The notes beneath the pieces were generated by a model. That model ran no database searches, was not told where the DNA came from, and worked only from the letters and a program-made list of their open reading frames with translations. Source: Oculina patagonica (taxonomy: Eukaryota). Taken from it: a stretch of DNA of 64,000 nucleotides. This document shows, piece after piece, positions 1 to 64,000 of this stretch (position 1 is the first letter of the stretch; each line of letters starts with the position of its first letter). The DNA lies in contig NC_135765.1 of NCBI RefSeq assembly GCF_052425735.1, positions 6,262,001 to 6,326,000 on the forward strand. The letters are read 5' to 3'. The position numbers and the translations under genes were made by a program.

Positions 1-769
1 TCACAGTGAGATTACACATTCTCTCATCATCCGAGAGTGGCTTCCAGAACAAAGGCATGGTCTCGTTAACAGTTTTCTCTCGTTGCACGCCCAATGAATT
101 GTTTTTATTTTCTTTTGACAGAACGAAATTCACGCACATGACCCCGAACACAGGAAACGCGCTCTTCAGGAGACTGGAGCAGAGTCCCAAAAGAAGAAGG
201 TTAAGGTGATTGACATCCGACACGGCTCACATGAACATCACCATGACAGTAAAAACCTCGGTAGGTTAAACTAAAATTACCACATCATTTTAATTCTCTC
301 CAGTAAGAGGTTTTTTATGCGCCCCCTCCAATGAAGAAGCCCTTCCCTATCTTTGTGGTATGTTGGAGACCATTTTCGTCGCAGAGGCAGAGCTAACTAA
401 TCTTGTACTTGAAAATATATTAACAGACTAAAGGAGAAATAAACCTTATTGTTGTTGTTGCCTTGGGCACGAGGAACAAGAGGCTCTAGGACCAAATGAT
501 TTGGTAAAATCCCTTAGAGAGGGATTTTAAAACGTGGCTCATTTCAGGGTGATAATAATGCATATCACATACTGACCATGTAGTAACCTCACACACTCTT
601 GTTTGTTCCATGTTGTTGTTTTTTAGGAAAGCACAGAGTCTCGCCGTCAAAGACAGCTTCTCCCTCTGTAGAGACGCCAACAACAGACCCGGAAACTGCT
701 AACCCTGAACCTAACACAAACGAACCAGAAGTGTCAACAGATTTAGATACGGACTCAGCCTTTGAATAA
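1..769 (+). CDS. Possible 3' end of an unidentified spliced gene; candidate exons <1-59, 122-260, 304-357, 627-769
   Basis: Pyrimidine-rich AG acceptors and GT donors with compatible phases give an open frame (...NEIHAHDPEHRKRALQE...KHRVSPSKTASPSVETPTTDPE...DSAFE*). One intron is only 43 nt, one donor is weak, and no family is recognised. Confidence 0.35.
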
Positions 770-779
770 GCCCGTCCCA

Positions 780-965
780 TGTTGAACCAACATAGAAACG
801 TTTTCCAATACTGATCCAACATAGAAAACGCTCTCCCGTATTACAAAACAAAGGGCAATGCTTCCTTTATTGTAACGACACAGGAAACGCTAAACCATAT
901 TGAAACAGGAAACTATGTGTTGAAACAGCATAGGAAACGCTGTTCCATATTGAAACAACATAGGA
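780..965. repeat. Degenerate tandem repeat (TGAAAC-AACATAGGAAACGCT-like units)
   Basis: Several imperfect copies of gaaac...cataggaaacgct...ccatatt. Confidence 0.5.
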
Positions 966-1369
966 AGGCATTACTGACTCTTCCTCTTGTTATTGTCTCC
1001 ATGTTTTGAAAACAAAATGGAATCTATATAAGCAAACGGTATAAGTTATTTGAGAGCTCCGTATATAGGCTATTTTGTCTTGGATTTCGTAGAAAGAGAA
1101 CTTGTATATAACGCAGAACGTACCGCATTTTCTTTCTCAGTACAAGTCTTAACAAAAACCTTCATTTTTCGTACTTTAACTTGTGCGTAGTCGTCTTTTT
1201 GATTTCACATAGTACTTTGTATGTGTTTTTTTTTCTTTTCTTTTTTTTTTTTTTTTTTTTGGGGGGGGGGGGGTAGGGTGTAATTGGAGGGACTGCCTGA
1301 GGAGGGGGAGTGGGGTGGAAGGCAGAGGAAGGAGAACGCCATAATGCTGTGTATGCCAATCAGAACAAC

Positions 1370-1580
1370 TTGAAATGACTCCGGATTGAGCGGTCTGAGT
1401 TCGAGCCCTTGCTGGGGTCATTGTGTTGCAAGACACTTCACTCTCATAGTGCCTAACACCACCCAGGTGTATAAATGAGTACCGGCGAATTTAATGCTGG
1501 GGTATCCCTGCGATGGATAAGCATCCCATCCAGGGGGAATATAAATACTCCTAGTCGCTTTATGCTGCAGAAACCGAAAT
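1370..1580 (+). mobile_element. tRNA-derived SINE, 5'-truncated; same family as 11298-11600
   Basis: B-box-like GAGTTCGAGCC followed by the family body (ttgtgttgcaagacacttcactctc...cccaggtgtataaatg...gcgatgga...catcccatccaggggg). Confidence 0.75.
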
Positions 1581-2759
1581 GAATTTGCTTTGGAAAACAG
1601 TTTGCTCAACCGAGGCTAACCACCCTAGCGGAGAGGGAATCGGACGTTTCGTATATTCCTTCTATATACTTGGGACTTAATAGAATCCGATTTTAATCAT
1701 TGGTTTTACGTCAAAAACTTGCTTGAATTTTTTAGGGTTTTCGGTTCTGGACATGTGGATGTCCTGCCAAATATGCTGGTTGTGAGTCGAAAATGTTTCT
1801 GGTACCTTTTAACAAACCGAACGTAGCCAAAAAGCTTATAAGAATGTAGGAGTTGGGGATTCAAAGATCCGATAGTTGGTAGTTTTCCTTAGCAGCACAG
1901 GTAGTCAAGGCCGTGCCTCCTCAAATTGCAAACTGATCTCTTACGTACTACAGAATCGAATTGTCGACATCAAAAACAGTGCAGCACACGGTACTAAACA
2001 GCACACAGAACCGTGTAACCCGTTTTGCCGACTTCTGTTGATCTGGATAGCATAATTTCACCTTCACGCGCAAGTGGCGAGTGTGAAGCTTTGCACGATT
2101 GTACATTTAAAGAAGAAGGGATTCGTATGTTGGTCTTGTGTAGCAGGGGCTTTTTCGGGGATTAAGCTCTATGGCGGAGCGGGAAGTGCCCTGCCACCTT
2201 CCGGGATCTTTTATATCAAGTGGACCAAAACATCATCAAGGAACATGGTGTTTAATGGAGATCTTAACTCACTCGCTTACAGGCAGAACTCAAAGTTTAT
2301 TACCGAAAAACGTTCCGTAACACTTGTTGTTGCTGCTATCGCCTTGCTCCGATCTTTGTAAAGTAAAACGTTCACTCCCGCAATTATAGGTTTTCTTCGG
2401 ATACTACAATTTTCTCCAACACTCCAAAACTCCAATCCTATCTGGACAATTGGCTACAAATTGAGCTTATCTAGATAAAGGTCCCGGGTTAAAGAAATCA
2501 ACCTGTTACGTGGGTTTCTAATTTACACCTATGGAATACATTCAAAGGTAACAAGAAAATAGCTTCTAAATACATTACATTTTATATGTATTTATTGCTA
2601 ATTTGATTTGGATTACATTTTTCAGCCTTCTAACTGATAACAAACCTAGAGCTGCATTTTAACTAAAAAACACGATCGTGTTTTGCATGCAACTGTTGGT
2701 AAAATACAGCGACTACGACTATAATGTCTGCTGAAAGAGGATACCTAAACTTCGAGCCA

Positions 2760-2890
2760 GGATCCGGTTAGCCTAAGTAGCGCTCCGGTTAGCCTGAATA
2801 ACAGTCTGGTTAGACTAAATAGCATTCGGTTAGCCTATCTAGCACTCCTGTTAACTTAAAGTCCTTAAATAGCACTCCGGCTAGGCTACT
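2760..2890. repeat. ~20-bp minisatellite (TCCGGTTAGCCTAAATAGCAC-like)
   Basis: About six degenerate tandem copies visible. Confidence 0.7.
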
Positions 2891-3364
2891 TTAGCTTGGG
2901 TTACTTGCGATAGCTTTTATAATAGGGTTAGGGTCCTAGCTCGGATCCTGGCTCGAATCCTGGCTCGGAGCCTGACTTAAACTGTCCACAGCCTCTCGAT
3001 TTTTCAACGCAAAAAAGCAAACGAAGCGAGCGCGAAGCGCGGGTTGCTTCTTTCGTTTTGCGCTGCGGTCAGTTCTCTTGCCGTTCTCACCGCGCGCTCA
3101 TCGATCGAAAAAAAAAAAACACTAAAAAATAGAGGGCTGTGGACAGTGTAAGCCTGACTTTATTATAAGTTTATCTCGTGCTGAAATCGCTCTTACAGGT
3201 TTCGCCGATTTTTCATCTAAATGTTAATATTCACCGCTTCACAAACAGTTCCACGAATGTTCGCGCATTGACTCTTGTCCATGGCTTCCTAAGAAAAAAA
3301 GCAAGCGATTCCAATGCACCACTGACAGTTGCCATGTCACCTTGTCGCGATAAAAATGTCATAA

Positions 3365-4771
3365 GGCTGCATTCATTAGGTATCCTACTGGGGGGGGGGG
3401 GGGGCAGAGGATTTTAAGGGGGGTTCTCAAATTTTTAGAGCAAAAAAAGGGGGGATATGAAAATTGTTAAATATCTACTGGGGGGATGCTTATTTTTTGT
3501 AAGATTCTGTCTAGCTTTTGTTATAGTTTTAAAAAGTGAAAAGTACAGCAGCTTCTTTCAAGGATTGTAAGCAACAAGGGTACCTCTATTATTCTGAGAG
3601 ACAAATAAGTATTAAGTATTAAATAAGTATTAAATAAGTATTATGTAGTATTTTAAGTCCTGATGATTTTTACCGTGTTTAAATAAAGATTATTGATTGA
3701 TTGATTGATTGACTATAGTAGCTATTTGAAGTTTTCAAGTAGTGTGCCTGGCCTGTAGATGTAATGTTTCGATACAGCATAGAAAGTAAAACATCTAAAA
3801 TGGAAACATTTAATGCAACCTCAGTCTAAGCAGTGCAACTTTATTGAATCAATGAATGCAAAAGAAAACAATGTAATTCAGTGCACAGTTTTATGAAATT
3901 GAACAACAAATGTGCACTAAAATGTTCAATGAAAGGATACGAACAATATGACTGGAAAACTATCGCGTCCACGTTTGAAAATATGAACAAGCTATACGTC
4001 AAAGAACTTAACAAATATTTAGACCGTCATAAACTTTCTCTCCTTGGGAAGAAAAATGATAAGATAAGGAGAATAATGGCACATGTCGCACTTGAGAGAA
4101 ATGATGCTGAACGGCAGGAAAATTAGGGTGAAGAGGATGGCAACAGCGGGGATGAATCCGTGGATGAGTGTGATAGTGAGAGTGATGATGATGATGAGGC
4201 TGTTGCTTTTGTCGACGAGAGTGACAGTGAAACGGAGGTTCCTGTCAATACTCCTGGTAGTACTCGTACACGAGCTGGCAGGCTATCTATACCTAATTTG
4301 CACTACTTAGACTGGCTGGCATAGGTATGACATAAACTGTCAAGACTCTCTCGATGTTGTTATTAAACATGTCTCTTGAAATCTCAAACATATATACCGT
4401 ATTATAGGAAATTAACGATACATGTTATTAACGCGAATTTCAAAAATTCGCGTTAATTTTATTGATGTTAACTTTTTTACTATAAGGATTTAACCAGAAC
4501 CTTTCTTGAATTCGCGTTAATTTTATTACACGTAAATTTTGTTCGCGTTGTTAAAATGCTTCGTTATATTCCTATAATAAGGTAGTGTACTATTATACAG
4601 ATATTTATTTTGATATTTCTTGTGAGGGAGGAGGGGGGGGTATTCATTTTTCGGCTGATTGCATGGGGGGATTATGAAAATTTGTATGGACCTTGGAGGG
4701 GATATAAAAAAACGAGCCGCTGAAAAAAAAATCCTCTGCCCCCCCCTGTAGCATACATAATGAATTCAGCC
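3365..4771. mobile_element. Non-autonomous PIF/Harbinger-like DNA transposon
   Basis: TIRs GGCTGCATTCATTA...TAATGAATTCAGCC, subterminal ggggcagaggatttt/aaaatcctctgcccc, flanked by TAA on both sides (3362-3364, 4772-4774). Confidence 0.7.
3881..4310 (+). pseudogene. SAP-domain-like coding fragment with a disrupted acidic tail, inside the Harbinger-like element
   Basis: NKLYVKELNKYLDRHKLSLLGKKNDKIRRIMAH fits the SAP pattern; a D/E/S-rich stretch follows past an in-frame stop. Confidence 0.5.
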
Positions 4772-5223
4772 TAACCTGATCATTTCCTCCTAACAGCGAA
4801 AAGTAATGTGATCTCTAAGAGAAGAAAATTTCGACAGAAATCTTTCTTGGCTGCTTATCATTAAGGTGTGCGGCGGGGGGAGGGGGAGGGGGGATTAGAA
4901 AACGGAAGCCGCAGATAAATGAAAAAGCACATGGCTGAAACAGAAAGTTATTACCAAGGTGTTCCACAGCTGAGCTGAGGAGCCAAGCACGTCGATTAAA
5001 ATTCGTGCAGGGCCTGGTACTGGGATTGGGATTTTTCTTTTTCTTCCCTTTATACATTCCACTCAAAAGTTCCTAAAATGTTTTGATAATAAAAAAAGCA
5101 TGTACTATAACTAGAAATCTGCGGCTATATATATATATGAGGCCTATTTCACGGCAACACGACGCAAGGCCCTATTCTCAATGGTGCAATGTAAGAACAA
5201 ACTGTTATTATATAAGGCCTAAA

Positions 5224-5582
5224 TTAAAGGGACTGTGTCAGAGATTTAAGCCAAATTTAGGCGAAAAATTAATCGCTTAAAACAGTAAAGGAACATTTCA
5301 AAAACACAGCAAATACAAAAGAAGGTACAGATAACCAAAAGTTGAGAAGATTGAAACGGATTGCGATACTGTTCAGCGGAACAGTATTTCAAAGTTAATC
5401 TCGTTTGCTTGTAACTTTAAATTGTAACGCCAGGGAGACACGTTTGGTTGTAGTGAAGCTATGGTTTTTCTATTTTGATCCACAGAAGTAATTTCTTTGT
5501 AAACATTAAGTTTTATAGCGAGTATTTGGCAAAACTTAATAAAAAATACTGGTCTCATGATCAGCCGTGACACAGTCCCTTT
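5224..5582. mobile_element. Kolobok-like MITE directly 3' of G1
   Basis: ttaaAGGGACTGTGTCA...TGACACAGTCCCTtt terminal inverted repeat; TTAA intact on the left only. Confidence 0.65.
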
Positions 5583-5624
5583 CACACAATTTTTACTTCA
5601 TAAGTTTTTTTGCTCAGTTCAACG

Positions 5625-8600
5625 TTACATGTTCTTCATCTCTTCGTCCAAGCCAATCTTCATACCAATGGACAATGGCAGCTCTGACTTGATGTCTTCC
5701 CACAGTTCCTTGAGGGCTTTAACCGTGTTGATCTCCTTTTTGCGCAGGTCTTCCAACACAGCTTTCTTTCTTCCTTGGTCAGTCCAGTTGTACTTCTTCT
5801 GAACACGAGCGAAGAATTGCTCCACACTCTCCCCACCACTGGAAACTCCTGGGGAAAGATTGAAAAATAAGAGAGCGCTGTTAATAGCTGCGCATGCACA
5901 AGATCTTTGAGTTGTTCCAAAATATGATAAAATACGATGAGAGTTACAGAAGTCTATTGATCAACAACAAACAACAACAAAAAGCTTTATTTAACTCTAT
6001 AATTTTACAATGTTTTTCACCTCCCAAAATTAGTGTAGCTATTTGAGGCGGGACAGTTGAAAACAAACAGGCTGGTAGAAAATGCAGAAAGGACAGGCCT
6101 TCGGGCAAATGTCGGGAAGTGCAAAGTCTTGAGAGTCAATGCAAAGAATAATGAAGCCATCACAGTGAATGGTCTGGCGTTGGAAGGTGTAGAGAAGTTT
6201 ATTTATCTAGGAGCCACAGTATGTAGGCAAGGGGGCGGAGAAGAAGACATCAAGGCTAGGCTAGGGAAAGCGAGGGGAGCGTTTGTGAAGCTAAATCGAT
6301 TATGGAATTCCAGCAGTGTGTCGAGGAAGACGAAGATCAGGCTATACAAAACATTGGTCAAACCAGTTCTCATGTATGGTTGCGAAACATGGAAAATGAA
6401 CGAAGGTGATGCTAAGAAAAATTAAATCGATATGTTTCAGAACCGATGCCTGAGGAGGATAATGAAGATTAAATGGCAAGATAAGATCAGTAATAGAGAG
6501 GTACTGGAAAGGGCTAACGTGGAGAGGTTGAGTGAAGAGGTAAGAAGAAGGAGATGGCGATTTATTGGACACATCCTCAGACAACAACCTGACAATGACT
6601 GTGTTACAGCCCTGACATGGACCCCAGAGGGAAAGAGAAAGAGAGGCAGGCCAAAAACAACCTGGCGGCGCACAGTAGAAAAGGAGAGGTCCAATGCAGG
6701 GTGGCAGTCCTGGAGAGAGGTGCGCACTGCAGCGCAAGACAGGAATCGATGGAGAGCACATGTGGAGGCCCTATGCGCCAACTTGGCGCCAGGGGACAGG
6801 TGAAGGTGAGGTTTGAGGCGGGAGGTGAAAGAGAAAATGAAAACATTATATTTACACAATGACATTAAATAATCTACAATAAAGAAAAGAAAAGAATTAT
6901 AGTAATATTAACGATGATAATAATACTATTAATAATAACACTAATGATAAAAATAAAAATAATTTAAGATAAAGATTTCAGGTAGTCAGTGAGGGAATTA
7001 ATTTCAACATACTCGTCCTCAGCTAAAAGTAAATCAAACATTGTTTGGAATTGTTTTTCGGAAAATTGTCTCAGGTTTGTCTCTTAAGGCCGATGCGATA
7101 TTGTTCCAGAGTAAAGTTCTGAAACGAGAAAAAGAACGCTTTGAAATTTCCAGCTTTGCATCTCACCGGCTGATAGTAATCCCCATTTGCTGCAGATCTA
7201 ATATGTATCGGTGAACTTCGTTAGATTTTATAAAGCGAACTCGAAGAGGTAATGGTGCAGATCCATGAGATATGTCGTGCGTTAAGTTTGCGATGGTTTC
7301 AAAATAAATCATGGTTACGTGTAAAATTTAGAATTGATGATTTAACGAAAAATGGAATGTTATGACATGCCCATTTCTAAGGGTAAAACATATGAGAAGA
7401 AGTACACGTTTTTGGAGGATTAGGAGCTTGTTGATAAGACATTTGGAAGCGTGACCTCATACACATATCCCATCGGTTAGGTAGGGTAAGATCAAGGAAC
7501 GATACATCGTTAGAAGTGTCTGTGTAGGGACAGGATGTCGCAGTCTGGCTATTGATGCCATGATTATAGCCAGTAAGAAGGCTAAAAAACGTTTACCGGT
7601 TAGCATTAGGACGCACTTAGCGAATCTGATCTGTTCTCTCATTGTCTGTTCACTGATCAGTGGAAGATGCGGACTCGGCACTGAAAGGCAAAATGATTTA
7701 TAATTTTTTGGCTCACCTCCAGTCGTGACCTCCCTTTCCATTTGATTCTTCTCTCGCTGCTTTTTAATTCGAATAAACCTTTCAGCGGAGAGCAAAACAG
7801 AATCCAGGATGTCAAGAGCGGTTCGATCAACTTCGAAGGATCGCTCGTCATCCACGTGTGTGTAATTTGCAATGAAGTAGGTTCTCTCGCTGGAACTACC
7901 AGTTGCCCAGGACGCCTGGTCAAAAGCTTCATCTTTATCCTCCTTTTCTTTCAGTCTGTCAAGATAAGTAATCACCGTCACAGGAGCATAACCTGTAAAG
8001 TGAAGGAACGGTTATAAGTCACAGGAGCATAAACTGTAATGCAAGGTAAAGATTATGAGGCACAGTAGCATAATCTGTAAAGTGAAATAAAAGGTTATAA
8101 GTCAGAGGAACAAACTCTGTTAAGTCAGTTAAAGGAAGGACGGGAAGGAGGAAAGGAGAGAGGGAGGGACAAGCGATTAAAATTAAAGTAAAGCGAGGGG
8201 GGGGAAACAAAGTAAAGAGGGGGGAGGGACAGGAGGTTAAATCTCCCTCCTCCCTACTTTTTGAATTAAAATTTCTCCCTCCTTCCAATTCTGTACCTCC
8301 CCCCTCAGTAAAGAACAGTAATGAGATTAAATTATCAAATACCCCTTCATGCAGATATGCAAAAAGTTGACGGTTTTAAAAGACCAGGTCTATAATAGAG
8401 TAAACCATGAAAATCAAGCGCCCCACCCCAGAACAAAATGTTCCAACGAGTTCCCCCTAGGAACTTCAACTTTGACATTAAAGCTAAAATTAATTTGAGC
8501 TAAAAGGTTGAATTTTTTTCTGGCCCATATTGCTATTACCATCTTGTCGAAAGTGCTCTCTGATCTTCTGGAGTGTGTCCTTGTACTTGCCATCCTTCAA

Positions 8601-11600
8601 ACGTGGATCGTTTGCCTTCACAACAAAAATCACAGCGTGTGCAAATTTAGAGAGCGCTGGAGCAGTGTTTGCCGCTGCGTTCGGCTCCTGATTTGCTCCT
8701 TGCTGATCATAATTTCGGACAATTTCTTCTCCAGGACGTATCCTTTAATAGAAACAAGAAAAAAATTACTTTTAGACCTGCCAACGGCCCTAAAGCAACC
8801 CCTTGTATAACTCAGAGCTACGATGTGTTATCCTACACTTGAGTGAAAATATATACTGTGAGATTAAGGCGTCATGCCCAGGAACAAAGCAAAAGGTCTC
8901 CAGTTGTGCCCGAGCTTAATGTTTTTGCGTGTGTTCGCTTTTACGAGAATGTCGAGAGAATGGGCTCTCGTAAAAGCGTGTTCGCTTTTACGAGAGCCCA
9001 TTTTCGTAAGCAATCAGCTCTAGTTACGACACAGGCAGCCCAAGCGATGGCTTCTTTAATATAAATTTGCAATGGTTGTTGTCGGTTCGACTCAAGCGAT
9101 CGAAAAATATGCTCAATAAATCGCTGAATTTGAGATCTTTCGTTCCTAAATTACTAACCTAAGGTTGACTCCGTGTTATTGTGAGATTTGATGGGGTTTT
9201 AGGACGATTAATTCCTTACTTGCCGCTGACGCCCCCTACTAATACTTTTTCTTAATGAAGCCATCGCTTGGGCTGCCTGTGGTTACGACCACTTTATCCA
9301 GTTCTCGAGGGGGGCGCTAACGAAAGCTTCGACTGTATACTCACTTGTTCGGCTTTAGTCGTGAAAAGGGCTGTCTGTATATTCCCGGGGTATCTTATCG
9401 AACGTTCGGCAATCGAACACCAATCGTTCAATTGGGTTTCGTAATCGAACATACACCTGTAATCGAACTCACACTAAAATTTGGTGAATCGAACACAATC
9501 GAACGTTCGATTACTGACCGGTCGACAGTTCTACTCAATCCAAGGTTCAATTACCGAGCGTTTTGGCGCCAAGAGATAAATTCTTAACAAAATCGAATCA
9601 CAAACAGCTCTTGTACTCAATCCAAAGTTCAATTTCTGAACTTTCTGGAGCCAAGGGATAAATTCCAAACAAAATCGAATCGGATTACAATAATCAAACT
9701 CACAGCAAATTAGATGTTCGATTGAATTTGGTTCGATTTTGTTCGAATAGATACCCCGAACAGATTAGTCCCTAAAATTAAATAAAGATGAACTCACTCC
9801 AAAATTGTCTGCAAGTGTGGAATGTACCCGCGCAAGAAAAATCAGTTCGAGACACCACGAGAATCATTACCGAGCTACGTTATTAATAAATACTTTTTCA
9901 GGTCGACTTTCCTTTCAGACATGCAAAAAAGAGACCTCACTCAAGCGAAACGTCTGTTTTCCTTACGCTAGCCTGAACAACACACACAACATGCATTACC
10001 TTCCTGACAAAATTTTGAGGCACTCATCCAGGAGCCTTTCGTCACTCTCAAAAAATCCTCTGGTGTCCACCATCCGAATTTTTTTCTGCACGTAGTATTC
10101 CTCAAGGTTAATGGTGCCTTCCTTTCCTGTTCCTTGCGCAAAGGCGACCTGAGACTCTCCAATAGCTCGCTGTAACGTGCCTTGTTGTAAAGGTAATCAA
10201 AAAGAGAATGCCTTAATGTTGGGCGATTTTCGATTGGGTGTAGTTCCACTCCCAGGGTGGGGGCGGGGTTCCTTTTTCCTTTTGTTCACCCCAAAAAATT
10301 CCCTTGTGTTCCACTGTTCCCTAAAAGTACTTTGTCGATTTTTGTAATCCCTGATTCCTAAAATTAAATATCAGAAACACGGCTTTTGTTCCAGTGTTCC
10401 CAGCTTTATTTACCTTTTGTCGACTTGTTACCAATTATTTTATGGTCATGTTCCCTTGTTCCCTGTAAACCCTGGGGGGGGGGGGGGGGCTCAGTAATCA
10501 CTCGCCAATCACTGGACGCGAGCAAGCCAGTGCACCAGTCAAAACTCGATACAAACACATGTAGCCAACACCTCTCGTACCCAGATCTTCTTAACCCTTG
10601 GGAGAGAATATCTGGTAAAAAGCCATTTTTGCTCATGTCAAATGTGTCAGAAATTTGTTCATACGACAAGACTACGCATGCTCGTTAATTTAGAAGAATT
10701 TTTAAAAAGCTCAATGGTCGTTTTAAATAGTTCACGGAAAAGTTTTCACAAAAGAAGAAACCTGTTCTTACCCACAAAACTGGTTTTCCCTGATCCTGTT
10801 GGCCCGATCAACGCAATACGCAACAAATCGATGTCGTCCACCTCCAGATCTCGGAAAGATTCTTTCTTAATTCTAGGACAGCTCTGAAAGTCGTAATTCA
10901 TCAGGTCGCCCTTAAGTTGGAGAAATCTTTCTTCCTCCTTCTGTTTTCTTTCTCTTTCCTCCCTCTCACGTTTTTGGCGGTCTAATTCCCTTCTCTGTTC
11001 GTCGTCTTCAACCCTCGTGCGTTCTGCCACTTCACGCAACGCCTGTTGACGATCTCTTTCCATCTCGTCACGCAACGCTCTCATTCTCTGTTCATTTTCT
11101 TCTCGGGCTCTCTGTTCACCTTGAGCGCGTGCATTGGGATCGGTTCTGTCCACTTCTTCATAGGTCTTTAATTAAAGACAAGAACATTATGCCAACAATC
11201 AAATAAACGAAGGGATCGTGCTTAAAATGATTTCAAGGATTTGGAAACTGTTCCATTTAGTAAGCCAAGGGACCGGTCATTATTTAGAGGGTGGGTAAAG
11301 AAAAGGTAAAGTCTGTGTCAGAGCCAAGTGGCCCATACAGCCGGAGCTTATCCCGGTTTCCGTAGCATTAAGCGACTAGGAGTATTTCTACTCCCCCCTG
11401 GATGGGATGCTAGTCCATCGCAGGGTAACCCCCCAGCAGTAAATTCGCCGGTACCCATTTGTACACCTGGGTGGAGAGAAGCACTGTGAGAGTAAAGTGT
11501 CTTGCCCAAGAACACAACGCAGCGCCCCGGCCAGGCCTCGAACCCGGGCCGTTCGACTCGGAGTCGAGCGCGCTAACCATTAGGCTACCGCGCCTCTCAC

Positions 11601-13423
11601 AGAGGGTGGGTAGGACTGGTCCAAATTAGGGAAAGGTCAATGACTTTTATGTAGGAAAAAAGGGGGTGGGGCACATGAATTTGTACACGCATATTAGGAC
11701 GGTTTAAAGAAGTGGGTGGGTAAGGGGGGGATCAGTGAAAAATGTGCTTTACAAAAAAGAAGGGTCAGGAGAATTTGAACATAGGCTCCCTTCATTCGCA
11801 CCAGCGCCCCCCCCCCCCCGCCCTCACCTACCCACAGACTATGATTAGCCCCAATCCGATTAATACGACAAGGAAGCTAGAGTGGAAAATGTATAAAAAC
11901 TTTAAAAGTTTGGACTGAGTAATGTAGTAACCTTAAATGAACTGTAATCTAACTGGTAATCTTAATGTATGTTATGGACTGCTCAAACAATGACAAAAAA
12001 CAAAAGCCAAGAACAGGCCAAGTATGGGCCCCTGTGTTTACTTAAGATACAGATACCCCCCTCCCCCCCTCCGCCCAAGATATCAACCTATTCAGACTAT
12101 CCCCTTCCCCCAAGAAAAAATAACAAAATAAAACAAAAAAAATTAATTAAGCTAAAAAAGAGGACTTACCGTTTAGAAACACTAGCGACAATTACGACCC
12201 TCCAACAGCAAAATAGTTACCCATTGCATACCTTACCCCCCCCCCACCCCGCAAGTAGAGGATGGAATAATCGCGAAAGACTTTTAAAACTAGCTCAGTT
12301 CAGAAAATTGATGAGTTTTTAGGCAGTCTTGGAGAATTTATTTCCTTTCCAAGGATAAATACGCTAGCAATTGCAATGTATGGAAATGTAAAAACAGTTC
12401 CATTAGTGCAAACTGGTAACCAGAAACTGAAAGAGTACTCGAGCGATTTACTTCAAAATGAAACTGAATACTAAGCATTTTAAAACGAGGTTGGTATGGC
12501 TTGACAACAACCCATTAAAAAAGTAAGAAACATTCACTGAATCGAAATCTATAGCATTGCTTTTTTGTCAAACCTTTCTTATTTCTTGTGCCCGTATTTC
12601 AGTTAACACTTTTTTTAATAACAAAACTGGCAATATCGCTCTGTAAGCGCGCATCGCGTGACTTTCATTTACGTTTGATCGATGATTCGGGAGAATATTT
12701 AGCAAGAGGTATTAAAATGTTTCTGTTATTATTAATACCAGCAAGCTGTAAATTAACAAATAACTTACGAATACACTCTTTTGAAAGTCAAAAAATACAC
12801 GCTAGAGTTCAAAATAAATCAATTACAATCGCAAGTGATCGAATAAAAGCAGTAAATGTGTTAACATATTCCAGGAATTCATTACGAACTCACGTTACCC
12901 GGAAAGCCAAACAAGAGGAAAACTTTCGGTTTCATTTACCGTTTCCATTAATGTCGCCCTGTTTCTCTTATTCTTCCGTATGTAAAAGGAGATAAAAGGG
13001 ATTTGAATAACTGATTGTGTTTCTTGAGGTCGAAAATGTTAGCACAATTGACTCCTGCTTGACATAGTGATAAAATGCGAGACTGCTACCGACGTTAACC
13101 AAATTATTTGACTTTTTTTTAATAAAAAGCTCTCGTTTCGCTTTGCATTCCAGAATTTGGCTATTTGACCGATGAAGTACCTTAATTAGGCCCTTTAGAT
13201 CTAAATTTTAGTGAATAAACCGGCAAAGCAAAGTCTGAATTTCACCAGTTAAATTATAACACTTCTTTGACATGTTTCACTTTCAAGCGAAGACTCGAAT
13301 ACGCTTGCCATATTTAAACAAAATGTAACCGATTATAAGCTGAAATTAAAAAAAAAAATATTCGGATCTTTGTGTACTTACGATTTTTGGCGAACCGCCG
13401 AATATTTTTCTAAAAAAAGCCAT
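5625..13423 (-). CDS. G1: IFI44-family P-loop GTPase (no TLDc) with N-terminal coiled coil and C-terminal SAM-like domain, 439 aa
   Basis: Exons 13382-13423, 10772-11165, 10000-10180, 8540-8742, 7717-7992, 5625-5848; all GT-AG, 1320 nt open. Motifs: RIALIGPTGSGKTS (Walker A), KEGT, VDTRG, ILSGRIR, HAVIFV, VITYLD, FIANY, LDSVLLSAERFI, in the same order as IFI44 motifs (ILNGNIR, HCVAFV, LTHVD, VSNY, AADDFL, recalled). Confidence 0.88.
5962..7565 (-). mobile_element. 5'-truncated, decayed CR1/L2-like LINE in the last intron of G1
   Basis: Post-RT-like residues ARLRHPVPTQTLLTMYRSLILPYLTDGICV*...INKLLILQKR; 3' hairpin ttcacctccc/gggaggtgaa, minus-strand AATAAA at ~5986-5991 and a (TTG)n-like tail. 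Confidence 0.7.
6054..6811 (+). mobile_element. 5'-truncated RTE-clade LINE (RT C-terminus), frameshifted at ~6420
   Basis: VEKFIYLG, YKTLVKPVLMYGCETW, RRRWRFIGHILR, RGRPKTTWRRTV, AQDRNRWR motifs; AGGTGA repeat tail; 12-bp TSD TTTGAGGCGGGA at 6042-6053 and 6812-6823. Confidence 0.92.
11298..11600 (-). mobile_element. Full-length tRNA-derived SINE with TSD
   Basis: Minus-strand A box TAGCCTAATGG and B box GGTTCGAGGCC; 12-bp TSD AGAGGGTGGGTA at 11286-11297 and 11601-11612. Related pieces near 1370, 14178, 16030, 44410 and 51530. Confidence 0.88.
12645..12937. promoter_or_regulatory. Conserved intron-1 motif cluster of G1: GCATCGCGTGAC, GAS TTCCAGGAA (12869-12877), ISRE-like ACTTTCGGTTTC (12922-12933)
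   Basis: The same motifs are kept in G2 intron 1 despite indels and TE insertions around them. Confidence 0.6.
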
Positions 13424-13494
13424 TTTAGAAAAGGCTTTTTGTGTACGCCTGGAAACTTCTCGTCTGCTCTAACTTCTTGAAGCAGAATTCAAAA

Positions 13495-13543
13495 GCGGAA
13501 GTGGGTTTTCCCTGAAATCGCGTGACGTTTCTGATTCTCAGAA
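13495..13543 (-). promoter_or_regulatory. G1 proximal promoter: ETS GCGGAAGTG, kB site GGGTTTTCCC, CGTGACG, GAS TTCTCAGAA
   Basis: 70-120 nt upstream of the ATG; same order as in G2 with consensus-preserving substitutions. Confidence 0.65.
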
Positions 13544-14177
13544 ATAATCTCTGACCCAGGTCCCGTAGCCTGCGTCCAGCCGTCTCCTATTTCCCTCCTG
13601 GGGCGAGATCGCGCGAACGTCCACCTTGTTGCCGAAAACTATCATTTTCATTTCTTCTTCAGTGGACACCCAGTTTAAAAATAACATGACCCGCACTCAG
13701 TATTGGTAACGGCTTCTTGAGCCTAAGAGTTTTTATAAGCCAGGCAGCTGGAATATACAGAAATACAGAATCCACAAACGAATAATATACATAGTGTATT
13801 TGTAAGAGCAGCAATTCACCATCAGAGAATAGGGTTTGGGTACGTTTCAGCTTGGGCTTTTGTAGCCTATTTGTTATTCGTTTGTGAACCTGGAAATTGC
13901 TCTCCAAGACGCGTTGCAGGTTCTAATTCTATTTTGTTTGCGCATGCTAGCGAGGCTTGGAGGGCAATTTGCATGAACACAAAAGGATAACAAGTAGGCT
14001 GCAAAATGTCTATAGAGCATTTTCATTCACGTGACCTGCGGCCATATTGGTTTACTAAACCAAAAAAGAGAGTTTTATTCCCAGAGGAATAACAAGTACA
14101 CCAATATGGCCTTCGTTTCTTTGTTTTGGAACACCAACATATCAAAACGATCTATTACGGTGCATCCAATTTTTAAT

Positions 14178-14420
14178 GGAGAGGCATGGCGGCCTAATGG
14201 TTAGTGTGATGGACTCCGGATCGAGCGGTCCGGGTTTGAGCAATCGCCGGGGCACTGCGTTGTGTTCTTGAGCAGGATATTTTACTCACAAAGTGCCTCT
14301 GTCCACCCAGGTGTATAAATGGGTACCGGCGAATTTCCGTTACTGCTGGGGCTAACCTTGCGATGGACTAGCACCCCATCGAGGGGGAGTAGAAATACTA
14401 CTAGTCGCTTCATGCTACGT
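14178..14420 (+). mobile_element. tRNA-derived SINE, same family as 11298-11600
   Basis: tggcggcctaatggttag head and shared body. Confidence 0.8.
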
Positions 14421-15233
14421 CATATGTATAAATAAGCTTTTTTGCATATGTGAGCGAAGTGTAAAAACATAAACACTTTTCAATCAACTTAAACTTTTAT
14501 TTCTTTAAGAAATTCAAAATCGATGAGATGATCATAACCCTTACTTGTTTGCCTAGCTGAAAACGGCAAAAAGTTGTATTTCGTCATCCAAATGAGCTCC
14601 TGGTCCTGGTTTCGTTCTCCCTGTGAGTTTACCAGGCCTGAAATACGTTTTACTGCCGCAAAAAAAGTTAGCCCATTTTAACTGACTAACTTTTGTTTTG
14701 TTTTGGAACAGCAATATGGCAGCTGCGACGTCATATCAAAACGCTCTATTACGGTGCATCCAATTTTTGATGGGGAGGCAAAAAAAAGTTAGCCCATTTT
14801 AACTGACTGGTTTATAGTCAGTTTCTAGTGGAACATAATCAATCATCACCAGGTATACTCGGCCAATATTTTTGCTAACAACCTAAGAGATTTCGAGGTG
14901 GCTAAGTGGAATTGCCGCAGCACGGTTGATTTAGCTTTGTGGAGTCTTGAGACTAGTAAAGTTGTCACGTGACAAGAAGACCGTGTACGATCGAGTATGT
15001 TCTTGCCATGTGTGTGTTGTAACTCAGAGTTTGCACACTTTTTTATGCATTAAATACAACACAAGCTTAATCTTCTCAGAGTTGCGAGTTCGAATCTTCA
15101 CTTAACAGGGGTTATTCTAAATGGTTAGGGGGCCAAATAACCTCTCCCCGAATCAACATTTCTTAAAATGAATATTTTTACTTCACATGATTAGACAATT
15201 ATATCAAGTTTTTTTCTTTAGCTCGGTTCAACG

Positions 15234-18200
15234 TTACATGTTCTTCATCTCCTCTTCCAAGCCAATCTTCATGCCAATGGACAATGGCAGCTCTGACTTG
15301 ATGTCTTCCCACAGTTCCTTGAGGGCTTTAACCGTGTTGATCTCCTTTTTGCGCAGGTCTTCCAGCACAGCTTTCTTCCTTCCCTGGTCGGTCCAGTTGT
15401 ACTTCTTCTGAACACGAGCGAAGAATTGCGCCACACTTTCCCCGCCACTGGAAACTCCTGGGGAAAGATTGAAAAATAAGAGAGCAATGTTAATATCTGC
15501 GCATGCACAAGATCTTCTCGTTGATCCAAAATATGCATAGTATATGACGAGAGGTTTAGATGTCTATTAATCGTTACATAATTGGCATTAAGGTACAATC
15601 GGCGAATGTGATTGGTTCTCTCATTGCATGTCCACTAATAGAAGGCGATCGCGCGCTAGTAGCCTTTGAACAGAATGTAAATGTAAAAAAGTAAATGTTG
15701 TTTATAGTGGTCATGCACTTAGCTTTATATCTCTTCGAGATAGCTAGTTTACAGGCATGCCACTGAAACAGAGGAATGAACATAACAAGGTTAAAAATCC
15801 CAACTGGCAGGAGGCAGACCAGTTGGCTATGTACAAAGCGTGATCGAGGATTTGAACTCGGGACAACCGAGAAACAAATTCAGCTAGTGGCAGGGGCAGG
15901 TCTTGAACCGGGGACCTCCGGATTACAATACCAGCGCCCTAAACCATTCGACGTCATCATTTTCTTCTCTACTTCGCAGTGGGTTTCCATTTGAAGAGCA
16001 TTGTTCCATTATTCTGGATTCTTTGACCTTAGGTGGAGAGAAAGGGCACTATGAGAGTAAAGTGTTTCTGTCCAAGAGCACAACGCAGTGCCCCGGCGAG
16101 AGTTCGAACCCAGACCGCTCGATCCAGAGTCCAGCGCACTAACCATCAAGCCACCGCGCCTCCAATGTTGACAGTTGAATACGTAAAAAATGGCCTAGAG
16201 ACTCTCTCCCTTAGTTATGGCATTGAATTTGGGAAAAAGATTACCTCCAGCCATGGCCTCCCTTTCCATCTGATTCTTCTCTCGTTGCTTTTTAATTCGT
16301 ATAAACCTTTCAGCGGAGAGCAAAACAGAATCCAGGATGTCAAGAGCGGTTCGATCCACTTCAAAGGACTGGTCAGCATCCACGTGTGTGTAATTTGCAA
16401 TGAAGTAGGTTCTCTCGCTGGAGCTACCAGTTGCCCAGGACGCCTGATCAAAAGCTTCATCTTTATCTTCTTTGTCTTTCAGCCTGTCAAGATAAGTAAT
16501 CACCGTCACAGGAGCATAACCTGCAAAGTAAGGGAAAGATTATCAGTCACAGGGGCAAAAATTGTATTGTTATATAGCTAGAAATTTTTCCTTAGCAGCT
16601 CGCGCTAATTGGTTAATTCGAGGTCACATGAAATCTAACAATAGATGCTGTTTCCCGCCAAAAGTCTCCGAGAGGGCAACATTGCAAAATATGTGAAAAC
16701 AGAGGGCACATTGCAATTAATGTTGCCCGCGAATGTTAACCTTCGAGCGCCATTTTTTAAAGTCTTCGTCGTGCTATATAACAAAGCACTTAATGACTGA
16801 AAACCAGTTGATTTTGTTTTCCTCGAAACATTGAGATTTTCGGGAAATAAAATTAACTGTTTTTCCGAGGAATCAGTCATTAAAGGAAGGTAAAAAGAAA
16901 AAACGACCGACCGACTTAATGAACGAACAAAAGGAAGCAAGGACCGACCGACCGAACAAACGAACGATCACATGAACGACGGCGGAAATAAAAGAAAAGT
17001 AGGGAAGCCATGAAATGTAATTGAATGTAATAAGTGCGATCAAATACCCCTTCAGATATGCGATGGAGAGAAGGTTTTAACAAACCAGGACCTGGTTGTC
17101 AAAGCATAAAATTTGATTTCAGTTTTATTAAATTTTTAACGAAATTTTCTGTTTCTCTATATCTCCACAAAACATAAGCACTTTTATACAAGAGAAATTG
17201 AACCCTCGATGAACTTTTAATCTTGGGTTAGCGTTAATCTGCCCCAGGGCCGGGTTGTTCGAAGGGCGATTAACGCTAACCCAGGATTAAAAGATGATCA
17301 AGGTTTTAATTTCTCTTGTTTTAAAAGTTTTCCATAGCTAATGTTTTGTGGCGTTTGAGTTTGGTCCACGTCAAAACTGGGGGATTAAATATATTAACAG
17401 AAAACCTTAACGAAATGTTATAAAATTGAAATCAAATATCACGCTAATCCTGGATTAGCTTAATCGTGCTTTGAACAACCGGGCCCAGGTCTATACAACA
17501 GGGTAAGTCTATATAATAGGGCAACAGCTTCAGTGAAAAACGGACGGCACATCACCCTGCCCAACTACAAACGTTTGAATCATTTTCATAGGGTCTTACA
17601 CCTTGACGTACATAAAAAAGGCCTTTTAATTTGAGCTAAAGGACTGGATTTTCTTGCACCTATTGCTATTACCATCTTGTCGAAAGTGCTCTCTGATCTT
17701 CTGGAGAGTGTCCTTGTACTTGCCATCCTTCAAACGCGGATCGTTTGCCTTCACAACAAAAATCACAGCGTGTGCGTATTTAGAGAGCTCTTGAGCTCTT
17801 TTAGCCGCGGTGTTCGGCTCTCGATTTGCTCCTTGCTGGTCATAATTTCGCACGATTTCTTCTCCAGGACGAATCCTTAAAGAGAAACAAGAAAAAAATA
17901 ACTTTTCAGAACTAAATACGCCCCTGACGACAGTCCTGAAGCAACCATTTGTGTCACCTATAACTGGAATGAATTCATATGTAATAGGAGGCTAGTGTCT
18001 TGCCGAAGACAGCGTTCGTACTCTTTTGAATTCCATGACTTTTCAAAGTTTTCCATGACCTAAATCTGACCATTTTTCCTGGAAATTTCTTAAAAAATTA
18101 TCTTGATTTCGGGTACGCTTTTACCCTTTTCGATCCTCACAAAAAATTTCATTTTCCATGATTTTCCATGACCCACACTTAAATTCCATGACTTTCCAGC

Positions 18201-21200
18201 CCTGGAAAAATGAAATTCTAAAATTCCATGACTTTCCAGGTTTTCCATGACCCGTACAAACCCTGAAAGAACGAAACAAAAGGACCCTAGTTGTGAAATG
18301 CTCGGTTTCATTAGCATATACTTGTAGAGCCCTAACACGGCTCATAATACCGAGGGTAAATAAAGTTTCAGTTTTAGTGTCACAGCAAAGACCGTTGTCA
18401 GGGGCTTAACGCAAGCCTTTTTTGTAGATGGTCTTAGTAAGTATTCGTATTTGTCTTAGTGTTATTTTTGTTATGATTATTTCTTAGGTAACTTAAACAC
18501 GACCACATCAGCTATGCTGTAAATTTATCGTGTCTAAATAAAAGATATATTATTATATTATTATTAATCGTCGTGTGTTCGTAGGAGATGTCCCGCACTT
18601 GACGAGACCATAGATCGCCTGTGTAGGAGACTAGCTGAACGCGTGATTTCACGATACAATTACAAGCTGCTTGTACCTCAAACCTTAGTAAAACAGGCTC
18701 AGCTTTACTTGCGACAAAGGGAGATCTGAGATTTGAGCCGAAAAATTAATACTACTGTGGTTTGTGTCTGTGTGTTCCCTTTGATTGGTCGATTAAGAAC
18801 TGTCACGCGCATGACACAGAGAAACGCCTGTTTTCGTTGCGCTGACCTAAACAACGCACAAAACATCAATTACCTTCCTGACATGATTTTGAGGCACTCA
18901 TCCAGGAGCCTTTCGTCACTCTCAAAAAATCCTCTGGTGTCCACCATTCGAATTTTTTTCTGCACGTAGTATTCCTCAAGGTGAATGGTACCTTCCTTTC
19001 CTGTGCCTTGCTCAAAGGCGTTCTGAGGTTCTCCAATAGCTCGCTGTAATGTGCCTTGTAAAGGTAATACAAAACAAGAAGGTCTTAATGCTGGGTGGAA
19101 AAAGTGAAAGTGGGAACCAAAGCAAACACAAATTTCTTTCGACACTTAAGTGAAAATCGCTCTAATGATTAACACTTTGGCTAATCACAAAATAACGCAA
19201 TAAAGCCGTCAGAGGTCGAAGCAAAGTACAGTCATGCAACCGGTGCAAAGTGCGGGAAAACGTGCATAAGCCAAGTCACTTAATGTTAAATTGGTTTGGT
19301 ATAGGAGCACCTTGCACTTCGAAAACCGTTGTAACACGTCTGTTTGTATGCATCTACGATTTTGAGCGCCATACTATAGGTATAGGTATTTTATTTAAAG
19401 TCGGAAACGTTGGGAGTGGTTGCCCAATCTCCCGAGCCAGGGGCTCATGTTAAAAACGCACGACTATTTACAATAAAATTAATTACATTACTATTACATT
19501 ATAATCATTAAAAATAGAATTTAAAAAGAGATGCTAATATAAATATAGAATTAAAATATGAAAGCAACTAATCCTAATATTAAAAATTTAAAAGTTTAAG
19601 TTTGCACAAGAAGCATAGCATACTCCAAATAAAAAAACTATACAGGCTTCGAAAACCTGATAACAATCGAAAAACTCCTCTGAGACAGACCTGGGGGAAC
19701 CTTGCTTTACACCAGAGATTTAATAGAAACGTCACTAGCACAGATAGATATCGACCAGGTTTTTTCTTCCCCCACCCCCTCTCACCTAAAACTTCCTCCG
19801 ACTTAACCATCCAAAATACCCCCCTCCCTCTCCTCCCACACCAACCCTGAAATCCGCCAAGTTACGTTAACACATTTCTTTGTAGCTGGGACACGAAATA
19901 TACATGGAAAACCATACGCATTTTTATTACCTTGGGCTTGTCAATTTCACGGGTAATACCCTTACGAAGGAGGAATAAACCTGCCATGCGAATGTTTTAA
20001 TAGGTACCGAGGAAAAAAGGGATATTAGCCTGAGGCACAATGAGAGCACGAGAAATTTTAATCACAAAACACAGAAACCTGTTCTTACCCACAAAACTGG
20101 TTTTCCCTGATCCTGTAGGCCCGATTAGCGCAATACGTAGCAAATCAATGTCGTCCACCTCTAAATCTCGAAAAGATTCTTTCTTAATTCTGGGACAACT
20201 CTGAAAGTCGTAATTCATCAGGTCGCCCTTAAGTTGAAGGAATCGTTCTTCTTCCTTTTGTTTTCTTTCTCTTTCCTCCCTCTCACGTTTTTGACGGTCT
20301 AATTTTCTTCTCTGTTCGTCGTCTTCACTTCTGGTGCGTTCTGCCACTTCACGCAACGCCTGTTGACGATCTCTTTCCATCGCGTCACGCAACTCTCTCA
20401 TTCGCTGGTCATTCTCCTCTCGGGCTCTCTGTTCACCTTGAGCGCGTGCATTGCGATCTGTTCTGTCCACCGTTTCATAGTTCTGTAATTAAAGACAGAC
20501 AAACAAGCAAAACCAAGGGATCGTGTTTGAAACAAATTTCAGAGGATTTGGAAACAATTTTATTTAGAAAACGAATCCGAATAAAAGAGAAGGAAGCTAG
20601 AGTAGAAAATATAGATACACCTTGACATTGTAGCTAGCTAGGTAATAATTTTAATTTAGTGATTTACTCGAAAACGGAACTTTATACTAAGCTTTTAAAA
20701 AATGAGGCTGGCATGACTTCACAACAAACCGATTAAATGAAAAACATTTTTCTCAATTTTTTGAATACAGTCAACTCTCTCTTAACGGACACCTCTATAA
20801 GAAGGACACCTCCATAAGACGGACACCTGGTGATGGTCCCTGCCGTTTTTCAGTCATTTTACTGTAACCAAACTCCCTATAAGACCGACGGACACCTCTC
20901 TAAGGCGGACAACGGACACTTTGAAATGATTAACGGACACTTGAGAAGTGTTTTTTTATCATGTTTTATTAGTGAAAATACTTCCAAACTTCTCAACGTT
21001 AGTCACTGTACCAAGGATACGTGTATACCAAGCTTACTAACCACAAACAATGACGCTTTAACGGATTACTTCTTTACTTACGTATATGGACACTAAAGAG
21101 GTCATTCTCTACTTACAGTATTACAGTTTGTAGAAGCTCTCAACTTTTGCTTTAAAAAGTAAATACGGTCCTTTTATTATTTTAGTCTTGTTGCAGTTAG

Positions 21201-22974
21201 CAAAGGTTTGTTGCATTGTGCAAAGGTTTAGCTTTATTATCTCAGAATTACTGGTGTCATGTGACCTCGACTCTCTATTAGGCGGACACCTCTCTAAGAC
21301 GGACAGCTGCGGCCGGTCCCGAAGGTGTCCGTCTTAGAGAGAGTTGACTGTATTCAAACCCTCATGAAATCCCACACGCACAGAAAACGTCACTGGAATC
21401 GAATTCAGTGACATAACCTATTTTGTCACAGTCTTTCTATTTCCTGTACCCATTTTTCAGTAATGACAATTTTATGAACTAAAACTGGCAACATCGATCA
21501 CTGAGCGCGCATCGCGTGACTTTCATTTACGCTTGCGTGACTGAAGAGTAAGGAAAATATAAACTATAAAGAGCTACTAAAATATTGGAGTTATTATTAA
21601 TGCCAGAAAACGGTAAATCAATAAAGAGTAAATTTTGTATTTAACACCAAAAAAAAAACACGTCAGCGCTCAAAATAAATTAATTACAAATTCTTGGTTT
21701 TCATGTTACGTCATAAAATTCTGAAATCAAAATTCACTAGGCCTACTACATTTTCGTTGTTATTAGACGTATAAAGACAAGCTAAAAATATATCTTTTTG
21801 CAAATTTCCAGATCGATAGTGTCATTCGTTTTTTAAACAGAGCATTTTGAATATTTGAGTTCTCCGTCGTATGTGACATCAAGCTTGTTTAAAAAAAAGG
21901 CCTTTCCTTTCCATTTTCAGCAGATTGAACATTTCAGATACAATAAATGGTGTTTATGTGAAACTGTACTAGCTCATGAGCCAAAGATTGCCGCTGTTGT
22001 AAACAGAATTGAGTTCCAGATGGTTTCTCTGACATCACGGCGGCCATATTTGTGTACCTCGGAAGGACACAGTTATGGCATCTCCATACTAAGCTTTATA
22101 AATTTGCGTGGAAAGGTTCGGCAAATAACTCGCGAACGGTACACCGCACAGACCTGAAACTTGGAGAAATTGTTTATCTATTTATCGTCTATAATATTTG
22201 AAATTATAGCTTCAGTTCTATAGTTGAATGGTTTCGAATTTATTTTTTGATTGCGTGACAGTGAAATCCAGCAATTGCAAATGATCGAACAAGTTCCAGG
22301 AATTCGTTACAACCGGAAGACGCGTTACCCGGAAAAGCCAAGAAACCTAAAGAGGAAGACTTTCGGTTTCATTTACCTACTGCAGTACAAATGTCACGTT
22401 CTTTTCCTTTATTATTCCTTTAATTTATTTTATCTAGTGAAAGGGATTAAAAATACCGTGACTTTGCGTTTTATTGTCGAGGATGATTGCGAAATGTACT
22501 TTGTACAGTTCTAATGAAATAAGAAACTCTAAGGTCAACAACATCTTTTCGCTTGATGTAATATATTTCGGTCTCAGACGAAAGCTCTTGTATTCTCTAT
22601 TCATCCGAGAATTCGCCGATTTGCCCGCCGCTTTAAAACGCTTGTGTTTCTGTGACTGAGTGAATGAAACATATGCAGAAACGCACTTTGCATTATAAAA
22701 TTAATAGTTTCGATGTCAACTTGTAAAGCACGACACACTACATTTGTTATTGGTGCAAATTGCCGATATTCCTCTTAATTTTGCTTGGCTTTCTTGTGAA
22801 ATCATGTTCGACTTCGTGCATACGTTTAAAACACAAGTTTCACTTTCAAACGAAGCGAACACTCGTGCACGCTTGTTTGCAGTGTTTGGACAAAAAGAAA
22901 CCAAGAATAAGCTGGAATTTATATAATTATTCAAATTTTCGTGTACTCACGATTTTGGAATCGCCGTTTCCCAT
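15234..22974 (-). CDS. G2: IFI44-family GTPase with N-myristoylation-type start MGNGDSK, coiled coil and SAM-like C-terminus, 433 aa; close paralog of G1
   Basis: Exons 22951-22974, 20089-20482, 18874-19054, 17673-17875, 16245-16520, 15234-15457; exons 2-6 have the same lengths as in G1 (394/181/203/276/224); 1302 nt open. Confidence 0.9.
15740..15950 (-). mobile_element. Second tRNA-derived SINE family
   Basis: Minus-strand tRNA-like head (tggtttagggcgctggtattgtaatccggaggtccccggttcaag) followed by a non-tRNA body. Confidence 0.65.
16030..16165 (-). mobile_element. SINE 5' fragment (11298-11600 family)
   Basis: gtggagagaaagggcactatgagagtaaagtg...ctaaccatcaagccaccgcgcctcc matches the full copy. 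Confidence 0.75.
17245..17488. mobile_element. MITE with imperfect TIRs
   Basis: cagggccgggttgttcgaag...taacccaggatt versus aatcctggattagc...tttgaacaaccgggcccag. Confidence 0.65.
20768..21350. mobile_element. Tc1/mariner (pogo-like) MITE
   Basis: TIRs CAGTCAACTCTCTC...GAGAGAGTTGACTG, TA on both sides, internal repeated GGACACC; absent from the paralogous G1 intron. Confidence 0.85.
22294..22370. promoter_or_regulatory. G2 intron-1 motif cluster: GAS TTCCAGGAA (22294-22302), CCGGAA cores, ISRE-like ACTTTCGGTTTC (22359-22370)
   Basis: Same motifs and order as in G1 intron 1. Confidence 0.6.
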
Positions 22975-23077
22975 TTTAGAGAAGGTTTCCTTTGTAGTGT
23001 AGCTTTGTGTACGCTTCGAAGGTCCTTAAAACTCCTTGCCTGCTCTGTGGTGCTTCTTTGAAGCCGAATCCTCAAAA

Positions 23078-23125
23078 GCGGAAGTGGGACTTCCCCGAAA
23101 TCGCGTGACTTCTGATTTCCCAGAA
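23078..23125 (-). promoter_or_regulatory. G2 proximal promoter: ETS GCGGAAGTG, canonical kB GGGACTTCCC (23086-23095), CGTGAC, GAS TTCCCAGAA (23117-23125)
   Basis: 100-150 nt upstream of the ATG; matches to well-known consensus sites, conserved with G1. Confidence 0.68.
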
Positions 23126-24375
23126 ATGACATTCTCGGACCCAGATCCCGGAGCAGTGACTGCGCGAGCCAGTACGTTTCAAATTGCGTATTAACAGTGT
23201 GTTCTATATTAAATATCCTTTTTCTGAACCCAACTGAAGAGTTTATTCCGTCATAACTGAGTTATGTGATGGTGGGTGCTGTTTGCTAAATTCCCACCCG
23301 TTTTGGCCCGTGACAGAGTTTCCAGTCGGGGGAACAAGTGCCAGTTGATGGCGTGTTCAGGTTTTCGAAACCTGAAAGAGCCCGCAATCTTCGGAAATTG
23401 TTCAGTGGGTTGCTTAGTTACATGATCACGCTATCATTACGCAACCACACAGCTGTGGGGATGAAAACAATTTTTTTTTGGCGCTTTTCCGCGGGAGTTT
23501 TAAAACATTTTTTTTTTAAGATGTTTTGTTTAGTATAAGTTCAATGGAAAGTGGGATCTCAGTTACTTTTGGTTTGGCACCGATAACAGTCATAGACAAT
23601 TTTAAGTCCTTTCGGGAAGGCAAAAAAATTTCATCAAAAAAATTTCGCCGTCCATACGTTATCAAACAACCTTGGATGACCACAATTACCACCTGCAGGT
23701 GCTCAAAAAAGAACATCTTGGACGAAGGAAATTTTTAAGCCTGTGTTCTAACCAAGAGAGCCAAGAGAACTTCTCTTCGATCATACCCGCGTGGCAAAAG
23801 CGCCATTTTGAACACCAAAACCTCAAGTTTCTTCGGAGATATTCGTATAACACTCTCATTGGACGAAATCATTCGGAAAGCATTCGGGCGCGCACACGAA
23901 AATTTCCCAAAACCAGAACTTGTTCCCCCGACTGTTTCGGCAAATCTCTTTTTACAGCAGTTGAATGACTCCGTCGACAAGAATGAATAAAGCGCATTTT
24001 GCAATGCCGAGCGTTGTCTTGAGCACTAGCCCTGCCTTGTTGGAAGGTTCAAAACTAGCAACAGGCCCTTTACATGTTCCCTTGCTCGTCAAAAACCCCG
24101 CCTGATTATTTTGCAACATACATAACCATAAAATTATCCTGACCTTAATTGTACTGGCTCCATCAAATGAAACTTGTTTTGGTGCCCCGTGACATTTATA
24201 TTGTCTGTCATGTCACTAAACACATTCAATCAAATTGGGTTGGGGAGGGGAGGGGGGGGGGGGGGTAACGCAGCAAACGTCAAACGCCTAGCCGCGCAAT
24301 CAAATTCAGTATACAGCTGTTTCTAGAAAGGTTGTCGAAAAAAGGCACAAAAGTGCATGCGACAAGACCGAAAGG

Positions 24376-24744
24376 TTGTATAAGGAGGCATTACGGCTGC
24401 TCGGCCTCACTTCATTGAGAGAACGGCGCCAACATCTTTGCCGGCAGTATGTCTGTAAACTTCAGGATGTAAATAGCCCTCTTCATTTTCTTTTGCCTCG
24501 ACGTGAGGAGATTGTACATAACTACGATTTAAGATCCGGCACGAGTCGTAGCACCATCAAGTCTTGTAGAACGAAGCGTTCTCAGGACTTCGTCACTTCT
24601 CGCTATTAATCTTGAACTAGCTTGTTTATAATAGAACCTTATATTGTATATATATAATTGTAATTAATAGTTTACATTTTTTTACCTTGTATTTTACTCT
24701 GGAATTCAGTTTTTTTTTACTGCAATGAGTTTTATTAAACATTA

Positions 24745-24778
<34 letters not shown>
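24376..24778 (+). mobile_element. 3' end of a CR1/L2-like LINE with (ATT)n tail
   Basis: YKEALRLLGLTSLRERRQHLC...PLHFLLP...YDLR...CRTKR is typical LINE ORF2 C-terminus; ATTAAA then ATT microsatellite. Confidence 0.78.
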
Positions 24779-24779
<1 letters not shown>

Positions 24780-25943
24780 GGGTTTCAGCTTAAAATGCAG
24801 ATATACGATGCTCTAATTTTGTTGCACATTTTAATTGGTTCAATTGGTTCATTATTCATTATTAGTATGGGTTGGAGCAGAGAGCTACTGCACGTGCTGA
24901 ATACTAATGAGATATAACGACATGATAAACGCGAAGCTCTCTCTCTTGTGAGAATCAAGGTACTTTTAGCCACGCGAATTTTAGATGAATTTTCAAAACT
25001 CAAAGACATACGAGAGAAAAAGAAAAGCTACAGAAAAATGCCTTCTGAGACGAAAAACAAATTCTCCACGTGCAATTTTTGGGGAGTTTAGAGAGCACTC
25101 AAGAAGCTAGAGTTGCTCGAGGCGATGTTACGCTTCGCTTCTTTTGTGCTCTCCAAACTTCCCGCGTGTACCCTTACTCGATAGTATACGTTAAAGCGTG
25201 AACCAATTGTGAACCAATTGAACCTTGAACCAATTAAACTGTGCAACAAAATTAGAGCATCGTATATCTGCATTTTAAGCTGAAACTCTTTATTTGCATA
25301 AGATGCTATAACATTTTGTAATATATCAGGTAACAAATTTCTTCAAAATAAGCTATATGTATAGAGGTCTTCTAAGATGTCATAAAATTATGCACAGAAA
25401 TAGTCTACTTAGGTCCGACGAGCCCGCGGTTTGCGGTATGGACGAGAAGGAGCTTAGGGTGCACTCTTGTCTCGACCCAATCCCTCCTCGCGCTCGTAAA
25501 TCCATGTTCCGCACTCACAAAATGAATTTCTAGAGAAAGAAAAGACCGCAAGCAGTCTAGCACAGAAATGATTTACTTAAGTTTGCTTTCGGTTCTCCAT
25601 TTTGATCCAAAGTTTTTAACAGACTATTGGAAAATCACTTCTGATTCAAATCACTTCGTGACAAATTGTGGTTCTAGTGATTGAGAGATTCAAGTGATCA
25701 TACTAAGGTTCTTTGGCGGTGAGAGTAAGCGGAAAAGGTAAAAAGGAGGATGGACTGTAAGGAGTGAGCAATCATATTTAAGTCTTATTTTTCGCTTTCT
25801 CCTTTTTCCCCCAGACGATACCTATCTCCTATCACCCGCCATGTAACATCTCATACGCATGCTAACATTTTAACATGGGTAAATTGCTTTTAAAAAGTAA
25901 TCTTTAAAATATGCGAAGATGAGGTAATAAAGTTTGTTTTAGT

Positions 25944-28900
25944 CTAAGTGCCTAGGTGTTTTATCTCCTCTTCCAAGCCTATCTTCATGCCAATGGACAA
26001 TTTCAGTTCTGACTTAATTTCGTTCCATAGTTTCTTGAGGACCTTCACAATGGTGATATCCTTTTTGCGCAGGTCTTCCAGCAGAGCTTTCTTTCTTCCC
26101 TGGTTGGTCCAGTTGTACTTCTTTTCAAGACGAGCAAGGAACTGCTCAACACTCTCCGCGCCACTGGGAACTAGTAGGAAGATTCAAAAATAAGGGAGCA
26201 CTATTAATGGCTGCGCATTCACAAGATCTTAATTGCTGCATAATTTAATTAAGCCATTGATATTTTATTCCAGTGTAACACTTAAAATCTGAGTTTAAAC
26301 TCGGGCAAGTGTTCCGAGCTTGAAGATCAACCTCCTTTCCTCGCGTTGTCTTCTTGCTATCTCGCCCTTAACCTGACTTACCACAGACACACATATCACT
26401 GATCTTGTTGAGGTCGGGAAGGTTGAAGTGTTCGGCAACAGGGAATCCGCCTCTTTGGTGGGCAGGGGTTCTGATGGAAGACTTTCAAAAAACGGAGGTG
26501 TTCACCGAAACGGTCCACAACCCTCCTAGGCTCCGTCAAGGAAGATTGAGCCGAATAGCTGGGCCAAAGACCTAATAGTCCTTGGGAGCCCTGGGCTGGG
26601 ACAGGCATTGAATTGCCGGCTTGCTAGTGGGGTGGGCAAAGTCAAGTTTTGCCACTTTCAACAGACTTTGCCAGTCACAAGAATATCGTGGTATTGTTGC
26701 CATGATTAGACTACGAACAGTCCCGATTTTTTTCGCAGAGTCCGTCGGGCTTGAAGCGAAATTTGTTTTGGAAGAGTCCGTCGAGCGTGATGCGAAAAAA
26801 TAAAAAATGTCATTTTGCCGCTCAATAATTGAGCTGCCTAGCTGCCACATTGTTGCAGCTAGGCAGCTCAATTCTGTTGCCCCAAAATGACAATCATGGC
26901 ATAGACTACGAGAAGTCCCTATTTTTTCACAGAGTCCGTCGAGCTTGAAGCGAAAACTTTTTTTCGAAGAGTTTTTTTCGAAGATAGGGACTTCTCGTAG
27001 TCTATGCCATGATTGTCATTTTGGGGCAACAGAATTGAGCTACCTAGCTTAGATGTGATCGGGGACGACAATGCACACGGACTCCACTAGCCCTCCGAGG
27101 CTAGCTAGGGGCTCTCAGGAGGAGGGAGGCTGGGTGCCAGTGAATTGGAGGCCTTTCTGTCAGAGTAACCCCCCCCCCCCCCACCCGGGCAGTCTACTGG
27201 ATACCTTTTGCTAAAACAGGGCAGAAATATAAATATAAATTTCTTTGAAAACATTTAATGCTCAGCAAACAGCAATAAGTTCGTACCGTGTCCTATCACA
27301 GGGGGCCCAACTGTAAGATATAACTGTAACAAGTATTCCATTCAAAATTTATGATTGAAAGCGAATTGAGTCCCTTTGGTCAGGCGAATTTTAAGTGAAC
27401 TAAAGCGCATGTCGCGAGAAAAGAGAAAGATATTTTTTCTGACGCGACGGTTATAAAACATATAATCCTGCAGAGGATTTATGGTATAAATCTGCTTACT
27501 GTTGTCCAGTTTCCAACGTGCCTAAATTAATCTGCATCTGCGATGATGCAAATGGCTATAAAAATGCTTCTAATGATATTAAAACCACAACATATTAAAT
27601 CCCTTCTAAAAGCATCTTTATACAAAAAGAATATCGATAGAAAACTACAATACTTACCTCCAGTCATGGCTTTCCTTTCCATCTGATTCTTCTCTCGCCG
27701 CTTGCTAAATTGTATGAACCTTTCAGCGGAGACCAGAGCGGAATCCAGAATGTGTAGAGCGGCTCGATCCACTTCATAGGACATCATTTCATGCTCATCA
27801 TATGAGGTGTAAATCGTAATAAAGTGTGTACTCTGGTTAGAACTGCCGGTTGTCCTCTGCGCCATTTTTAAAACTGCATCCTGGTCCTTCTTCAAAAGTG
27901 TCCGTTTATCCAGGCAGGTAATCGCTGTCACGGGAGCATAACCTTAAAGTAAAGAAAAAGGAATCAGTCACAGGACAATAAGCTGTAAAATGAGGTAAAA
28001 AGTTATCAGCCACAAGTGAAAGGTTAGCAGTGACCGGAACATAACTGTGAAGTATTAAATGGAGTATGGGCACCATGTTGCGCGACGTCAACGTCGTACG
28101 TACGTCGTCGTACGTAGGATGCACGCGCCCGCAACCCATACCACTAGCCACGATGATCGTGAAAAATCAAATTCATAGTTCTCTTATTTCTGTGCATGCA
28201 TGGTTCTCCTATTTCTATGGTTATGGGGCTCCGCTCTGCGTCCCTTCGGGCCGCTCGGGAGCTTCGCTAGAAGGGAAATGGTAAATGCTTTCACAGGAGT
28301 ATGGAATGTAACAGGTTATCAGAAATACAAAGCGCACAGTGACACGACAGGTTGGGCCCAGACTAAGAAAAGTTTTAAGTCAATGTGCAGATAGTTTTCT
28401 TACCTCACAAGAAAAATCACCGTGTCTGCATTTGGCGTCTAAGACATTAATGTCCTAATTAGAAGTAAAGCTGTTAAATGAATTTAACCAGTAGCTGGGT
28501 AAATATCTTTATTACCTTCCTTGTTAAGGTGCTCTCTCAAGGTTTGCAGTTTGTCTCTGTAGCTGCCGTCCATCAAGCACGGATCGTTTCCGTTCAGAAC
28601 AAAAATCACAGCGTGTACGTAATCTGACAAAACTGAATCTATTCTTATTGTGGTGTTTGCCATTTTATCTCCTTCCTTGTCATAATTTCGAACAATTGCA
28701 TCTCCTGGACGAAGTCTGTAAAAAGAAAAAAATAAGAAAAAGAAATAGATGAAAACAGCGTGTAGGTCGTTTTCCAACACAAGAAAAATCGCTGTGTCTG
28801 CATTCATTGTGGACTTAAATGTTTCAATAAGAAGCAAAGCTGTGACATGGATTTCACTTTTGGGGTTAACATGTTCCATGTTATTTTCTTATGTTTATAT

Positions 28901-31900
28901 ATTTTTCAAGTTGATGACACAAACACTCCACAATACAATACTTACAAAGAACTTTATACGGATCATTACTTACAATGTAATAATTTATTCTACAATAGAC
29001 TTTCACAATACATCATAACCTCTACTTAAAAGAAAAGAAGAAAAACGCATTACCTATTTACGGTACATAATACAACACGTTATATCCTTGACAAAAAACA
29101 ACAAATTCAGAATTGCTTTTTAAATAGAACTTATAATTTCTAGCCTCTCTCCTCCGCAGAGGTTCTATGGGGTGTTTGTTGTGGAAATCCGCTGGGTAAG
29201 GTGAGTGTAGGCGCAGAAGAAGAGAGATCCATTCACTCCGCTTTCTTGCGCCAGCACTCACTTTGCTCAGCCGATTCTCCCCACACCGAAAACCCCTATC
29301 GGGAGCCTCTTTGAAGGAGAGAGATTATCTGGAATTATTAAAAACTAGCAATGGTATATCGCAATTCCTGAGTTTTGATTGGTTAACAGGCAATGGTTTA
29401 TGAGCTCATATACCATTGACCACAAATATGGTAGCCGATACTCGTCAACGAAAACAGCTGGGGAACTCAAATATTGCAATTTCTTGGGCGTTTTAATCGC
29501 GCTTGTTGGATATGAGATAGTTATAGCCAACTCGGCGCTATGCGCCTCGTTGGCTATCTACCATCTCATATCCAACGCGCGCTCGTGGAATAATTGTTAA
29601 AGATAACTTCGAGTGAAGTGCAACACTAATTACCTTCCCGACAAAATATCTAACAGCTCGTCCTCCAGCTGCTCATCGCTCAAAAAGAATCCTCTGGTGT
29701 CCACCATTCGTATTTTTTTCTGTAGGTAGTGCTCTTCAAGAACAATGCTACCTTCCAAGCGTTCCAGGTCCGGATCCATGGCAGTCTGGGGTTCTTTAAG
29801 AGCTCTCTGTAAAGTACCTTTTAAAGGCAGTGAGAATGAAGAATGGTTAAAAGAATTTGCAATGGACGGTCAAGAAAAAAGTACTTCAAGCTGGCTCCGG
29901 CGGTATAAGATACTACGGCCTGAAGGAAACTCTTTTTTTTACCGGTGCTTGCTTGAACCTTGATCAATGAAGTATTTATGGTCATGTTACTAGTTATGCT
30001 TCTAAAATAAGGAAGCTAATAGCTGTTGGTCCAGTTATTTAAATTCTGTTCAGTTACCTATGAGATTTGTTTTCCCGGCACCTGCAGGCCCTATTACGGC
30101 AACGCGTATCAAATCGATGTCGTCGACAGCAAGATATTCGAAAGCCACCTCCTTAATTTTTGGGCACTTCTGAAAGTCGTAATTCATCAGCTCGTGTCTA
30201 AGTTGAAACAGTCCTTCGTCTTCCTTTGCTGACTAGAAAAATAAAATGATTGTGTTGAAACAAAACTGAACCAATTAAGGACAGATTAAGTTCACTGAAC
30301 TTTATGGAAAAGGAACTACCAAAAGCTTGTTCAACATTAAGTACAATGAACGTATTAACATTAATGCCAAATAAATCCAGCTTTTACTATAAACTGAAAA
30401 CAAATACGAAAAAAAACTAATGCAAAGAAGAGAAAGACATTTTATAGCAGATGGCATGGCAATATTATCTGCGGTCTCACCTGATCTATACCTAAGAAGA
30501 ACTCTCTGCATTTTCCATACTCATCCGGTGAAATTGTAGTTGTAAGTTTCAGCTCATCAAGCCCAAGCTTTTTCAAAACTTGAGCTGTTACGAGTGTTTC
30601 TTCGGCAACTTCATTTAGATGGCCGCTGCTGTAATCTTTCCACAGTCTTTCAAGGATTTCCAATGAGCTACATGTCACTGTTATCAACAAACTTCCTACG
30701 TTGTAGTTTTTAACGCCAACTCCAAGCTGAACTTTCAAGTACTGCAGTAATAGATCAAAGGAGTCCTTAAACGACAAAATAACAGTCCAGATGGTGAGCT
30801 CTGCGACTGGAGGATTCTGGGGATTTTCTTGATGATGTTCCTCTACCCCAATGCTAATAAGAACTGAACCTGTAAACGCGAAAGAACACATCTTCATTCA
30901 TAATCATTGCAAATTGTCTTTTATGACCTTTAAAGGAGCTATGTCAGGAGGATTTGGCAAATTAATTTTAAGTCTAGGTTGTTTTGAAATTAGTGGTAGG
31001 CAACTTACCCATAAGAAACATTATCTTTGAACATCTTAAGGAAGATATAACCTTAATTTGCGGAAAGAAATCAATCTACGGCTATAAATGTCGACTTTGT
31101 TTTCGAGACCTGCGGAAACAACTTGAGAAAGTAAGGCTTACTTTTTCAAGTTGCAATATGTTACTATCCTACCCATCCGCAGTCACATCGTTGACGGTCA
31201 ACGATGCTCGTTAACAGTTTCAGTGCTCTAGTATAGCAATTTTTAATTAAAATGGACTATTATTTTAAGGTTTCCTGCGACACAAATATACATTTTGACT
31301 GTTTAAAAAAGTGGGTATCCGCATTAGACTCCACTGCAAGCTAGTTCAGTTCAATACCGAGAATACGAATATGGTCTATTAAAAGCAGCAAGCGTAAAAA
31401 ATGCATTTGATAACAATTCTCAACAGAAAAAAATGCTTTGGCGGTAGTACTATTGGTGTGCTCTTGGATAGTAAATTAGAAAACACCAATTCAAGAAGGA
31501 AATTGCAGTCATTGCAAGCAGAGAGGTAATAACGTCATGTTAAAAGAAACCAAACTAACTACAACAGTTTCAAGCACTTTCCATCTGTCATATTTTGATG
31601 GCTCAGTGCTACAAACATTTTGCAGTTACTGCTGCAAAAATGGTATCAAACAAATGCCCGATAATTGTGATTATTTATGACGTCACTAATAACCATAGCA
31701 ACGGTAAAATCTTTAAAAACCACCCTTAATTTTACATTAAAGTGCTTATAACTCAAACCGAGTCCGATGATCCCCATTTTTGTCTCGTGTTACGTCGCGG
31801 TCACGTCGTGAACGACGTGACCGTGACGTAACACGAGATTATCCGAGGGGACTTGGTAGCTCAGGATAGTGCTTTGTGTAAGACCTCTCGTAAGGTAACG

Positions 31901-34900
31901 AAGTGATAAAGTAGCAAGGAAACAAGGTAAGAAATAGACATATTTACATAGATACATTTTGCTGATAAGATGCATCGGGATGCTGTTCTTCGTATTGCGC
32001 GTTTTCTCTTGTCGAGTTTTAAACGTGCTTATTTACACGTGTGAGACATGGTGTAAATGTTTGGATTACTAAGGTATGTGAATAATGTAATATATTACAT
32101 GAAGTATCATCTTTAGTAATACCGCCAAATCTGATAAGGAGATTTTATCTCACATATGTTGCTTAAATAGGTAGTTTTTTACATGGAAAATGAATTTATA
32201 TTTACGGTAGGTTTGTGTTTTGATATTATATTTGCGGTGGGTATTGTTAAAGTATGCGGCTGGCTGAAAAGCTGTTGTTAAATTTCTGTTTGCGTTACAA
32301 GAAAGCCATTTTGGTGCGTGTTAGGGTCGAGGGTTGTTGAGGTCAGAGCAGTTTTCAGATATGTCAAATGATGTGTCAAAAGGAGAATATTAAGTGAAGT
32401 TACCACGCAAACAAAAATATTGATGTGGTATCTCATCTTCGGATTTGTTCGTTTCTTTAAACTTTATTTAGTAAAGAATAGGAAGGGCGTATTGTGAATA
32501 GTGTAGAAACAGAATAAAAGGATTAAGGGAAGTGCGATTATCGTTATCTGAGAAACAGGAAATTAATTTGCTTTGCTTTGTTAATTGTATACGCTTTCCA
32601 GAACGTGATATGATATTTTGAAGACACTAAGGTCACAAAGTCAAATTCATAATTCCTTTTTGTTTGTTTTTCTTAGGGCCGGGTCGCACTAAAAAAAAAT
32701 TTGGAAGAATTTGTTTACTTTGCGGTGAAAATCTATCAACACGCGAGATTTTTAAGTGCGACCTCCACTTAAAAAAAAAGGCGAACCGATTTTCCAAAAT
32801 TTTGTCTTTAATAACAAAGGAAGCCGTCTCCAGTGATAACAGAACCTGTCAGGGAAATGACATTGAAGGTCATGATCGCACGCAATCACAAAGCGCGGGA
32901 ACTTCGCTAGAACACTCGATCATGGATGGAGGTGGCTTTTTTCTCAGTTCAACACCATTTTATCCGGTTACTTTTTTGATCAGCAGCAGCATCAGCAACA
33001 GCAGTTTGGTCCTTTTATGAATGAACTGCATTCGCAGTTAAACGTGGGTGAAGGCAGTCAAAGCAGGCCAGGGAGCGCATCGAGCGATATAACGAGCTCC
33101 CCGACGAGTCCCGTTGCTGTTGCAAGTACATCTACAGCATCTTCTCCCGAATCCGGACCGGCAAAGAGAACTTACGAAAAATGGGTCCGACGATGATCAG
33201 AAATGCTAATTCGTATTTGGGCTGATAATTTCGATCGCCTGAAGAGAAGAGAAGCACGAAAGGTCTGGTATGAAATGAGGCGAGCACTGAACTCGAAATT
33301 TGGCACGAAGAGGACCAGGGATAAAGTCTTTTAAGCGTCAAGCAATCAAATTCATTTCCGGTTGTCACTTGCGAAGCCGGACCAAGATATATTAAGTGAT
33401 AATACACAATACATCTTGCAACAGTATCAACAAAATGCAAGTAATCAACGTTTTCACGGAACATATATCTTGTCCTTCCACGGCGTAAATTTCGAGAGTT
33501 TAAAGCGTATTTTACAAATAGACTTGAGCAAAAACAAACTAAACTAGCAAAACATGTGGCAAAGAAGTGTGAAACAAACAGGAAACCACGCAGCGCAGAC
33601 TATAAATGCAATGACCTCTAGACATTTCCTTGGCCACAATCTTACGGCTCTATTTAATACATAATGCCTCCAGATAAAACAGATCCCCATTAGAAAGAAG
33701 TGAGAAGCAAATTACGTCGAAAAACCTTCTCAGGAAACTAATTTGCTTTGCTTTTCACCACTTCGGCTTTAGATTTCGAGTGTAGTGTCAGGTGACGTTC
33801 TTGCTAAACAAAGACTGAATGTTCGGGCAACATCTGTCGAAGATACTGTGTAGTGGGTAGTCGGGGGGTAGTGTACAATCGGGTCGAGGGTTGTTGGCGC
33901 CAGAGCACTTTTCAGATATGTCAAATGATGTGTCAAAAGGAGAATATTAAGTGAAGTTATCATGAAAACAGAAAAATTGAAGTGGTATCTCATTTTGCGT
34001 TTTGGTAGATTGTTTAAACTTCATTCAGGCCATAATAGGAAAGCAGTATATTGAATACGCGGTAGATACAGAATAAAACCATTAAGGGAAGTGCGAATAT
34101 CGTTATCTGCGAAACGGGAAACAAATTTGCTTTGTTCAGTGTACTTATGTCTTACTAATTAGGTAGCTGTATCAACAAGTTGCGCTGGAAGTTCTAAAAA
34201 GCGTATTGAGAATTAATAATTTAATCAAGGTTATTATATGTGACTGAGGGCTTTTCATGCACAGTTCTAGTTTATTTTCACTGAGAATAATTTTAGTTGC
34301 AAGGTGAGTGAACGGTAGGGTAACATGTTTGTGCAGAGGTGTATATAGAACACTTCTTTTACATATTGGAAGCTATCATCGGTCTTTAAGCGGCAGAGCA
34401 GAAGTAGTTGTTGAATATTGACCTTAATTTTTTCATATGCTCACTAGTGGCGCACGACGGAGTTGTGATTTTTGAACAAGTTATGTAAAATAGAATATTT
34501 ATTTAAAGGACGATTTCTAGAACGTTATATGACATTTTGAAGACACTAAGTCATCAGAATGGGGCTTTGTCAGGAGCCATTACTAGTAATGCGCTCCTGG
34601 CAAATGTACATGTAATTGTAGAAAAAAACTCAACCAAGTGACTTGCCTGAAAATTACATGTAAGTCTCTCAGTTCCATTTACTTACATTGTAATATGAGC
34701 ATTACAGACGGAAGCATTACAGTACAATCCATTTATAATACTGTACATGTAAATACAACTATCATTTTGCCATTTAAATATGCAGATTTTACACAGCTGA
34801 GTGCTCCTGGCTCTGTATATTTCAGAAGTAGGTTAAAAGCTTCAGTAGATTACAAATTGCAAGATTTCATGATTCCTATTCCTATGAACTTGGTAATAAC

Positions 34901-36915
34901 TGCATAAAACAAATACGAGGAGCAACGAGTCTTTCTTCCAATCCGCCAGATTTCCACATTTCCACACTTCCGGAGATAGACTGTTAACTGTTTTGCAGTC
35001 TATGATTGTGGTGGAAATGGAGACTGTTTTCGTTTTTCGAAGTGTTAGTCATCAGATCTTTAACTCGGTAGCAAGTCATTTGCTGCCCTCAGGGCCGATG
35101 GCGAATAGGGAAGTAGGTAATTAAGTATGTAATTAGCAAATCATTTGATAGTGCGTTTTGCAGTTGTTGAATACCTTAGAAATCATTGCGAAGATTTTGT
35201 TGAGTTTTTTAGAAGGACAGTTGGACAGGTTTGACTATTTGAGTAGAATGTGAAGAAAGGGCACATGGTGCGATGCTGGTATAGCACAAGCTGTTGCAAA
35301 TGTCAGCTGTGTATTCAAATGCTTGAGAATGAAATTTGAGAATTAATATTGTAGAATCCGGAGATGGTTTTTCTGAGCTTATATGATTGTTAGCAACGGG
35401 TGCTACTTTACTGATCTGTAACACGAGACAGCCCAACGGGCACTTTGATTCATTATGGAATAACTCTTTTGTAAAGTTGACAAAATATATCCGGAGCGGT
35501 TTTAGAGCAACCTTAAACATTTCAATATTTCAGGAGGCTCTGAAATGAGGGTCACTGAACACGTTTTTGATACATAAGCACTTAAAAAAGAAATTTAGGG
35601 TGTATTAACAGGTTATACTGTTGCTATGGCAACCAGTGAAGTCATCATTTGTTTGATATCAGTATTTGTTAAGGATGGGCCGATACTGGTTTTTCAAAAC
35701 GATACGATATCGATACGATATTTGCCTTTTTTCTCGATATCGATCTCGATATCGATATTATGACGTCATTTCCATCCTGATGTCATTGGTTTGTCACGTG
35801 ACCATACAAAGGACAGACCTGGCATTATAAATGTTAGCCAAGAATGCTGATTTTGGTCTTTTTGTTTCACTGTTGCATCAGCAATGTGTGGACATAAAGT
35901 CAAGGCAAGAAAAATTCAATTATTGACAAGAACATCAATATTTCTTTGAGCAAAATTGTATTTTTCAACCGCAGGTGCTGACCAGAAGACCGCAGGCTCA
36001 GGTCACGTGTGTAGTATCGAAAGCGTATCGAAAGTGCGATATTTTTCGAAAGTATCGATACTTTTCAAAATTGTCAAAATATCGATGTATCGAACATTTG
36101 GTATCGAGTATCGGCCCATCCTTAGTATTTGTAGTACTGACCTATCAGAGTATGAGAGCTACATGTGTAGCTGGAAACTGTTGTGAGCCCCCTTAAGACT
36201 TTGAGAACTTACCTAGTCTTTGGTTGAGCTGTTGGATTAGACAATTCTGATCTCTAACTTGATCTCTTAGCTGCTCAACTGTATCTTTGACTTCCATGTC
36301 GTTCTTGTACCATAACTGAAGTTCATCCATGTATCTCTGAGCCTGTGTTGTCAGAGGATCATGTAGCAATTCATCAATAGATATCTCCCATTCATCTCTC
36401 TTTACTTGACTAATAGATCCAGCAATCCGTAAGAGAGCCTCGCTGATTTCTCTCCAGAGATTACCGAACTCAGAGTCCGTTATTTCCATTGTCGTGTTGT
36501 GACCGTAAACAGAATTACGGTAGAATTTAATTCGCGCCAAATCTGCTTCAAAACTATAGTCTGTACTGTTTGGTAAATTGTCCCATTTGGTAGAAGGCTC
36601 TGTCAGATTGCATATTGTTCTTAACAATCTGAAAATTAGAGTGATGTCGAAATCTGTGGACTTACCAAACGTACCAGGGGAAGGGGGAGGGTAGAGGCAA
36701 TCCCACATTGGATTGGTAAGTTTTGCTCCCTTCAACTGGGTTTGTATAGCGGGATCACCTAACTTTAATGGCAGATCAGTCGGTGAGTGAAAAGAATCAA
36801 ACTTTTCTCGTAAAAGTTGGACACCACCACACATCAGAAGTCTTGTTAATCGCTGAAAATTTTCTTTTCCCTTCGTTGAACGCAATGCTTTTTCTGCGTC
36901 TGTAAGGGACGCCAT
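25944..36915 (-). CDS. G3: DZIP3-like HEPN + TRADD-N-like + IFI44-family GTPase + SAM-like fusion, 720 aa
   Basis: Exons 36213-36915, 30481-30869, 30058-30232, 29634-29817, 28516-28715, 27658-27942, 25944-26170; GT-AG, phases 1/0/1/2/1/1, 2163 nt open. Walker A GPAGAGKTN, DTRG, HAVIFV, ITCLD. Confidence 0.8.
26857..27049. repeat. 66-bp near-perfect inverted repeat (MITE-like hairpin)
   Basis: Arms 26857-26922 and 26984-27049 with one mismatch; a related partial unit lies just upstream (~26700-26850). Confidence 0.8.
30481..30869 (-). other. TRADD-N-like domain exon of G3
   Basis: GSLLITVTCSSLEILERLWKDYSSGHLNEVAEETLV signature, paralogous to 45271-45680. Confidence 0.7.
31560..36196. mobile_element. 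Composite nested insertion in G3 intron (Kolobok-like outer arms, ~3.7 kb cargo)
   Basis: Left arm ~31560-31780 is an imperfect reverse complement of ~35540-35660 plus 36130-36196, which ends ...gagcccccTTAA; the equivalent G4 intron is only ~650 nt. Confidence 0.55.
35670..36124. mobile_element. hAT-like MITE
   Basis: TIR TAAGGATGGGCCGATAC...GTATCGGCCCATCCTTA, 8-bp TSD GTATTTGT (35662-35669, 36125-36132), internal CGATAC/ATCGAT repeats. Confidence 0.85.
36213..36915 (-). other. DZIP3/hRUL138-like HEPN domain exon of G3
   Basis: ENFQRLTRLL...FDITLIFRLLRTIC...DLARIKFYRNSVYGH...WREISEALLRI; Rx4-6H motif RNSVYGH at 36499-36519. Confidence 0.8.
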
Positions 36916-38071
36916 GTCACGCCACACTTGGACAAACGAGAGAGACGATTTTAGTCCTAGAAACGTCAGGAGAGTAAAAAATAATTATTTTAAAACCTGT
37001 ATGTAAATTTTAACTGTATAAGCTGTTCATTAGTTTATAAAAACAATGTTTCTTTTTTTGTTTGGGAATCGTTTAACATATGTCACTTTTTCATGTTTAC
37101 TTAGTCTGCATCGCGTGACGTCTACAGATTTACTTTCATGTGCGTGACTTATATGTAGGTTTTGCCAGATTTTCAAATCTTGCTTTTCAATAGCGTTGAA
37201 ACAAAAAATAGCTGATTAACACAACTTTGAAAAATACATTATTCTCGATAGCAGATCAATAGAGACATTAAAATTTAATAATTGCAACTTAGAAAGGCAA
37301 TTTCAACCCTGACAGTTCCGCAACTTCTAGGAATTTGCACAGCGACAGAAAAGTGTTTTCCGGAATCGTATCAAACTTATCAGTTATCAGTTGTTTGAGG
37401 GAGGATCTAATTTTCTTTCTGCTTTATATATTTTTCTCTCCGTCCCTCTGGTTTGCTATGAGAAGCACCTGGAAAGTCTCCTGAAAGTATATGAATTTAC
37501 GAAATAAAGGTCATGCGGAGGTTAATCATCATTTTAATAAAATGTTCGTATCTGTCTACGGCGTAATGGCTGTTTATTGTGCGCACTGTCGATTTAGTTT
37601 CAAATTTATTAAACTGTATTCCACACGCTTCCGTCCAGAATCAGATCATTTTGGGAAATTTAAAAGAATCGATGGCTTTTATATGGCAAACGGATACAGA
37701 AGGCGGAGGAAAGAATTTTAACAGCACTGCCCGCAGCACTGCTATCATAAAACAAATGTTATTTTATATGAGCATTAAAGTGTGCATTTAAGAAAATACA
37801 AATTGACGCCACAATTCCCTTTTGAGCGTTGCAATAACTTCATACTTCTGTCACTTACTAAAATTTAACGTTGTGTTAGTCTTTTTGTAAAAATTTCAGA
37901 TCGTCAATCGTTTCGTGACTCGGGGATTTAGCGGTACAAAAAACAAACAGTCTAGCAAATGCATATTTGCAACCAACATCAATAGATACGTTCCTGTGCA
38001 TGCTAAATTCGACAACTCAAGGCGATGCACGATCGCCATACAAGCTACCAAGTTAACAGGCAGGTACTCAC

Positions 38072-38095
38072 GTTTTTAGATTCGAAGTTTCCCAT
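38072..38095 (-). CDS. Upstream micro-exon of G3, MGNFESKN (myristoylation-type); uORF or alternative first coding exon
   Basis: ATG GGA AAC TTC GAA TCT AAA AAC|gtgagtac, homologous to G2 exon 1; ETS site CCGGAAGTG at 38172-38180 upstream. Confidence 0.72.
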
Positions 38096-39234
38096 TGGAG
38101 AACAAATACGTCCTAGGCTGTTCAGTCTTCTGTTCGTGTTCCTCGCCGCCGTCGCTCGATTCCAGAAAAAGCCGGAAGTGCATGCAAGCGAGGCTTAATT
38201 AGAATTCAGCATGGCGTGACGACATCTTGGGTTGAACTGTTTGTACTCGGCAACAGCCGAATTTAAGAAATGTAAAGATAGAAAAATTAAACGTCAATAA
38301 GCTAAAAGTCGGACTGAAAACGCCGCCACAGAAACTAATCAAAACGGAAATGAAAACAAACTTCGCAGAGAAAATTTAAGGTGTGTAAAGAAACTCTTCT
38401 ATGGAGGCTAAAAATAAACTGAATATTCTTAGAATTCTTAGAAAGCCCATATCAACCGATGGAAAACAATGGGTTAATGCTTGATAGAACGTATATGGTT
38501 TCGGCTGGGGGCGGAAGGGGGGGAAGCTGGAAGCAATATTCCGAGAATGCGTAGAAGGGGAAACGAAGGCCGGGGGGCCGGGGATTTGAATTTGAACTTG
38601 GCACTTTTTAAAATGCACTTTTGCAATCAAATACTTTAATAAACAAGTGTCACGCAGCGTACGAAGATTTATTTCTTCGAATACTAAGCTGTCATCAACT
38701 TAATCAGGACCGGGGATCAGGAGGGAAGAGTACTGAAAAAAGCTGCATTTCTCCCCGCTCTCCCTCCCTCCGGCCTTTCGAATCGGTAAATCTTGTCAAG
38801 AGAAATGAAGGAATACGTATGTGTCAGATATTTATTTACGACTAAAGCCTACAATTAAAAAGAAACACAACGGTGGCTTATGTCTTGATTGTAGCTTTAG
38901 TTCAAAGTGAAAACACGTCACGCTTATTCAATGAGTCAGATGTCTCACACTTTAGTATTCATGCCGGTCAAAGACGGGAAGAAAGACACTTGTCAAGCAT
39001 GAAACGTGATTATGCTACTGTATTACTTATAAAAACACATTGACCTTTAGGAAGTTTTCACTTTTCTGACAGGGTGAAATAAGCATACAATCGTTACAAA
39101 TGAAAATGTACGGTGCACTGATAAGCAGTGAGAAAAGCCGTAAAACGAGGTTAGCTTTGTGCGAGAGCGTTTCACTTGGGTCACAGAAAAGTGTCCGTTG
39201 TTGGCATAAACTGGTGTTAACTGCGTTGTCCGTA

Positions 39235-42200
39235 TTAACCGACATGAGTATCAGACTCAGAATACCGTGCCTGCTTTTTAGGCCTTTCTCTTGTACTTTG
39301 TCGCATCCTTATTGACCGCTCTCCGCACTTTAATGCCTGTTCTAACATCTCCAGCACGCGTTTCTTGTACTCTGAATCGTGATCTTTGTGCCCACGTACC
39401 GAGTTAGCGATGAAGAACACATTTTTCTTGTCGCTTCCAGTGACTTCAATAGCTGCTTTCTTTAACTTCTTCCTTTCTTCATCGGCGTCTGGCTTTTTCT
39501 GGATTTGGTCATCAAACGTGATGACGGTGATGATCGTGATTACTGTCATAAACATAAAGGTAATTTTACGTTAGTTATAAAGTAAAAGTAATTTTATCAT
39601 CCTTGGTACGTACACAAGCACCTTTACAGCGAATAAACCTAACGCCACTGTGGAACCCACATCGTGTGATTGCACACCATAAACAACAACAACAACAACA
39701 ACGACAACCCTAAACAATTGACTGAAGGTTGAATATTTCAAACTTATACCAGGAAGCCAGTGTCCAAAAATGGCTGACCTGGACAGAACCAATTTCGTTC
39801 AAAGAGCCTGCGTTCCCCTTGACCAGCGGTCAAGAACCTCAACGGCTCTGGACGAGAAATCAGGAAATCCTGGTTCCGGTTTGATTGTGCGCGTTCACCG
39901 GAAATTGTGGTGAAACGAACAAGTTTTCAACAGCCAATCAGATTCAGACGCCTTTGTGGCGGCTTTTCAGAAAAGCCCAGAGGTCCCGATCCCTGGCGCA
40001 GACCAGAAGGATCAGAACCAGTCCCCACTGCTTTTGTAATTAAGTTCCCGCTACTTTTTTTATTTCTCTTACTCTCTCAGTTAACGACAACCTAATTCAG
40101 TAAATACATGGCATTTAAAATAAAAGAAAGAGAAAATAGCTCAAAAAATGCTTACTAAAAAAAGCTGAAGATAGCCACTAAAGGAGGGATCCTAAAAGTG
40201 TCGTATTCTCTATGTATGTAATGTTATATGGAATGATGTGCTGTGATGCGATTTTTTCGGAAAATAACGAACTCTTTTATACATATAGGTCTATATATAA
40301 ACCTTTGTTTAAAGAGGGGGACATTGGGGGTGCTGCACACCGCATTACTGCAAAAAATTCGGCAAATATCGCAAAGAAAAAATCGGAAAATACCACAATT
40401 TCATAGACAGCTTGCATAGCTGGCGGAATTGTTGACGTAAAGGACAAAAAGCAAGGCAAAAACGAGCGGTGGTCCCATTGAAAAATTACACGACTATAAA
40501 CTGGTTATTAAAACAATCAAATTGTAGATAAAAAATGTTTGATAAAATTAGGTTGTTTCAGCTGGCTTCCGAAACGAACAGAAACGGCAAAAGTGGTCGG
40601 AAAAATTTGAAGGATAAGATTTTATACCGACCATCGTCGACCAAAACGCTAAGTAAACGCATCCCGCACCGCAATTTTAAATTAAAATTTCCGAAATACC
40701 GCATAAAAAAATTGGCTAATACTGCAATACCGCAAACCCCAATGTCCCCCCTTTTAAACAAACCAATTTACTCACTTTCTTGTTTCAGTCGGTCTTGAAC
40801 AAACTTGATAATTTCTCTGTACTGCCCTGTTTGAAATCTGATGTCATTAGCTTTTATAACCCATAATACAACGTGTATCCGGTCTAAAATTGGAGGCCTC
40901 TTGAGTCTGTGAGCACCAACACCAGCGGCTTCTGCCTTTTGAGCGCTCTTGTAATCTCGGGTCAAATCATCTCCTGCTCGCTCAATTCCAAAGAGAATGC
41001 GAAACAGCTCCCCTGTTTTGATTAGAAATTTTTTTTCAGAGTATGTTAATTGATAATAAAACGAGATGGAAGTAGGTATATGTACCAGAAATCCGAAGGA
41101 CCTCAAGGGAGGACCCACCCCCCCCCCCCCCCCAAATTCATGAGCTGGTTCCAATGGAAATGCAATCTCGAGCCCAGAGTGACCCCCGGCTCCGCGATCC
41201 GTCAGCGGTTGGTCAGCGGTAGGGTCGCCGGGACTCACTCTGGGAAACTGAATTTTAATTCAGTGTCCTACTGGTCCTCACAGAACAATAGAAATCAACA
41301 CGGAAGTCTGAAAATCTTCCCCGGAAGTAAACCAAACCGGAAACCCTGGAAAAACATTTTTTGTTTTCCATGGTCAAATGTTCAGATGTATCACCTTAAT
41401 TTTGTAAAATACCTAAGAACTCGTGATATGGCGCTACATAAATGAAGTATTTTCTAATTCTACCATTTTTGAACTCAAAAGACACCATGAATAAAAAAGG
41501 ACTTCCTTTAAAGGTGAATTCTGAACGGAGTTTTAAAACAACAATGACGGCGTCACCAAGGACAAGGTCGATTGAAAACTCAATTTATAGTTGACTTACA
41601 AATCTCGCTAGAACTACTGTTTTCATTCAAATCTCCGTTACGGTTGAAAAACTGATTATTGCAGACAGTGCTCGATTCAACATAATTAATAACGCAGAAT
41701 TTGAACATTACGCGTTGTTGTTTTGCTGAAAAAAGGGAATTGTACAATGGTGTGCACGTGAATTGCGTTAATTGTGTGCACGAGCTGAGTCGCCGAAATG
41801 CTAATTATACCTTTTGAATAGCGTTGACCGGTGTGGCCTTAAACGTCTTTATTAATATTACCGCCATTCGACGAGGAAAAAAATATTTGCTCGAAAACAT
41901 TCAATCTATCATGAAAAGATGCGCTGTTAGCGAGAAACCTCTGAAATATACGAAAGTTGCCAAACAAAAATTTTATCAACATAACAATAGCTTGTCCGTG
42001 CGTTGTGCATTATGTAAATTTCTTCGCCGTCGTCTGCAAAACAACAACTGACACACGCACGCAGTCTTTACAGGCGGAATCCAGGAAGGCAAACAAGATT
42101 TTTGATTTAAAACAAATATAGCAGTATGCTCAAGAAAGAGACTAACGGAAATCAGAACACCAGACGCTCTTTTGTTAACTCTCTCTTTTGTTAACTGCAG

Positions 42201-45200
42201 AACGTTTTTGTTGCTTTTGTTGCTTCGATAGACACCAGTTCTGTCGATACTGTGTTAGAAATAGTTCAACTTTCTCGATTTACTTCCGTTCTGGGAAATT
42301 TACTTCCGCTTAGACCTGAGAGCATGTGCAATAAAAACCGGAAGACCAAGGTTCTACCTGAAATCGACCTGAAATTGATCTGATCAATTCCAGTTTCCCA
42401 AAGTCCGTCCCGTACCGCTGACCGACATAGACGGACTCTGGGCTCGAGATTGATGGAAATGACTATAGCCGACTATTGCCCCAGTCCTTTCTCTTTCCGT
42501 CACTTTCCGTCGTTTCAGTCCTTTATCAACAGGCTCTTCCCTTTCCCTATTCCTTTTTCTTCCGGCTGTCTTTTCGCCCCATTCTCGCAGGAGAGCCTGC
42601 TGACAGGTTAATAACATTGACGATCATTTCAATCAACTGATGCGAAATAGTCGTAGCCTTTGATTGAGTATTCGGCGTGACCTTAGTATAGTTCCTGTTC
42701 TGCGGGACTTACATATTGTATACACAGTCTTAAAATCTTAATGAAATTCTTAGATAAAAAGAAGCTACCTTCTTCAGTCTTGTTCAACTCGAAGAATCCT
42801 CGCGTGTCGTATAGCGTGATTTGGTTCCCAGGAAGAACACAAGTCTCCAAAATCTTCGTTCCTTCTTTTCCCATGCTCTGAGTGACAGCCGGCTCCGAAT
42901 CCAGATCCAAGGACTGAAAGATGGTGTTAATCAGCGCTGATTTTCCAGAGCCAGTCATACCAAAGAGCGCGATATTCAAGCTACAGCCGTCCATCTCGCT
43001 ATCCAAGGCATCATGAAAATCCTCGTAAGTCCCGACCTTGTAATCAAGTATTCTACTACACAGCTGCGAAATGTCATCTTCTATAAAAATAGAGATTTAC
43101 GGAAAATCAAGGTTGGGTTAAATCTCCTTCAAGTTGGTTATCCCAAGTTACGCTATTAATCAAATGTTGTTAGTTAGCTCAGTTGGTAGAGCGCCGGACT
43201 GTCTAGCGGTAGGTCTTGGGCCGGACCGGACCAAAACTCAGGGTCTTAAAATAATTGAGGAGAATTCGAACATGCTGCCTTTGCAATGACATCTGCAAAT
43301 GATTAGATGTTCTAGTCTTCTCGGATAAGGACGATATTAAACCGTAGGCCCCGTCTCCTGCATCTTCAGTGTTATGGTCAGCAGGGGCCGTTAAAGAACC
43401 CACACACTTATTATATCGCAAAGAGTAGGGCACGGAGTTCTCGGTGTTCTGGTCCGGCCTATTCACATGTATCCATGGGTTGGGTGGTGGGACGAGATCA
43501 TATATGGACGAATAGCGCCTGCCAAAGGCGCCTAATATGCTGATGTCCGATCTCGTCTAGTAACTCTAACTGTGAAGTGCATTGAGCTTTGTAACTGCGC
43601 TATACGTTAACCACGATTAAATAAGTATATATTAACCGAAATTTTTAAAAGATGTAAAGGTTGCGTAAAGCTGCTTAGATAGACGTTTATTTACACCGCA
43701 GTAAAGTTATATTTATTTTGTGCCTGCTTTCGTTTGATTCCAACCTCAGCTATTCTAAAGTGTAACGATCGGAAATGGATACTTGCTTACGAGCATGACG
43801 AGTGTATGCAATTCTTTAGGTGTGACCAACGGAAACTGATTTTAAAAGTTTGCTTACTTCTAACGCTAAAACAATATCACTATGAAATTGAACAATAATC
43901 CCGTATAGTCACACAAAGTCAGGGCCCGATTGCATAAGGTAGGATTTAGAACAACTGTTCTCTATTTTGGTAACAGCATTGTGTTTCTCGTAAACTCTTT
44001 AATCCACCTTCGGCTGATTTATCCATAATATTGTGCAACAAAACGTTCGGGGACTCAGGGAATGGTTGCAGAACATTCCACTTAATCTTAAGTTGCTTTA
44101 TGCAACCGGGGCCCAGGCACCTGAAATTTACCAATTTCATCATCGGAAATCGTAAGCTTTGCACTACGTCTTGGTTTCCCAGACTTCCATTCTTGTTGCA
44201 GTTGTCGTCCAGTCTTACGTGAAGTGCTGGCTTTTGCCCCGTCAAATGCAAACAAAAAACGGAAATACACAACAAGGTTTATACCATACTATTAAATGTT
44301 TTTAAAGTCGTTTCTAATAGCTCAATGCAAGTATTACAATCCTCGGGATCAAGGTTGCCTAAAATTGTTTAGTCATCGGTTTTGATTCCCTTGAATGAAG
44401 TACAAGAAGTAATTCTAGTCCCCCCTGGATGGAACGCTAGTTTATTGTAGCATTTTGTCAGGTTACTCTGACACGTTGCTGGTACCCACTCATGCTACTG
44501 TGTGGAGATGTGCACTGTGAGAGTAAACTGTCTGTCAACACAAGAGGACCAAAGGGTTTGAATTTCCTCTTTCCTACAAGAGCCAATGTACTAACTATTT
44601 AACAACTATTCACCAAAGTTTAAGTGGCTAGTGGTGGATATTATTATTATTTGCTTTAGTGTATACTAAAACAGTAAGATGGTATAACCCGAAGAGGGTG
44701 ATTTTTCACTAATTTATTCCTGCAACAATTACAATTTTCTAGCGCACGTTGCTCGGAGCCGGTAAATAACAAAGGATGTTCGGAGTTTGAGTAGCCAATC
44801 AGCGCGCGCCAAAAACGCTATCCACTGTTTTATTATATACTATAAACTATTGCACATAGCATAACTAAAGTCTTTTTTTTACAAATAAATGTGCAGATCT
44901 AGAGTCTCAATCCTAGTTTAGATACCTGGTGGTTTTGAAGCTTTAATTTCGCGGCCTTCTTTTTTTTCTTTTCCACCACTGCCCATAGTTAACTCCACAT
45001 CATCCAGATTGGTCGGTTCTTGCAGAGAACGTTCTTGTTTCTTCACCAGTTTACATTGAAAACAACAGAATAAAAATTTGTTATAAAAAACATAGGTAGT
45101 TTAAGCTGGAATTTGCATTATTTTAGTACGTTTGCTTTTACACATTTAAAAATACATCAAGTAAATAAAAACTTACGACTAAAAATACTACTATAAGCAT

Positions 45201-47102
45201 TATTATAATTAAGATTCATCTATCTCTCGAATAAATTTAAACTACATGTCACTCTATATTATCCAGTTACCTTATCTGCATTCCCTAAGAAGAACTCTTT
45301 GCACTTTCTGTACTCATCCTCTAAAATTGTAGTTTTCAGTTTCAGCTCATCAAGCCCAAGCTCTTCCAAAACTTGAGATGTTGCGAGTGTTTGTTCGGCA
45401 ACTTTATTTAGATGACCGCTACTGTAATCTTGCCACAGACCTTCAAGGATTTGCAGCGAGCTGCATGTCACAGTTACCAATACACTTCCTAAGTTGTAGC
45501 TTTCAACACCGAGTCCAAGCTGCGCTTTCAAGTACTGTAGAAATACCTTTAACGACCGCTCCTTAATAACATTCCAGAAGGTAAGCTTCGGGACCTTTGG
45601 CATTGGAGGACCATGGCGATATCCTTGATGATGATAATGATGTACCTCCACCACGATGGTAATACGAACTGGTTGAGAATCTGTACAATCAAAAGAACAC
45701 ATTCTCAGTCACAATTTATTGCAAAATATCTTACATTACCTTATGAACTGATCAGATTTAAATCATTTAACCACCTTTATAAAAGAGCCCTCGGCTTCAA
45801 GATCATTTTGAACGGCGCTATGAAGCAACGGCCAAAGCTTTGTCTGCGTGCAAAAACATTCAGAAATAGCCGGGTCCTCTCGATAGAATTACGAAACTGA
45901 GATTGAGTATGAGTATGACTTTGGAATATCAATCCAGTCACTCCCAGAGCTCTCGTTTCTCCCTGTTGCTGACCGGTTGAACTATCGATGCGAGATTGGT
46001 GTGCAATTAAGCGATAATCGAAAGCATAAGCACCAAGTTTAAGAACTTGTACTCTTACTCAATCTCGTTCTCCGATCTACAGGTAAGCAAGGTCTTACAA
46101 TTGAGAGCAGTAAGAGTGCTTTAGACCCTCAAGATAAAAGGCATTTGATAGAAGTCTCAGAAAAAAGAACTTTCTTGGCCGGCAGCCTCATTGGTTAGCT
46201 CTTGGATAGTAAATAAGAAAACATCAATTCAAGATGGAAATCGCAAGCAGAGGGGTAATGACTCCATGCTGTAAGGTGACACCAAACTAACAGTGCAATC
46301 AAAGCAATAAAGATTTCGAAAGCTTACCTTGTCTTTGCTGAAGCTGTTGCAGCTGATCTCTGATATCTGTGTTAACTTGTTGGAGCTGATCTGTGACATC
46401 TACATAAACTTGTTGGAGCTGAGCTCTGATATCTGTGTTGACTTGTTGGAGTTGATTTCCTACTTGTTCTACTGCATCTTTGACTTCCATGTCGTTCTTG
46501 TACCATAACTGAAGTTCATCCACATATCTCTGTGCCTCAGTTGTTAGAGGATCACGCAGCAATTTATCAATGGACTTCATCCATTCAACTCTCTTTGCTG
46601 GACTGATTGACTCAGCAATTCGTAAGAGAGCCTCGCTGATATCTGTCCAGAAATTACCGAACGCAGAGTCCGTAATTTCCATTGTCGTGTTGTGACCGTA
46701 AATGGAATTGCGGTAGAATTTTATTCGCGCCAAATCTGCTTCAAGACTGTAGTCTGTACTGTTTGGTAAATTGTCCCAGCCGGTAGGGGGCTCTGTCAGA
46801 TTGCATATTGTTCTTAGCAATCTGAAAGTTAAGGTGATATCGAAATCGGCAGACTTGCCAAACGTACCAGGGGAAGGGTAGAGGCTATCCCACTCTGGTT
46901 TAGAAATTCTCGCTCTTCTTAATTGGGTTTGTATAGCAGGATCACCAAGCTTTAATGGCAGATCAGTGGGTGAGTGAAAAGAATCAAACATTTCTCGTAA
47001 AAGCCGGACACCTCCACACATCAAAAGTCTTGTCAGTCGCTGAAAATTTTCTTTTCCCTTCGTTGAACGAAAGGCATCTTCTGCGTCTGTTGGTGATGCC
47101 AT
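39235..47102 (-). CDS. G4: DZIP3-like HEPN + Q-rich coiled coil + TRADD-N-like + divergent IFI44-family GTPase, no SAM-like tail, ~718 aa
   Basis: Exons 46328-47102, 45271-45680, 44926-45040 (weaker acceptor), 42769-43080, 40776-41012, 39235-39542; 2157 nt open. RNSIYGH at 46692-46712; NIALFGMTGSGKSA, KEGT, YDTRGFF, ILDRIHVVLWVIKAND, VITFDD, FIANS, LKCGERSI. The 3' end could alternatively splice onward. Confidence 0.75.
40309..40757. mobile_element. MITE flanked by TTAA
   Basis: ttaaAGAGGGGGACATTGGGG...CCCCAATGTCCCCCCTTttaa. Confidence 0.7.
41163..42452. mobile_element. 1.29-kb non-autonomous Mutator-like element in a G4 intron
   Basis: TIR CAATCTCGAGCCCAGAGT...ACTCTGGGCTCGAGATTG; 9-bp TSD ATGGAAATG (41154-41162, 42453-42461). 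Confidence 0.85.
43170..43600 (+). mobile_element. tRNA-derived SINE (third family)
   Basis: ttagctcagttggtagagcgccggactg head without a complete cloverleaf, followed by a ~350-nt body. Confidence 0.65.
45271..45680 (-). other. TRADD-N-like domain exon of G4
   Basis: GSVLVTVTCSSLQILEGLWQDYSSGHLNKVAEQTL; same phase-1 start and phase-0 end as the G3 exon. Confidence 0.7.
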
Positions 47103-47837
47103 GTTAGGCCACAGTTAGACAAACGCGATTCGACGATTTTAGTCCTTAAAAAGTAAAAAGTATCAAATCATTTTGGAAAACTGTATTAAAACATTCATTA
47201 TAATTATAAGCAGTTAATGCGAATCGTTTTTAAAACATACTTGTATGTCACTTTTCCATGTCTACTTAGTCAGCGCATTGCGTGACGTTTACAGATTATT
47301 GGATTATTTACAGCGCATTGCGTGACTTATATGTAATGTAACCAGACTGAGCCAGGTTTTCAAATCTTGCTTTTCAGTAGCGTTTAACTGATTAACTCTG
47401 CTTTGAAAAGATATTTTGTCCGATAATAGATCAATAAAACTATTAAAATTTAATAATATTGCAGATAGCAAAAAAAATCAATAGAGACAGATCCTCCAGT
47501 TCTAGGAATTCGTAAAGCAACAATATATTGTTTCGCGGAATCAGCTAAATCAAACTTTTTAGTTTAAGTTGAGTCGGATGTTTGAGGGAGAATCTATTTT
47601 TTTCTGCTTCATTTTTCTCTCCTTTCCTTTTGTTTGTTATGAGAAGCACCAAGAAGTCTCCTGAAAGTATATGAATTTACTGGATCAAGTTTATGCGGAG
47701 TAATATTCTAATCATTATGCGTTAGGTAAGAGACAGCTCTGCTATCACAAAATATTATTAATGACCCGGTTTTGAGCATTGAAGTCGAAAGTACATTACA
47801 GATAATGCAATTTTACGCCGTAGTTCCCCTCTGAGCG

Positions 47838-48167
47838 CATCCTCGTAGACCCATAGGCAGTAAGTCGGGGCAAAACGAAGTAAACGGAGCAGAAACGTAG
47901 CGACGAAAGTTTTAAAGAAGAGAGACGATTTCTGCCCTGTCTACAAAAGTCAACTCTCGTTAAAGCGGACACGCTCGGGGCGTCGTTTAGTGTCCGTTAT
48001 AGCGAGAGTCCGTAATAGCGGGAGTCATTTCCAGTCAAACCTCTATCGCCGGGGTTCTGGATTTTTTTCCGTAATAGCGAGTGTCCGCAATAGCGGGGTG
48101 TCTGCAAGGCGAAAGTTGACTGTACTTCGTTTCGGCCCGACTAACTGCCACTGAGTCTCCGAGGATG
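47838..48167. mobile_element. Mutator-like MITE containing a nested mariner-like MITE (~47942-48124)
   Basis: TIR CATCCTCG...CGAGGATG, 9-bp TSD CTCTGAGCG (47829-47837, 48168-48176); empty site ttttgagcg in the G3 paralog at ~37820. Confidence 0.8.
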
Positions 48168-48430
48168 CTCTGAGCGTTGTAATAACTTAATAGATCTGAC
48201 ACCACTGAAATTTTAAGTTGTGTTAGTCTCTTTGTTAAAAAATTCAGATCGACAATCGTTTCGTGACTTTGGGATTTAGCAGTACAAAAACAAACAGTCT
48301 AGCAAAACTCCTCCACATGGATATTTGCAACCAACATCAATACGATATGTTCAAGTGCATGCAAAATTCGCCAGCTCAGGACGATGCATGATCGCCATAC
48401 AAGTTACCAAGGTAATAGCTAGGTACTCAC

Positions 48431-48454
48431 GATTTTAGATTCGCAGTTTCCCAT
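48431..48454 (-). CDS. Upstream micro-exon of G4, MGNCESKI (myristoylation, possible Cys4 palmitoylation); uORF or alternative first coding exon
   Basis: ATG GGA AAC TGC GAA TCT AAA ATC|gtgagtac; ETS CCGGAAGTG at 48541-48549 upstream. Confidence 0.72.
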
Positions 48455-49523
48455 TCGAGAAGAAATCCCTAAGCTGTTCGGTCCGGGTGTTCGGTCCTCT
48501 GTTCGTGTTCCTCGCTACTGTCGCTCGATTCCAGAGAAAGCCGGAAGTGCATGCAAGCGAGACTTAATTAGAATTCAAAAGAGCATGGCGTGACGAGGTC
48601 TTGGGTTGAACTGTCTATACTCGCCCGGGATACTCGGCAACAGCCGCGTATAAGACATCAAAAGATCGAAAAATTAAATGTCAATAAACTACAAGTCGGA
48701 CTGAAAATGCCGCCACAGAAACTAATCAAAGTGGCAATAAAAAAAGACTTGGCAGAGAACATTTAAGGTTGTTAAGAAGAAATTTCCTATGAAGACTAAA
48801 AATAGACTAAATATTCTTAGAATTCTTAGAAAGCCCATATTATCCGATCGAAAATAATGGGTTAATGGTTGATAGAAAGTATTTGGTTTCGGCTGGGGAG
48901 TGGGGGCGGGATGTAATATACTGAGAAAGCACGGAAGGGAAAAAAAACTAAGATGTGATCAACTTGATCAGGACGGAAGGGTAGTGGGAAAAAGGCTGGT
49001 AATTCCTTATCCCTTGGGTCGCCCTCCTCATCCTTCTTATCAGTTATCCTCTTGTCAAGAGAAAATACGAAATTCACATTTATCAGACATTTATTTATCA
49101 GACTTCTCCTGTATAAGTAATCTGAAGTATGTATTAGGATCGTCTAGGAAACAATATTTTCTGGAACATGCAGTAACTACAAAGCCTTAAGCACAAACTT
49201 TGAATAGAGTTGCTTTACTATTCTACTTGTTTTAAACTTTAAAAGTTAACGTTTTCATGTCCCTAGTCAGAAACGTAGCTTAGTAATATCCACAATCTAC
49301 ATTACACCAACAGTAATAGTCTTATTTCACTTCTAATAAGGCCCTATCTACTCGTTTGGGTTCCCAAGAGATGACATCTGGTTTCAGAGTAAGAAGGAAA
49401 AATTATATACTCCGGTTTCAGTCTAGAGTGCTTGAAAACAGTCCAAGTCCAGCAGCACATATCTATCAAGCTTGTAAGGAGGGAGGGGTCCCCTCTTGGC
49501 GTTCTATTTTTTTCAGTGCCACT

Positions 49524-52500
49524 TCAAACAGTTTCTTTTATTTCCAGTTCTATGATCTGCTTCAAGCCAATCGATAGTGGCAAGTCTTCCTTGACTTCTT
49601 CCCACAGTTCCTTGAGGACATTGACAGTATTGATCTCTTTTTTGCGCAGCTCCGCCAGCACAGTTTTCGTAGATCCCTGGTCAGTCAGGTGGTGCCTTTT
49701 CATTAAACGGGCGAAAAACACCTCCACAGTCTCCACTCCACTGATAGGTCCTGGGGACATGTATATTTAATTAATTGGAATATTTTAGGACCGTAAACTT
49801 GTAAGAGGCAAGACAAGGCACTTGCCTCGACTAGATTTTAACCTCAAAGTAAAAGAAACACGTCCTGCTTGATAAACACCTTATAAAAATGCAAAAAATA
49901 GTGTCTCAGAGCTTCTAGATTTCAAAATTTTCTTTCCAGCGGACCCCGCTAACGGATCGTGCCTTCGACACACGACTTTTGCCTCGCCTTTGCCAAAATT
50001 CTGGCTACGGCCCTGTATTTTGGACAACGTTCATTAGCAATGTTCGGAAATTACTAAATTATTTGTTCTAACGTTCGGCTAAACATTCATACCGACAGAT
50101 TTGACTATAAATTGCTGCGAATTGCCGGATTCACATTCTCCTTTTTGCCCCCCTCCCATCACGCCACAGTAGAGTTCTAGAAAATCAAATCGCTAAGTTT
50201 TGTTGGGCGTCCTCATTTTTCTATGAAAATAGTTAGAGAAGGCTTTTTGTTTTGTAAAAACAAACAAACATTACAAACAAACAAACGAACAAACAAACAA
50301 GAAAAAGCATTCGGCTCGGAAGGGGAGAGTTGAAGGGGAAAGACGTTTTCTTATACAGTATACACAGAAAATCAAACTACGTTACCTCCAGCCATTGCTT
50401 CTCTCTCCAACTGATTTTTCTCTCGCTGTTTACGAATTCGTATGAAGCGTTCAGCAGAGAACAAAGCAGAATCTAAGATGTCAAGAGCCGTCTGTTCCAC
50501 AGCAAAGGACGTCTTATTATCATTGTGTGTGTAGTTTTTAATAAAGTACGTTCTCTCGCCGGGGCCACCAGTTGTTAGTCGCGCCCTATTTAAAGCTTTC
50601 TCTTTGTCCTCTTCAGTTCTTAGCCTGTCTAGGTAGGTAATCACAGTCACTGGAGTGTAACCTGTTAATTAAAATAAAACGCACACCTTAGCCTTGTCAA
50701 CCCAATCCTGAACCCAACCCATCAGTAACGTTCAGCCGTACGCAATCCTGCAAAAGAAAAAAAAAGATGGCTGCCGAAACGTTTACCTAAAACACTAAAA
50801 ATGTTCATAAACACGTTCACTTGGAACCTGACATACGAAATGGTGCTAGTACTGGGACGAAATGTGTTTTTTGTGCCTACAATTTGTATTAGGTTTGCAT
50901 GTTGTTTTGGTGAAATGTACGAACACCATCGGTTTTACTTATGGTGGATATCTATAGACTAAAATCAGTAACGCAAGTTAGTTGCGTCGCTCCGTAAGAA
51001 CGCCTCGTCCCCAGGCGTCGCTCCTTGGTCGTGCGCGGTGCACTTTGTTTTGTGGGATTGATAGTGTGCCGTTCGCTTGGCGTTGTGGGACTGATGCAAA
51101 CGGGAGGGCGGCGGTTCGCACCCTAACCACCTTCCCCCGCGCTGTTTTCTCGCCTTCCGCCTGGCCAAACGGCGCCCGGGGACGAGGTAGAAACAAAAAC
51201 AAAAAAAGGATTATTTTTTATCGTTGATTTATCTAGTTATTACCATTTGTCTGAAAGTGGCCCCTGATCTTCTGAAGTGTTTCTTTGTAAGTGCCTTCCT
51301 CCAATCGAGGATCGTTTGCCTTCAAAACGAAAATCACAGCGTGTGCATATTTAGAGAACGCTGGGGGTTTTCTTGCCACGGCGACTGGCTCCCGACGTCC
51401 ATCGTCATGCTTCTTTCCAGGGTTGTCATAGTCTCTTATGACTTCTTCTCCAATGCGAATTCTTCAATAAAAAAAATAAAGAAACTCAGGTCTGAAGTAA
51501 TAAGATGTCGTTTAATTCTGGATTCTGTAGCATTAAGTACCTAGGTATATTACTATCTTCCCTGGAAAGGATAGTAGTCCATTGTAGGTGACCCTGTCCA
51601 AACTGGGCAAGGTTGTCAGATTGCTCTTACAGTTTTTACGTTCGCCGGTTCCCGTTTGTATGAGAGACCCCCATCAGAGACCCCCATTAGAGTAAGCCTG
51701 TGTTCTCACTTGGTGCCTTGACACGGTGCCCGAGTACGATTCTCGCTGGACACTTATGTGAACATACTATCTTTTCAAGTATTTACTCCATAATTCGGAC
51801 ACGGTGCCTGTGCTTGATGAGACCTTGCACTCCGGCACGTAAAGCTACTTAAGGGTACTTGGGTACTTTGGTTTTCTGTGTCTAAACACGACGCTAGTTT
51901 TTGCCGGTGCTCAGGTACCAGTGCTCGTGCACTGAGTGTGAGCACGGCCTAAGATTTTTAAAAGAGTCATCTCTAAAAACAATACAAGACCCGGTCATGA
52001 CTAAACTGAACCCAAACGAGGTAAACTGATAAAGTGCTTGAGAAAGTCAGATTTGGTAACAAAGCAATTTTGAGATATTCTTGAAATTCCCTTTTTATAA
52101 TATGAACTAAATGACGGCCACACGCGACCCTCCCACTCACTCTCACTCAAGCCCTTAGCCCTGGGTAAAGCATATAATAGGCCACTGACGACCCCCATCC
52201 TCCATCGGCTTCTGTCCTGGGCCAGCCTTTCCAGTGTGGTCCAGGTGTGGCCGCAATCGACCCTTCCACTACAATATACAAATAACTGACCCATAAAACA
52301 CATTACCTTCCCGTCATAATGTTGAGACATTCATCAAGAAGCTGTTCGTCACGCGCAAAAAATCCTCTGGTGTCCACCATTCGAATTTTTTTCTGCACGT
52401 AGTATTCTTCGAGAATAATATTGCCCTCTCCTCCTGTTCCTTGCTCAAAGGCGACCTGAGGCTCGCCGATAGCTCGCTGCAACGTGCCTAGTCAAGCCAA

Positions 52501-53967
52501 AGAAATCCAAAATTTAATTAGCAATTGTATTCTGATATAAGAAGGGCAAATACTACACTCCGTAGATACACTTTACAGTACTGCAGTTTCGCTGATTAAC
52601 CGATTGCCCCGATGTGTTCATGGTATATGGCAAGCTTAAGACAAATGGGAGACTACCTACTTTTCTACTTTCAAAGTAGGTAGTCTCCTTAGTGTGAAAG
52701 ACCCCATCCCTTGTGGTCTCCCAGGATCATGTGTGGTTAATAAATTCTCGTGTGCATGCTGTGCAGCTTGCTATGCCGGTGAAACCTAACGATAATTCAT
52801 CACACGTATAAGAGAACACCTAACAACGGACAAGGCATTGCACATTTTTAAACACCTTCCAAGCTCAGAAACATTCCACTCTGTTTTCTCACAGGCCAAT
52901 TTTAACATCATCGATCAGGCCTCCTCAAAGTTTGCACGCAAGATCAAATTAAAGAAGCTCTTCTGAATCAAATCCGTTGGCTAAAACCAACACTTAACGC
53001 ACAAGCTCATCACGTTAATTTCAAACTTTCTGTTTAGTTTACTTATTGTTACTGTTCTAATTATTTCTATTATTATTGTAATATTCTTTTCTGTTTTTTC
53101 ATTTATTGTAACCTTGTTAAAATCACACTGGACATAGCAGATGGTTTTGCCGAAACATGTTTGCAAAACTCAAAGATGACGACTACCTTATAACATTGTA
53201 AAAGTACGAACGGGAATAAGATCTTCCCACTATCTTATATTTCTTTTGACTCTTTCGTTTTTATACACGATTTATTTCATATATTCATCATTCCATAGCA
53301 AACAAAGCTGTAGTTCGGGAGACCATTTTGTAGGGCCAAGAAAAAAGTTCAAGTCATAACTTAATTAGAGAGTTGTATGCGCCTAACAACGCTAATCAAA
53401 TCGTAAATAAACAGAGGTTTAAGGTGTGCTTCCTCTTCCTCAATGATTTACATGATATGCAACTGATAATGCCCGTAATGTAGCTATAATGCCCGTGATG
53501 TAGCTATATATAGCGTTTTACAGTCGACCAATGAGCACAAAGGAAATTTGACTCATAAAATGCAAAAACCTGTTCTTACCCACAAAACTGGTTTTTCCCG
53601 AACCTGTTGGTCCAATTAACGCAATGCGCACCAAATCAACGTCATCCACCTCCAAATCACGAAAAGCTTCTTTCTTAATTCTGGGGCACTTCTGAAAGTC
53701 GTAGTTCATCAGCTCGCTTTTAAGTTTGAGAAATCGTTCTTCTTCCTTTTGTTGTCTTTCTTTTTCCTCTCTTTCCCGTCTTTGGTGATCTAATTTTCTT
53801 CTTTCTTCCTCGTCTTCAAGTTTTGCGCTTGTTTCCGCGTCACGTAACGCTTGTTGACGCTGTTTCTCCATCTCGTCAAGCAGTTCTCTCATCTTCCCTT
53901 CATTTTCTTCTTGGGCTTTCCGCTGACCTTGCTCACTCGCTGCGGAATCTTCGCTTCCTGAATACCA
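49524..53967 (-). CDS. G5: coiled coil + IFI44-family GTPase + SAM-like domain (429 aa from these exons; start lies further upstream)
   Basis: Exons 53580-53967, 52307-52487, 51244-51461, 50386-50661, 49524-49750; same intron positions as G1/G2, 1290 nt open. GPTGSGKTS, DTRG, HAVIFV, VITYLD, FIKNY. Confidence 0.85.
52130..52250 (-). mobile_element. RTE LINE 3'-terminal fragment
   Basis: WTTLERLAQDRSRWR motif followed by a GAGT-repeat tail. Confidence 0.65.
52710..53180 (+). mobile_element. Decayed Penelope-like element (GIY-YIG endonuclease remnant)
   Basis: Translates with stops and shifts as VVNKFSCACCAACYAGET..TRIREHL..HIFKHL..FNIID..KEAL..KPTLN. Confidence 0.7.
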
Positions 53968-54814
53968 CTTATAAACAAAAACATAAACAAATGTATGATT
54001 TTTGAAATAACAAGGAAGCTGTAGTAGATAAGATAATACAAAGGACTTTTATGTTGTGTCCGGGGAAGGGGGGGGAGGGGGGGGGGGGGAGGAAGAAACT
54101 TCCTTTGTTACACCACTAAAAAATGCGGCATAGCGGTGCCGTGCAACCAAGTGTGCGCATTAGCTATCGAATGGTTGCTTAGGGCATAGTGAATAGCTTG
54201 ACAAAGTTCTTTGTTTGGCATGTTTTGGTCTTGACCGTGAGAGGTACATATCATGTAACTTTGTTGGAAATAAGATTGTCTTAAAATAACGATGCTGAAA
54301 AATGGTGTGAGTTAAATTAACAATGACGTAAAAACTACAATGATTCTGAAATGATTTACCATTTCAGTACACATTAATCAAGTAGAAGACAGCTGTTGAC
54401 TTGTTGTGAGGGGGATTTTACAGGAAAATCTCCGGTCAGGTTGAATGAAGGAAGGACATCCATGTTATATGTTAGTGAAGTGTCTCCAAGTTTGAAACTC
54501 AAATTAGACTTGTTGGAGTAGTGAATTATGCCCGCAGACAATTAATTTGGAGCCGTTTCTATTAAGGATAATTGAAGACGACATTTTGCAATAAGGGATT
54601 TTGAAGCATTTATTAAAGCTAAATGGTAAATTTTATTAGGGCAAAACAGCTGGATTGAAAAAAGTTGTTATTGCGCATTTATAACTAGTGCCAGCCCCAA
54701 ACCACGTGTTATTGCAAGGCAAGGCTATGGGTAGCATAATGTGAATAAATTCATTGTATCAAATCATGAAAATGAATAGCTTAGTAGTATGACCACTTGA
54801 TTACAGTATTTTTT

Positions 54815-54978
54815 AAGTAATAGTAGTAGTAGAAGGAGGAGGAGGAGGAGGAGGAGGAGGAGGAGGAGGAGAAGAAGAAGGACGAGGAGCGGTAGCGGCA
54901 GTGGCAGCGGCAATAGTAGTAGCAGCAACAGCATCAGTAGCAGCAGCAGTAGCGGCAGTGGCACTGGCAGAAGTAGTA
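54815..54978. repeat. Compound (AGT)(GGA)(GCA) microsatellite
   Basis: Directly visible trinucleotide runs. Confidence 0.9.
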
Positions 54979-55983
54979 TTCGTTGTGTTTAAAAAGACAT
55001 GGTTGGAAATTTCCCTTTGCAAGTTATCAAAACTTTTGTAAAAATAAATAGCTCTTCCCTTCAAGTACCTCCCCCCTGCCCTCCCCAAAATTGCCTTGAT
55101 AAGATACGTAACGTCCCTCTGAAATGGGCTTATTTTCGGTGAGGGCATATATACGGGTGTCTTATTTATTTTCGGGTGAAAATTTGCGTTTCCAAAGTAT
55201 TTGTTTTTCTATTTCGAAAGGATAATGTACTGGGGTTGAAACGTTTTTGGTGCATACAAAAATTCCACATGGTAAAATCCTTTAGTCATAAACACAAAAC
55301 AAGTCCTACACCCGTGAAACGAGCATTACAGGTTTTTGAGCATTCTTTATGCAACGTAAAAAACAAAAACAAGCTCTACAATAGGGGCTTATTATCGAAA
55401 AAGTTAAAAAATATCTTTCTTTAAGAGTTATTTATAATTATAAGCCCATAACCTTAACTACATTTCCTCAATTTGAAGTTGTGCTGATAAAGAAAAACAG
55501 AAAACACATGGCTAGGCTCAACGTCACGTTGGCGTGACACTGGTAGTGCGTGTCTTACTGGGTGCATCCATGCACGAACTATTTTCATTCTCACTGGAAT
55601 ACTTGGGAACTAATGAACAGAAGAAATAAAAATCGGAGCAAAGTGGCTTTTTATTTTTTTTAGTTGAGTTTACTGAACAGTAGCTGCCAGGAGCGGCTGT
55701 GAAGTGTAACTGAAACCGTTTTGGCAAAATAAACCATTTTAAAATACCGTGTTCAAGAAAGACTATACCGGGGGTTCAGTTCGTCTACAACGCAGGCCAA
55801 CTGCTTGTATAGTCATTACTGCTAGTATTAGTATAGTTACGAAGTTTGTGTCACTGATTCACATTGTAAAACCTCGAGTACAGTTTTTCTCAATACGGAC
55901 CTCCGGGGCGGCAAATAACATATTTATATCCCACGAGTCACTTGTACTTTCTCGGTATACACACGAGCCTTTAGGCGAGTGTA

Positions 55984-55999
55984 TAATAATAATAATAAC

Positions 56000-56068
<69 letters not shown>

Positions 56069-56076
56069 AATAATAA
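55984..56076. repeat. (AAT)n(GAT)n microsatellite
   Basis: Directly visible. Confidence 0.95.
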
Positions 56077-56341
56077 CAGGGAAAGTAAAGCTTCAGAAAG
56101 GCCTCCTGAGAGGAAAAACAAACTCGTGAATTCTTCACATGGGAAATACAAATTTGTACATTTAATGAAGCTTAGATGCAAATTTGTGGTGCATACCCAG
56201 AACGCCATGCAGTCTTGCCATTTAGCTTTAAGCTTTGACCCGACAACGTTTATTGAAATATATACATATTTACATATATACATTATAATACATTTTACAT
56301 ATAAATAGTAAAGTAATAAAGACTAATCTACAAATGATTTA

Positions 56342-57372
56342 CAGTGCGGCTACTGTAACCGGGGTCACCCAGACAAAGTTAGCTTCAGCCAATGAAATGT
56401 CGAGTACAGAACAAAGAAATTTCAACTTCTTCGTTCGCCACGAAAACAGATCGATACAAACTTTGGCTCCGGCGCTGAATTTTCAATTAATTTCAATTGC
56501 ATCCGTTTTGAACTTGAGTGGTTGTGACAGCAACATTTGGAAGGTAAATATTAGCGATGTTTATGTAAGAGAAGTTCGAAACTGTGTAAAAACGGGGAAA
56601 GAAACGACCCTATCGTCTGTGTCAAATGGTGCGTGGCGGAGTTCGCTCGTGACAATTTCAAGTTTTCTCTACGGCATCAACTGGAGTTTTGCTAGCTGTA
56701 CCATTTGGAAAATAAATACACGTGATGCTAGCGAAGGAAGACATTCTGCGCTGTATAACGTACCAGTGAAAGCGACGGTCATAGGTTAGGCAAAGTGCGT
56801 GGCGTATTTGCAAACAACGAAGCACATTACCAGCGTGATAAATTTAGTTTTCTGCGATGTCCAATCGTTGAGTTCCACCGAAAGCGTATCGGCCGTATAC
56901 ATCCGAAAGTTTCGGCAATTCAGCTAGCTTGAATAAACACGCAAAAACATAAGCTTCACGAGTGAACAAATACCAAAACTCCAGTTGATGCCGTAGAGAA
57001 AACTTGAAATTGTCACGAGCGAACTCCGCCACGCACCATTGACACAGACGATACGGTCGTTTCTTTCCCCGTTTTTACACAGTTTCGAACTTCTCTTACA
57101 TAAACATCGCTAATATTTACCTTCCAAATGTTGCTGTCACAACCACTCAAGTTCAAAACAGATGCAATTGAAATTAATTGAAAATTCAGCGCCGCCATAC
57201 GGCCAAAGTTTGTATCGATCTGTTTTCGTGGCGAACGAAGAAGTTGAAATTTCTTTGTTCTGTACTCGACATTTCATTGGCTGAAGCTAAAAATGTAGAA
57301 ATCTTTTGTTTCAGTTCTGCTTTGTGATTGGTTAACTTTGTCTGGGTGACCCCGGTTACAGTAGCCGCACTG
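56342..57372. mobile_element. Foldback-type TA-flanked element with ~350-bp inverted arms
   Basis: CAGTGCGGCTACTGTAACCGGGGTCACCCAGACAAAGTT at both ends in inverted orientation; arms ~56342-56690 and ~56975-57372 nearly identical apart from a short indel. Confidence 0.88.
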
Positions 57373-57719
57373 TAAAATATAATTTATCTAAGAATTAATA
57401 AAATATTTATAAATATGTAAAATATCCTACGATATAGTAAAATGATGAATATGATTATAATAAAGATGAGATGTTTAACATGACACGTGCATGGGACAAT
57501 CGAATCGAACCCATGGCCTCCCAGATAGGACTTCAAGAAATACTTATATAAAGACTTCACTTCAGAATTTCTAAACTAGAGCTACTCTTAATTTCATTGG
57601 GAAGCGAATTCCAAAACCTAGTGGCGGATACTTGAAAAGTCCTAGCACCTTCTGATTCTCTTTTATTTGTTTATATAATAAGAGAGTAGATTAACTATAG
57701 AAATTACATTAGCACCCAC

Positions 57720-58919
57720 ATTCTCCACATATTTGGTTTCAACCTCTTCCACATAGTCAAACACACATTTCAGCTTATTGGAGTCCATAAATGCACTCTG
57801 GTCAGCATCTTTCCACTGTTACGATTAAAAGGTGAAAAATACAGAAAAATTGTTAATGACCAAGAAACTCCCTCAGTTCTTTCTTTTGTTTATTTGGACC
57901 AAGATGATTAAGTCAATAGAGGTTGCGAAAAACTTTCCTAAACTCAAAATTTGTTATTGATACAATTAATTAATAACTGGACCTTGTGTTGTACAATTAA
58001 AAGACTAATTGCACTCATTATCTCAAATTGAAATTACTTGCCTGATTACTCCCCGGATTGTAATCCACTCAATACAATTATATTTGTACTATTGCTAATT
58101 ACCATAAGATTTATGAAAAAGATCTTGAGATGCATTTAATAAATGATTTTTATAACCCATTGGCGCCTGTGCCAGCCAAAACTGGCCCTGACGAACTTTT
58201 CCCTTTATTCCACTTCTGATGTCATCATCTTTGACCAAAAAAGGCATCACTTACTGAATACTCAATCTCTGCAGGAGGAAAAGGTTATTCCAATGATACT
58301 CAGATTAGAGTGACTGGGTCAATTGAGCTTGAAATGTACACAAAAAAAGTCTTAGAAATTTGAGTGAAAAACTCGTACGAAATTTGCCTCAACGACCCTT
58401 GGCTCCTCAATGGCAAGAATTTCCCGTTTGGGTGATGCTTCCATAGAAATTCTTGAACTGCAAGCAAGCCTAGTGGAAGGCCAACAACTGCAGCAAAAAG
58501 ATGAAAAAAGGAAAAGCGACGAAAAATAGAAAAACAAAAAGCCCGAAGTGGTAAGGCACTTACTCCTCCAAAAACTCAAAGTTTTTATTTGTGCGCATGC
58601 TTGAAGAAAAATGCCATAAAATGCAATGCTTGTGGAAAGAAAGGCATACTTTCATGTTGAAAATGCCGTTTCAAGTAATCCGGAACAGATTTAGCTCGTC
58701 TGACCAGAAAATGTCAAAAATGTCCAAAAAAATAACATAACTTTGCATAGTAGTACTGGTAGGGTTTGCAGCACTAGAATTCTTGCAGTGTAACACATTT
58801 TAAGCCATCACATACCAATGTTTCATGATCAACTTCTCCTTCTGGTGCAAACATTGTCTGGATCATGAATTTGTGTATGTTGTTTTCCTTTGGATCATAC
58901 TCAAATGGCTGCAACATCA
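57720..58919 (-). CDS. Two exons encoding the C-terminal half of a VAP-type MSP domain (58816-58919, 57720-57815); candidate 5' exons of G5 or a VAP gene relic
   Basis: [34 protein letters not shown] | [32 protein letters not shown] aligns with VAPA/B [26 protein letters not shown]...WKEAKPEDLMDSKLRCVFE (recalled); clean AG/GT ends; too short to appear in the ORF track. Confidence 0.78.
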
Positions 58920-60421
58920 CTAAATATTGACAAAACAACAATACTTAAGCAAACTGGACAAGTTATAAAGGTAACATGATGAACAACACTCTTGATAAAA
59001 TTATCCTAATTTAGACCTGACTTTTCACTGTACAATTTGCTAAGAACACTTCTAGAGCTACATTTGTAGTCAGAAGTGACAGAAAGATGCATAATGCCAA
59101 CTTTGCGAAATGCAAACCAAGCCCACTCCAGATGATACACCGACTTACACTATGTCCATAAAAAAGACTTAAGAACAAAATTAAGGTTTACTTTTTAAAT
59201 TATGTGGTTTGAAAAGGTGGCTGCTTATTTAACATTTGTGCAAAAATTGAACCACTGTTCTTTCTTAGTTAAATGCCTGGGGTATTAATTTATATTTACT
59301 CCTGTAGATCCATCATTAATTTGGGCCCAGAGTTTTACTGTGTAAGGAAATATTCTAGGAAGGTCATTTTAAGAAAATTCACAGGAGAGAAAATTTTGAA
59401 AGCCAAAGTTTTTTTTTCAACAAATGTGTGAAGCTAAACGAGAATTTCCAGAGGATGCAGGATGTGATAGGGGGTGGATATTTTCTGAAAAAAAGAAAAA
59501 CAACAACAACAAAAAAAACACATTAAACAAGAGGATTTTTCATCATTTGACAGCCTGGATGTTTGCCACTAATATTAAAGGTGGCTCGAGCCAGAATATT
59601 TCTAGCGATACCTACCAACTTTGAACCCCTTATACCTAAAGAGCTTAATGTCAATGACGTATCTATTATATCACATGGATTACACATAGACTGAACTGCA
59701 ATATGATATAAATATTTTGGAGATCGAAATGAACATCATGTGCGTTAATGTCACACAAGTTTTAGCTCAGAATCGAAGTTAAGCCCGTAGCCGCATTTTC
59801 TCTCGAGATCCTCCACACTACATATACCTTGGGTGTTTGGCTTCAGCTCTGCGGAGTTTCATCGAAATCTACAAGAGGAATTTTGAAATACCTTGGAATT
59901 TCTATTGAAATGGTATAATTTCTGCGTAACATAACGACAAGACTTCATATAAAGAAATTTGCTACTTTCTAATGTTTAATGAAAGTCTTTAGTTCTAATT
60001 CCTTTACAAATGTCCCATTTTACGTTATCCAAACCGTTAGAAGTAGGTAGACTTACGCGATTTCGAAAATATGAAAATATATGAATCAGAGTGAAGCTCA
60101 ATGTTGAGCTTTATTTACCTTATGTCAGTCTCGGGCCAAGCACACAGCGGTCAAACGCAGCGCGCGTGCGCAGTTGCTGTGTTATTCCCGTCAAAATTCT
60201 TCATACAAAGTCTTAAATTTTCCGAAAACTTTCGCTTTAAAGCCAAAAGTTAACGCCGTCCCTGGAAAGTTAAGGTTTATACGCCGCTTATGGATTGGAA
60301 ATTTGATAATTCATCTCCACTGAGTGTCCCAGCTTGAACTGTTCTTTCACCGTACCATTTCTTTAACAATTTCTTGCAAAAGTTAGCCCACTTTCGAGTC
60401 AAAAGTTCGAAGCGGCAAAGA

Positions 60422-60436
60422 CCGGATGTGACGTCA
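60422..60436. promoter_or_regulatory. ETS-like plus CRE composite CCGGATGTGACGTCA, candidate promoter for the MSP-G5 transcript
   Basis: Perfect TGACGTCA next to CCGGATGT; downstream on the minus strand are donors near 60056 and 60118 and a clean 41-nt exon-like segment 59828-59868. Confidence 0.4.
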
Positions 60437-60465
60437 ATTTTTCCGTTTGACCGCTGTGAACGGGC

Positions 60466-62704
60466 CAAGAGTGTCCCCCGGCTCTCCGGTCAGCGGTAGA
60501 TCAGCGGTAGGGCCGAAGGGAGACACTCTGGAAAACTGAAATGTATTCCCTTTTTTTATTGGTCATCCACAGAACAATAGAAATCCACCAGGAAGTCTAA
60601 AAATGATCCCCAGAAGTTAACCAAACCGTAAAAACCCTGGAAAAACATTCTTTTTGTTTTCGATGGTCAGACGTTCGAAGTATCAACATAACTTTAACTT
60701 TTCTTTGAACACACCTTAGGACTCGTGATATGGCGCTACATAAATGAAGTATTTTCTAATGGTACCCTTCTCATTGAACTCAAAATATACCATGAATAAA
60801 AAAGACTTCTTTTAAACGGCGTTTCTGAACGGAGTCTAAAAGCAACAACGACGGCGACACCGATTGGCGACACAGAGGACAAGGTCGATTGAAAACTTAA
60901 TTTATAGTTGACTTACAAATCTCGCTAGACATACTGTTTCCATTCAAATATCCGTTTCGGCTGGAAAACTAAATATCGAAGACATTGTTCGATTCCAGGT
61001 AATAACTTATGGCAATGCAACGCAGAATTTGAGCACATTAGACACACTAAGTCGCAGCGACCTGTCGCCTAGTGTGTACTGTTTCAAAACAAGTCGCTGC
61101 GACAAAGCGTTTGTTCGGTGCGCAAACAGTGAATTTGGAAAAGTGAGAATGCGAACTAGTTTTCCAATTCAATATGGCGACAATACATGACGGTCTCTTA
61201 TTGGATAATTTATATTTTGTCGAAAATTTGTCGCAGAAGTGTACACACGCTGCGACAACGCTGTTTTTGCTCATTTTGTCGCTGCGATGTGTCGCACGAA
61301 TTCAAACCAGTTTGAATTCGTGCGACACATCGCAGCGGCAAAATTCTGTCGCAACGACTTGCTTGTCGGGACTGGGAAATTTATTTGTACTCGCTATTAC
61401 GTGTATTTGTTGGCTGAGCTATCGAATTTGAGTGCGAATTTTTTTTATATAATTAAAAAAATAAGAAGCCGAGGTGCAATCTGGAATCACCTCCCCCTTA
61501 GGTTACGCACCTCTTCATCTGTAAATATCCTTAGGAATGCTTTGTATAAATATTTTAAATTAAGTCAGCTCAAGAATAATGTTTTTACTCCTTTTTTAGA
61601 TAATAACTTTTAGATTGTGTTATTTAGTAATAATTACCTTTGGATCAATATTGTAGATTAGTTTTTAAATTTTTAACTTACATTTCGATTTTAAATTAGG
61701 TTTTAACTAAATTTTAAATTAGATTATTGTTTATAGTGGATTCTTAATTTTTTAGTACATTAGAGAGGGCCACAAATTTATTAGTTGTAAAACTATTACG
61801 TGTAACCCTCTATAAATAAAGTTTGATTGATTGATTGATTGATTGATTGAAATTAAATCTCCAGTTCACGTTGTCTTCGGCTTCGCCGTCGTGATTTCCG
61901 AGCAGTATTTCTTTGGGGTACCACAGATGTCTTTTGCAGTGAAACACGTTTTGCTTTATGGGGAGAGCATAAATAGTAGTTTTGACCAATTTCAGCGAAA
62001 ATTGCATAAATTGTCCAAGTAGGTGGTACAGATCATCGTAAATCTGGCAAAATTACGGCCTAATTTGATATTCCAGCTAGTTAAAAAGAACAACGGCGCG
62101 AACTTATTGCACTCAAATTAGACCAGTCTATAGTTCAAAGACTGTTGTTTCGAGGATCGAGATCTCCGATGAAAGCTAGTTGAAGAAGTATGATTTTTCG
62201 GCTACATTCCAGAGGCGGTACCAAATTCTTCGATGTGGAAGTTGCATGCCTTGTGTAAATATTTGTATTCTGCACACGAATCGAAATTTTAAACTCCCAG
62301 AACTGCTCTCGCGCGCTATAAATCGCCAAGAAAACGGCATAAAAACAAACCTAAACAATGCAAAAATATTTCTACCTTATTTTATTACAATTAAAAGTCG
62401 TAAAAGACGATTTTAGAAAGCTTTAATGTATTTACAATAGCAATTAGTGAAGAAATTTGAATATTCATATGGGCATGCTGTGACTTCACAAACATAGGGT
62501 GGTAAGCCTGTGCTTCGATAAATACCACTTCCCCCGATAGTGTGTTAGAAATAGTTTAACTTTCTCGATTTACTTCCGTTCTGGGAAATTTACTTCCGCT
62601 TAGACCTAAGAGCAGCCGCAATAAAACCTGAAAACGATTTGATCAATTCCATTTTCCCAGAATCCGTCCCGCACCGCTGACCGACGGACTCTGGGCTCGA
62701 GATT
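60466..62704. mobile_element. Second copy of the 41163-42452 Mutator-like element, left TIR truncated, with nested insertions
   Basis: Colinear similarity 60466-61040 vs 41170-41710 and 62540-62704 vs 42250-42452, ending ACTCTGGGCTCGAGATTG. Confidence 0.8.
61465..61850 (+). mobile_element. CR1/L2-like LINE 3' end with (TTGA)n tail
   Basis: RGAIWNHLPLRLRTSSSVNILRNALYKYF, AT-rich 3' region, AATAAA, then TTGA repeats. Confidence 0.7.
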
Positions 62705-64000
62705 GACCTTAGGTGTGAATTCGCGGTTAAATCCCAGGCTCAGAATTTTAAGATTGCCGATTTATGGCTTTCTTTTGAAAGATACAGAGAAAATTTCAAC
62801 TGGAGCTGATTTACGATAGAAACGTTTAATTACCTAGAAATACCCGTGGTATGACCGACCTAGGCCGGCAAATAACGTTTTTATTTTTTTCTACTTTAAT
62901 TTGTTTGGAAAAGAAACCATTTTTGTATACGCGCGGATTTGATTTGATTTGAGTCCGACTCGATCGACGAGCAAGAGTGAAGAATGCTGTTTGCTATTTA
63001 ATGCCGAATAAAATCAGCTCCACTTAAAATGAACCGTACTCAAAAAAGGTTCAGCATATTCAATTTACACTGCAGAGAATAAAGAAAAGCAAATGAAGTC
63101 ATATTAAAATATAGCACAAATATGCTGCAAAACTTAACTCATTTAAATCGATTTCAGTCGGCTTCCCGAACAATTCTCGATAAATGTTTTGAAAGAATCT
63201 TTGCTCACAGGGTGTAAAGCCTATTTCTCTGACTCATAAATACTCTTTGACTGGAAAGCAGTATTTTAAGCTATTCACACTTGTATTTAACAAATTAATA
63301 ATCTCTGCACTTTTCCCAGAAGAATTTTATTCTGATAAACAGTGCCAAACTGAATGAAATGCGTAGTGTCTACGTACGGCACAATATTGTGATTATTAAA
63401 TTGTCCGTTTATAATCAAATAATCTCATTTCCTTGCATAGGCGTACGAGGCGGGGGGGGCGAGGGGGGCTGCAGCCCCCCCAGTGCCGAAATTTTTCGGG
63501 CAAAATGCTTGGAATTCGGGCAACAAGCCTAGCGAAAAAATAGAAAATAAGCCGACAAATCTCACTAAAACGTTAAAAACTAATTACATCAACAGAAGTA
63601 TTGGAAATCTACCGAGCTTTGTGGTTCAAAAGTCCAAACTGGTTTCTCATTCACCTGCTTTCCTTTCCTTTTGCAAATTACTGTAATCATGTTCGATTTT
63701 CCTTGCAAATTCTGCGTGATCACTCAGTTTGATTCAGTTGCAATCAGCTTTTCTATAGCTTGAGCGTTTGCAAGCGGTGAACCCAGTGTAAGACCTTGAA
63801 ACAAAGCTGTTTCAAATGTGATGGAGCTGATGTTTTTCTCAAATGTTAAGTTCTCAGGGCAAGCTTAAAACTTTCGACCGATTCATCCCTTATGGTTTCA
63901 CACGCTTTTGTGCAACTTGCAAGTGGGGGGGGGGGGGGGGGGGGAGGGACAATGTAAATTGGCTTGCCCAAAGTACTTTAATTTTCGCTGAACTAGGGTG

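Follow-up and report, generated by a model that had tools for sequence, protein, structure and literature searches.

A tandem array of TLDc-less, IFI44-like GTPase genes in the coral Oculina patagonica, with N-terminal exons probably rebuilt by exon shuffling

Vertebrate IFI44 and IFI44L are interferon-stimulated proteins that combine a TLDc domain with a GTPase; in humans they are among the most strongly induced interferon genes, and their biochemistry is poorly understood. The GIMAP/AIG1 (IAN) GTPases resemble the genes described below in their septin/GIMAP-like GTPase fold space, their tandem arrays, their immune roles and their frequent helical or membrane-anchoring extensions. A further point of comparison is given by the lineage-specific TRADD-N expansions of marine invertebrates (Kaur, Iyer, Burroughs and Aravind 2021, PMC8195603): in the sections of that survey drawn on here, a constant HEPN/TRADD-N module is fused to variable immune partners, GTPases included, and TRADD-N genes have expanded strongly in cnidarians, where their architectures are labile. 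The partners named in those sections are AIG and GBP GTPases, not IFI44-like ones; another difference is that the Oculina array preserves a trace of the fusion, namely a relic leader uORF and a breakpoint at a splice donor. An Atlas cluster with HEPN_DZIP3 and TRADD-like_N holds 242 members. The HEPN-TRADD-N cassette itself was already known. A literature search on TLDc-less IFI44 in invertebrates and on the RefSeq accessions yielded no description of the family.

The locus lies on Oculina patagonica chromosome CM126642.1 and was analysed in a window of 64 000 nucleotides, the whole stretch of DNA studied. Positions 5625-58919 hold an array of five head-to-tail paralogues, genes A to E; these and all features below are on the minus strand. 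A preliminary description had proposed five head-to-tail minus-strand genes, and exon paralogy bears this out: the exon translations of A-E align with each other in pairwise comparison at E values of 1e-20 to 1e-77. Four internal splice junctions are common to A, B, C and E, at equal codon positions and in equal phases. The spliced models of B (433 aa; P0158, ACROYT_G027428) and C (720 aa; P0190, ACROYT_G027429) were identical to the deposited annotation, and those of A (439 aa) and D (751 aa) agreed with it in length and end coordinates (both ends for A, the 3' end for D). The RNA check of splicing covered the 5' half of D. We consider it likely that the locus is a lineage-specific tandem array of a so far uncharacterised animal GTPase family which shares its fold with IFI44/IFI44L, lacks TLDc and has diversified by ordinary mechanisms.

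Fold comparisons were carried out with an AF2 model of gene B (pLDDT 80.9). In a Foldseek search against Swiss-Prot, IFI44/IFI44L occupied ranks 1-5 (E 2e-13 to 3e-12), and plant IAN/GIMAP-type proteins appeared at 7e-8 or weaker (about 1e-7), a weaker fold match than that to IFI44 (1e-7 vs. 1e-13). Residues 84-360 of B align to residues 162-442 of IFI44 at an E value of about 1e-13, through the G domain and the C-terminal helices; the match is one of fold, sequence identity being only 17-18%. A cluster search of the AlphaFold DB with B returned IFI44-like clusters at ranks 3, 4, 12, 20 and 26 and GIMAP first at rank 27, and the Atlas structure matches include TLD+G-domain IFI44 clusters. The proposed IFI44-type core is thus upheld by fold, with IFI44/IFI44L as the top five Swiss-Prot matches. 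By sequence, vertebrate IFI44 was found neither among the 166 hits of an exon-profile search of 1.84 billion representatives nor among the 84 hits of a word-indexed family-profile search. The absence of TLDc, likewise claimed earlier, was confirmed for A-E and the relatives scanned: no TLDc/TLD domain was detected (E up to 0.001) in P0158, P0190 or 20 relatives, these being 20 of the 166 exon-profile hits. Since A-E carry no TLDc, they are IFI44-like GTPases and not IFI44 orthologues; in place of TLDc, the coral proteins have a myristoylation-type leader and a long charged helix, together with an extra C-terminal helical bundle.

The family could also be read as a GIMAP/AIG1- or septin-type GTPase mislabelled as IFI44-like, which would fit with GIMAP2 and GIMAP7 as the best solved structures for the B fold, with the weak MMR_HSR1, AIG1, Septin or IIGP matches given by Pfam, with the septin-type G domain label of one Nematostella member in UniProt and with the AIG and GBP GTPases named as TRADD-N partners in the sections of PMC8195603 drawn on here. 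This is highly improbable. In searches that include IFI44 models, their E values are better than those of GIMAP/IAN by about five orders of magnitude; the PDB ranking carries little information, as the fold matches listed there contain no IFI44 chain. The best Pfam AIG1 match, on the G1-G3 exon of D, reaches 23.4 bits and stays below the cutoff of 27, with none on P0158, and G4 differs from GIMAP/AIG1 in reading T-x-x-D. NCBI names the Montipora orthologue IFI44-like, and a Pelomyxa relative is named 'IFI44'. Fold ranking and database names together suggest an IFI44 affinity of the family, which would define a TLDc-less, lipid-anchor-type branch of the IFI44 GTPase fold common to cnidarians, amphioxus and hemichordates. 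The P-loop motif G1 (GxxxxGK[ST]) and DTRG are present in all five genes, and G4 reads TYLD, TCLD or TFDD across A-E. A, B and D have the switch-I Thr, which is replaced by Ser in C and by Asn in E. These motifs suggest GTPase activity.

Gene B (15234-22974; CDS exons 22974-22951, 20482-20089, 19054-18874, 17875-17673, 16520-16245 and 15457-15234) has the ancestral layout of myristoylation-type leader, long charged helix, GTPase and C-terminal helical bundle. Its first coding exon (22951-22974) reads MGNGDSKI, ends at a phase-0 donor (GTGAGT) and matches the N-myristoylation consensus MGxxxS. Relatives from Pocillopora, Porites, Acropora, Montipora, Nematostella, Branchiostoma, Ptychodera and Glandiceps start with MG(x)3S/T, and in Pocillopora MGGNESKI|NYETVDR corresponds to the exon 1/2 junction of B. 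Judged by these alignments, MGxxxSKI is the ancestral first exon of the GTPase family. The motif M-G-x-x-x-S/T occurs in B (MGNGDS) and in relic exons of C (MGNFES) and D (MGNCES), as a motif match from which lipidation is predicted; it is absent from A, which starts with MAFF.

Gene A (5625-13423; CDS exons 13423-13382, 11165-10772, 10180-10000, 8742-8540, 7992-7717 and 5848-5625) has a leader that reads MAFFRKIFGGSPKI, and this exon aligns to the leader exon of B. By this alignment the A leader is the ancestral leader exon, point-mutated and with its start codon moved upstream; as a mutated copy of the ancestral exon it is not a new module, and the shift of the start codon would account for the loss of the myristoylation glycine. 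Upstream of A, a conserved promoter block (13489-13543) contains paired TTCNNNGAA palindromes; in the corresponding block of B (23062-23125) one palindrome overlaps a kappaB-type GGGAAGTCCC.

Gene C (25944-38095) begins with a relic leader exon (38095-38072, MGNFESKN), followed by an HEPN exon (36956-36213, AUG at 36915), a TRADD-N exon (30869-30481), whose phase-0 donor joins 30232 in agreement with the annotation, and five body exons (30232-30058, 29817-29634, 28715-28516, 27942-27658 and 26170-25944). Pfam HEPN_DZIP3 was matched at E 2e-39 in the exon and 5e-39 in P0190. TRADD-like_N was matched at 3.2e-7 (30.5 bits in the exon, 28.7 bits in P0190, cutoff 23.7), over profile positions 30-60 of 69 only. 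Spliced to the HEPN exon, the C leader runs into GAC TAA and forms a uORF of 9 codons; spliced to 30232 it would stay in frame. The leader-to-HEPN splice was observed in RNA for D and for the orthologue of C in another coral, where mRNA contigs join MGNIGV-stop to the same GACTAAAG upstream of the HEPN AUG, as in C and D.

Gene D (39235-48454; annotated product 751 aa with the same 3' end) has the same front: a relic leader exon with its ATG at 48454 (to 48431, MGNCESKI), an HEPN_DZIP3 exon (47144-46328, AUG at 47102) that continues into a Q-rich coiled coil, and a TRADD-N exon (45680-45271). Two linker exons (45040-44926 and 44230-44132), seen in RNA contigs, come after the TRADD-N exon and precede the GTPase exons (43080-42769, 41012-40776 and 39542-39235), of which the last two junctions are predicted only. 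RNA contigs from runs X1-X3 contain the joints 48431>47144, 46328>45680, 45271>45040, 44926>44230 and 44132>43080; the first of these, present in X1, X2 and X3, yields the uORF MGNCESKID-stop, and the last enters the GTPase exon at 43080 in phase 1. The RNA junctions bore out the 5' joints of D and added the two linker exons and the phase-1 entry, which the preliminary description had lacked. The HEPN+TRADD-N-like fronts that it assigned to C and D hold for HEPN in both genes (7.3e-40 in D; 133-137 bits in C and D vs. a cutoff of 27) and for TRADD-like_N above the cutoff in C; the TRADD-N exon of D is 60% identical to that of C, and its precomputed TRADD-like_N match is marked weak. The HEPN R-x(4-6)-H motif reads RNSVYGH in C and RNSIYGH in D, in the latter as R-x5-H, and RNase activity is predicted from it, as myristoylation and GTPase activity of the array proteins are from their respective motifs.

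The GTPase of D is 33-35% identical to the other four, forms a separate subfamily and lacks the C-terminal helical domain. C and D are 75% identical in the cassette and 33% in the G domain, and their DNA homology begins upstream of exon 1 and stops exactly at the phase-0 TRADD-N donor. The tree places D together with P0048 and a Nematostella gene (100/99); C falls within the clade of leader-bearing coral genes, next to the HEPN-bearing P0192 (100/100). An origin of D by simple tandem copying of C was rejected, the G domains being 33% identical and the exon structures different. Gene D is a chimera, in which the 5' block of C was grafted through two linker exons onto a different GTPase subfamily.

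The following history is proposed for A-D. The ancestor would have resembled gene B, with an MGxxxSKI leader mini-exon, a charged helix of ~80 residues, a G domain (GxxxxGK[ST], DTRG, T-x-x-D G4) and a small C-terminal helical bundle. A would have lost the myristoylation glycine by a start-codon shift within the same exon. In the ancestor of C, an HEPN-coiled-coil-TRADD-N cassette, complete with a 5'UTR segment and an AUG of its own, would have been inserted into intron 1, turning the old leader into a 5'UTR exon that carries a short uORF. The donor of the cassette, in phase 0, would then have paired with a new phase-0 acceptor within the old body exon, a position that removes the coiled coil. 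In D, the C block that starts upstream of the leader and ends at the TRADD-N donor would have been duplicated onto a gene of the other GTPase subfamily, with two linker exons in between. The order, C first and then D, is inferred from the hits, which include no cassette-bearing D-type relatives. The TRADD-N adaptor of C and D presumably connects the GTPase with the HEPN RNase effector, which the GTPase would gate or assemble; B vs. C, and C with and without the cassette, offer simple constructs for studying such gating of the HEPN nuclease.

The claim that the array diversifies by swapping N-terminal parts is supported. The accompanying claim that the fronts differ holds as described for A, B, C and D, with the qualification that a mini-exon of the myristoyl type is also retained 5' of the HEPN exon in C and D, so that their fronts are not simple alternatives. 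The preliminary description had further placed a phase-0 junction between front and body in every gene and had read the phase-0 first intron as a socket for localisation or effector modules, comparable to the way in which NLRs acquire integrated domains; on this model the socket would have been reused independently in each paralogue. A, B, C and E do have body-exon acceptors in phase 0, the leader and TRADD-N donors are in phase 0 as well, the cassette landed in intron 1, and it is found on two GTPase bodies of the array. In D, however, two linker exons lead into the G domain, which is entered in phase 1. The five junctions come down to about two independent events and hence about two independent phase observations: the ancestral phase-0 intron common to A, B and E, and the phase-0 TRADD-N donor common to C and D. 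As a rule of thumb, roughly half of animal introns are in phase 0, and this commonness deprives the phase match of statistical weight. Moreover, the A leader is a mutated ancestral exon, the junction between the leader and the HEPN exon is out of frame and the latter supplies an AUG of its own, C uses a new acceptor located within the old body exon, and the MSP exons assigned to E (see below) are only a putative front. Independent plugging into a reused socket is therefore improbable; the genes were more probably rebuilt through ordinary exon shuffling than at a special plug-in site. The array is a base-resolution record of an RNase/adaptor cassette spliced onto one GTPase and then copied to a second, and illustrates concretely how the architectural churn reported for TRADD-N proteins can arise.

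The retained leader of C and D might also act as a two-way splice switch, giving either the uORF together with an HEPN-armed form that lacks a lipid anchor and is translated from the internal AUG or, by skipping to 30232 (C) or 45040 (D), a myristoylated HEPN-less GTPase, so that one locus would make both a membrane-tethered regulator and an RNase-armed effector. Both Oculina leaders keep an intact MGNxES frame and the frames are compatible, but the leader of the other coral's orthologue is frameshifted and no exon-skipping joint was found in the D RNA contigs; from the sequences, such a switch appears quite improbable.

The body of gene E (49524-53967; exons 53967-53580, 52487-52307, 51461-51244, 50661-50386 and 49750-49524) is open for 429 codons from the phase-0 acceptor at 53967. 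Its first in-frame Met is codon 26 (MRELLDEMEKQ), and P0163, an E-type relative from Pocillopora, has its start at the corresponding internal Met. No annotated product of E came up in the searches. In pattern and blastn searches for a leader exon or promoter block of E, leaders were located at B, C and D alone and promoter blocks at A and B alone; in the E lineage the leader was probably lost. A 5' end of E taken from the transcript contig L004 of the relative P0167 was rejected, this contig starting 50 nt upstream in an apparent intron tail with a TTG 'start' set by a bacterial gene caller.

Upstream of E, at 57708-58919, two exons (58917-58816, and 57815-57708 or 57815-57720) encode a C-terminal part of a VAP-type MSP domain. 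Pfam Motile_Sperm was matched on 58917-58816 at E 2.8e-4 and 21.1 bits, below the cutoff of 25.9, over profile positions 66-97 of 109, which is less than a complete MSP beta-sandwich; no N-terminal MSP half was detected in the 5 kb upstream (58900-64000). Pfam scans of 20 of the larger open frames that precede A, B and E gave no matches; these scans covered frames of at least 60 aa, a length that the MSP exons do not reach. As all half-MSP boundaries are in phase 0, they are frame-compatible with E, and a true fusion would run from an ATG at 58917 through the two MSP-like exons into 53967. The three phase-0 boundaries have usable splice sites, the frame is open throughout, the E body exon has no in-frame ATG from the upstream stop to codon 26, and in some runs the RNA contigs contain as much as 36% of the words sampled across 53500-59000. 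We nevertheless regard the fusion as doubtful: the MSP exon has an acceptor AG directly upstream of its ATG, like an internal VAP exon, independent folding of about 40% of a beta-sandwich is unlikely, an E-like sixth copy has no upstream MSP block, none of the relatives scanned joins MSP with an IFI44-like GTPase, and the Pocillopora E-type model starts at the internal Met. The half-MSP residues may be well conserved relative to VAP, which would fit a real VAP-type gene or a recent fragment.

An immune role of the array is plausible from published expression data on other hexacorals. Orthogroup OG0000785 unites the Nematostella gene XM_001637235.3, labelled IFI44/Septin, with the Stylophora proteins XP_022800896, XP_022800901, XP_022800902 (P0171) and XP_022804665 (P0240). 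The resemblance to IFI44/IFI44L extends to induction of orthologues of the coral genes by antiviral stimuli, and the array proteins may serve the antiviral programme as a self-associating GTPase switch tethered to membranes, orthologues being induced by poly(I:C) or cGAMP. In the published data, where its genes are mostly unnamed, the TLDc-less branch supplies some of the top markers of antiviral immune cells in cnidarians: XM_001637235.3 is a top marker of poly(I:C)-activated Nematostella immune cells (log2FC 4.5-4.8), and XP_022800896 of Stylophora rises after cGAMP (log2FC 1.3, adjusted p 6e-8).

Stop-to-stop open frames yielded five sets of mutually similar minus-strand exons (blastp E 1e-20 to 1e-77), the head-to-tail GTPase genes A to E. 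Splice models were derived by enumerating frame-keeping GT..AG pairs, and A, B, C and E gave four identical internal junctions: between ...SFVG and TLQRA (phase 1), ...SGR and IRPGE (phase 2), ...(Q/K)(D/E/N) and GY(A/T)PVT (phase 1), and ...(T/A)G(G) and ..SG.E(S/T)V (phase 1). For B (433 aa) and for C in its long form (720 aa), the spliced models were identical to the Oculina patagonica database proteins P0158 (ACROYT_G027428) and P0190 (ACROYT_G027429); the deposited annotation (GCA_052425735.1/CM126642.1, in which base 6262001 is base 1 of the window) holds a 439-aa product with exactly the coordinates of the A model and a 751-aa product ending at the stop codon of the D model. The array proposed in the preliminary description is therefore real, being supported by exon similarity and, for four of the five models (A to D), independently by annotation. 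Some 77 kb past the high end of the window, at L002:8956-13000 (CM126642.1, about 6.4028-6.4068 Mb), the strand of the array carries a sixth copy, P0199 (ACROYT_G027435), which resembles E (80-89% identity). It has an in-frame stop following NYDF and a frameshift in its C terminus, is annotated as three small genes, and is a pseudogene, a decaying member of the array.

All five genes encode GxxxxGK[ST] and DTRG, with T-x-x-D as G4 (TYLD, TCLD or TFDD); at the position of the switch-I threonine, C has Ser and E has Asn. Pfam gave weak generic matches alone on the core (MMR_HSR1, RsgA, AIG1, Septin and IIGP). The structure of B was predicted from a 37-sequence family alignment (pLDDT 80.9) as a single helix (residues 18-97), a G domain (roughly 100-360) and a helical bundle (368-432). 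Human, chimpanzee and mouse IFI44 and IFI44L occupied ranks 1-5 of its Swiss-Prot fold matches (E 2e-13 to 3e-12), followed by a Dictyostelium vWA-GTPase (E 1e-10) and, lower, by plant IAN/GIMAP-type proteins, EngB and septins (E about 1e-7). Among AlphaFold DB clusters, two family members preceded mostly IFI44-like-named entries from fish, scallop, oyster and protists, the first GIMAP appearing at rank 27. ESM Atlas structural neighbours include TLD plus G-domain IFI44 clusters. GIMAP2 and GIMAP7 were the best solved structures (E 4e-7), and no IFI44 chain was among the solved-structure matches listed. Domain scans of the array proteins and of 20 relatives found TLDc in no member, and vertebrate IFI44 was not reached by exon-profile or family-profile sequence searches. 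The proposed IFI44-type core without TLDc thus holds at the level of the predicted fold, by which the array GTPases are IFI44-like; membership of IFI44 proper was rejected for want of TLDc. The ~70-aa bundle (pLDDT about 80-85), to which Pfam gave no match, is the last exon of A (5625-5848), B (15234-15457), C (25944-26170) and E (49524-49750; all minus strand); D lacks it.

Of 1.84 billion cluster representatives, the exon profile matched just 166 proteins; the majority of relatives are labelled "uncharacterized". Full-length relatives were found in many scleractinians, Nematostella, amphioxus and hemichordates, with one in the amoebozoan Pelomyxa. Nearly all full-length animal members start with MG-x-x-x-S/T-K, and MGGNESKI joined to NYETVDR in Pocillopora is the counterpart of the exon 1/exon 2 junction of B, which argues that the myristoylation-type leader is the ancestral first exon of the family, not one interchangeable module of several as had been supposed. 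The "basic-aromatic leader" of A is likewise no separate module: the promoter-plus-exon-1 regions of A and B align, A has ATA where the old ATG stood, and an in-frame ATG further upstream gives MAFFRKIFGGSPKI. Members of the G-domain family in other animals have TIR, the catalytic domain of PARP or SH3-SH2-tyrosine kinase as fusion partners (P0066, P0126/P0132 and P0125; amphioxus, metagenome and Ptychodera); the kinase fusion could be a merged gene model.

HEPN and TRADD-N-like fronts were confirmed as exons in C and D, with RNA support for the splicing of D from the leader to the first GTPase exon. Scanning for ATGGG mini-exons directly followed by a phase-0 donor returned exactly three: exon 1 of B and, on the minus strand, relic leaders that precede the HEPN exons of C (38095-38072, MGNFESKN) and D (48454-48431, MGNCESKI). 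RNA contigs from three runs joined the D leader to the HEPN exon (48431>47144), HEPN to TRADD-N (46328>45680), TRADD-N to a first linker exon (45271>45040), the first linker to a second (44926>44230) and the second to the GTPase exon (44132>43080). At the first joint the leader is out of frame with HEPN and reads MGNCESKI-D-stop; the long protein has its own AUG at 47102. The C orthologue from another coral, P0192 (60% identical over its full length), is encoded by transcript contigs in which a decayed leader, MGNIGV-stop, is joined to GACTAAAG... 5' of the HEPN AUG. The old first exon persists in genes of the C/D type as a uORF-bearing 5'UTR exon, and the shared leader-HEPN arrangement indicates that the cassette entered intron 1 before these corals split. 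RNA contig depth at 47801-48200, 43201-43400 and 44601-45000 exceeds that of the D exons by factors of hundreds to thousands, with many loose ends; these stretches in D introns are probably repeats or transposable elements that are transcribed.

In C, the phase-0 TRADD-N donor (30481) is spliced to a phase-0 acceptor (30232) within the sequence that forms one body exon in A, B and E; the long charged helix is thereby missing from C. In D, the TRADD-N donor leads to two lysine-/glutamate-rich linker exons, and G1-G3 lie within a single exon entered in phase 1. The HEPN-TRADD-N parts of C and D are 75% identical, whereas their G domains share 33%; DNA homology (72-81% identity) begins upstream of the leader exon and ends at the TRADD-N donor. 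In a midpoint-rooted maximum-likelihood tree of family members alone, without outgroup GTPases, D grouped with the stand-alone 309-aa coral protein P0048 and a Nematostella gene (support 100/99), C with P0192, which also carries HEPN (100/100), within the clade of leader-bearing coral genes, A with B as sisters, and E with P0167 and a Pocillopora protein. By these comparisons D is a chimera of a C-type 5' block and a different GTPase subfamily.

A phase-0 front-body junction had been described in every gene; the acceptors of A, B, C and E are indeed phase 0, but D enters in phase 1. As a rule of thumb, about half of all introns in animals are in phase 0, and the five junctions represent about two independent events, so phase agreement gives no statistical support to intron 1 as a socket for modules. 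Instead, the data show ordinary exon shuffling by intronic recombination: a cassette whose 3' edge is in phase 0 was inserted once, into intron 1, and its 5' block was re-used through segmental duplication.

The half-MSP front ascribed to E is real as exons but doubtful as part of the gene. The body of E is open from a phase-0 acceptor (53967) homologous to those of A and B, and searches of the window detected neither a leader exon nor an A/B-type promoter block for E. Two MSP-like exons upstream are frame-compatible with E, one matching Pfam Motile_Sperm (positions 66-97/109, E 2.8e-4, under the curated cutoff), as an MSP-half-GTPase fusion would have it. Such a fusion is nevertheless unlikely: the first MSP exon has its acceptor immediately before its ATG, resembling an internal VAP exon; no N-terminal MSP half occurs within 5 kb and no MSP in relatives; P0199 has no MSP block upstream; and the Pocillopora E-type model begins at a Met equivalent to codon 26 of E. 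Between E and the MSP-like exons, long simple repeats (54780-56100; poly-Ser/Leu/Ile/Pro depending on frame) and an inverted repeat pair (56289-56786 plus, 56927-57383 minus) resemble debris of repeats or transposons.

For marine invertebrates, proteins that combine HEPN/TRADD-N with a GTPase are already catalogued (PMC8195603). Here the partner belongs to an IFI44-like, TLDc-less, leader-bearing family and the array preserves the fusion scar; these two features are new. Domain order, intact G motifs, the HEPN R-x5-H motif and the splice structure of D up to its first GTPase exon are direct observations. B may act as a lipid-anchored GTPase that self-associates via its helix, and in C and D GTP-dependent assembly might control the HEPN RNase through the TRADD-N adaptor, along the lines proposed for TRADD-N proteins and GTPase-switch conflict systems (PMC8195603).

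An antiviral role is likely by analogy with Nematostella and Stylophora induction and from promoter motifs. Nematostella XM_001637235.3 ("IFI44, Septin/") is among the strongest poly(I:C)-activated immune cluster markers (log2FC 4.5-4.8) and shares OrthoFinder group OG0000785 with Stylophora XP_022800896, XP_022800901, XP_022800902 and XP_022804665 (PMC13319465); XP_022800902 and XP_022804665 are the array relatives P0171 and P0240. XP_022800896 is up after 2'3'-cGAMP (log2FC 1.3, adjusted p 6e-8), and XM_001624274.3 is a second, unnamed top Nematostella marker (PMC13319465), probably P0075 judging purely by the fixed XM/XP accession offset of 50; the Stylophora orthologues of this second marker are numbered next to those of the first. 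XP_022800891 is adjacent to 896-902 and XP_022804660 to 665, the orthogroups being OG0000785 and OG0000788, and both Stylophora subfamilies are cGAMP-induced (PMC13319465 supplement); the adjacent accession numbers suggest mixed tandem arrays of GTPase subfamilies in Stylophora too. The D exons are present in Oculina RNA contigs. Paired STAT/GAS-type TTCNNNGAA palindromes lie 5' of the A-D leader exons (minus strand 13489-13543 and 23062-23125, together with 38434-38443 and 48822-48831); the four upstream stretches of 430 nt hold nine, where about 1.1 would be expected. In B a kappaB-type GGGAAGTCCC overlaps a TTCNNNGAA palindrome, and a 31-nt promoter block is common to A and B alone.

Follow-up and report, generated by a model that had tools for sequence, protein, structure and literature searches.

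The window, by which we mean the whole 64 kb stretch of Oculina patagonica DNA that was analysed, carries two genes for IFI44-like GTPases on its minus strand. The gene models are as follows.

5625..13423, minus strand: G1 gene, IFI44-like GTPase, six exons.
13423-13382, 11165-10772, 10180-10000, 8742-8540, 7992-7717 and 5848-5625, minus strand: G1 coding exons.
13382..13423, minus strand: coding part of G1 exon 1, 14 codons, GT donor at 13381-13380.
15234..22974, minus strand: G2 gene, IFI44-like GTPase, six exons.
22974-22951, 20482-20089, 19054-18874, 17875-17673, 16520-16245 and 15457-15234, minus strand: G2 coding exons.
22951..22974, minus strand: coding part of G2 exon 1, MGNGDSKI.

The G1 model is a clean open reading frame of 439 amino acids in which every junction is AG/GT. 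The G2 model equals the annotated protein ACROYT_G027428; G2 is transcribed, and the joint across its first intron, from 20482 to 22951, was confirmed by two RNA-like runs. The protein comprises a G domain with the P-loop GPTGSGKT and a charged coiled coil, and its N-terminus is a myristoylation-type MG start. It matches the Pfam family MMR_HSR1 with 23.9 bits (cut-off 21.9); searches with single G1 exons gave nothing above the cut-off, and the Nematostella orthologue, whose protein is 44% identical, matches Septin with 33.4 bits. A preliminary description of this DNA had called the gene an ISG homologue. An N-terminal TLDc domain is a feature of vertebrate IFI44, and the Pfam search returned zero TLDc matches in the coral protein. 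The name itself derives from the annotation of others: the Montipora orthologue (61% identical) is called 'interferon-induced protein 44-like' by NCBI.

Upstream of each gene lies a compact promoter module, with the following elements.

13495..13543, minus strand: G1 proximal promoter module (distal GAS, GTCACG element, proximal GAS/kB-like site, ETS).
23078..23125, minus strand: G2 proximal promoter module, same element order as G1.
13495-13502 (G1) and 23078-23085 (G2): ETS GCGGAAGT.
13503-13512 (G1, GGGTTTTCCC) and 23086-23095 (G2, GGGACTTCCC): kB.
13508-13516 (G1, TTCCCTGAA) and 23091-23099 (G2, TTCCCCGAA): proximal GAS overlapping kB.
13517-13526 (G1) and 23100-23109 (G2): CGTGAC within the common 10-mer ATCGCGTGAC.
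13535-13543 (G1, TTCTCAGAA) and 23117-23125 (G2, TTCCCAGAA): distal GAS.

The order ETS, kB, CGTGAC, GAS had been described for both promoters, and all of these strings were found in place; the proximal GAS is an addition. On the gene strand, the G1 module begins with the distal GAS TTCTGAGAA, continues with GTCACGCGAT and reaches the proximal GAS TTCAGGGAA, which overlaps the kB-like GGGAAAACCC and has the ETS site CCACTTCCGC next to it. The spacing in G2 is the same, except that the distal GAS lies 1 bp closer to GTCACG, and the G2 kB site reads GGGAAGTCCC on the gene strand. The layout is GAS, 7-8 bp, GTCACGNG, 2 bp, a GAS overlapping a kB-like site, and ETS. Written as a consensus, the composite is TTCYNNGAA, 7-8 bp, GTCACG(C/T)G, 2 bp, TTCNNNGAA and the ETS site ACTTCCG, with fixed spacing, the second palindrome TTCNNNGAA overlapping the GGGAA..CCC element. 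Each promoter thus has two GAS palindromes, 26-27 bp apart, and one more lies in intron 1. No TATA box is present in the promoter. RNA contigs of G2 reach 23070 and none covers 23078-23191 on the promoter side, which puts the ETS site approximately 8-15 bp upstream of their furthest 5' end, although contigs alone cannot prove a start site.

The first introns hold further elements shared by the two genes.

12869..12933, minus strand: G1 intron-1 block C, with GAAACCGAAAGT at 12922-12933, TTCCGGGTAAC at 12894-12904 and GAS TTCCTGGAA at 12869-12877.
22294..22370, minus strand: G2 intron-1 block C, same three elements.
12869-12877 (G1) and 22294-22302 (G2): intron GAS TTCCAGGAA.
12894-12904 (G1) and 22324-22334 (G2): conserved GTTACCCGGAA.
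12922-12933 (G1) and 22359-22370 (G2): intron ISRE-type site ACTTTCGGTTTC.
13273-13284 (G1) and 22836-22847 (G2), minus strand: second ISRE-type site, GAAAGTGAAAC on the gene strand.
12623..12673, minus strand: G1 intron-1 block D, around GAAAGTCACGCGATGCGCGC, with ATCGCGTGAC at 12653-12662.
21481..21541, minus strand: G2 intron-1 block D, with ATCGCGTGAC at 21511-21520 and a second CGTGAC at 21536-21541.

The ISRE-type and GAS strings reported earlier for both first introns are there as described, to which we add GTTACCCGGAA and the second ISRE-type site. The second copy of ATCGCGTGAC, found in the intron of both genes, was likewise absent from the earlier account. The second ISRE-type site lies at approximately +221 from the ETS anchor in G1, and in G2 it reads GAAAGTGAAACT, a complete match to GAAANNGAAACT. 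The ISRE consensus GAAANNGAAA(C/G)T is represented by GAAACCGAAAGT in both genes, by GAAAGTGAAACT in G2 and by GAAAGTGAAACA in G1, all of them intronic. Block D comprises 51 bp with 90% identity between G1 and G2, and block C of G2 has single-copy depth in DNA runs and zero RNA cover.

The motifs are better conserved than their flanks, which bears out the preliminary description and goes beyond it: 78 of the 82 motif bases are identical between G1 and G2, compared with approximately 44% over the aligned promoter and intron 1, and none of 20,000 random placements in a permutation test reached 78 identities. Chance expectations for clusters were computed under a Poisson model. The four-motif cluster occurred in the window only in the G1 and G2 promoters, with approximately 0.01 expected. 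Pairs of ISRE and GAS no more than 80 bp apart were observed three times with 2.3 expected, which is not unusual alone; since this proximity is near the chance level, the claim for the intron rests on conservation. As a control, 26 motif families were used; the only ones positionally conserved were a MEF2-like motif (one hit) and TNGCGTG (two hits), the latter being the CGTGAC element. For the four immune-type families, 7/9 hits were positionally conserved.

Such similarity could be passive, if G1 and G2 were young duplicates, or had undergone gene conversion, and their motifs carried no functional information. Their exons are indeed 91-96% identical and differ by only 0.125 at 4-fold sites. 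However, intron 1 and the upstream DNA of the two genes do not align outside short islands (44% identity), and these islands are kept in the Oculina paralogue GA, in Pocillopora and in an ENA coral (L064) at saturated neutral divergence, by which the passive explanation is refuted; we give it almost no credence, and the earlier caveat that part of the conservation is passive falls with it. GA, with a 4-fold divergence of 0.37 from G2, holds the exact register, having ETS at +4, GAS at -11 and -37 and GTCACGC at -21. In three Pocillopora verrucosa genes and the ENA coral, the register is held letter for letter at 4-fold divergences from G2 of 0.52 and 0.55, where synonymous sites are saturated. 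Cross-species footprinting, which had been proposed as a check, finds the blocks preserved, and the motifs lie within genuine footprints. Since the same spacing is found in three coral genera, both the promoter block and the intron block almost certainly act as real switches, forming an ancient cis-regulatory module. Among the best-supported 40 of approximately 300 differences in DNA runs of related organisms, none fell in the G2 promoter module, an observation from which we draw no conclusion.

A second explanation is that a repeat gave rise to the promoter block, namely a transposon family ending in GTCACGCAATTTCAGGCAA, with the motifs as incidental cargo. A degenerate 19-mer has 35 matches in the genome compared with 9 for its control, and many of them fall in one repeat family. 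The likeness stops after 19 bp, however, and exact matches to the full module were found only in G1, G2 and GA. Moreover, DNA runs cover the promoter and intron blocks at single-copy depth, which sets these blocks apart from the true repeats within G2 intron 1, and other genera have an orthologous module. We therefore regard a repeat origin as very unlikely.

The elements of the module are not equally constant. Substitutions in both promoter GAS sites fall mostly on the middle three letters, which are free to vary (AGG, GGG, GCG; TGA, TGG, TTG). The proximal palindrome is intact in 7/8 promoters from three genera, and the distal GAS is broken in two of the three Pocillopora copies. The ETS site ACTTCCG is found in 7/8 promoters, the ENA coral having ATTTCCG. 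In intron 1, the order ISRE-like GAAACCGAAAG, GAS (TTCYTGGAA), GTCACGC is common to the three genera, all of which retain the intron GAS. Block C keeps its order at a similar distance from the promoter in Pocillopora; in the ENA coral it keeps its order as well but lies approximately 350 bp more downstream, and the G2 block C string GTAACGAATTCCTGGAA is identical to that coral at 17/17 positions. The ISRE-like GAAACCGAAAG is retained between Oculina and the ENA coral, while Pocillopora retains only AAAGCGAAAGT; the site at +221 was found in G1 and G2 only, being absent in Pocillopora, and GA has no intron ISRE blocks. The kB reading is the least conserved and the weakest element. An intact site is found in G1 (of the GGG-N4-CCC type), G2, the paralogue GB and the ENA coral; G2 (GGGACTTCCC) and the ENA coral (GGGAAATCCC) match the consensus GGGRNWYYCC, while for G1 and GB the fit is to GGG-N4-CCC only. 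GA (CGGAAGACCC) and the three Pocillopora genes (GGGAAATCAC) have each lost one half-site.

Several other copies and relatives were observed. A fourth copy of the kB-like/ETS core in Oculina, GB, has an exon-1-like open reading frame, with no IFI44-like exon within 14 kb downstream. The sister genes G3 and G4 of the same cluster have a different promoter, without kB or GAS. For G5, whose 5' part differs and has MSP-like exons, the promoter could not be located, and in Stylophora P0101 the 5' end differs and the MG exon is missing. Desmophyllum P0021 was rejected as a comparison promoter, being a G3-type (HEPN) gene with a G3/G4-type promoter, and the contig of Desmophyllum P0080 begins inside the gene, leaving no promoter to compare. 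Exact look-ups of the Montipora, Acropora muricata, A. cervicornis and Stylophora isoform X2 proteins gave no match, so that the promoters compared include none from a named coral of the Complexa.

The promoter of the Nematostella orthologue contains the only cluster of CGTGAC, kB (GGGGCTTCCC, a consensus match) and GAS (TTCTACGAA) in 22 kb, with approximately 0.06 expected. A Nematostella transcript labelled 'IFI44, Septin' has a log2FC of 4.5 in a poly(I:C)-activated immune cluster (PMC13319465); we equated it with the orthologue (XM_001637235 = XP_001637285) from the offset between the accessions and from the Septin Pfam label common to both, rather than by sequence, and the accession pair gave no match in the searchable literature. 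A Stylophora member of the same orthogroup is up-regulated with cGAMP, and IRF2, STAT5A, ELF1 and ELK1 are up in activated cells (PMC13319465).

As to the factors that might read the module, the Oculina genome was found to contain one RHD gene and 6-7 IRF domains. The STAT_bind profile had no match in the genome at the default threshold, and weak, collinear STAT_alpha and STAT_bind exon matches appeared on C7 under relaxed thresholds only; a STAT gene is probably present. Because ETS, STAT, NF-kB, NFAT and IRF sites have GGAA/TTCC cores in common, the factor cannot be assigned from sequence alone. The conserved blocks may thus be real and yet be read by other factors, serving constitutive or cell-type-specific expression rather than induction by STAT, IRF or NF-kB. 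Candidates would be ETS proteins on the GGAA cores, and bHLH-PAS proteins (XRE/HRE-like TNGCGTG / TACGTG) or a CREB/ATF half-site on GTCACG(C/T)G. Consistent with this, the letters that vary least are those of GGAA, CACTTCCGCTTTT and GTCACG, kB and the distal GAS decay in some copies, and ATCGCGTGAC recurs in promoter and intron, with related GTCACGCRATGC words in intron 1 of G3 and G4. Furthermore, knocking down STAT or any one IRF singly in Nematostella did not reduce the cGAMP induction of the assayed genes, NF-kB being required only for an antibacterial subset (PMC8713801), and the IFI44 homologue is enriched already in unstimulated RLRb-high cells (PMC13319465). Against it, TTCNNNGAA stays a palindrome across genera at both of its promoter positions and at the one in the intron, changing mostly in its middle letters, GAAACCGAAAG persists between Oculina and the ENA coral, and poly(I:C) or cGAMP strongly induces homologues. 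We consider control by other factors possible, if rather unlikely, and the immune (STAT/IRF) reading of the module plausible but unproven.

Vertebrate ISG promoters combine an ISRE for ISGF3 or IRFs, a GAS for STAT dimers and often a kB site. The coral module resembles them in having TTCNNNGAA, GAAANNGAAA(C/G)T and GGG..CC, in the clustering of these motifs around the start site and within intron 1, in its paired GAS, and in belonging to an ISG homologue. It differs in that its ISRE-type sites are intronic rather than in the proximal promoter, and in that an ETS site and the GTCACGCG element are integral to it. In addition, to our knowledge cnidarians have no interferon, IFNAR or STAT1/2-IRF9 complex, only a single STAT5-like STAT, and the coral sites are predictions. 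With ETS-dependent TATA-less metazoan core promoters the module shares an ACTTCCG within approximately 15 bp of the RNA contig 5' end; unlike in those, a GAS/kB-like site and GTCACGCG are joined to the ETS site with fixed spacing.

The effectors that the interferon-less programme induces in both Nematostella and Stylophora include IFI44 homologues, and the idea that ISG control is older than interferon has already been published (PMC8713801, PMC13319465). The main text of PMC13319465 contains no cis-element analysis (the word 'motif' occurs 0 times), and in that of PMC8713801 there is likewise none, the listed uses of the word referring to shRNA design and protein motifs. In comparison with these papers, candidate elements are here mapped and found conserved. 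The shrimp IRF-Vago (PMC4602278) and oyster cGAS/STING-TBK1-IRF (PMC8218723) circuits are likewise proposed to involve an IRF-type factor on ISRE-like DNA upstream of antiviral genes, with no vertebrate interferon; they are reported to have reporter or binding data, while the coral module is known from sequence and belongs to an effector gene rather than to a cytokine-like one. As the motif types are already known and the general idea is published, our claim is modest.

On balance, we lean towards a TATA-less promoter and an intron-1 enhancer-like module that make a subfamily of N-myristoylated coiled-coil IFI44-like GTPases of stony corals immune-inducible. An ETS-family factor would determine where transcription starts as well as basal or immune-cell activity; the single STAT5-like STAT would occupy the paired GAS sites, and IRFs the ISRE-like ones. 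In copies with both half-sites, a p50-like NF-kB homodimer may bind the GGG..CCC element. Together, the elements would allow induction of the gene once nucleic acids or cyclic dinucleotides are sensed, with no interferon involved. A bolder proposal, which we hold only tentatively and think improbable, is that paired GAS, GTCACGCG, kB-like and ETS sites with an intronic ISRE-GAS constitute an ancestral, enhanceosome-like antiviral cis-code of interferon-less Hexacorallia. Such a code would have been kept since the deepest stony coral split, its composition being echoed in the sea anemone, and STAT, IRF and ETS (ELF/ELK) factors would have to bind together. Obligate joint binding, if true, would explain the null single IRF and STAT knock-downs in Nematostella.

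Cnidarians switch on many ISG homologues although no interferon is known in them, and the single IRF and STAT knock-downs in Nematostella were without effect (PMC8713801). The mapped and conserved module offers concrete oligonucleotides and reporters with which binding and cooperation of STAT, IRF, NF-kB and ETS factors may be addressed. Vibrio-associated bleaching has long been a subject of research in Oculina patagonica; thus, immune-responsive markers with known control elements would be useful in this coral.

Self-comparison of the window, at G000:C8:6262001-6326000, identified four tandem minus-strand paralogues with common GTPase exons. The preliminary description had counted five genes, one of which uses another GTPase subfamily.

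Paralogues with common GTPase exons (self-comparison)
G1, minus strand
G2, minus strand, neighbour of G1
G3, minus strand
49560-53931, minus strand, fourth paralogue

Gene models of the IFI44-like genes G1 and G2 were assembled by hand. Both have six exons with AG/GT at all junctions, encoding 439 and 433 amino acids, respectively, and the annotated protein ACROYT_G027428 is identical to the hand-built G2 protein. Their layout begins with a short first exon, which encodes MGNGDSKI in G2, and continues with a charged coiled coil, a P-loop G domain (GPTGSGKT; Pfam MMR_HSR1 barely over the cut-off) and a small C-terminal domain. A Montipora orthologue, 61% identical, carries the NCBI name "interferon-induced protein 44-like". 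Pfam detected no TLDc domain in the G1/G2-type protein, and thus the likeness to IFI44 is confined to the G domain. Where the G2 start codon stands (MGNG..., myristoylation-type; 22951-22974), G1 has ATA (13382-13423). Translation from an ATG that lies in frame 18 nt further upstream yields MAFFRKIFGG..., and G1 has therefore probably lost the signal for an N-terminal lipid anchor. One short interspersed repeat, with copies 77-83% alike in both orientations (1377-1576, 11354-11598, 14179-14419, 16032-16162), is found in G1 intron 1, the G1-G2 intergenic DNA and a G2 intron.

Each motif string that the preliminary description quoted for G1 and G2 was found at its claimed position. On the gene strand, the two promoters consist of a distal GAS, a gap of 7-8 bp, GTCACGCGAT, a second, proximal GAS overlapping a kB-like site, and an ETS site (GAS, kB, ETS and ISRE denote candidate STAT, NF-kB, ETS and IRF sites). 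Intron 1 holds, in order, the ISRE-type GAAAGTGAAAC, GAAACCGAAAGT, TTCCGGGTAAC, the GAS TTCCTGGAA, and GAAAGTCACGCGATGCGCGC. The proximal GAS and GAAAGTGAAAC had been overlooked. In G1, GAAAGTCACGCGATGCGCGC lies ~200 bp beyond TTCCTGGAA, while in G2 a high-copy repeat of ~600 bp stands between the last two intron-1 blocks, C (ISRE-like and GAS elements) and D (a GTCACGC-type element). In each of the four runs, sequencing depth at 20684-21367 and 21596-22279 of G2 intron 1 lay between thousands and about a million, which marks both as high-copy repeats; the latter accounts for the C-D gap. The word GTCACGC(G/A)AT(GC) recurs in promoter and intron 1 of G1 (12653-12662, 13517-13526) and G2 (21511-21520, 23100-23109), near 37108-37125 and 47313-47345 in intron 1 of the sister genes G3 and G4, and in introns of Pocillopora and an ENA coral (L027, L029, L064).

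In two RNA-like runs, 20482 is joined to 22951 across an intron that has GT..AG ends when read along the gene strand, and the contigs of these runs extend to 23036 and 23070. No RNA cover was found in the bin 23078-23191, which DNA runs do cover. Since RNA cover ends at 23070, the ETS site is placed shortly upstream of the outermost RNA end, which is a contig end and not a proven start. Blocks C and D were at single-copy depth in the DNA runs and were not covered by RNA, and so are not exons in these runs.

The exons of G1 and G2 are 91-96% identical and differ at 0.125 of 4-fold sites, while intron 1 and the upstream DNA are alignable in short islands only, with an overall identity of 44% over the aligned promoter and intron 1. 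Against this background, 78 of 82 motif bases are identical, a value reached by none of 20,000 random placements. Because selecting motifs for being shared is circular, a control set of 26 other motif families was run. Only a MEF2-like site and TNGCGTG were positionally conserved, the latter being the CGTGAC element itself; for GAS, ISRE, kB and ETS, the figure was 7/9 matches. The contrast between near-identical exons and barely alignable introns (5600-23200) suggests either gene conversion centred on the exons or a very rapid turnover of the introns.

A search of the 529-Mb Oculina patagonica assembly with the ETS-kB core located two further promoters, GA and GB, on the contig of the window at a distance of ~85-100 kb. 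The GA gene is a complete paralogue (66% protein identity, 4-fold divergence 0.37) whose promoter is in exact register: GAS at -37, GTCACGC at -21, GAS at -11 and ETS at +4. Its kB is CGGAAGACCC, and the ISRE blocks are absent from its intron. GB retains GGGAAGACCC and the ETS site, with a GAS at -101. No recognisable GTPase or IFI44-like exon was found within 14 kb downstream of GB, which may be an orphaned first exon. The G3/G4 promoter is of another type, CGTCACGCCATGC, ~35 bp, CACTTCCGGCTTT, with neither GAS nor kB, and G3/G4 intron 1 contains GTCACGCRATGC words.

Promoter copies of GB and of G3/G4
G000:C8:6425926 (L013 / L025), GB promoter copy GGGAAGACCCACTTCCGG, with an exon-1-like ORF MGNKNTTRKS and a GT donor
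38150-38225 and 48520-48600, minus strand, shared G3/G4 promoter GCCTCGCTTGCATGCACTTCCGGCTTTTTCTGGAATCG

A HEPN-type gene of Desmophyllum pertusum has the G3/G4 promoter almost letter for letter (L028, ~6285-6345). An Oculina repeat family on several contigs starts ..AAAGGGGCTATGTCACGCAATTTCAGGCAATTTCGGCACTGACC, and the initial 19 letters of the family resemble a portion of the promoter module (L044, L046, L052, L054, L061).

Three genes of Pocillopora verrucosa (75% protein identity, 4-fold divergence 0.52, JC 0.88) bear GGTCACGTAATTTCGGGGAAATCACACTTCCGCTTTTG. All three retain the ETS site and the proximal GAS, whereas only one of the three has an intact distal GAS; in all three, the kB is off by a single letter. 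Intron-1 elements have counterparts in G1.

Elements of Pocillopora intron 1
+599 to +605, CGAAAGT, G1 counterpart at +577
+628 to +634, TTCTGGGTAAC, G1 counterpart at +601
+658 to +665, TTCTTGGAA, G1 counterpart at +628
+832 to +862, GAAAGTCACGC, G1 counterpart at +843

The ENA coral L064 (ERZ25073805) is probably a Complexa coral, since its exon-2 protein is closest to Montipora among named matches (72%). At a 4-fold divergence of 0.55 from G2, its promoter reads TTCTTGGAA, 7 bp, GTCACGTG, 2 bp, TTCGGGGAAATCCCATTTCCGCTTTT, with the spacing of Oculina G2, and its kB, GGGAAATCCC, matches the consensus. Intron 1 contains GAAACCGAAAG, two GTCACGCGAT words and GTAACGAATTCCTGGAA, which matches G2 at 17/17 positions. 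At ~5380-5700, four extra GTCACGCC-TTCGGGG-ACTTCCGC module copies, ~95 bp apart, precede the working promoter on its upstream side. As neutral DNA is unalignable at 4-fold divergences of 0.52-0.55, the kept blocks are under purifying selection. The earlier caveat of passive G1/G2 conservation fails on the excess of motif identity (78/82 vs 44%), the control families and the islands kept across genera.

The Nematostella orthologue, P0116, is 44% identical over 98% of the query and has the same first exon type (MGNKQTKI). Its promoter is not alignable with the coral promoter; the 210 bp upstream of its ATG contain CGTGAC, GGGGCTTCCC, TTCTACGAA and GGGAAAGTTCCC, and no ETS site. Across the 22-kb locus, ~0.06 clusters of kB, GAS and CGTGAC were expected and this one alone was found; it counts as an independent test because the motif set was fixed before Nematostella was examined. 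A second IFI44-like gene stands head to head with the orthologue (L031, 6907-7257 minus; 8001 onward plus), and thus the 735-bp intergenic stretch that holds the kB/GAS cluster may be a bidirectional promoter.

As candidate factors, the Oculina genome has an RHD gene on contig C4 and 6-7 IRF domains; for STAT, only three exon matches were found, on contig C7, weak but collinear. In Nematostella, many ISG homologues are induced by 2'3'-cGAMP, single knock-downs of IRF or STAT had no effect on induction of the genes assayed, and an antibacterial subset required NF-kB (PMC8713801). A Nematostella transcript labelled "IFI44, Septin" is among the top markers of the immune cluster activated by poly(I:C), at log2FC 4.5; in Stylophora, the member of that orthogroup is up with cGAMP (log2FC 1.3), and IRF2, STAT5A, ELF1, ELK1 and FOS are raised in activated cells (PMC13319465). 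From the accession offset and the common Septin label, we infer that the "IFI44, Septin" transcript is P0116. The main text of neither paper contains a cis-element analysis.

The conserved blocks are very probably real cis-regulatory elements. Among the factor readings, STAT has the best internal support, because three palindromes stay palindromes, with most changes in the free middle letters, and because the distance between the promoter GAS pair is constant at 26-27 bp. The ETS site, the most invariant element, probably sets the start site. The putative ISRE-type sites are good matches, though intronic and kept only in part. The kB reading is the weakest, since the site overlaps the proximal GAS and one half-site is lost in 4/8 promoters. 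GTCACG(C/T)G, which carries no immune label, is conserved as well as any element; we take it to resemble an XRE/HRE-type (TNGCGTG) word or a CRE half-site. As GGAA cores are common to several factor families, factor assignment is not settled by sequence. The observation behind the proposed interferon-style control is confirmed, and the interpretation is partly supported. The module adds a well-mapped instance, in an animal lacking interferon, to a type of control region already known; its main use is that it renders the factor question testable.

Follow-up and report, generated by a model that had tools for sequence, protein, structure and literature searches.

A probable relic start codon ahead of HEPN–TRADD-N–GTPase genes in the coral Oculina patagonica

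Two genes of a tandem GTPase cluster in Oculina patagonica carry a short upstream open reading frame (uORF) that most likely is the stranded start of an older gene. We propose that a HEPN–TRADD-N module with its own ATG was inserted behind exon 1 of a lipid-anchored GTPase, and that the old ATG was left behind as a relic 9-codon uORF. The DNA analysed here, the window, comprises 64,000 nucleotides (NCBI RefSeq assembly GCF_052425735.1, contig NC_135765.1, positions 6,262,001 to 6,326,000) and holds the genes G1 to G4, all on the minus strand. An earlier note on this DNA had read the same exons as a splice switch between a myristoylated short GTPase and a long form armed with HEPN. Such a switch is unsupported in Oculina patagonica, and we consider it improbable. 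The uORF of G3 and G4 is probably an evolutionary leftover, ordinary in kind, and our best explanation rejects a selected device.

Results

The ancestral role of exon 1 is visible in genes of the family that have no HEPN module. The relevant features of G1 and G2 are:

13382..13423, minus strand: G1 first coding exon, MAFFRKIFGGSPKI
20089..20482, minus strand: G2 exon 2, coiled coil and P-loop, with a phase-0 acceptor
22951..22974, minus strand: G2 first coding exon, MGNGDSKI, spliced to 20482 (NYETVDRTD...) and matched by P0182

G2 is free of the module, and its gene model P0182 reads MGNGDSKI|NYETVD, 100% identical to the window exons. In G1 an 18-nt in-frame insertion removed the MG start, and the model P0296 begins MAFFRKIFGGSPKI|TYEEVD. 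The micro-exon pattern has three matches in the window against 0 expected (100 shuffles), the third being MGNGDSKI upstream of G2. MGNFESK, MGNCESK and MGNGDSK, from G3, G4 and G2, all fit the PROSITE-type N-myristoylation pattern M-G-{EDRKHPFYW}-x-x-[STAGCN]-{P}, and MGNxxSK is consistent with a predicted N-myristoylation signal. At least 20 full-length module-free homologs also begin with MG and fit this pattern by regular expression; MG-starting homologs come from Pocillopora, Acropora, Montipora, Nematostella, Actinia, Branchiostoma and cDNA-length Logan contigs. Judged by sequence, MGxxxS/K is still the true N-terminus of relatives that lack the module, from G2 to Nematostella and amphioxus. 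The GTPases of the cluster have the P-loop GxxxxGK[ST] and reach 23.7 bits with MMR_HSR1 (cut-off 21.9). We considered an assignment to IIGP or IFI44-like GTPases and rejected it, the IIGP profile scoring 19.6 bits, below the Pfam cut-off of 24. The name "interferon-induced protein 44-like" is no more than an automatic label of NCBI for homologs.

G3 shows the derived gene structure:

38096..38206, minus strand: leader of exon 1 with putative proximal promoter, a homolog of the leader that RNA shows in G4 (alignments A1, A2)
38072..38095, minus strand: micro-ORF MGNFESKN in exon 1, opening the 9-codon uORF, read directly
36957..38071, minus strand: intron 1, GT..AG, homologous to the G4 intron 47145-48430 that is removed in RNA
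36213..36956, minus strand: HEPN_DZIP3 exon (Pfam 1.8e-39), whose borders rebuild P0297 exactly
30481..30869, minus strand: TRADD-like_N exon, 389 nt (Pfam 3.2e-07)
30058..30232, minus strand: P-loop exon, SAKEDEG...GPAGAGKT, phase-0 start, the proposed skipping target
25944..29817, minus strand: rest of the coding sequence (exons 29817-29634, 28715-28516, 27942-27658 and 26170-25944, the last with the stop)

The exon anatomy on which the earlier note had built is correct in both genes, including the two micro-exons and the GT donors behind them, GAC-TAA after the acceptors at 36956 and 47144, and the in-frame links to 30232 and 45040. In G3 the micro-exon (38095..38072) reads ATG GGA AAC TTC GAA TCT AAA AAC, followed by the donor GTGAGT, and its peptide MGNFESKN is identical in the near-identical locus L015. 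Behind its acceptor (...tttctag|GAC TAA) the HEPN exon begins at 36956, and the uORF ends with GAC TAA at 36951-36956. The main ATG at 36913-36915 follows 35 nt behind this stop and opens 703 nt of coding sequence that end in phase 1 and contain the motif RNSVYGH (Rx5H). Together with the TRADD-N exon, the module contributes 1092 nt (364 codons) with a phase-0 end. The P-loop exon begins after ...ttttctag|TCA GCA AAG at 30232 and has its homolog in the 3' portion of G2 exon 2 (75.6% nucleotide identity). Spliced together, the window exons reproduce P0297 (ACROYT_G027429 of Oculina patagonica, 720 aa, starting MASLTDAE) exactly over its full length. If the micro-exon at 38072 were instead spliced to 30232, 24 + 1071 nt would encode exactly the 364 aa plus stop that the earlier note had given for a short form. 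This compatibility of frames follows from the position of the module in a phase-0 intron, exon 1 being the ancestral coding start.

Gene G4 has the same layout:

48431..48454, minus strand: micro-ORF in exon 1, MGNCESKI, supported by sequence and an RNA joint
46328..47144, minus strand: HEPN_DZIP3 exon (Pfam 7e-40), with RNA joints on both sides
45271..45680, minus strand: TRADD-like_N exon, 410 nt, supported by Pfam and RNA joints
44926..45040, minus strand: linker exon, KQERSLQEP..., phase-0 start, the proposed skipping target

Its micro-exon (48454..48431) reads ATG GGA AAC TGC GAA TCT AAA ATC and is followed by GTGAGT; the acceptor at 47144 (...tttttaag|GAC TAA) closes the uORF at 47139-47144, and a 36-nt spacer separates this stop from the main ATG at 47102. 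The HEPN translation contains RNSIYGH, the module coding sequence amounts to 775+410=1185 nt (whole codons, phase-0 end), and the micro-exon would be in frame if spliced to 45040. HEPN_DZIP3 (PF18738) scores 135.2 and 136.6 bits in G3 and G4 against a gathering cut-off of 27, with an Rx4-6H motif present, and TRADD-like_N (PF20694) scores 30.5 and 28.7 bits against 23.7; PF20694 is also recovered on P0297.

Splicing of G4 could be followed in assembled RNA contigs, which drop rare isoforms, from four runs (X1, X23, X24, X27) of three studies. The inclusion joint 48431>47144, one of the junctions that the earlier note had asked for, occurs in all four runs and all three studies. Hence the G4 micro-exon is transcribed, the uORF form is real, and the mature G4 mRNA carries MGNCESKID*, which stops 36 nt short of the HEPN AUG. 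The GT-AG joint 46328>45680 was likewise present in 4/4 runs, 45271>45040 and 44926>44230 were found in X1 and X27, and 44132>43080 was present in X1 among others, confirming 47144 and 45040 as true exon starts of G4. Exon-1 contigs reach at least ~48536, with coverage at 48479-48504. In G3 the same in-frame stop GAC TAA precedes the main ORF, and by homology (the leader region is 84.5% identical to G4 48431-48560) its spliced transcript would carry the uORF as well.

These joints also bear on whether HEPN and TRADD-N form a gene of their own inside intron 1, driven by a separate promoter, or whether another acceptor fuses MGN in frame to HEPN. Some Oculina models (P0013, P0049) consist of HEPN and TRADD-N only, and the uATG of G4 is in frame with the HEPN ATG of that gene. 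However, the G4 contigs connect exon 1, HEPN, TRADD-N, linker exon and P-loop exon, and models or mRNAs of 720 aa and 758 aa run from HEPN through the GTPase. None of the RNA contigs covers intron 1 next to the G4 HEPN exon upstream of its acceptor, and thus no internal promoter shows. An in-frame fusion of MGN to HEPN was rejected: two in-frame TAAs lie between the ATGs in G4, the frames differ in G3 (41 nt), and no homolog joins MGN to HEPN. Of 120 HEPN homologs examined, every one begins on the MAS..DAE site or a little upstream of it, and 0/120 have an MGN start. The nested-gene and alternative-acceptor readings are already contradicted by these data, and we give them hardly any weight.

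The earlier note had proposed a switch in which skipping of HEPN and TRADD-N yields a myristoylated 364-aa GTPase and inclusion yields a HEPN-armed form damped by the uORF. The family does contain viable members of the short type in its module-free paralogs, and skipping would preserve the reading frame. Oculina patagonica (G3 and G4) and its nearest relative (L015) still have an intact ATG, 8-codon frame and myristoylation pattern, which means that a short form is still encodable. Against this, every run contains the inclusion joint, whereas a skipping joint 48431>45040 is absent among the joints listed for the four runs' G4 contigs, and the frame relation is inherited and did not evolve for this purpose. 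We regard regulated skipping as improbable.

Comparison between species points in the same direction. G2 and its syntenic ortholog in L016 differ by 1 synonymous base in 24, against flanks that are 77-80% identical (P=0.03), indicating that the exon-1 peptide of module-free paralogs is under purifying selection. In the syntenic ortholog of G3 in L016 the start is altered (ATG>ACG), one nucleotide is inserted and 3 further changes have occurred, close to the rate seen in the intron. Among other HEPN copies, L019 has lost the ATG; L022 reads MGNARV* after a 1-base insertion that brings an internal stop; and L020 reads MGNCDPKI, in which Pro replaces Ser6 at a critical position and MGNCDPK fails the myristoylation pattern. 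A full-length mRNA contig of another coral (L024/L025) encodes a 758-aa HEPN-GTPase across the junction ...AAAATC|GACTAA..., and its micro-exon reads MGNIGV* owing to a 1-nt insertion. The alternative reading frame is thus not conserved in orthologs, the ATG being lost in L016 and L019 and a frameshift stop having arisen in L022 and the L024 mRNA. Neutral decay of the micro-exon, which the earlier note had named beforehand as the outcome that speaks against a switch, is what these corals (L016, L019, L022, L024, L020) display. That note had also regarded the MGNxESK motif as kept in both copies. The pattern is indeed present in G3 and G4, and 22/24 bases of the micro-exon are identical; both differences are non-synonymous, however, and with ~85% identity through the 5' region, intron included, the agreement does not exceed neutral expectation (P=0.28).

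The uORF might still be selected here, with no skipping involved, for slowing translation of a potentially toxic HEPN RNase or for exposing its mRNA to nonsense-mediated decay. The uORF is part of the mature G4 mRNA and ends only 35-36 nt before the main AUG. The uATG is intact in 6/8 HEPN-bearing copies examined (G3, L015, G4, L020, L022, L024), whose lineages are not independent, and its survival is possibly a sign of selection for some uORF, with peptide and stop varying and the L024 mRNA among the carriers. A stop at the second codon past the acceptor (GAC TAA, GAT TGA or GAG TGA) recurs in 6/8 HEPN exons examined and could hint at constraint, although it persists also where the upstream ATG is gone. 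Yet the peptide, length and stop position of the uORF are all unconserved, and L016 and L019 keep an intact HEPN ORF after loss of the uATG. A loss of roughly half the ATGs agrees with the prediction for neutral decay at ~20% neutral divergence. The uAUG has a C at -3, compared with an A at -3 in module-free genes and a purine at -3 with G at +4 at the HEPN AUG; this weaker context fits selection for bypass rather than use. A selected brake is in our view unlikely, and the relic reading accounts better for the uORF.

Discussion

The exon structures suggest the following order of events. The cluster holds tandem GTPase genes whose ancestral form would be a protein of ~430 aa, retained by G2, in which an 8-codon first exon (MGxxxSKx, a putative N-myristoylation signal) spliced in phase 0 to the coiled-coil/P-loop exon. 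In an ancestor of G3 and G4 two exons, HEPN_DZIP3 and TRADD-like_N, would have come into this first intron, bringing along a short 5'UTR stretch, an ATG in strong context and a phase-0 end. Exon 1 would then have become a non-coding leader exon that still gives promoter and transcription start, and its old ATG would open the 9-codon uORF MGNxESKxD*, closed by the TAA that forms the second codon of the HEPN exon, 35-36 nt upstream of the true start. The main product would be the long HEPN–TRADD-N–GTPase–SAM-like protein (720 aa in G3). The uORF probably lowers HEPN translation somewhat, as would be expected from leaky scanning past the uAUG with its C at -3 and from re-initiation after a short ORF.

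Short uORFs in eukaryotic 5' leaders have textbook cases in yeast GCN4 and mammalian ATF4. The uORFs of G3 and G4 share with ordinary uORFs that a short AUG-initiated frame of the spliced leader closes a few tens of nucleotides upstream of the main AUG, and by analogy a reduced translation of the main ORF through leaky scanning or re-initiation would be expected and exposure to nonsense-mediated decay would be possible. Different from the GCN4 and ATF4 type, there is a single uORF and no sign of regulated re-initiation. Unlike ordinary uORFs it has a traceable origin as a stranded ancestral start, spans an exon junction and is unconserved in orthologs.

The combination of domains itself is known. 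Cnidarian TRADD-N domains of the DEDD2 clade have been described as fused to N-terminal HEPN RNase domains and also to AIG and GBP GTPases, with lineage-specific expansions in cnidarians, and such fusions were interpreted as the shuffling of modules from immunity and apoptosis (Kaur, Iyer, Burroughs, Aravind 2021, PMC8195603). G3 and G4 show the same order of HEPN_DZIP3, TRADD-like_N and GTPase; the description in PMC8195603 is at the level of protein architecture and does not include gene structure, the phase-0 placement in the first intron or the relic start codon. Similarly, the existing models ACROYT_G027427, _G027428 and _G027429 (P0296, P0182 and P0297) are exact or near-exact translations of G1, G2 and G3 and share the exon junctions derived here, the exons of G1 and G2 being mostly 100% identical, but they represent coding sequence only, and the G3 model excludes the non-coding exon 1 and the uORF. 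Another point of comparison is Irga6/IIGP1, a mouse interferon-inducible GTPase that is N-myristoylated. The cluster GTPases resemble it as immunity GTPases with an MG... lipid anchor, predicted in the coral. However, the similarity is weak and confined to the P-loop region (the IIGP score given above; PDB 1tq4 and 1tqd, E ~0.004), and the coral proteins, unlike Irga6/IIGP1, carry a coiled coil at the N-terminus and a SAM-like exon at the C-terminus. No relationship is apparent beyond the GTPase fold.

A minor or inducible transcript that skips HEPN and TRADD-N may exist in Oculina patagonica, where ATG, frame and lipidation pattern are intact in G3 as well as G4, but we consider its existence doubtful at best. 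If true, one locus would have two outputs, a 364-aa GTPase anchored in the membrane and a HEPN effector damped by the uORF, and would represent a young immune gene specific to this lineage whose old start codon has not yet decayed. The relic reading carries a lesson for annotation, as MG-starting micro-exons 5' of HEPN exons should not be called coding, and a caution that inherited frame compatibility is not to be mistaken for design. What is known of uORFs in general and of HEPN-TRADD-N proteins is unchanged by this locus. It is a clean example of exon shuffling that creates a uORF in a fast-evolving invertebrate immune-gene cluster, in which one locus and its orthologs together display the ancestral form (G2), the derived form (G3, G4) and several steps of decay.

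Anatomy of the HEPN-bearing genes

Direct reading confirmed all coordinates that an earlier note had assigned to the features of G3 and G4, the two tandem GTPase genes with a HEPN and TRADD-N module between exon 1 and the GTPase exons; every feature is on the minus strand. Pfam confirms HEPN_DZIP3 and TRADD-like_N in this module. The pattern of the micro-exon, the eight-codon exon 1 (MGNxESKx in G3 and G4), has three matches in the window and none in 100 shuffles; the third match is MGNGDSKI (22951-22974), upstream of the module-free gene G2. A genome-wide search for more copies returned G2, G3 and G4 only, plus one unrelated match, and exon 1 of the G3 type is found at G3 and G4 only. The G3 window exons rebuild exactly the 720-aa protein deposited for Oculina patagonica as ACROYT_G027429 (P0297). 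ACROYT_G027427 and ACROYT_G027428 match G1 and G2, with most exons 100% identical, which places the window in that species or a very near relative.

Features of the G2, G3 and G4 genes
38095..38072, minus strand: G3 micro-exon ATG GGA AAC TTC GAA TCT AAA AAC, then GTGAGT (read directly)
36956, minus strand: G3 HEPN-exon acceptor, GAC TAA right after (read directly)
36915, minus strand: G3 HEPN ATG, 35 nt from the uORF stop
30232, minus strand: G3 acceptor of good quality before the P-loop exon (read directly)
36915-36213, 30869-30481, 30232-30058, 29817-29634, 28715-28516, 27942-27658 and 26170-25944, minus strand: G3 coding exons, from G4 homology and the P0297 rebuild
48454..48431, minus strand: G4 micro-exon, layout as in G3
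47144, minus strand: G4 HEPN-exon acceptor with GAC TAA
47102, minus strand: G4 HEPN ATG
45040, minus strand: G4 exon start downstream of the module
Exon 1; 47144-46328 (HEPN); 45680-45271 (TRADD-N); 45040-44926 (linker); 44230-44132; 43080 onward (P-loop), minus strand: G4 exons by RNA joints
38096-38098 (G3), 48455-48457 (G4) and 22975-22977 (G2), minus strand: -3 regions of the exon-1 ATG, used for base comparison

G3 was compared with its counterpart in GCA_044670265.1 (L015:1399-4555 versus window 36259-39500). The two share 97.6% identity in promoter and intron 1 but 90.6% in the HEPN exon; the L015 product has 316 aa versus 240 aa and carries G4-like QLQQVNTDIR repeats, pointing to gene conversion or to a rapidly evolving coiled-coil tail in the HEPN exon. 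The intron between HEPN and TRADD-N measures 5.3 kb in G3 (intron 2, window 30870-36212), against roughly 1 kb in L015 and 0.65 kb in G4. G3 intron 2 carries a long insert that is probably a mobile element.

Exon 1 of G4 is joined to the HEPN exon

The earlier note had proposed a splice switch, in which skipping of the module yields a short myristoylated GTPase and inclusion yields a HEPN-armed long form preceded by a uORF. The RNA contigs aligned to window:42680-48670 belong to four runs, which come from three studies. The minus-strand GT-AG joints 48431>47144 and 46328>45680 are present in all four runs, 45271>45040 and 44926>44230 in X1 and X27, and 44132>43080 in X1, with near-variants in the remaining runs; the reading frame of the exons so defined is open all along. 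The inclusion joint of the proposed switch was hence recovered in every run, and the skipping joint 48431>45040 was absent among the joints listed for the four runs' contigs on G4. A nested HEPN-TRADD-N gene within intron 1 is rejected, because in G4 exon 1 is joined to HEPN and intron 1 beside the HEPN exon has no contig coverage. Since contigs hide rare isoforms and only listed joints were seen, with RNA on G4 alone, we leave a slim chance to low-level skipping in Oculina patagonica. In all four runs, stretches in G4 introns (47880-48279, 43080-43479, 44680-44879) show a very high summed contig depth, up to ~15,000, and have many loose ends; they look like copies of strongly expressed repeat families and not parts of G4.

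The module probably occupies a former first intron

The layout behind the proposed switch is real: exon 1 can be joined in frame to 30232 or 45040, and skipping in G3 would give 24 + 1071 nt, that is 364 aa. The coding sequence of HEPN plus TRADD-N, 1092 nt long in G3 and 1185 nt long in G4, divides into whole codons in both genes; it opens at its own ATG and closes in phase 0, as does exon 1. In G2, exon 1 is spliced to 20482 in phase 0, reading MGNGDSKI|NYETVDRTD, identical in the deposited model P0182. The phases of module and exon 1, taken with this module-free splice, argue that the module occupies a former phase-0 first intron. The in-frame link and the 364-aa form would then be inherited consequences of its position, not evidence of design.

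Exon 1 decays in HEPN-bearing genes of other corals

An in-frame MGN-HEPN fusion is rejected as well, as 0 of 120 HEPN homologs examined begin with MGN; all begin at or slightly upstream of MAS..DAE. An independent full-length mRNA contig of another coral (L024/L025, 758-aa HEPN-GTPase) shares the exon 1-HEPN junction of G4, ...AAAATC|GACTAA..., in its 5'UTR, and its micro-exon, with one extra base, reads MGNIGV*. The coral locus L016 shows synteny with the window: a gene of the G2 type is followed by a HEPN gene whose body is of the G3 type, and then by one opening MGNGDSKI. Its G3 ortholog has ACG and an inserted base in place of the G3 ATG, with four substitutions and one indel in 24 nt, about the intron rate of 20-23%, while in its G2 ortholog one synonymous base separates the micro-exon from that of G2, against flanks of 77-80% identity (P=0.03). 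Among further loci, counted solely as HEPN-bearing copies of the 5' module (no GTPase exons were found in their fetched flanks), L019 has lost the ATG, L022 carries a 1-nt insertion of the L024 kind and reads MGNARV*, and L020 keeps the ORF with Pro at the critical position 6. The full signal is intact only in G3, its near-identical counterpart L015 (flanks 97.6% identical) and G4, among the HEPN-bearing copies compared. The micro-exon thus decays in other corals, by ATG loss (L016, L019) or a stop (L022, L024). The earlier note had recorded the motif as retained in both G3 and G4; the two differ at 2 of 24 bases, both amino-acid changing, which fits the 15% divergence elsewhere in the region (P=0.28).

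Eight HEPN-exon acceptors were compared (window 36951-36956 and 47139-47144; L016, L019, L020, L021, L022, L007). A stop is the second codon past the acceptor in six (GAC TAA four times, GAT TGA, GAG TGA), also in copies without an upstream ATG, and conservation of the HEPN exon is similar in its 5'UTR and coding parts. Logan contigs L001-L010 (with HEPN proteins P0024 and P0028) show no exon-1 junction and have intron-like sequence upstream of the acceptor. L021:6001-7575 (Orbicella faveolata LOC110050366) has a P-loop exon of the G4 type (59% identical) ~550 nt after its HEPN exon, and no TRADD-N match lies in between; the locus may hold a HEPN-GTPase without TRADD-N, or the gene model may be partial.

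Exon 1 as the ancestral start

Full-length module-free homologs open with MG and match the myristoylation pattern in at least 20 proteins from Pocillopora, Oculina, Acropora, Montipora, Nematostella, Actinia and Branchiostoma, several reading MGxxESKI|xYETVD. Some are Logan contigs (e.g. 434 aa on 1368 nt), which must be cDNA because they are too short relative to the encoded protein. G2 has flanks that do not align with the G3 and G4 flanks; nonetheless, micro-exon and donor are conserved, with 19 of 24 bases identical, similar to the coding P-loop exon (75.6%). The MG-starting homologs and this coding-like conservation identify the micro-exon as the ancestral coding start of a GTPase with a predicted lipid anchor. 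The first exon of G1 (13382-13423, minus strand) reads MAFFRKIFGGSPKI. An 18-nt in-frame insertion straight after ATGG removes the MG myristoylation start and keeps the frame and the ...SPKI end, and the deposited model P0296 (439 aa) includes this exon; one module-free paralog has therefore lost its predicted anchor by a different route. Isoforms X1 and X2 of Stylophora LOC111341888 were rejected as a long/short pair, as they differ by one residue; no HEPN or TRADD-N was found within 10 kb upstream of this gene. No match was returned when P0013 (Oculina) and P0186 (isoform X2 of Stylophora) were searched exactly.

A probable leader exon with a weaker start

uORFs are commonplace. In the HEPN-bearing genes, exon 1 most likely serves as a leader exon. 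The context of the old exon-1 AUG is C at -3 with G at +4; that of the HEPN AUG is a purine at -3, likewise with G at +4. Ribosomes scanning the leader would start at the old AUG part of the time, making MGNxESKxD, and would afterwards either resume initiation 35-36 nt further on or pass the HEPN AUG by. This would be expected to reduce production of the long protein somewhat. Every module-free gene seen (G2 plus two genes of L016) has A at -3, and the HEPN-bearing copies that retain the ATG (G3, G4, L020, L022) have C. As judged from these bases, the weaker context agrees with relaxation, or else with selection for scanning past the old start, and the split may be due to a single ancestral change.

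Cnidarian TRADD-N proteins with an N-terminal HEPN have been described as shuffled immune modules, as have fusions of this TRADD-N clade to AIG and GBP GTPases (PMC8195603). The present analysis adds the history at the level of the gene, in which the start codon of the host gene can be traced as a relic that is decaying.

Follow-up and report, generated by a model that had tools for sequence, protein, structure and literature searches.

A probable young chimeric gene in the coral Oculina patagonica joins the 5' part of a VAP gene to an IFI44-like GTPase

Results

The window considered in this study is a stretch of 64,000 nucleotides from contig NC_135765.1 (C8) of Oculina patagonica. On its minus strand and continuing past its end lies what I take, with a probability of about 60%, to be a young, lineage-specific, expressed chimeric gene, in which the 5' part of a VAP gene is spliced in frame onto an IFI44-like GTPase, G5, replacing the lipid-anchor exon of the latter. 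The predicted product, about 566 amino acids in length, would consist of an MSP domain, charged helices, the IFI44-like GTPase, and a SAM-like tail, with the junction peptide ..KYVEN|WYSGSEDSAASEQGQR.

The MSP exons

Two MSP exons lie within the window, both on the minus strand. Exon 3 (58816..58919, 104 nt) is bounded by an AG acceptor and a GT donor, and exon 4 (57720..57815, 96 nt) follows an AG acceptor and, in the form found in chimeric transcripts, ends in phase 0 at the donor AAT|GTGGGT. The original prediction, made from the sequence of the window alone, had described these as clean exons encoding the C-terminal half of a VAP MSP domain, and so they are: together they match Pfam PF00635 at profile positions 65-105 and VAPA/VAPB chains in PDB with E about 1e-16. 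Exon 3, which is translated as a valine followed by 34 residues, includes the FFAT-contact residues K87, F88, and M89. It does not start at an in-frame ATG (MLQPFEYDP), as had been thought. That ATG is the conserved internal Met of VMLQPF, and the exon begins mid-codon, directly behind the AG acceptor adjoining 58919, with a TG that completes a GTG (Val) whose first G is the last base of the exon upstream.

The upstream exons were found just outside the window. A whole-genome scan with PF00635 matched MSP profile positions 16-64 at C8:6330626-6330772 (E 1.6e-12), on the same strand as the window exon covering profile positions 63-98 and 9.7 kb upstream of it. The match marks exon 2 (G000:C8:6330625-6330777, window-equivalent 68625-68777, minus strand). 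Exon 1, with the start codon (MAKTEQ), was recognized by its sequence and splice sites at G000:C8:6330889-6330946 (window-equivalent 68889-68946, minus strand). The upstream sequence reads ATG..MAKTEQVLKLEPSTELRFRG and, separately, a stretch of 17 residues, with canonical splice sites. The two exons are 4.6-4.9 kb past the window end, on the same strand as exons 3 and 4 and in matching splice phase, exon 2 ending G|gtaagt in phase 1 and joining the TG at 58919. The 3' part of the intervening intron 2 occupies 58920..64000 (minus strand), the intron running past the window to exon 2. Spliced together, the four exons, all with canonical splice sites, form an open and complete MSP domain of 137 amino acids, which matches PDB VAPA/VAPB with E about 3e-19 and about 4e-16. 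The earlier description of a captured half domain, lacking N-terminal MSP exons, initiated at the internal ATG, and giving a product of ~495 amino acids, therefore has to be given up; it arose because the window edge hid the upstream exons.

Origin of the VAP-derived exons

The C8 locus arose by DNA-level duplication of the 5' part of the true VAP gene, which this genome carries on contig C4. By blastn, the homology to the C4 gene includes the introns, with 81-89% identity; it starts at window-equivalent 69255 and stops at 57677 (within the window, intron 2 blocks at 59130-59502 share 81-82% identity with the corresponding intron of the C4 gene). The duplicated block thus begins about 300 bp before the ATG and ends about 30 bp after exon 4, with the duplication breakpoint within VAP intron 4. 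The last 30 nt of homology are at 57677..57707 (minus strand), and nothing 3' of them matches C4 exon 5 or later exons. The absence of VAP coiled-coil and TM exons that had been noted earlier was borne out when the 12 kb downstream in the C4 gene were compared by blastn with 48000-70000: nothing was found beyond 57677. Also literally true is the fallback suggestion that a VAP duplicate donated a promoter, since the block holds the roughly 300 bp upstream of the VAP start codon. The concern that the MSP exons might belong to a separate VAP gene starting beyond the window was right in that a VAP-derived unit does start there, but the unit lacks an independent 3' end and continues into G5.

Comparison with the true VAP gene also reveals a 12-nt extension of exon 4 (57708..57719, minus strand, encoding VGAN) to the ancestral donor, which is GTAAGT in the true gene and GTAATT in the C8 copy. 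None of the transcript joints listed uses the latter; contigs of the C4 type, which are highly expressed, can be aligned as far as 57707, where they pass into C4 exon 5.

The capture is lineage-specific and recent, K being about 0.12-0.13 as compared to a dS of 0.39 to the other coral considered. The C8 and C4 MSP domains are 87% identical in protein sequence.

The GTPase and its missing first exon

G5 consists of five exons on the minus strand: Ea (53580..53967), which encodes a charged helical region and the P-loop GPTGSGKT and whose acceptor is placed as in its paralogs; Eb (52307..52487), with the switch regions and DTRG; Ec (51244..51461); Ed (50386..50661), with the end of the GTPase domain and a long helix; and Ee (49524..49750), with the SAM-like helical tail and the stop codon. 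Ea also has an in-frame ATG at 53892 (MRELLDEMEK). The GTPase is intact, with an omega of 0.25 relative to L017, a syntenic contig from the other coral. Exon by exon, G5 is 42-85% identical to the annotated paralog P0107, and it has the GPTGSGKT and DTRG motifs. The best Swiss-Prot matches to an AlphaFold model of P0107 (pLDDT 78.5) are IFI44/IFI44L (E 7e-12 to 5e-10), ahead of GIMAP/IAN, and the G5 GTPase domain is accordingly of the IFI44 type. The structural match is restricted to the C-terminal half of IFI44, and Pfam scans of family members and of the G5 exons gave no match to the TLDc domain of vertebrate IFI44. In the region of the SAM-like tail, the model shows a helical bundle (residues 368-432).

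P0107 begins MGNGDSKI|NYETVD, and MGN exons at 22974, 38095, and 48454 are those of the neighboring genes G2, G3, and G4. A regular expression search for an exon of this type from 53968 to window-equivalent 84000 found none, consistent with what had been claimed for G5. The syntenic ortholog on L017 retains the corresponding exon, MGSGNSKT (at 7986), 2.1 kb upstream of Ea, and there is no MSP within 10 kb. G5 accordingly falls outside the coral myristoyl-type IFI44-like clade as defined by a short first exon MG(N/G/S)xxSK, and the MSP domain substitutes for the 8-codon MGxxxS (N-myristoylation-type) first exon of canonical paralogs.

Between exon 4 and Ea lies a chimeric intron (53968..57719, minus strand, 3752 nt, GT..AG), defined by a transcript joint. 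It contains microsatellites and a foldback transposon and no supported exon. It has no similarity to the upstream regions of paralogs G1 and G2, and no homologous promoter or first exon was found in it.

Transcripts of the fusion

Transcripts were examined as assembled contigs (Logan) from runs presumed to be RNA. Isoform proportions and transcript ends are not derivable from such contigs, which drop rare variants and can join paralogs. The joint 53967<->57720 occurs in all four runs examined, from three studies, at depths of 32-44, as compared to 0-10 for intronic contigs. The joint 57815<->58816 also occurs in four runs, including C8-copy-specific contigs (depth 37.4 in run X2 and 32.1 in X5). 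Both junctions had been anticipated in the original prediction, as had the agreement between the phase 0 end of exon 4 and the phase 0 acceptor of G5 at 53967. Exon 4 is spliced in frame to Ea because the copy lacks VAP exon 5 onward and because both ends are in phase 0.

A contig of 691 nt from X2 carries Eb, Ea, exon 4, and 97 nt of exon 3, all with the letters of the C8 copy, and the matching contig from X5 continues for about 155 nt more past exon 3, its first 30 letters fitting exon 2 (a tie broken by interpretation). Two junction contigs thus also carry the copy-specific MSP exon 3. In a contig from X1, Ea is joined to exon 4, beyond which the sequence is that of unspliced intron 3 (57816-58000); there is therefore a form that either retains the intron or is initiated internally. 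No single contig spanning exon 1 through Ea was seen among those assembled.

A 22-mer across the junction is absent, allowing up to 2 mismatches, from the 529-Mb genome, and the joined form is therefore the result of splicing. A retrocopy as its source was rejected on these grounds. The central claim of the original prediction, that MSP exons are spliced in frame onto G5, stands. A terminal exon at 55524-55609, to which the MSP exons might have been spliced instead, was rejected: no joint among those listed reaches it, coverage there is zero or about 5 (at or near zero over 55457-55830), and none of the listed joints connects exon 4 to any acceptor other than 53967.

The combination of MSP and GTPase was not found in the protein collections or literature searched. 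Among the matches drawn from a collection of 5.8 billion proteins, none carried PF00635 and none was about 566 amino acids long, and the genome's own gene model was not among them either; an all-against-all search of representatives returned mostly single-exon fragments. There was likewise no exact match to the fusion junction in JGI metagenome contigs.

Selection on the MSP copy

The residues of VAP-A that contact FFAT motifs are K50, V51, K52, T53, T54, P56, Y59, V61, N64, S65, K94, F95, M96, and K125 (PMC7705450). The C8 copy retains 13 of the 14 (K43, V44, K45, T46, T47, P49, Y52, V54, N57, K87, F88, M89, and K119), the sole change being S58, equivalent to S65, to G. By the contact residues of the VAP family it is a putative FFAT binder. 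The copy has also lost two lysines beside the FFAT-binding strand, through the replacement of KSK83-85 by NNI.

The signs of selection that can be read from the MSP part are mixed. Its amino-acid sequence changes fast, with a pairwise omega of 0.57 relative to the C4 gene. Polarization of the changes by means of VAPA, used as outgroup, assigns 7 substitutions and one inserted codon (8 of the 10 polarizable changes) to the C8 copy and 2 substitutions to C4, which implies an omega near 0.8 on the MSP lineage, close to neutral. There are no frameshifting indels, as compared to 3.4 expected from the rate in flanking non-coding DNA (p about 0.03). The one indel that did occur preserves the frame, as does an additional insertion of 3 nt in exon 3 carried by a contig from organism C. 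The open reading frame was rejected as a sign of selection, since under neutrality the probability of finding no stop is about 0.45.

Discussion

According to the explanation I favor, a partial DNA-level duplication copied exons 1-4 of VAP together with the start codon, the 5' UTR, and the promoter region. The copy sits upstream of G5, which belongs to a tandem cluster of IFI44-like GTPases, and is flanked on its other side by the truncated pseudogene copy G6. Exon 4 ends in the phase of the intron that precedes the second exon of the GTPase family, and it is spliced to Ea accordingly. If translated, the GTPase would lose lipid anchoring and be recruited instead through the binding of MSP to FFAT-type motifs, whether of host contact-site proteins or of pathogen proteins that mimic them. 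Its expression would be driven by a VAP-type promoter instead of that of its paralogs.

The most serious rival accepts the same chimeric transcript and regards MSP as a drifting passenger with no useful binding, the duplicate having served to equip a GTPase copy, already without its own first exon, with a promoter, 5' UTR, and start codon. The duplicated block does include the VAP upstream region, and G5 has neither a first exon nor upstream homology of its own. The near-neutral omega of the MSP lineage, the concentration of changes on the C8 copy, and the insignificance of the open frame all fit, and with so recent a capture, decay may simply lie ahead. The absence of frameshifts where 3.4 were expected, the in-frame character of both the one indel and the insertion in organism C, the retained FFAT contacts, and the four MSP exons with intact splice sites speak against it, and on balance I consider it rather unlikely. 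An idea at the other extreme is that the MSP domain, cytosolic and anchorless on an immune GTPase, might act as bait for proteins with which viruses, intracellular microbes, or the symbiont interface mimic FFAT, and trigger assembly of the GTPase when it captures them; the fast change near the FFAT groove (KSK to NNI, S58G) would then be the mark of an arms race. Such a role is a speculation that I would not expect to prove correct; if it did, the locus would be an animal counterpart of the integrated decoys of plants. A crude scan of the fusion for an internal FFAT-like motif, by which it might bind itself, gave no convincing candidate.

It is improbable that there are two genes here, a truncated VAP-like gene with its own 3' end (at 55524-55609, for example, or within intron 4) and G5 translated from the ATG at 53892, with the junction as a minor read-through chimera or an artefact of assembly. 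That ATG is in frame, a GT persists at the ancestral exon-4 donor 57708, the X1 contig retains unspliced sequence 5' of exon 4, Logan contigs lose rare variants and may join paralogs, and no fused gene model was retrieved from the protein collections. Nonetheless, the same junction recurs across the runs and studies at depths well above those of introns, exon 4 has no other listed joint, and the region of the supposed terminal exon is all but uncovered. Copy-specific letters on both sides of the contigs mean that they are not chimeras of paralogs, and G5 has no promoter-type homology or MGN exon. It is harder still to credit a capture of the C-terminal half of MSP only, translated from the ATG of MLQPFEYDP to give about 495 amino acids. 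The window alone shows no upstream MSP exon, and a transcript starting within intron 2 or 3 could in principle use the internal Met, a form at which the X1 contig hints. This reading has to contend with exons 1 and 2, matching in phase and intact in their splice sites, with the acceptor immediately before 58919, with the copy-specific X5 contig that runs on into exon-2-like sequence, and with a duplicated block unbroken from the VAP promoter to intron 4.

Taken as a young chimeric gene, the locus is a clean and datable gene birth by exon shuffling, helped by matching intron phases, in which an immune-family GTPase acquires an entire folded domain, along with a promoter and a start codon, from a partial duplicate of a housekeeping gene. 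The biochemistry of IFI44-like GTPases is poorly understood, even in mammals. A functional MSP domain would offer a handle on how these GTPases are recruited to their sites of action and on whether coral pathogens target the ER contact-site machinery; were the domain a passenger, the locus would still be a tidy case of promoter capture.

Comparison with known systems

The C8 copy shares with VAPA/VAPB, and with the C4 VAP gene, a complete PF00635 MSP domain encoded by the same four exons, with introns at identical positions, and in both the fusion and VAP, MSP is followed by a helical, coiled-coil-like segment. The fusion lacks the VAP linker, coiled coil, and C-terminal TM anchor, with a GTPase downstream instead, and therefore cannot be an ER-resident tether. 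NNI at 83-85, S58G, and one inserted codon are specific to the C8 copy, whose rate of evolution, going by polarized changes, is about four times that of the C4 copy.

On the GTPase side, the named examples of the coral IFI44/IFI44L-like clade are O. patagonica ACROYT_G027428 and the Montipora "interferon-induced protein 44-like" protein. Exons Ea-Ee of G5 are 60-85% identical to those of paralogs in the cluster, with the same exon structure, GPTGSGKT, DTRG, and SAM-like C-terminal bundle. The GTPase fold predicted for the paralog is nearest to IFI44/IFI44L of human, chimp, and mouse, although vertebrate IFI44 has a TLDc domain and the coral fusion does not. Where canonical coral members have the MGxxxS exon, the fusion has MSP and a promoter region of VAP origin.

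Other modules occupy the same position. ACROYT_G027429 (G3), in the same tandem cluster, has HEPN_DZIP3 and TRADD-N before the same second GTPase exon, and P0081, outside the cluster, has a TIR domain before a GTPase of the same family. It follows that the N-terminus of this family is a swap site, at which targeting or effector modules are exchanged. HEPN/TRADD-N and TIR are typical immune or death-fold effector domains, whereas the source of the MSP graft is a contact-site protein with a housekeeping role. In other corals the HEPN form is conserved (proteins of 757-758 amino acids predicted from contigs of about 2.9 kb), whereas the MSP graft is recent and found only in this lineage.

In architecture alone, the fusion resembles the integrated decoys of plant NLR-ID proteins, in that a host domain commonly hijacked by pathogens is fused to an NTPase of an immune family, although the NTPase here is not an NLR. 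In mammals, though not in corals, VAP is a documented target of pathogens (PMC5513711 and PMC12669048), among them norovirus with NS1/2 and Toxoplasma with ROP1. A role for the coral MSP domain in targeting, or as a decoy, is conceivable.

Four VAP-derived exons encode a complete MSP domain

The two short minus-strand exons of the original prediction were found at the positions it gave, exon 3 at 58919-58816 (104 nt, preceded by tttag and followed by gtatgt) and exon 4 at 57815-57720 (96 nt, between aacag and gtgggt), with splice sites present. Their translation, (V) plus 34 amino acids and then 32 amino acids, matches positions 65-105 of the Pfam Motile_Sperm profile and solved VAPA/VAPB structures (E about 1e-16). 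Two further claims, that these exons begin with an in-frame ATG and that they are a captured half domain, had to be given up. Exon 3 opens with TG, which completes a GTG codon, so the supposed start codon encodes an internal methionine, conserved as part of the VAP motif VMLQPF. The first base of the GTG codon is supplied by the final single G of exon 2 (which ends G|gtaagt), and this exon, like exon 1 (ATG..MAKTEQVLKLEPSTELRFRG, donor gtaatt), is on the minus strand beyond the window end.

A scan of the whole genome with the MSP profile found only two VAP-type loci, one on contig C4, which carries the genome's true VAP gene, and the other on C8, the contig of the window. At the C8 locus, profile positions 16-64 are strongly matched at C8:6330626-6330772, on the same strand and 4.6 kb past the window end, and directly abut positions 63-98 within the window. 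Exon 2 matches VAPA structures with an E-value of 3e-19. Joined, the four exons (58 + 153 + 104 + 96 nt) encode 137 amino acids without a stop, a complete MSP domain.

The MSP exons are spliced to a GTPase gene

Transcripts were judged from assembled contigs of runs presumed to be RNA. Those aligned to 53400-59000 come from four runs, three studies and three organism labels. Both predicted junctions, 58816>57815 and 57720>53967, are present in the contigs of all four runs, the second skipping 3752 nt on the minus strand with GT..AG ends at a depth of 32-44, and they join the MSP exons in frame to Ea, the first of the five coding exons (Ea-Ee) of the GTPase gene G5. The predicted tryptic peptide across the junction of the chimera is YVENWYSGSEDSAASEQGQR, and its complete open reading frame (exons 1-4 plus Ea-Ee) would be roughly 1.7 kb long. 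A retrocopy is ruled out as the source of the joined form, since the genome assembly lacks the junction 22-mer. The proposed terminal exon for the MSP unit at 55524-55609 is reached by none of the joints listed.

Over the MSP exons, the contigs of greatest depth (up to 1432) share only about 92% identity with the C8 copy. They run to 57707 and then into the sequence of the C4 gene (about position 1934 of that locus), and the loose end on their upstream side agrees letter for letter with C4 exon 2; matching C4 at both ends, they are the mRNA of the true VAP gene. Contigs specific to the C8 copy exist alongside them. One of 691 nt (run X2) begins with 109 nt taken as Eb and continues through Ea, exon 4 (96 nt) and 97 nt of exon 3 in the letters of the reference. 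Its counterpart in run X5 (depth 32.1) contains, judging by the lengths of its loose ends, the entire exon 3 and about 155 nt more, the first 30 of which, a two-read consensus, appear from three diagnostic positions to be exon 2 of the C8 copy. Close to the joint of exons 2 and 3, several positions distinguish C8 from C4. A 781-nt contig from run X1 joins Ea to exon 4 and then proceeds unspliced through 57816-58000 in intron 3, so a further form also exists, and the contig points to either intron retention or an alternative start within this VAP-derived intron.

Two donors, both in frame and separated by 12 nt, lie at the end of exon 4 (57708-57720). The distal one is ancestral and is used by the true VAP gene; it reads GTAAGT in C4 and GTAATT in the C8 copy. 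The C8 contigs show the proximal one in use, at 57720 (AAT|GTGGGT).

The chimeric intron contains a transposable element of the foldback type, about 1.04 kb long (56338-57376), whose long inverted arms are 96-100% complementary and end in perfect termini of 44 nt. About 40 near-full-length matches to one arm are listed genome-wide, on many contigs, and their identity of 94-97% marks it as a young element that may still be mobile. Joints of the 'opposite strand' kind occur inside it in contigs of all four runs. The intron also has long triplet microsatellites (CCT/GCT-type and ATT/ATC-type) at 54811-54978 and 55978-56082, and the bins near them show a very high summed depth that comes from unrelated loci.

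Origin of the MSP exons and of their host gene

Blastn identifies the C8 locus as a copy, made at the DNA level, of the C4 VAP gene. The homology starts about 300 bp upstream of the ATG, takes in all four MSP exons, intron 1 and parts of introns 2 and 3, and ends at 57677, about 30 nt beyond the ancestral exon-4 donor. The same searches found no counterpart of the later C4 exons anywhere in the C8 region, and the duplicate is without the VAP linker, coiled coil and membrane anchor. Divergence between the copies is 0.13 in non-coding sequence, with a dS of 0.11. The extent of the homology and this divergence indicate that only the 5' part of the gene, with its promoter region and the entire MSP domain, was duplicated, and fairly recently.

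G5 is one of several GTPase genes arranged in tandem, on the contig that carries the annotated Oculina patagonica proteins ACROYT_G027428, G027429 and G027435. In Pfam scans the GTPase gives only weak matches to MMR_HSR1 and IIGP, with no TLDc domain. The structural model of an annotated paralog, P0107 (pLDDT 78.5), opens with two long helices at the N-terminus, followed by a GTPase domain, another long helix and a helical bundle at the C-terminus. Its top matches in Swiss-Prot are the GTPase halves of human, chimp and mouse IFI44 and IFI44L, above GIMAP/IAN, and those in the PDB are GIMAPs. In canonical members a separate first exon of eight codons, such as the MGNGDSKI of ACROYT_G027428, is joined in phase 0 to the homolog of Ea. 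MGN exons of this kind are found at 22974, 38095 and 48454. None was found for G5 from the gene itself up to window-equivalent position 84000 (extrapolated past the window end), and its upstream region has no similarity to those of the copies G1 and G2.

Just past the window, at L013 5719-9573 (G000:C8:6331719-6335573) and some 770 bp ahead of the start codon derived from VAP, lies G6, a tandem copy of G5 with 77-85% nucleotide identity to it, annotated as the 228-aa ACROYT_G027435. The homology extends only to 53614, and the loss of most of the P-loop exon Ea, together with a frameshift in Ed, makes G6 look like a pseudogene. Another Ea-type exon, about 80 kb past the window (G000:C8:6406332-6406715), is 89% identical to that of G5 and has one in-frame TAG. 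It is probably the 104-aa ACROYT_G027437, 88% identical to G5 Ea, and could be either the 5' part that G6 has lost or yet another paralog.

The nearest non-self relative of G5 Ea is on a 2-Mb contig from another coral (ENA ERZ25067872:ctg20998, 278114-298674). The locus is syntenic, with Ea-Ee followed by a HEPN_DZIP3/TRADD-N/GTPase gene. The GTPase, which is the ortholog of G5, is intact. Its first exon, MGSGNSKT, is of the canonical type and lies 2.1 kb before Ea, at position 7986 of the locus, and no MSP sequence occurs within 10 kb. The dS between G5 and this ortholog is 0.39 (omega 0.25), about three times the divergence of the VAP duplicate. This difference in divergence, taken with an anchor exon and no MSP in the other coral, places the capture after the split of the two species, with the MSP exons taking the place of an ancestral lipid-anchor exon. 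The cluster of the other coral is, besides, a useful outgroup for the whole GTPase cluster.

Function or passenger?

There is good support for a fusion gene that unites a full MSP domain with an IFI44-like GTPase and is driven by a 5' end of VAP origin. The original prediction was right that the chimera is real and wrong that it holds half a domain, exons 1 and 2 lying beyond the window. The MSP domain occupies the site of the myristoylation-type signal of the paralogs and comes without the VAP membrane anchor, so changed recruitment is the most economical mechanism: the protein would have switched from lipid anchoring to the binding of FFAT-type motifs, those bound by the MSP domain of VAP, on host or pathogen proteins. 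The main rival holds that the VAP duplicate rescued the gene by providing a promoter and first exon, the MSP domain being a drifting passenger.

Evidence for selection on the MSP part, as read from sequence comparison, is mixed. Against it, the C8 and C4 domains differ by 18 amino acids and one inserted codon (omega 0.57). With mammalian VAPA as outgroup, seven substitutions (G58, V62, N83, N84, I85, I90, D108) and the inserted N fall to the C8 copy and two substitutions to the C4 copy, giving an omega of about 0.8 on the C8 lineage, and that the frame has stayed open is no significant sign of selection (P about 0.45). In its favour, indels between the copies number 29 in 1269 nt of alignable non-coding sequence as compared to a single in-frame event in 411 coding nt; about 3.4 frameshifting events would be expected on the C8 lineage (p about 0.03). 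All splice sites of the C8 MSP exons are intact, and a contig from organism C has a further in-frame 3-nt insertion in exon 3. In VAP-A, 14 residues contact FFAT peptides, and K94D/M96D abolish the binding (PMC7705450). Thirteen of these contacts are unchanged in the C8 domain, including K87 and M89 (equivalent to K94 and M96), a retention that is not significant, only about 1.4 changes being expected by chance. Two lysines beside the FFAT-binding strand have been lost (KSK to NNI).

No MSP-GTPase fusion was found in protein collections, and the one paper found to hold both 'MSP domain' and 'IFI44' is, judged by title and abstract, an ALS blood-expression network study that does not concern such a fusion. 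Other grafts are known within the family. G3, in the same cluster, has HEPN/TRADD-N at the position of the chimera's MSP domain, and P0081 (732 aa) has TIR_2 fused N-terminally to the same kind of GTPase, a third kind of graft besides HEPN/TRADD-N and MSP. The occurrence of all three at one position suggests that the N-terminus is a site of module swapping in an immune-type family, which makes a functional MSP graft plausible and also makes it 'one more domain combination'.
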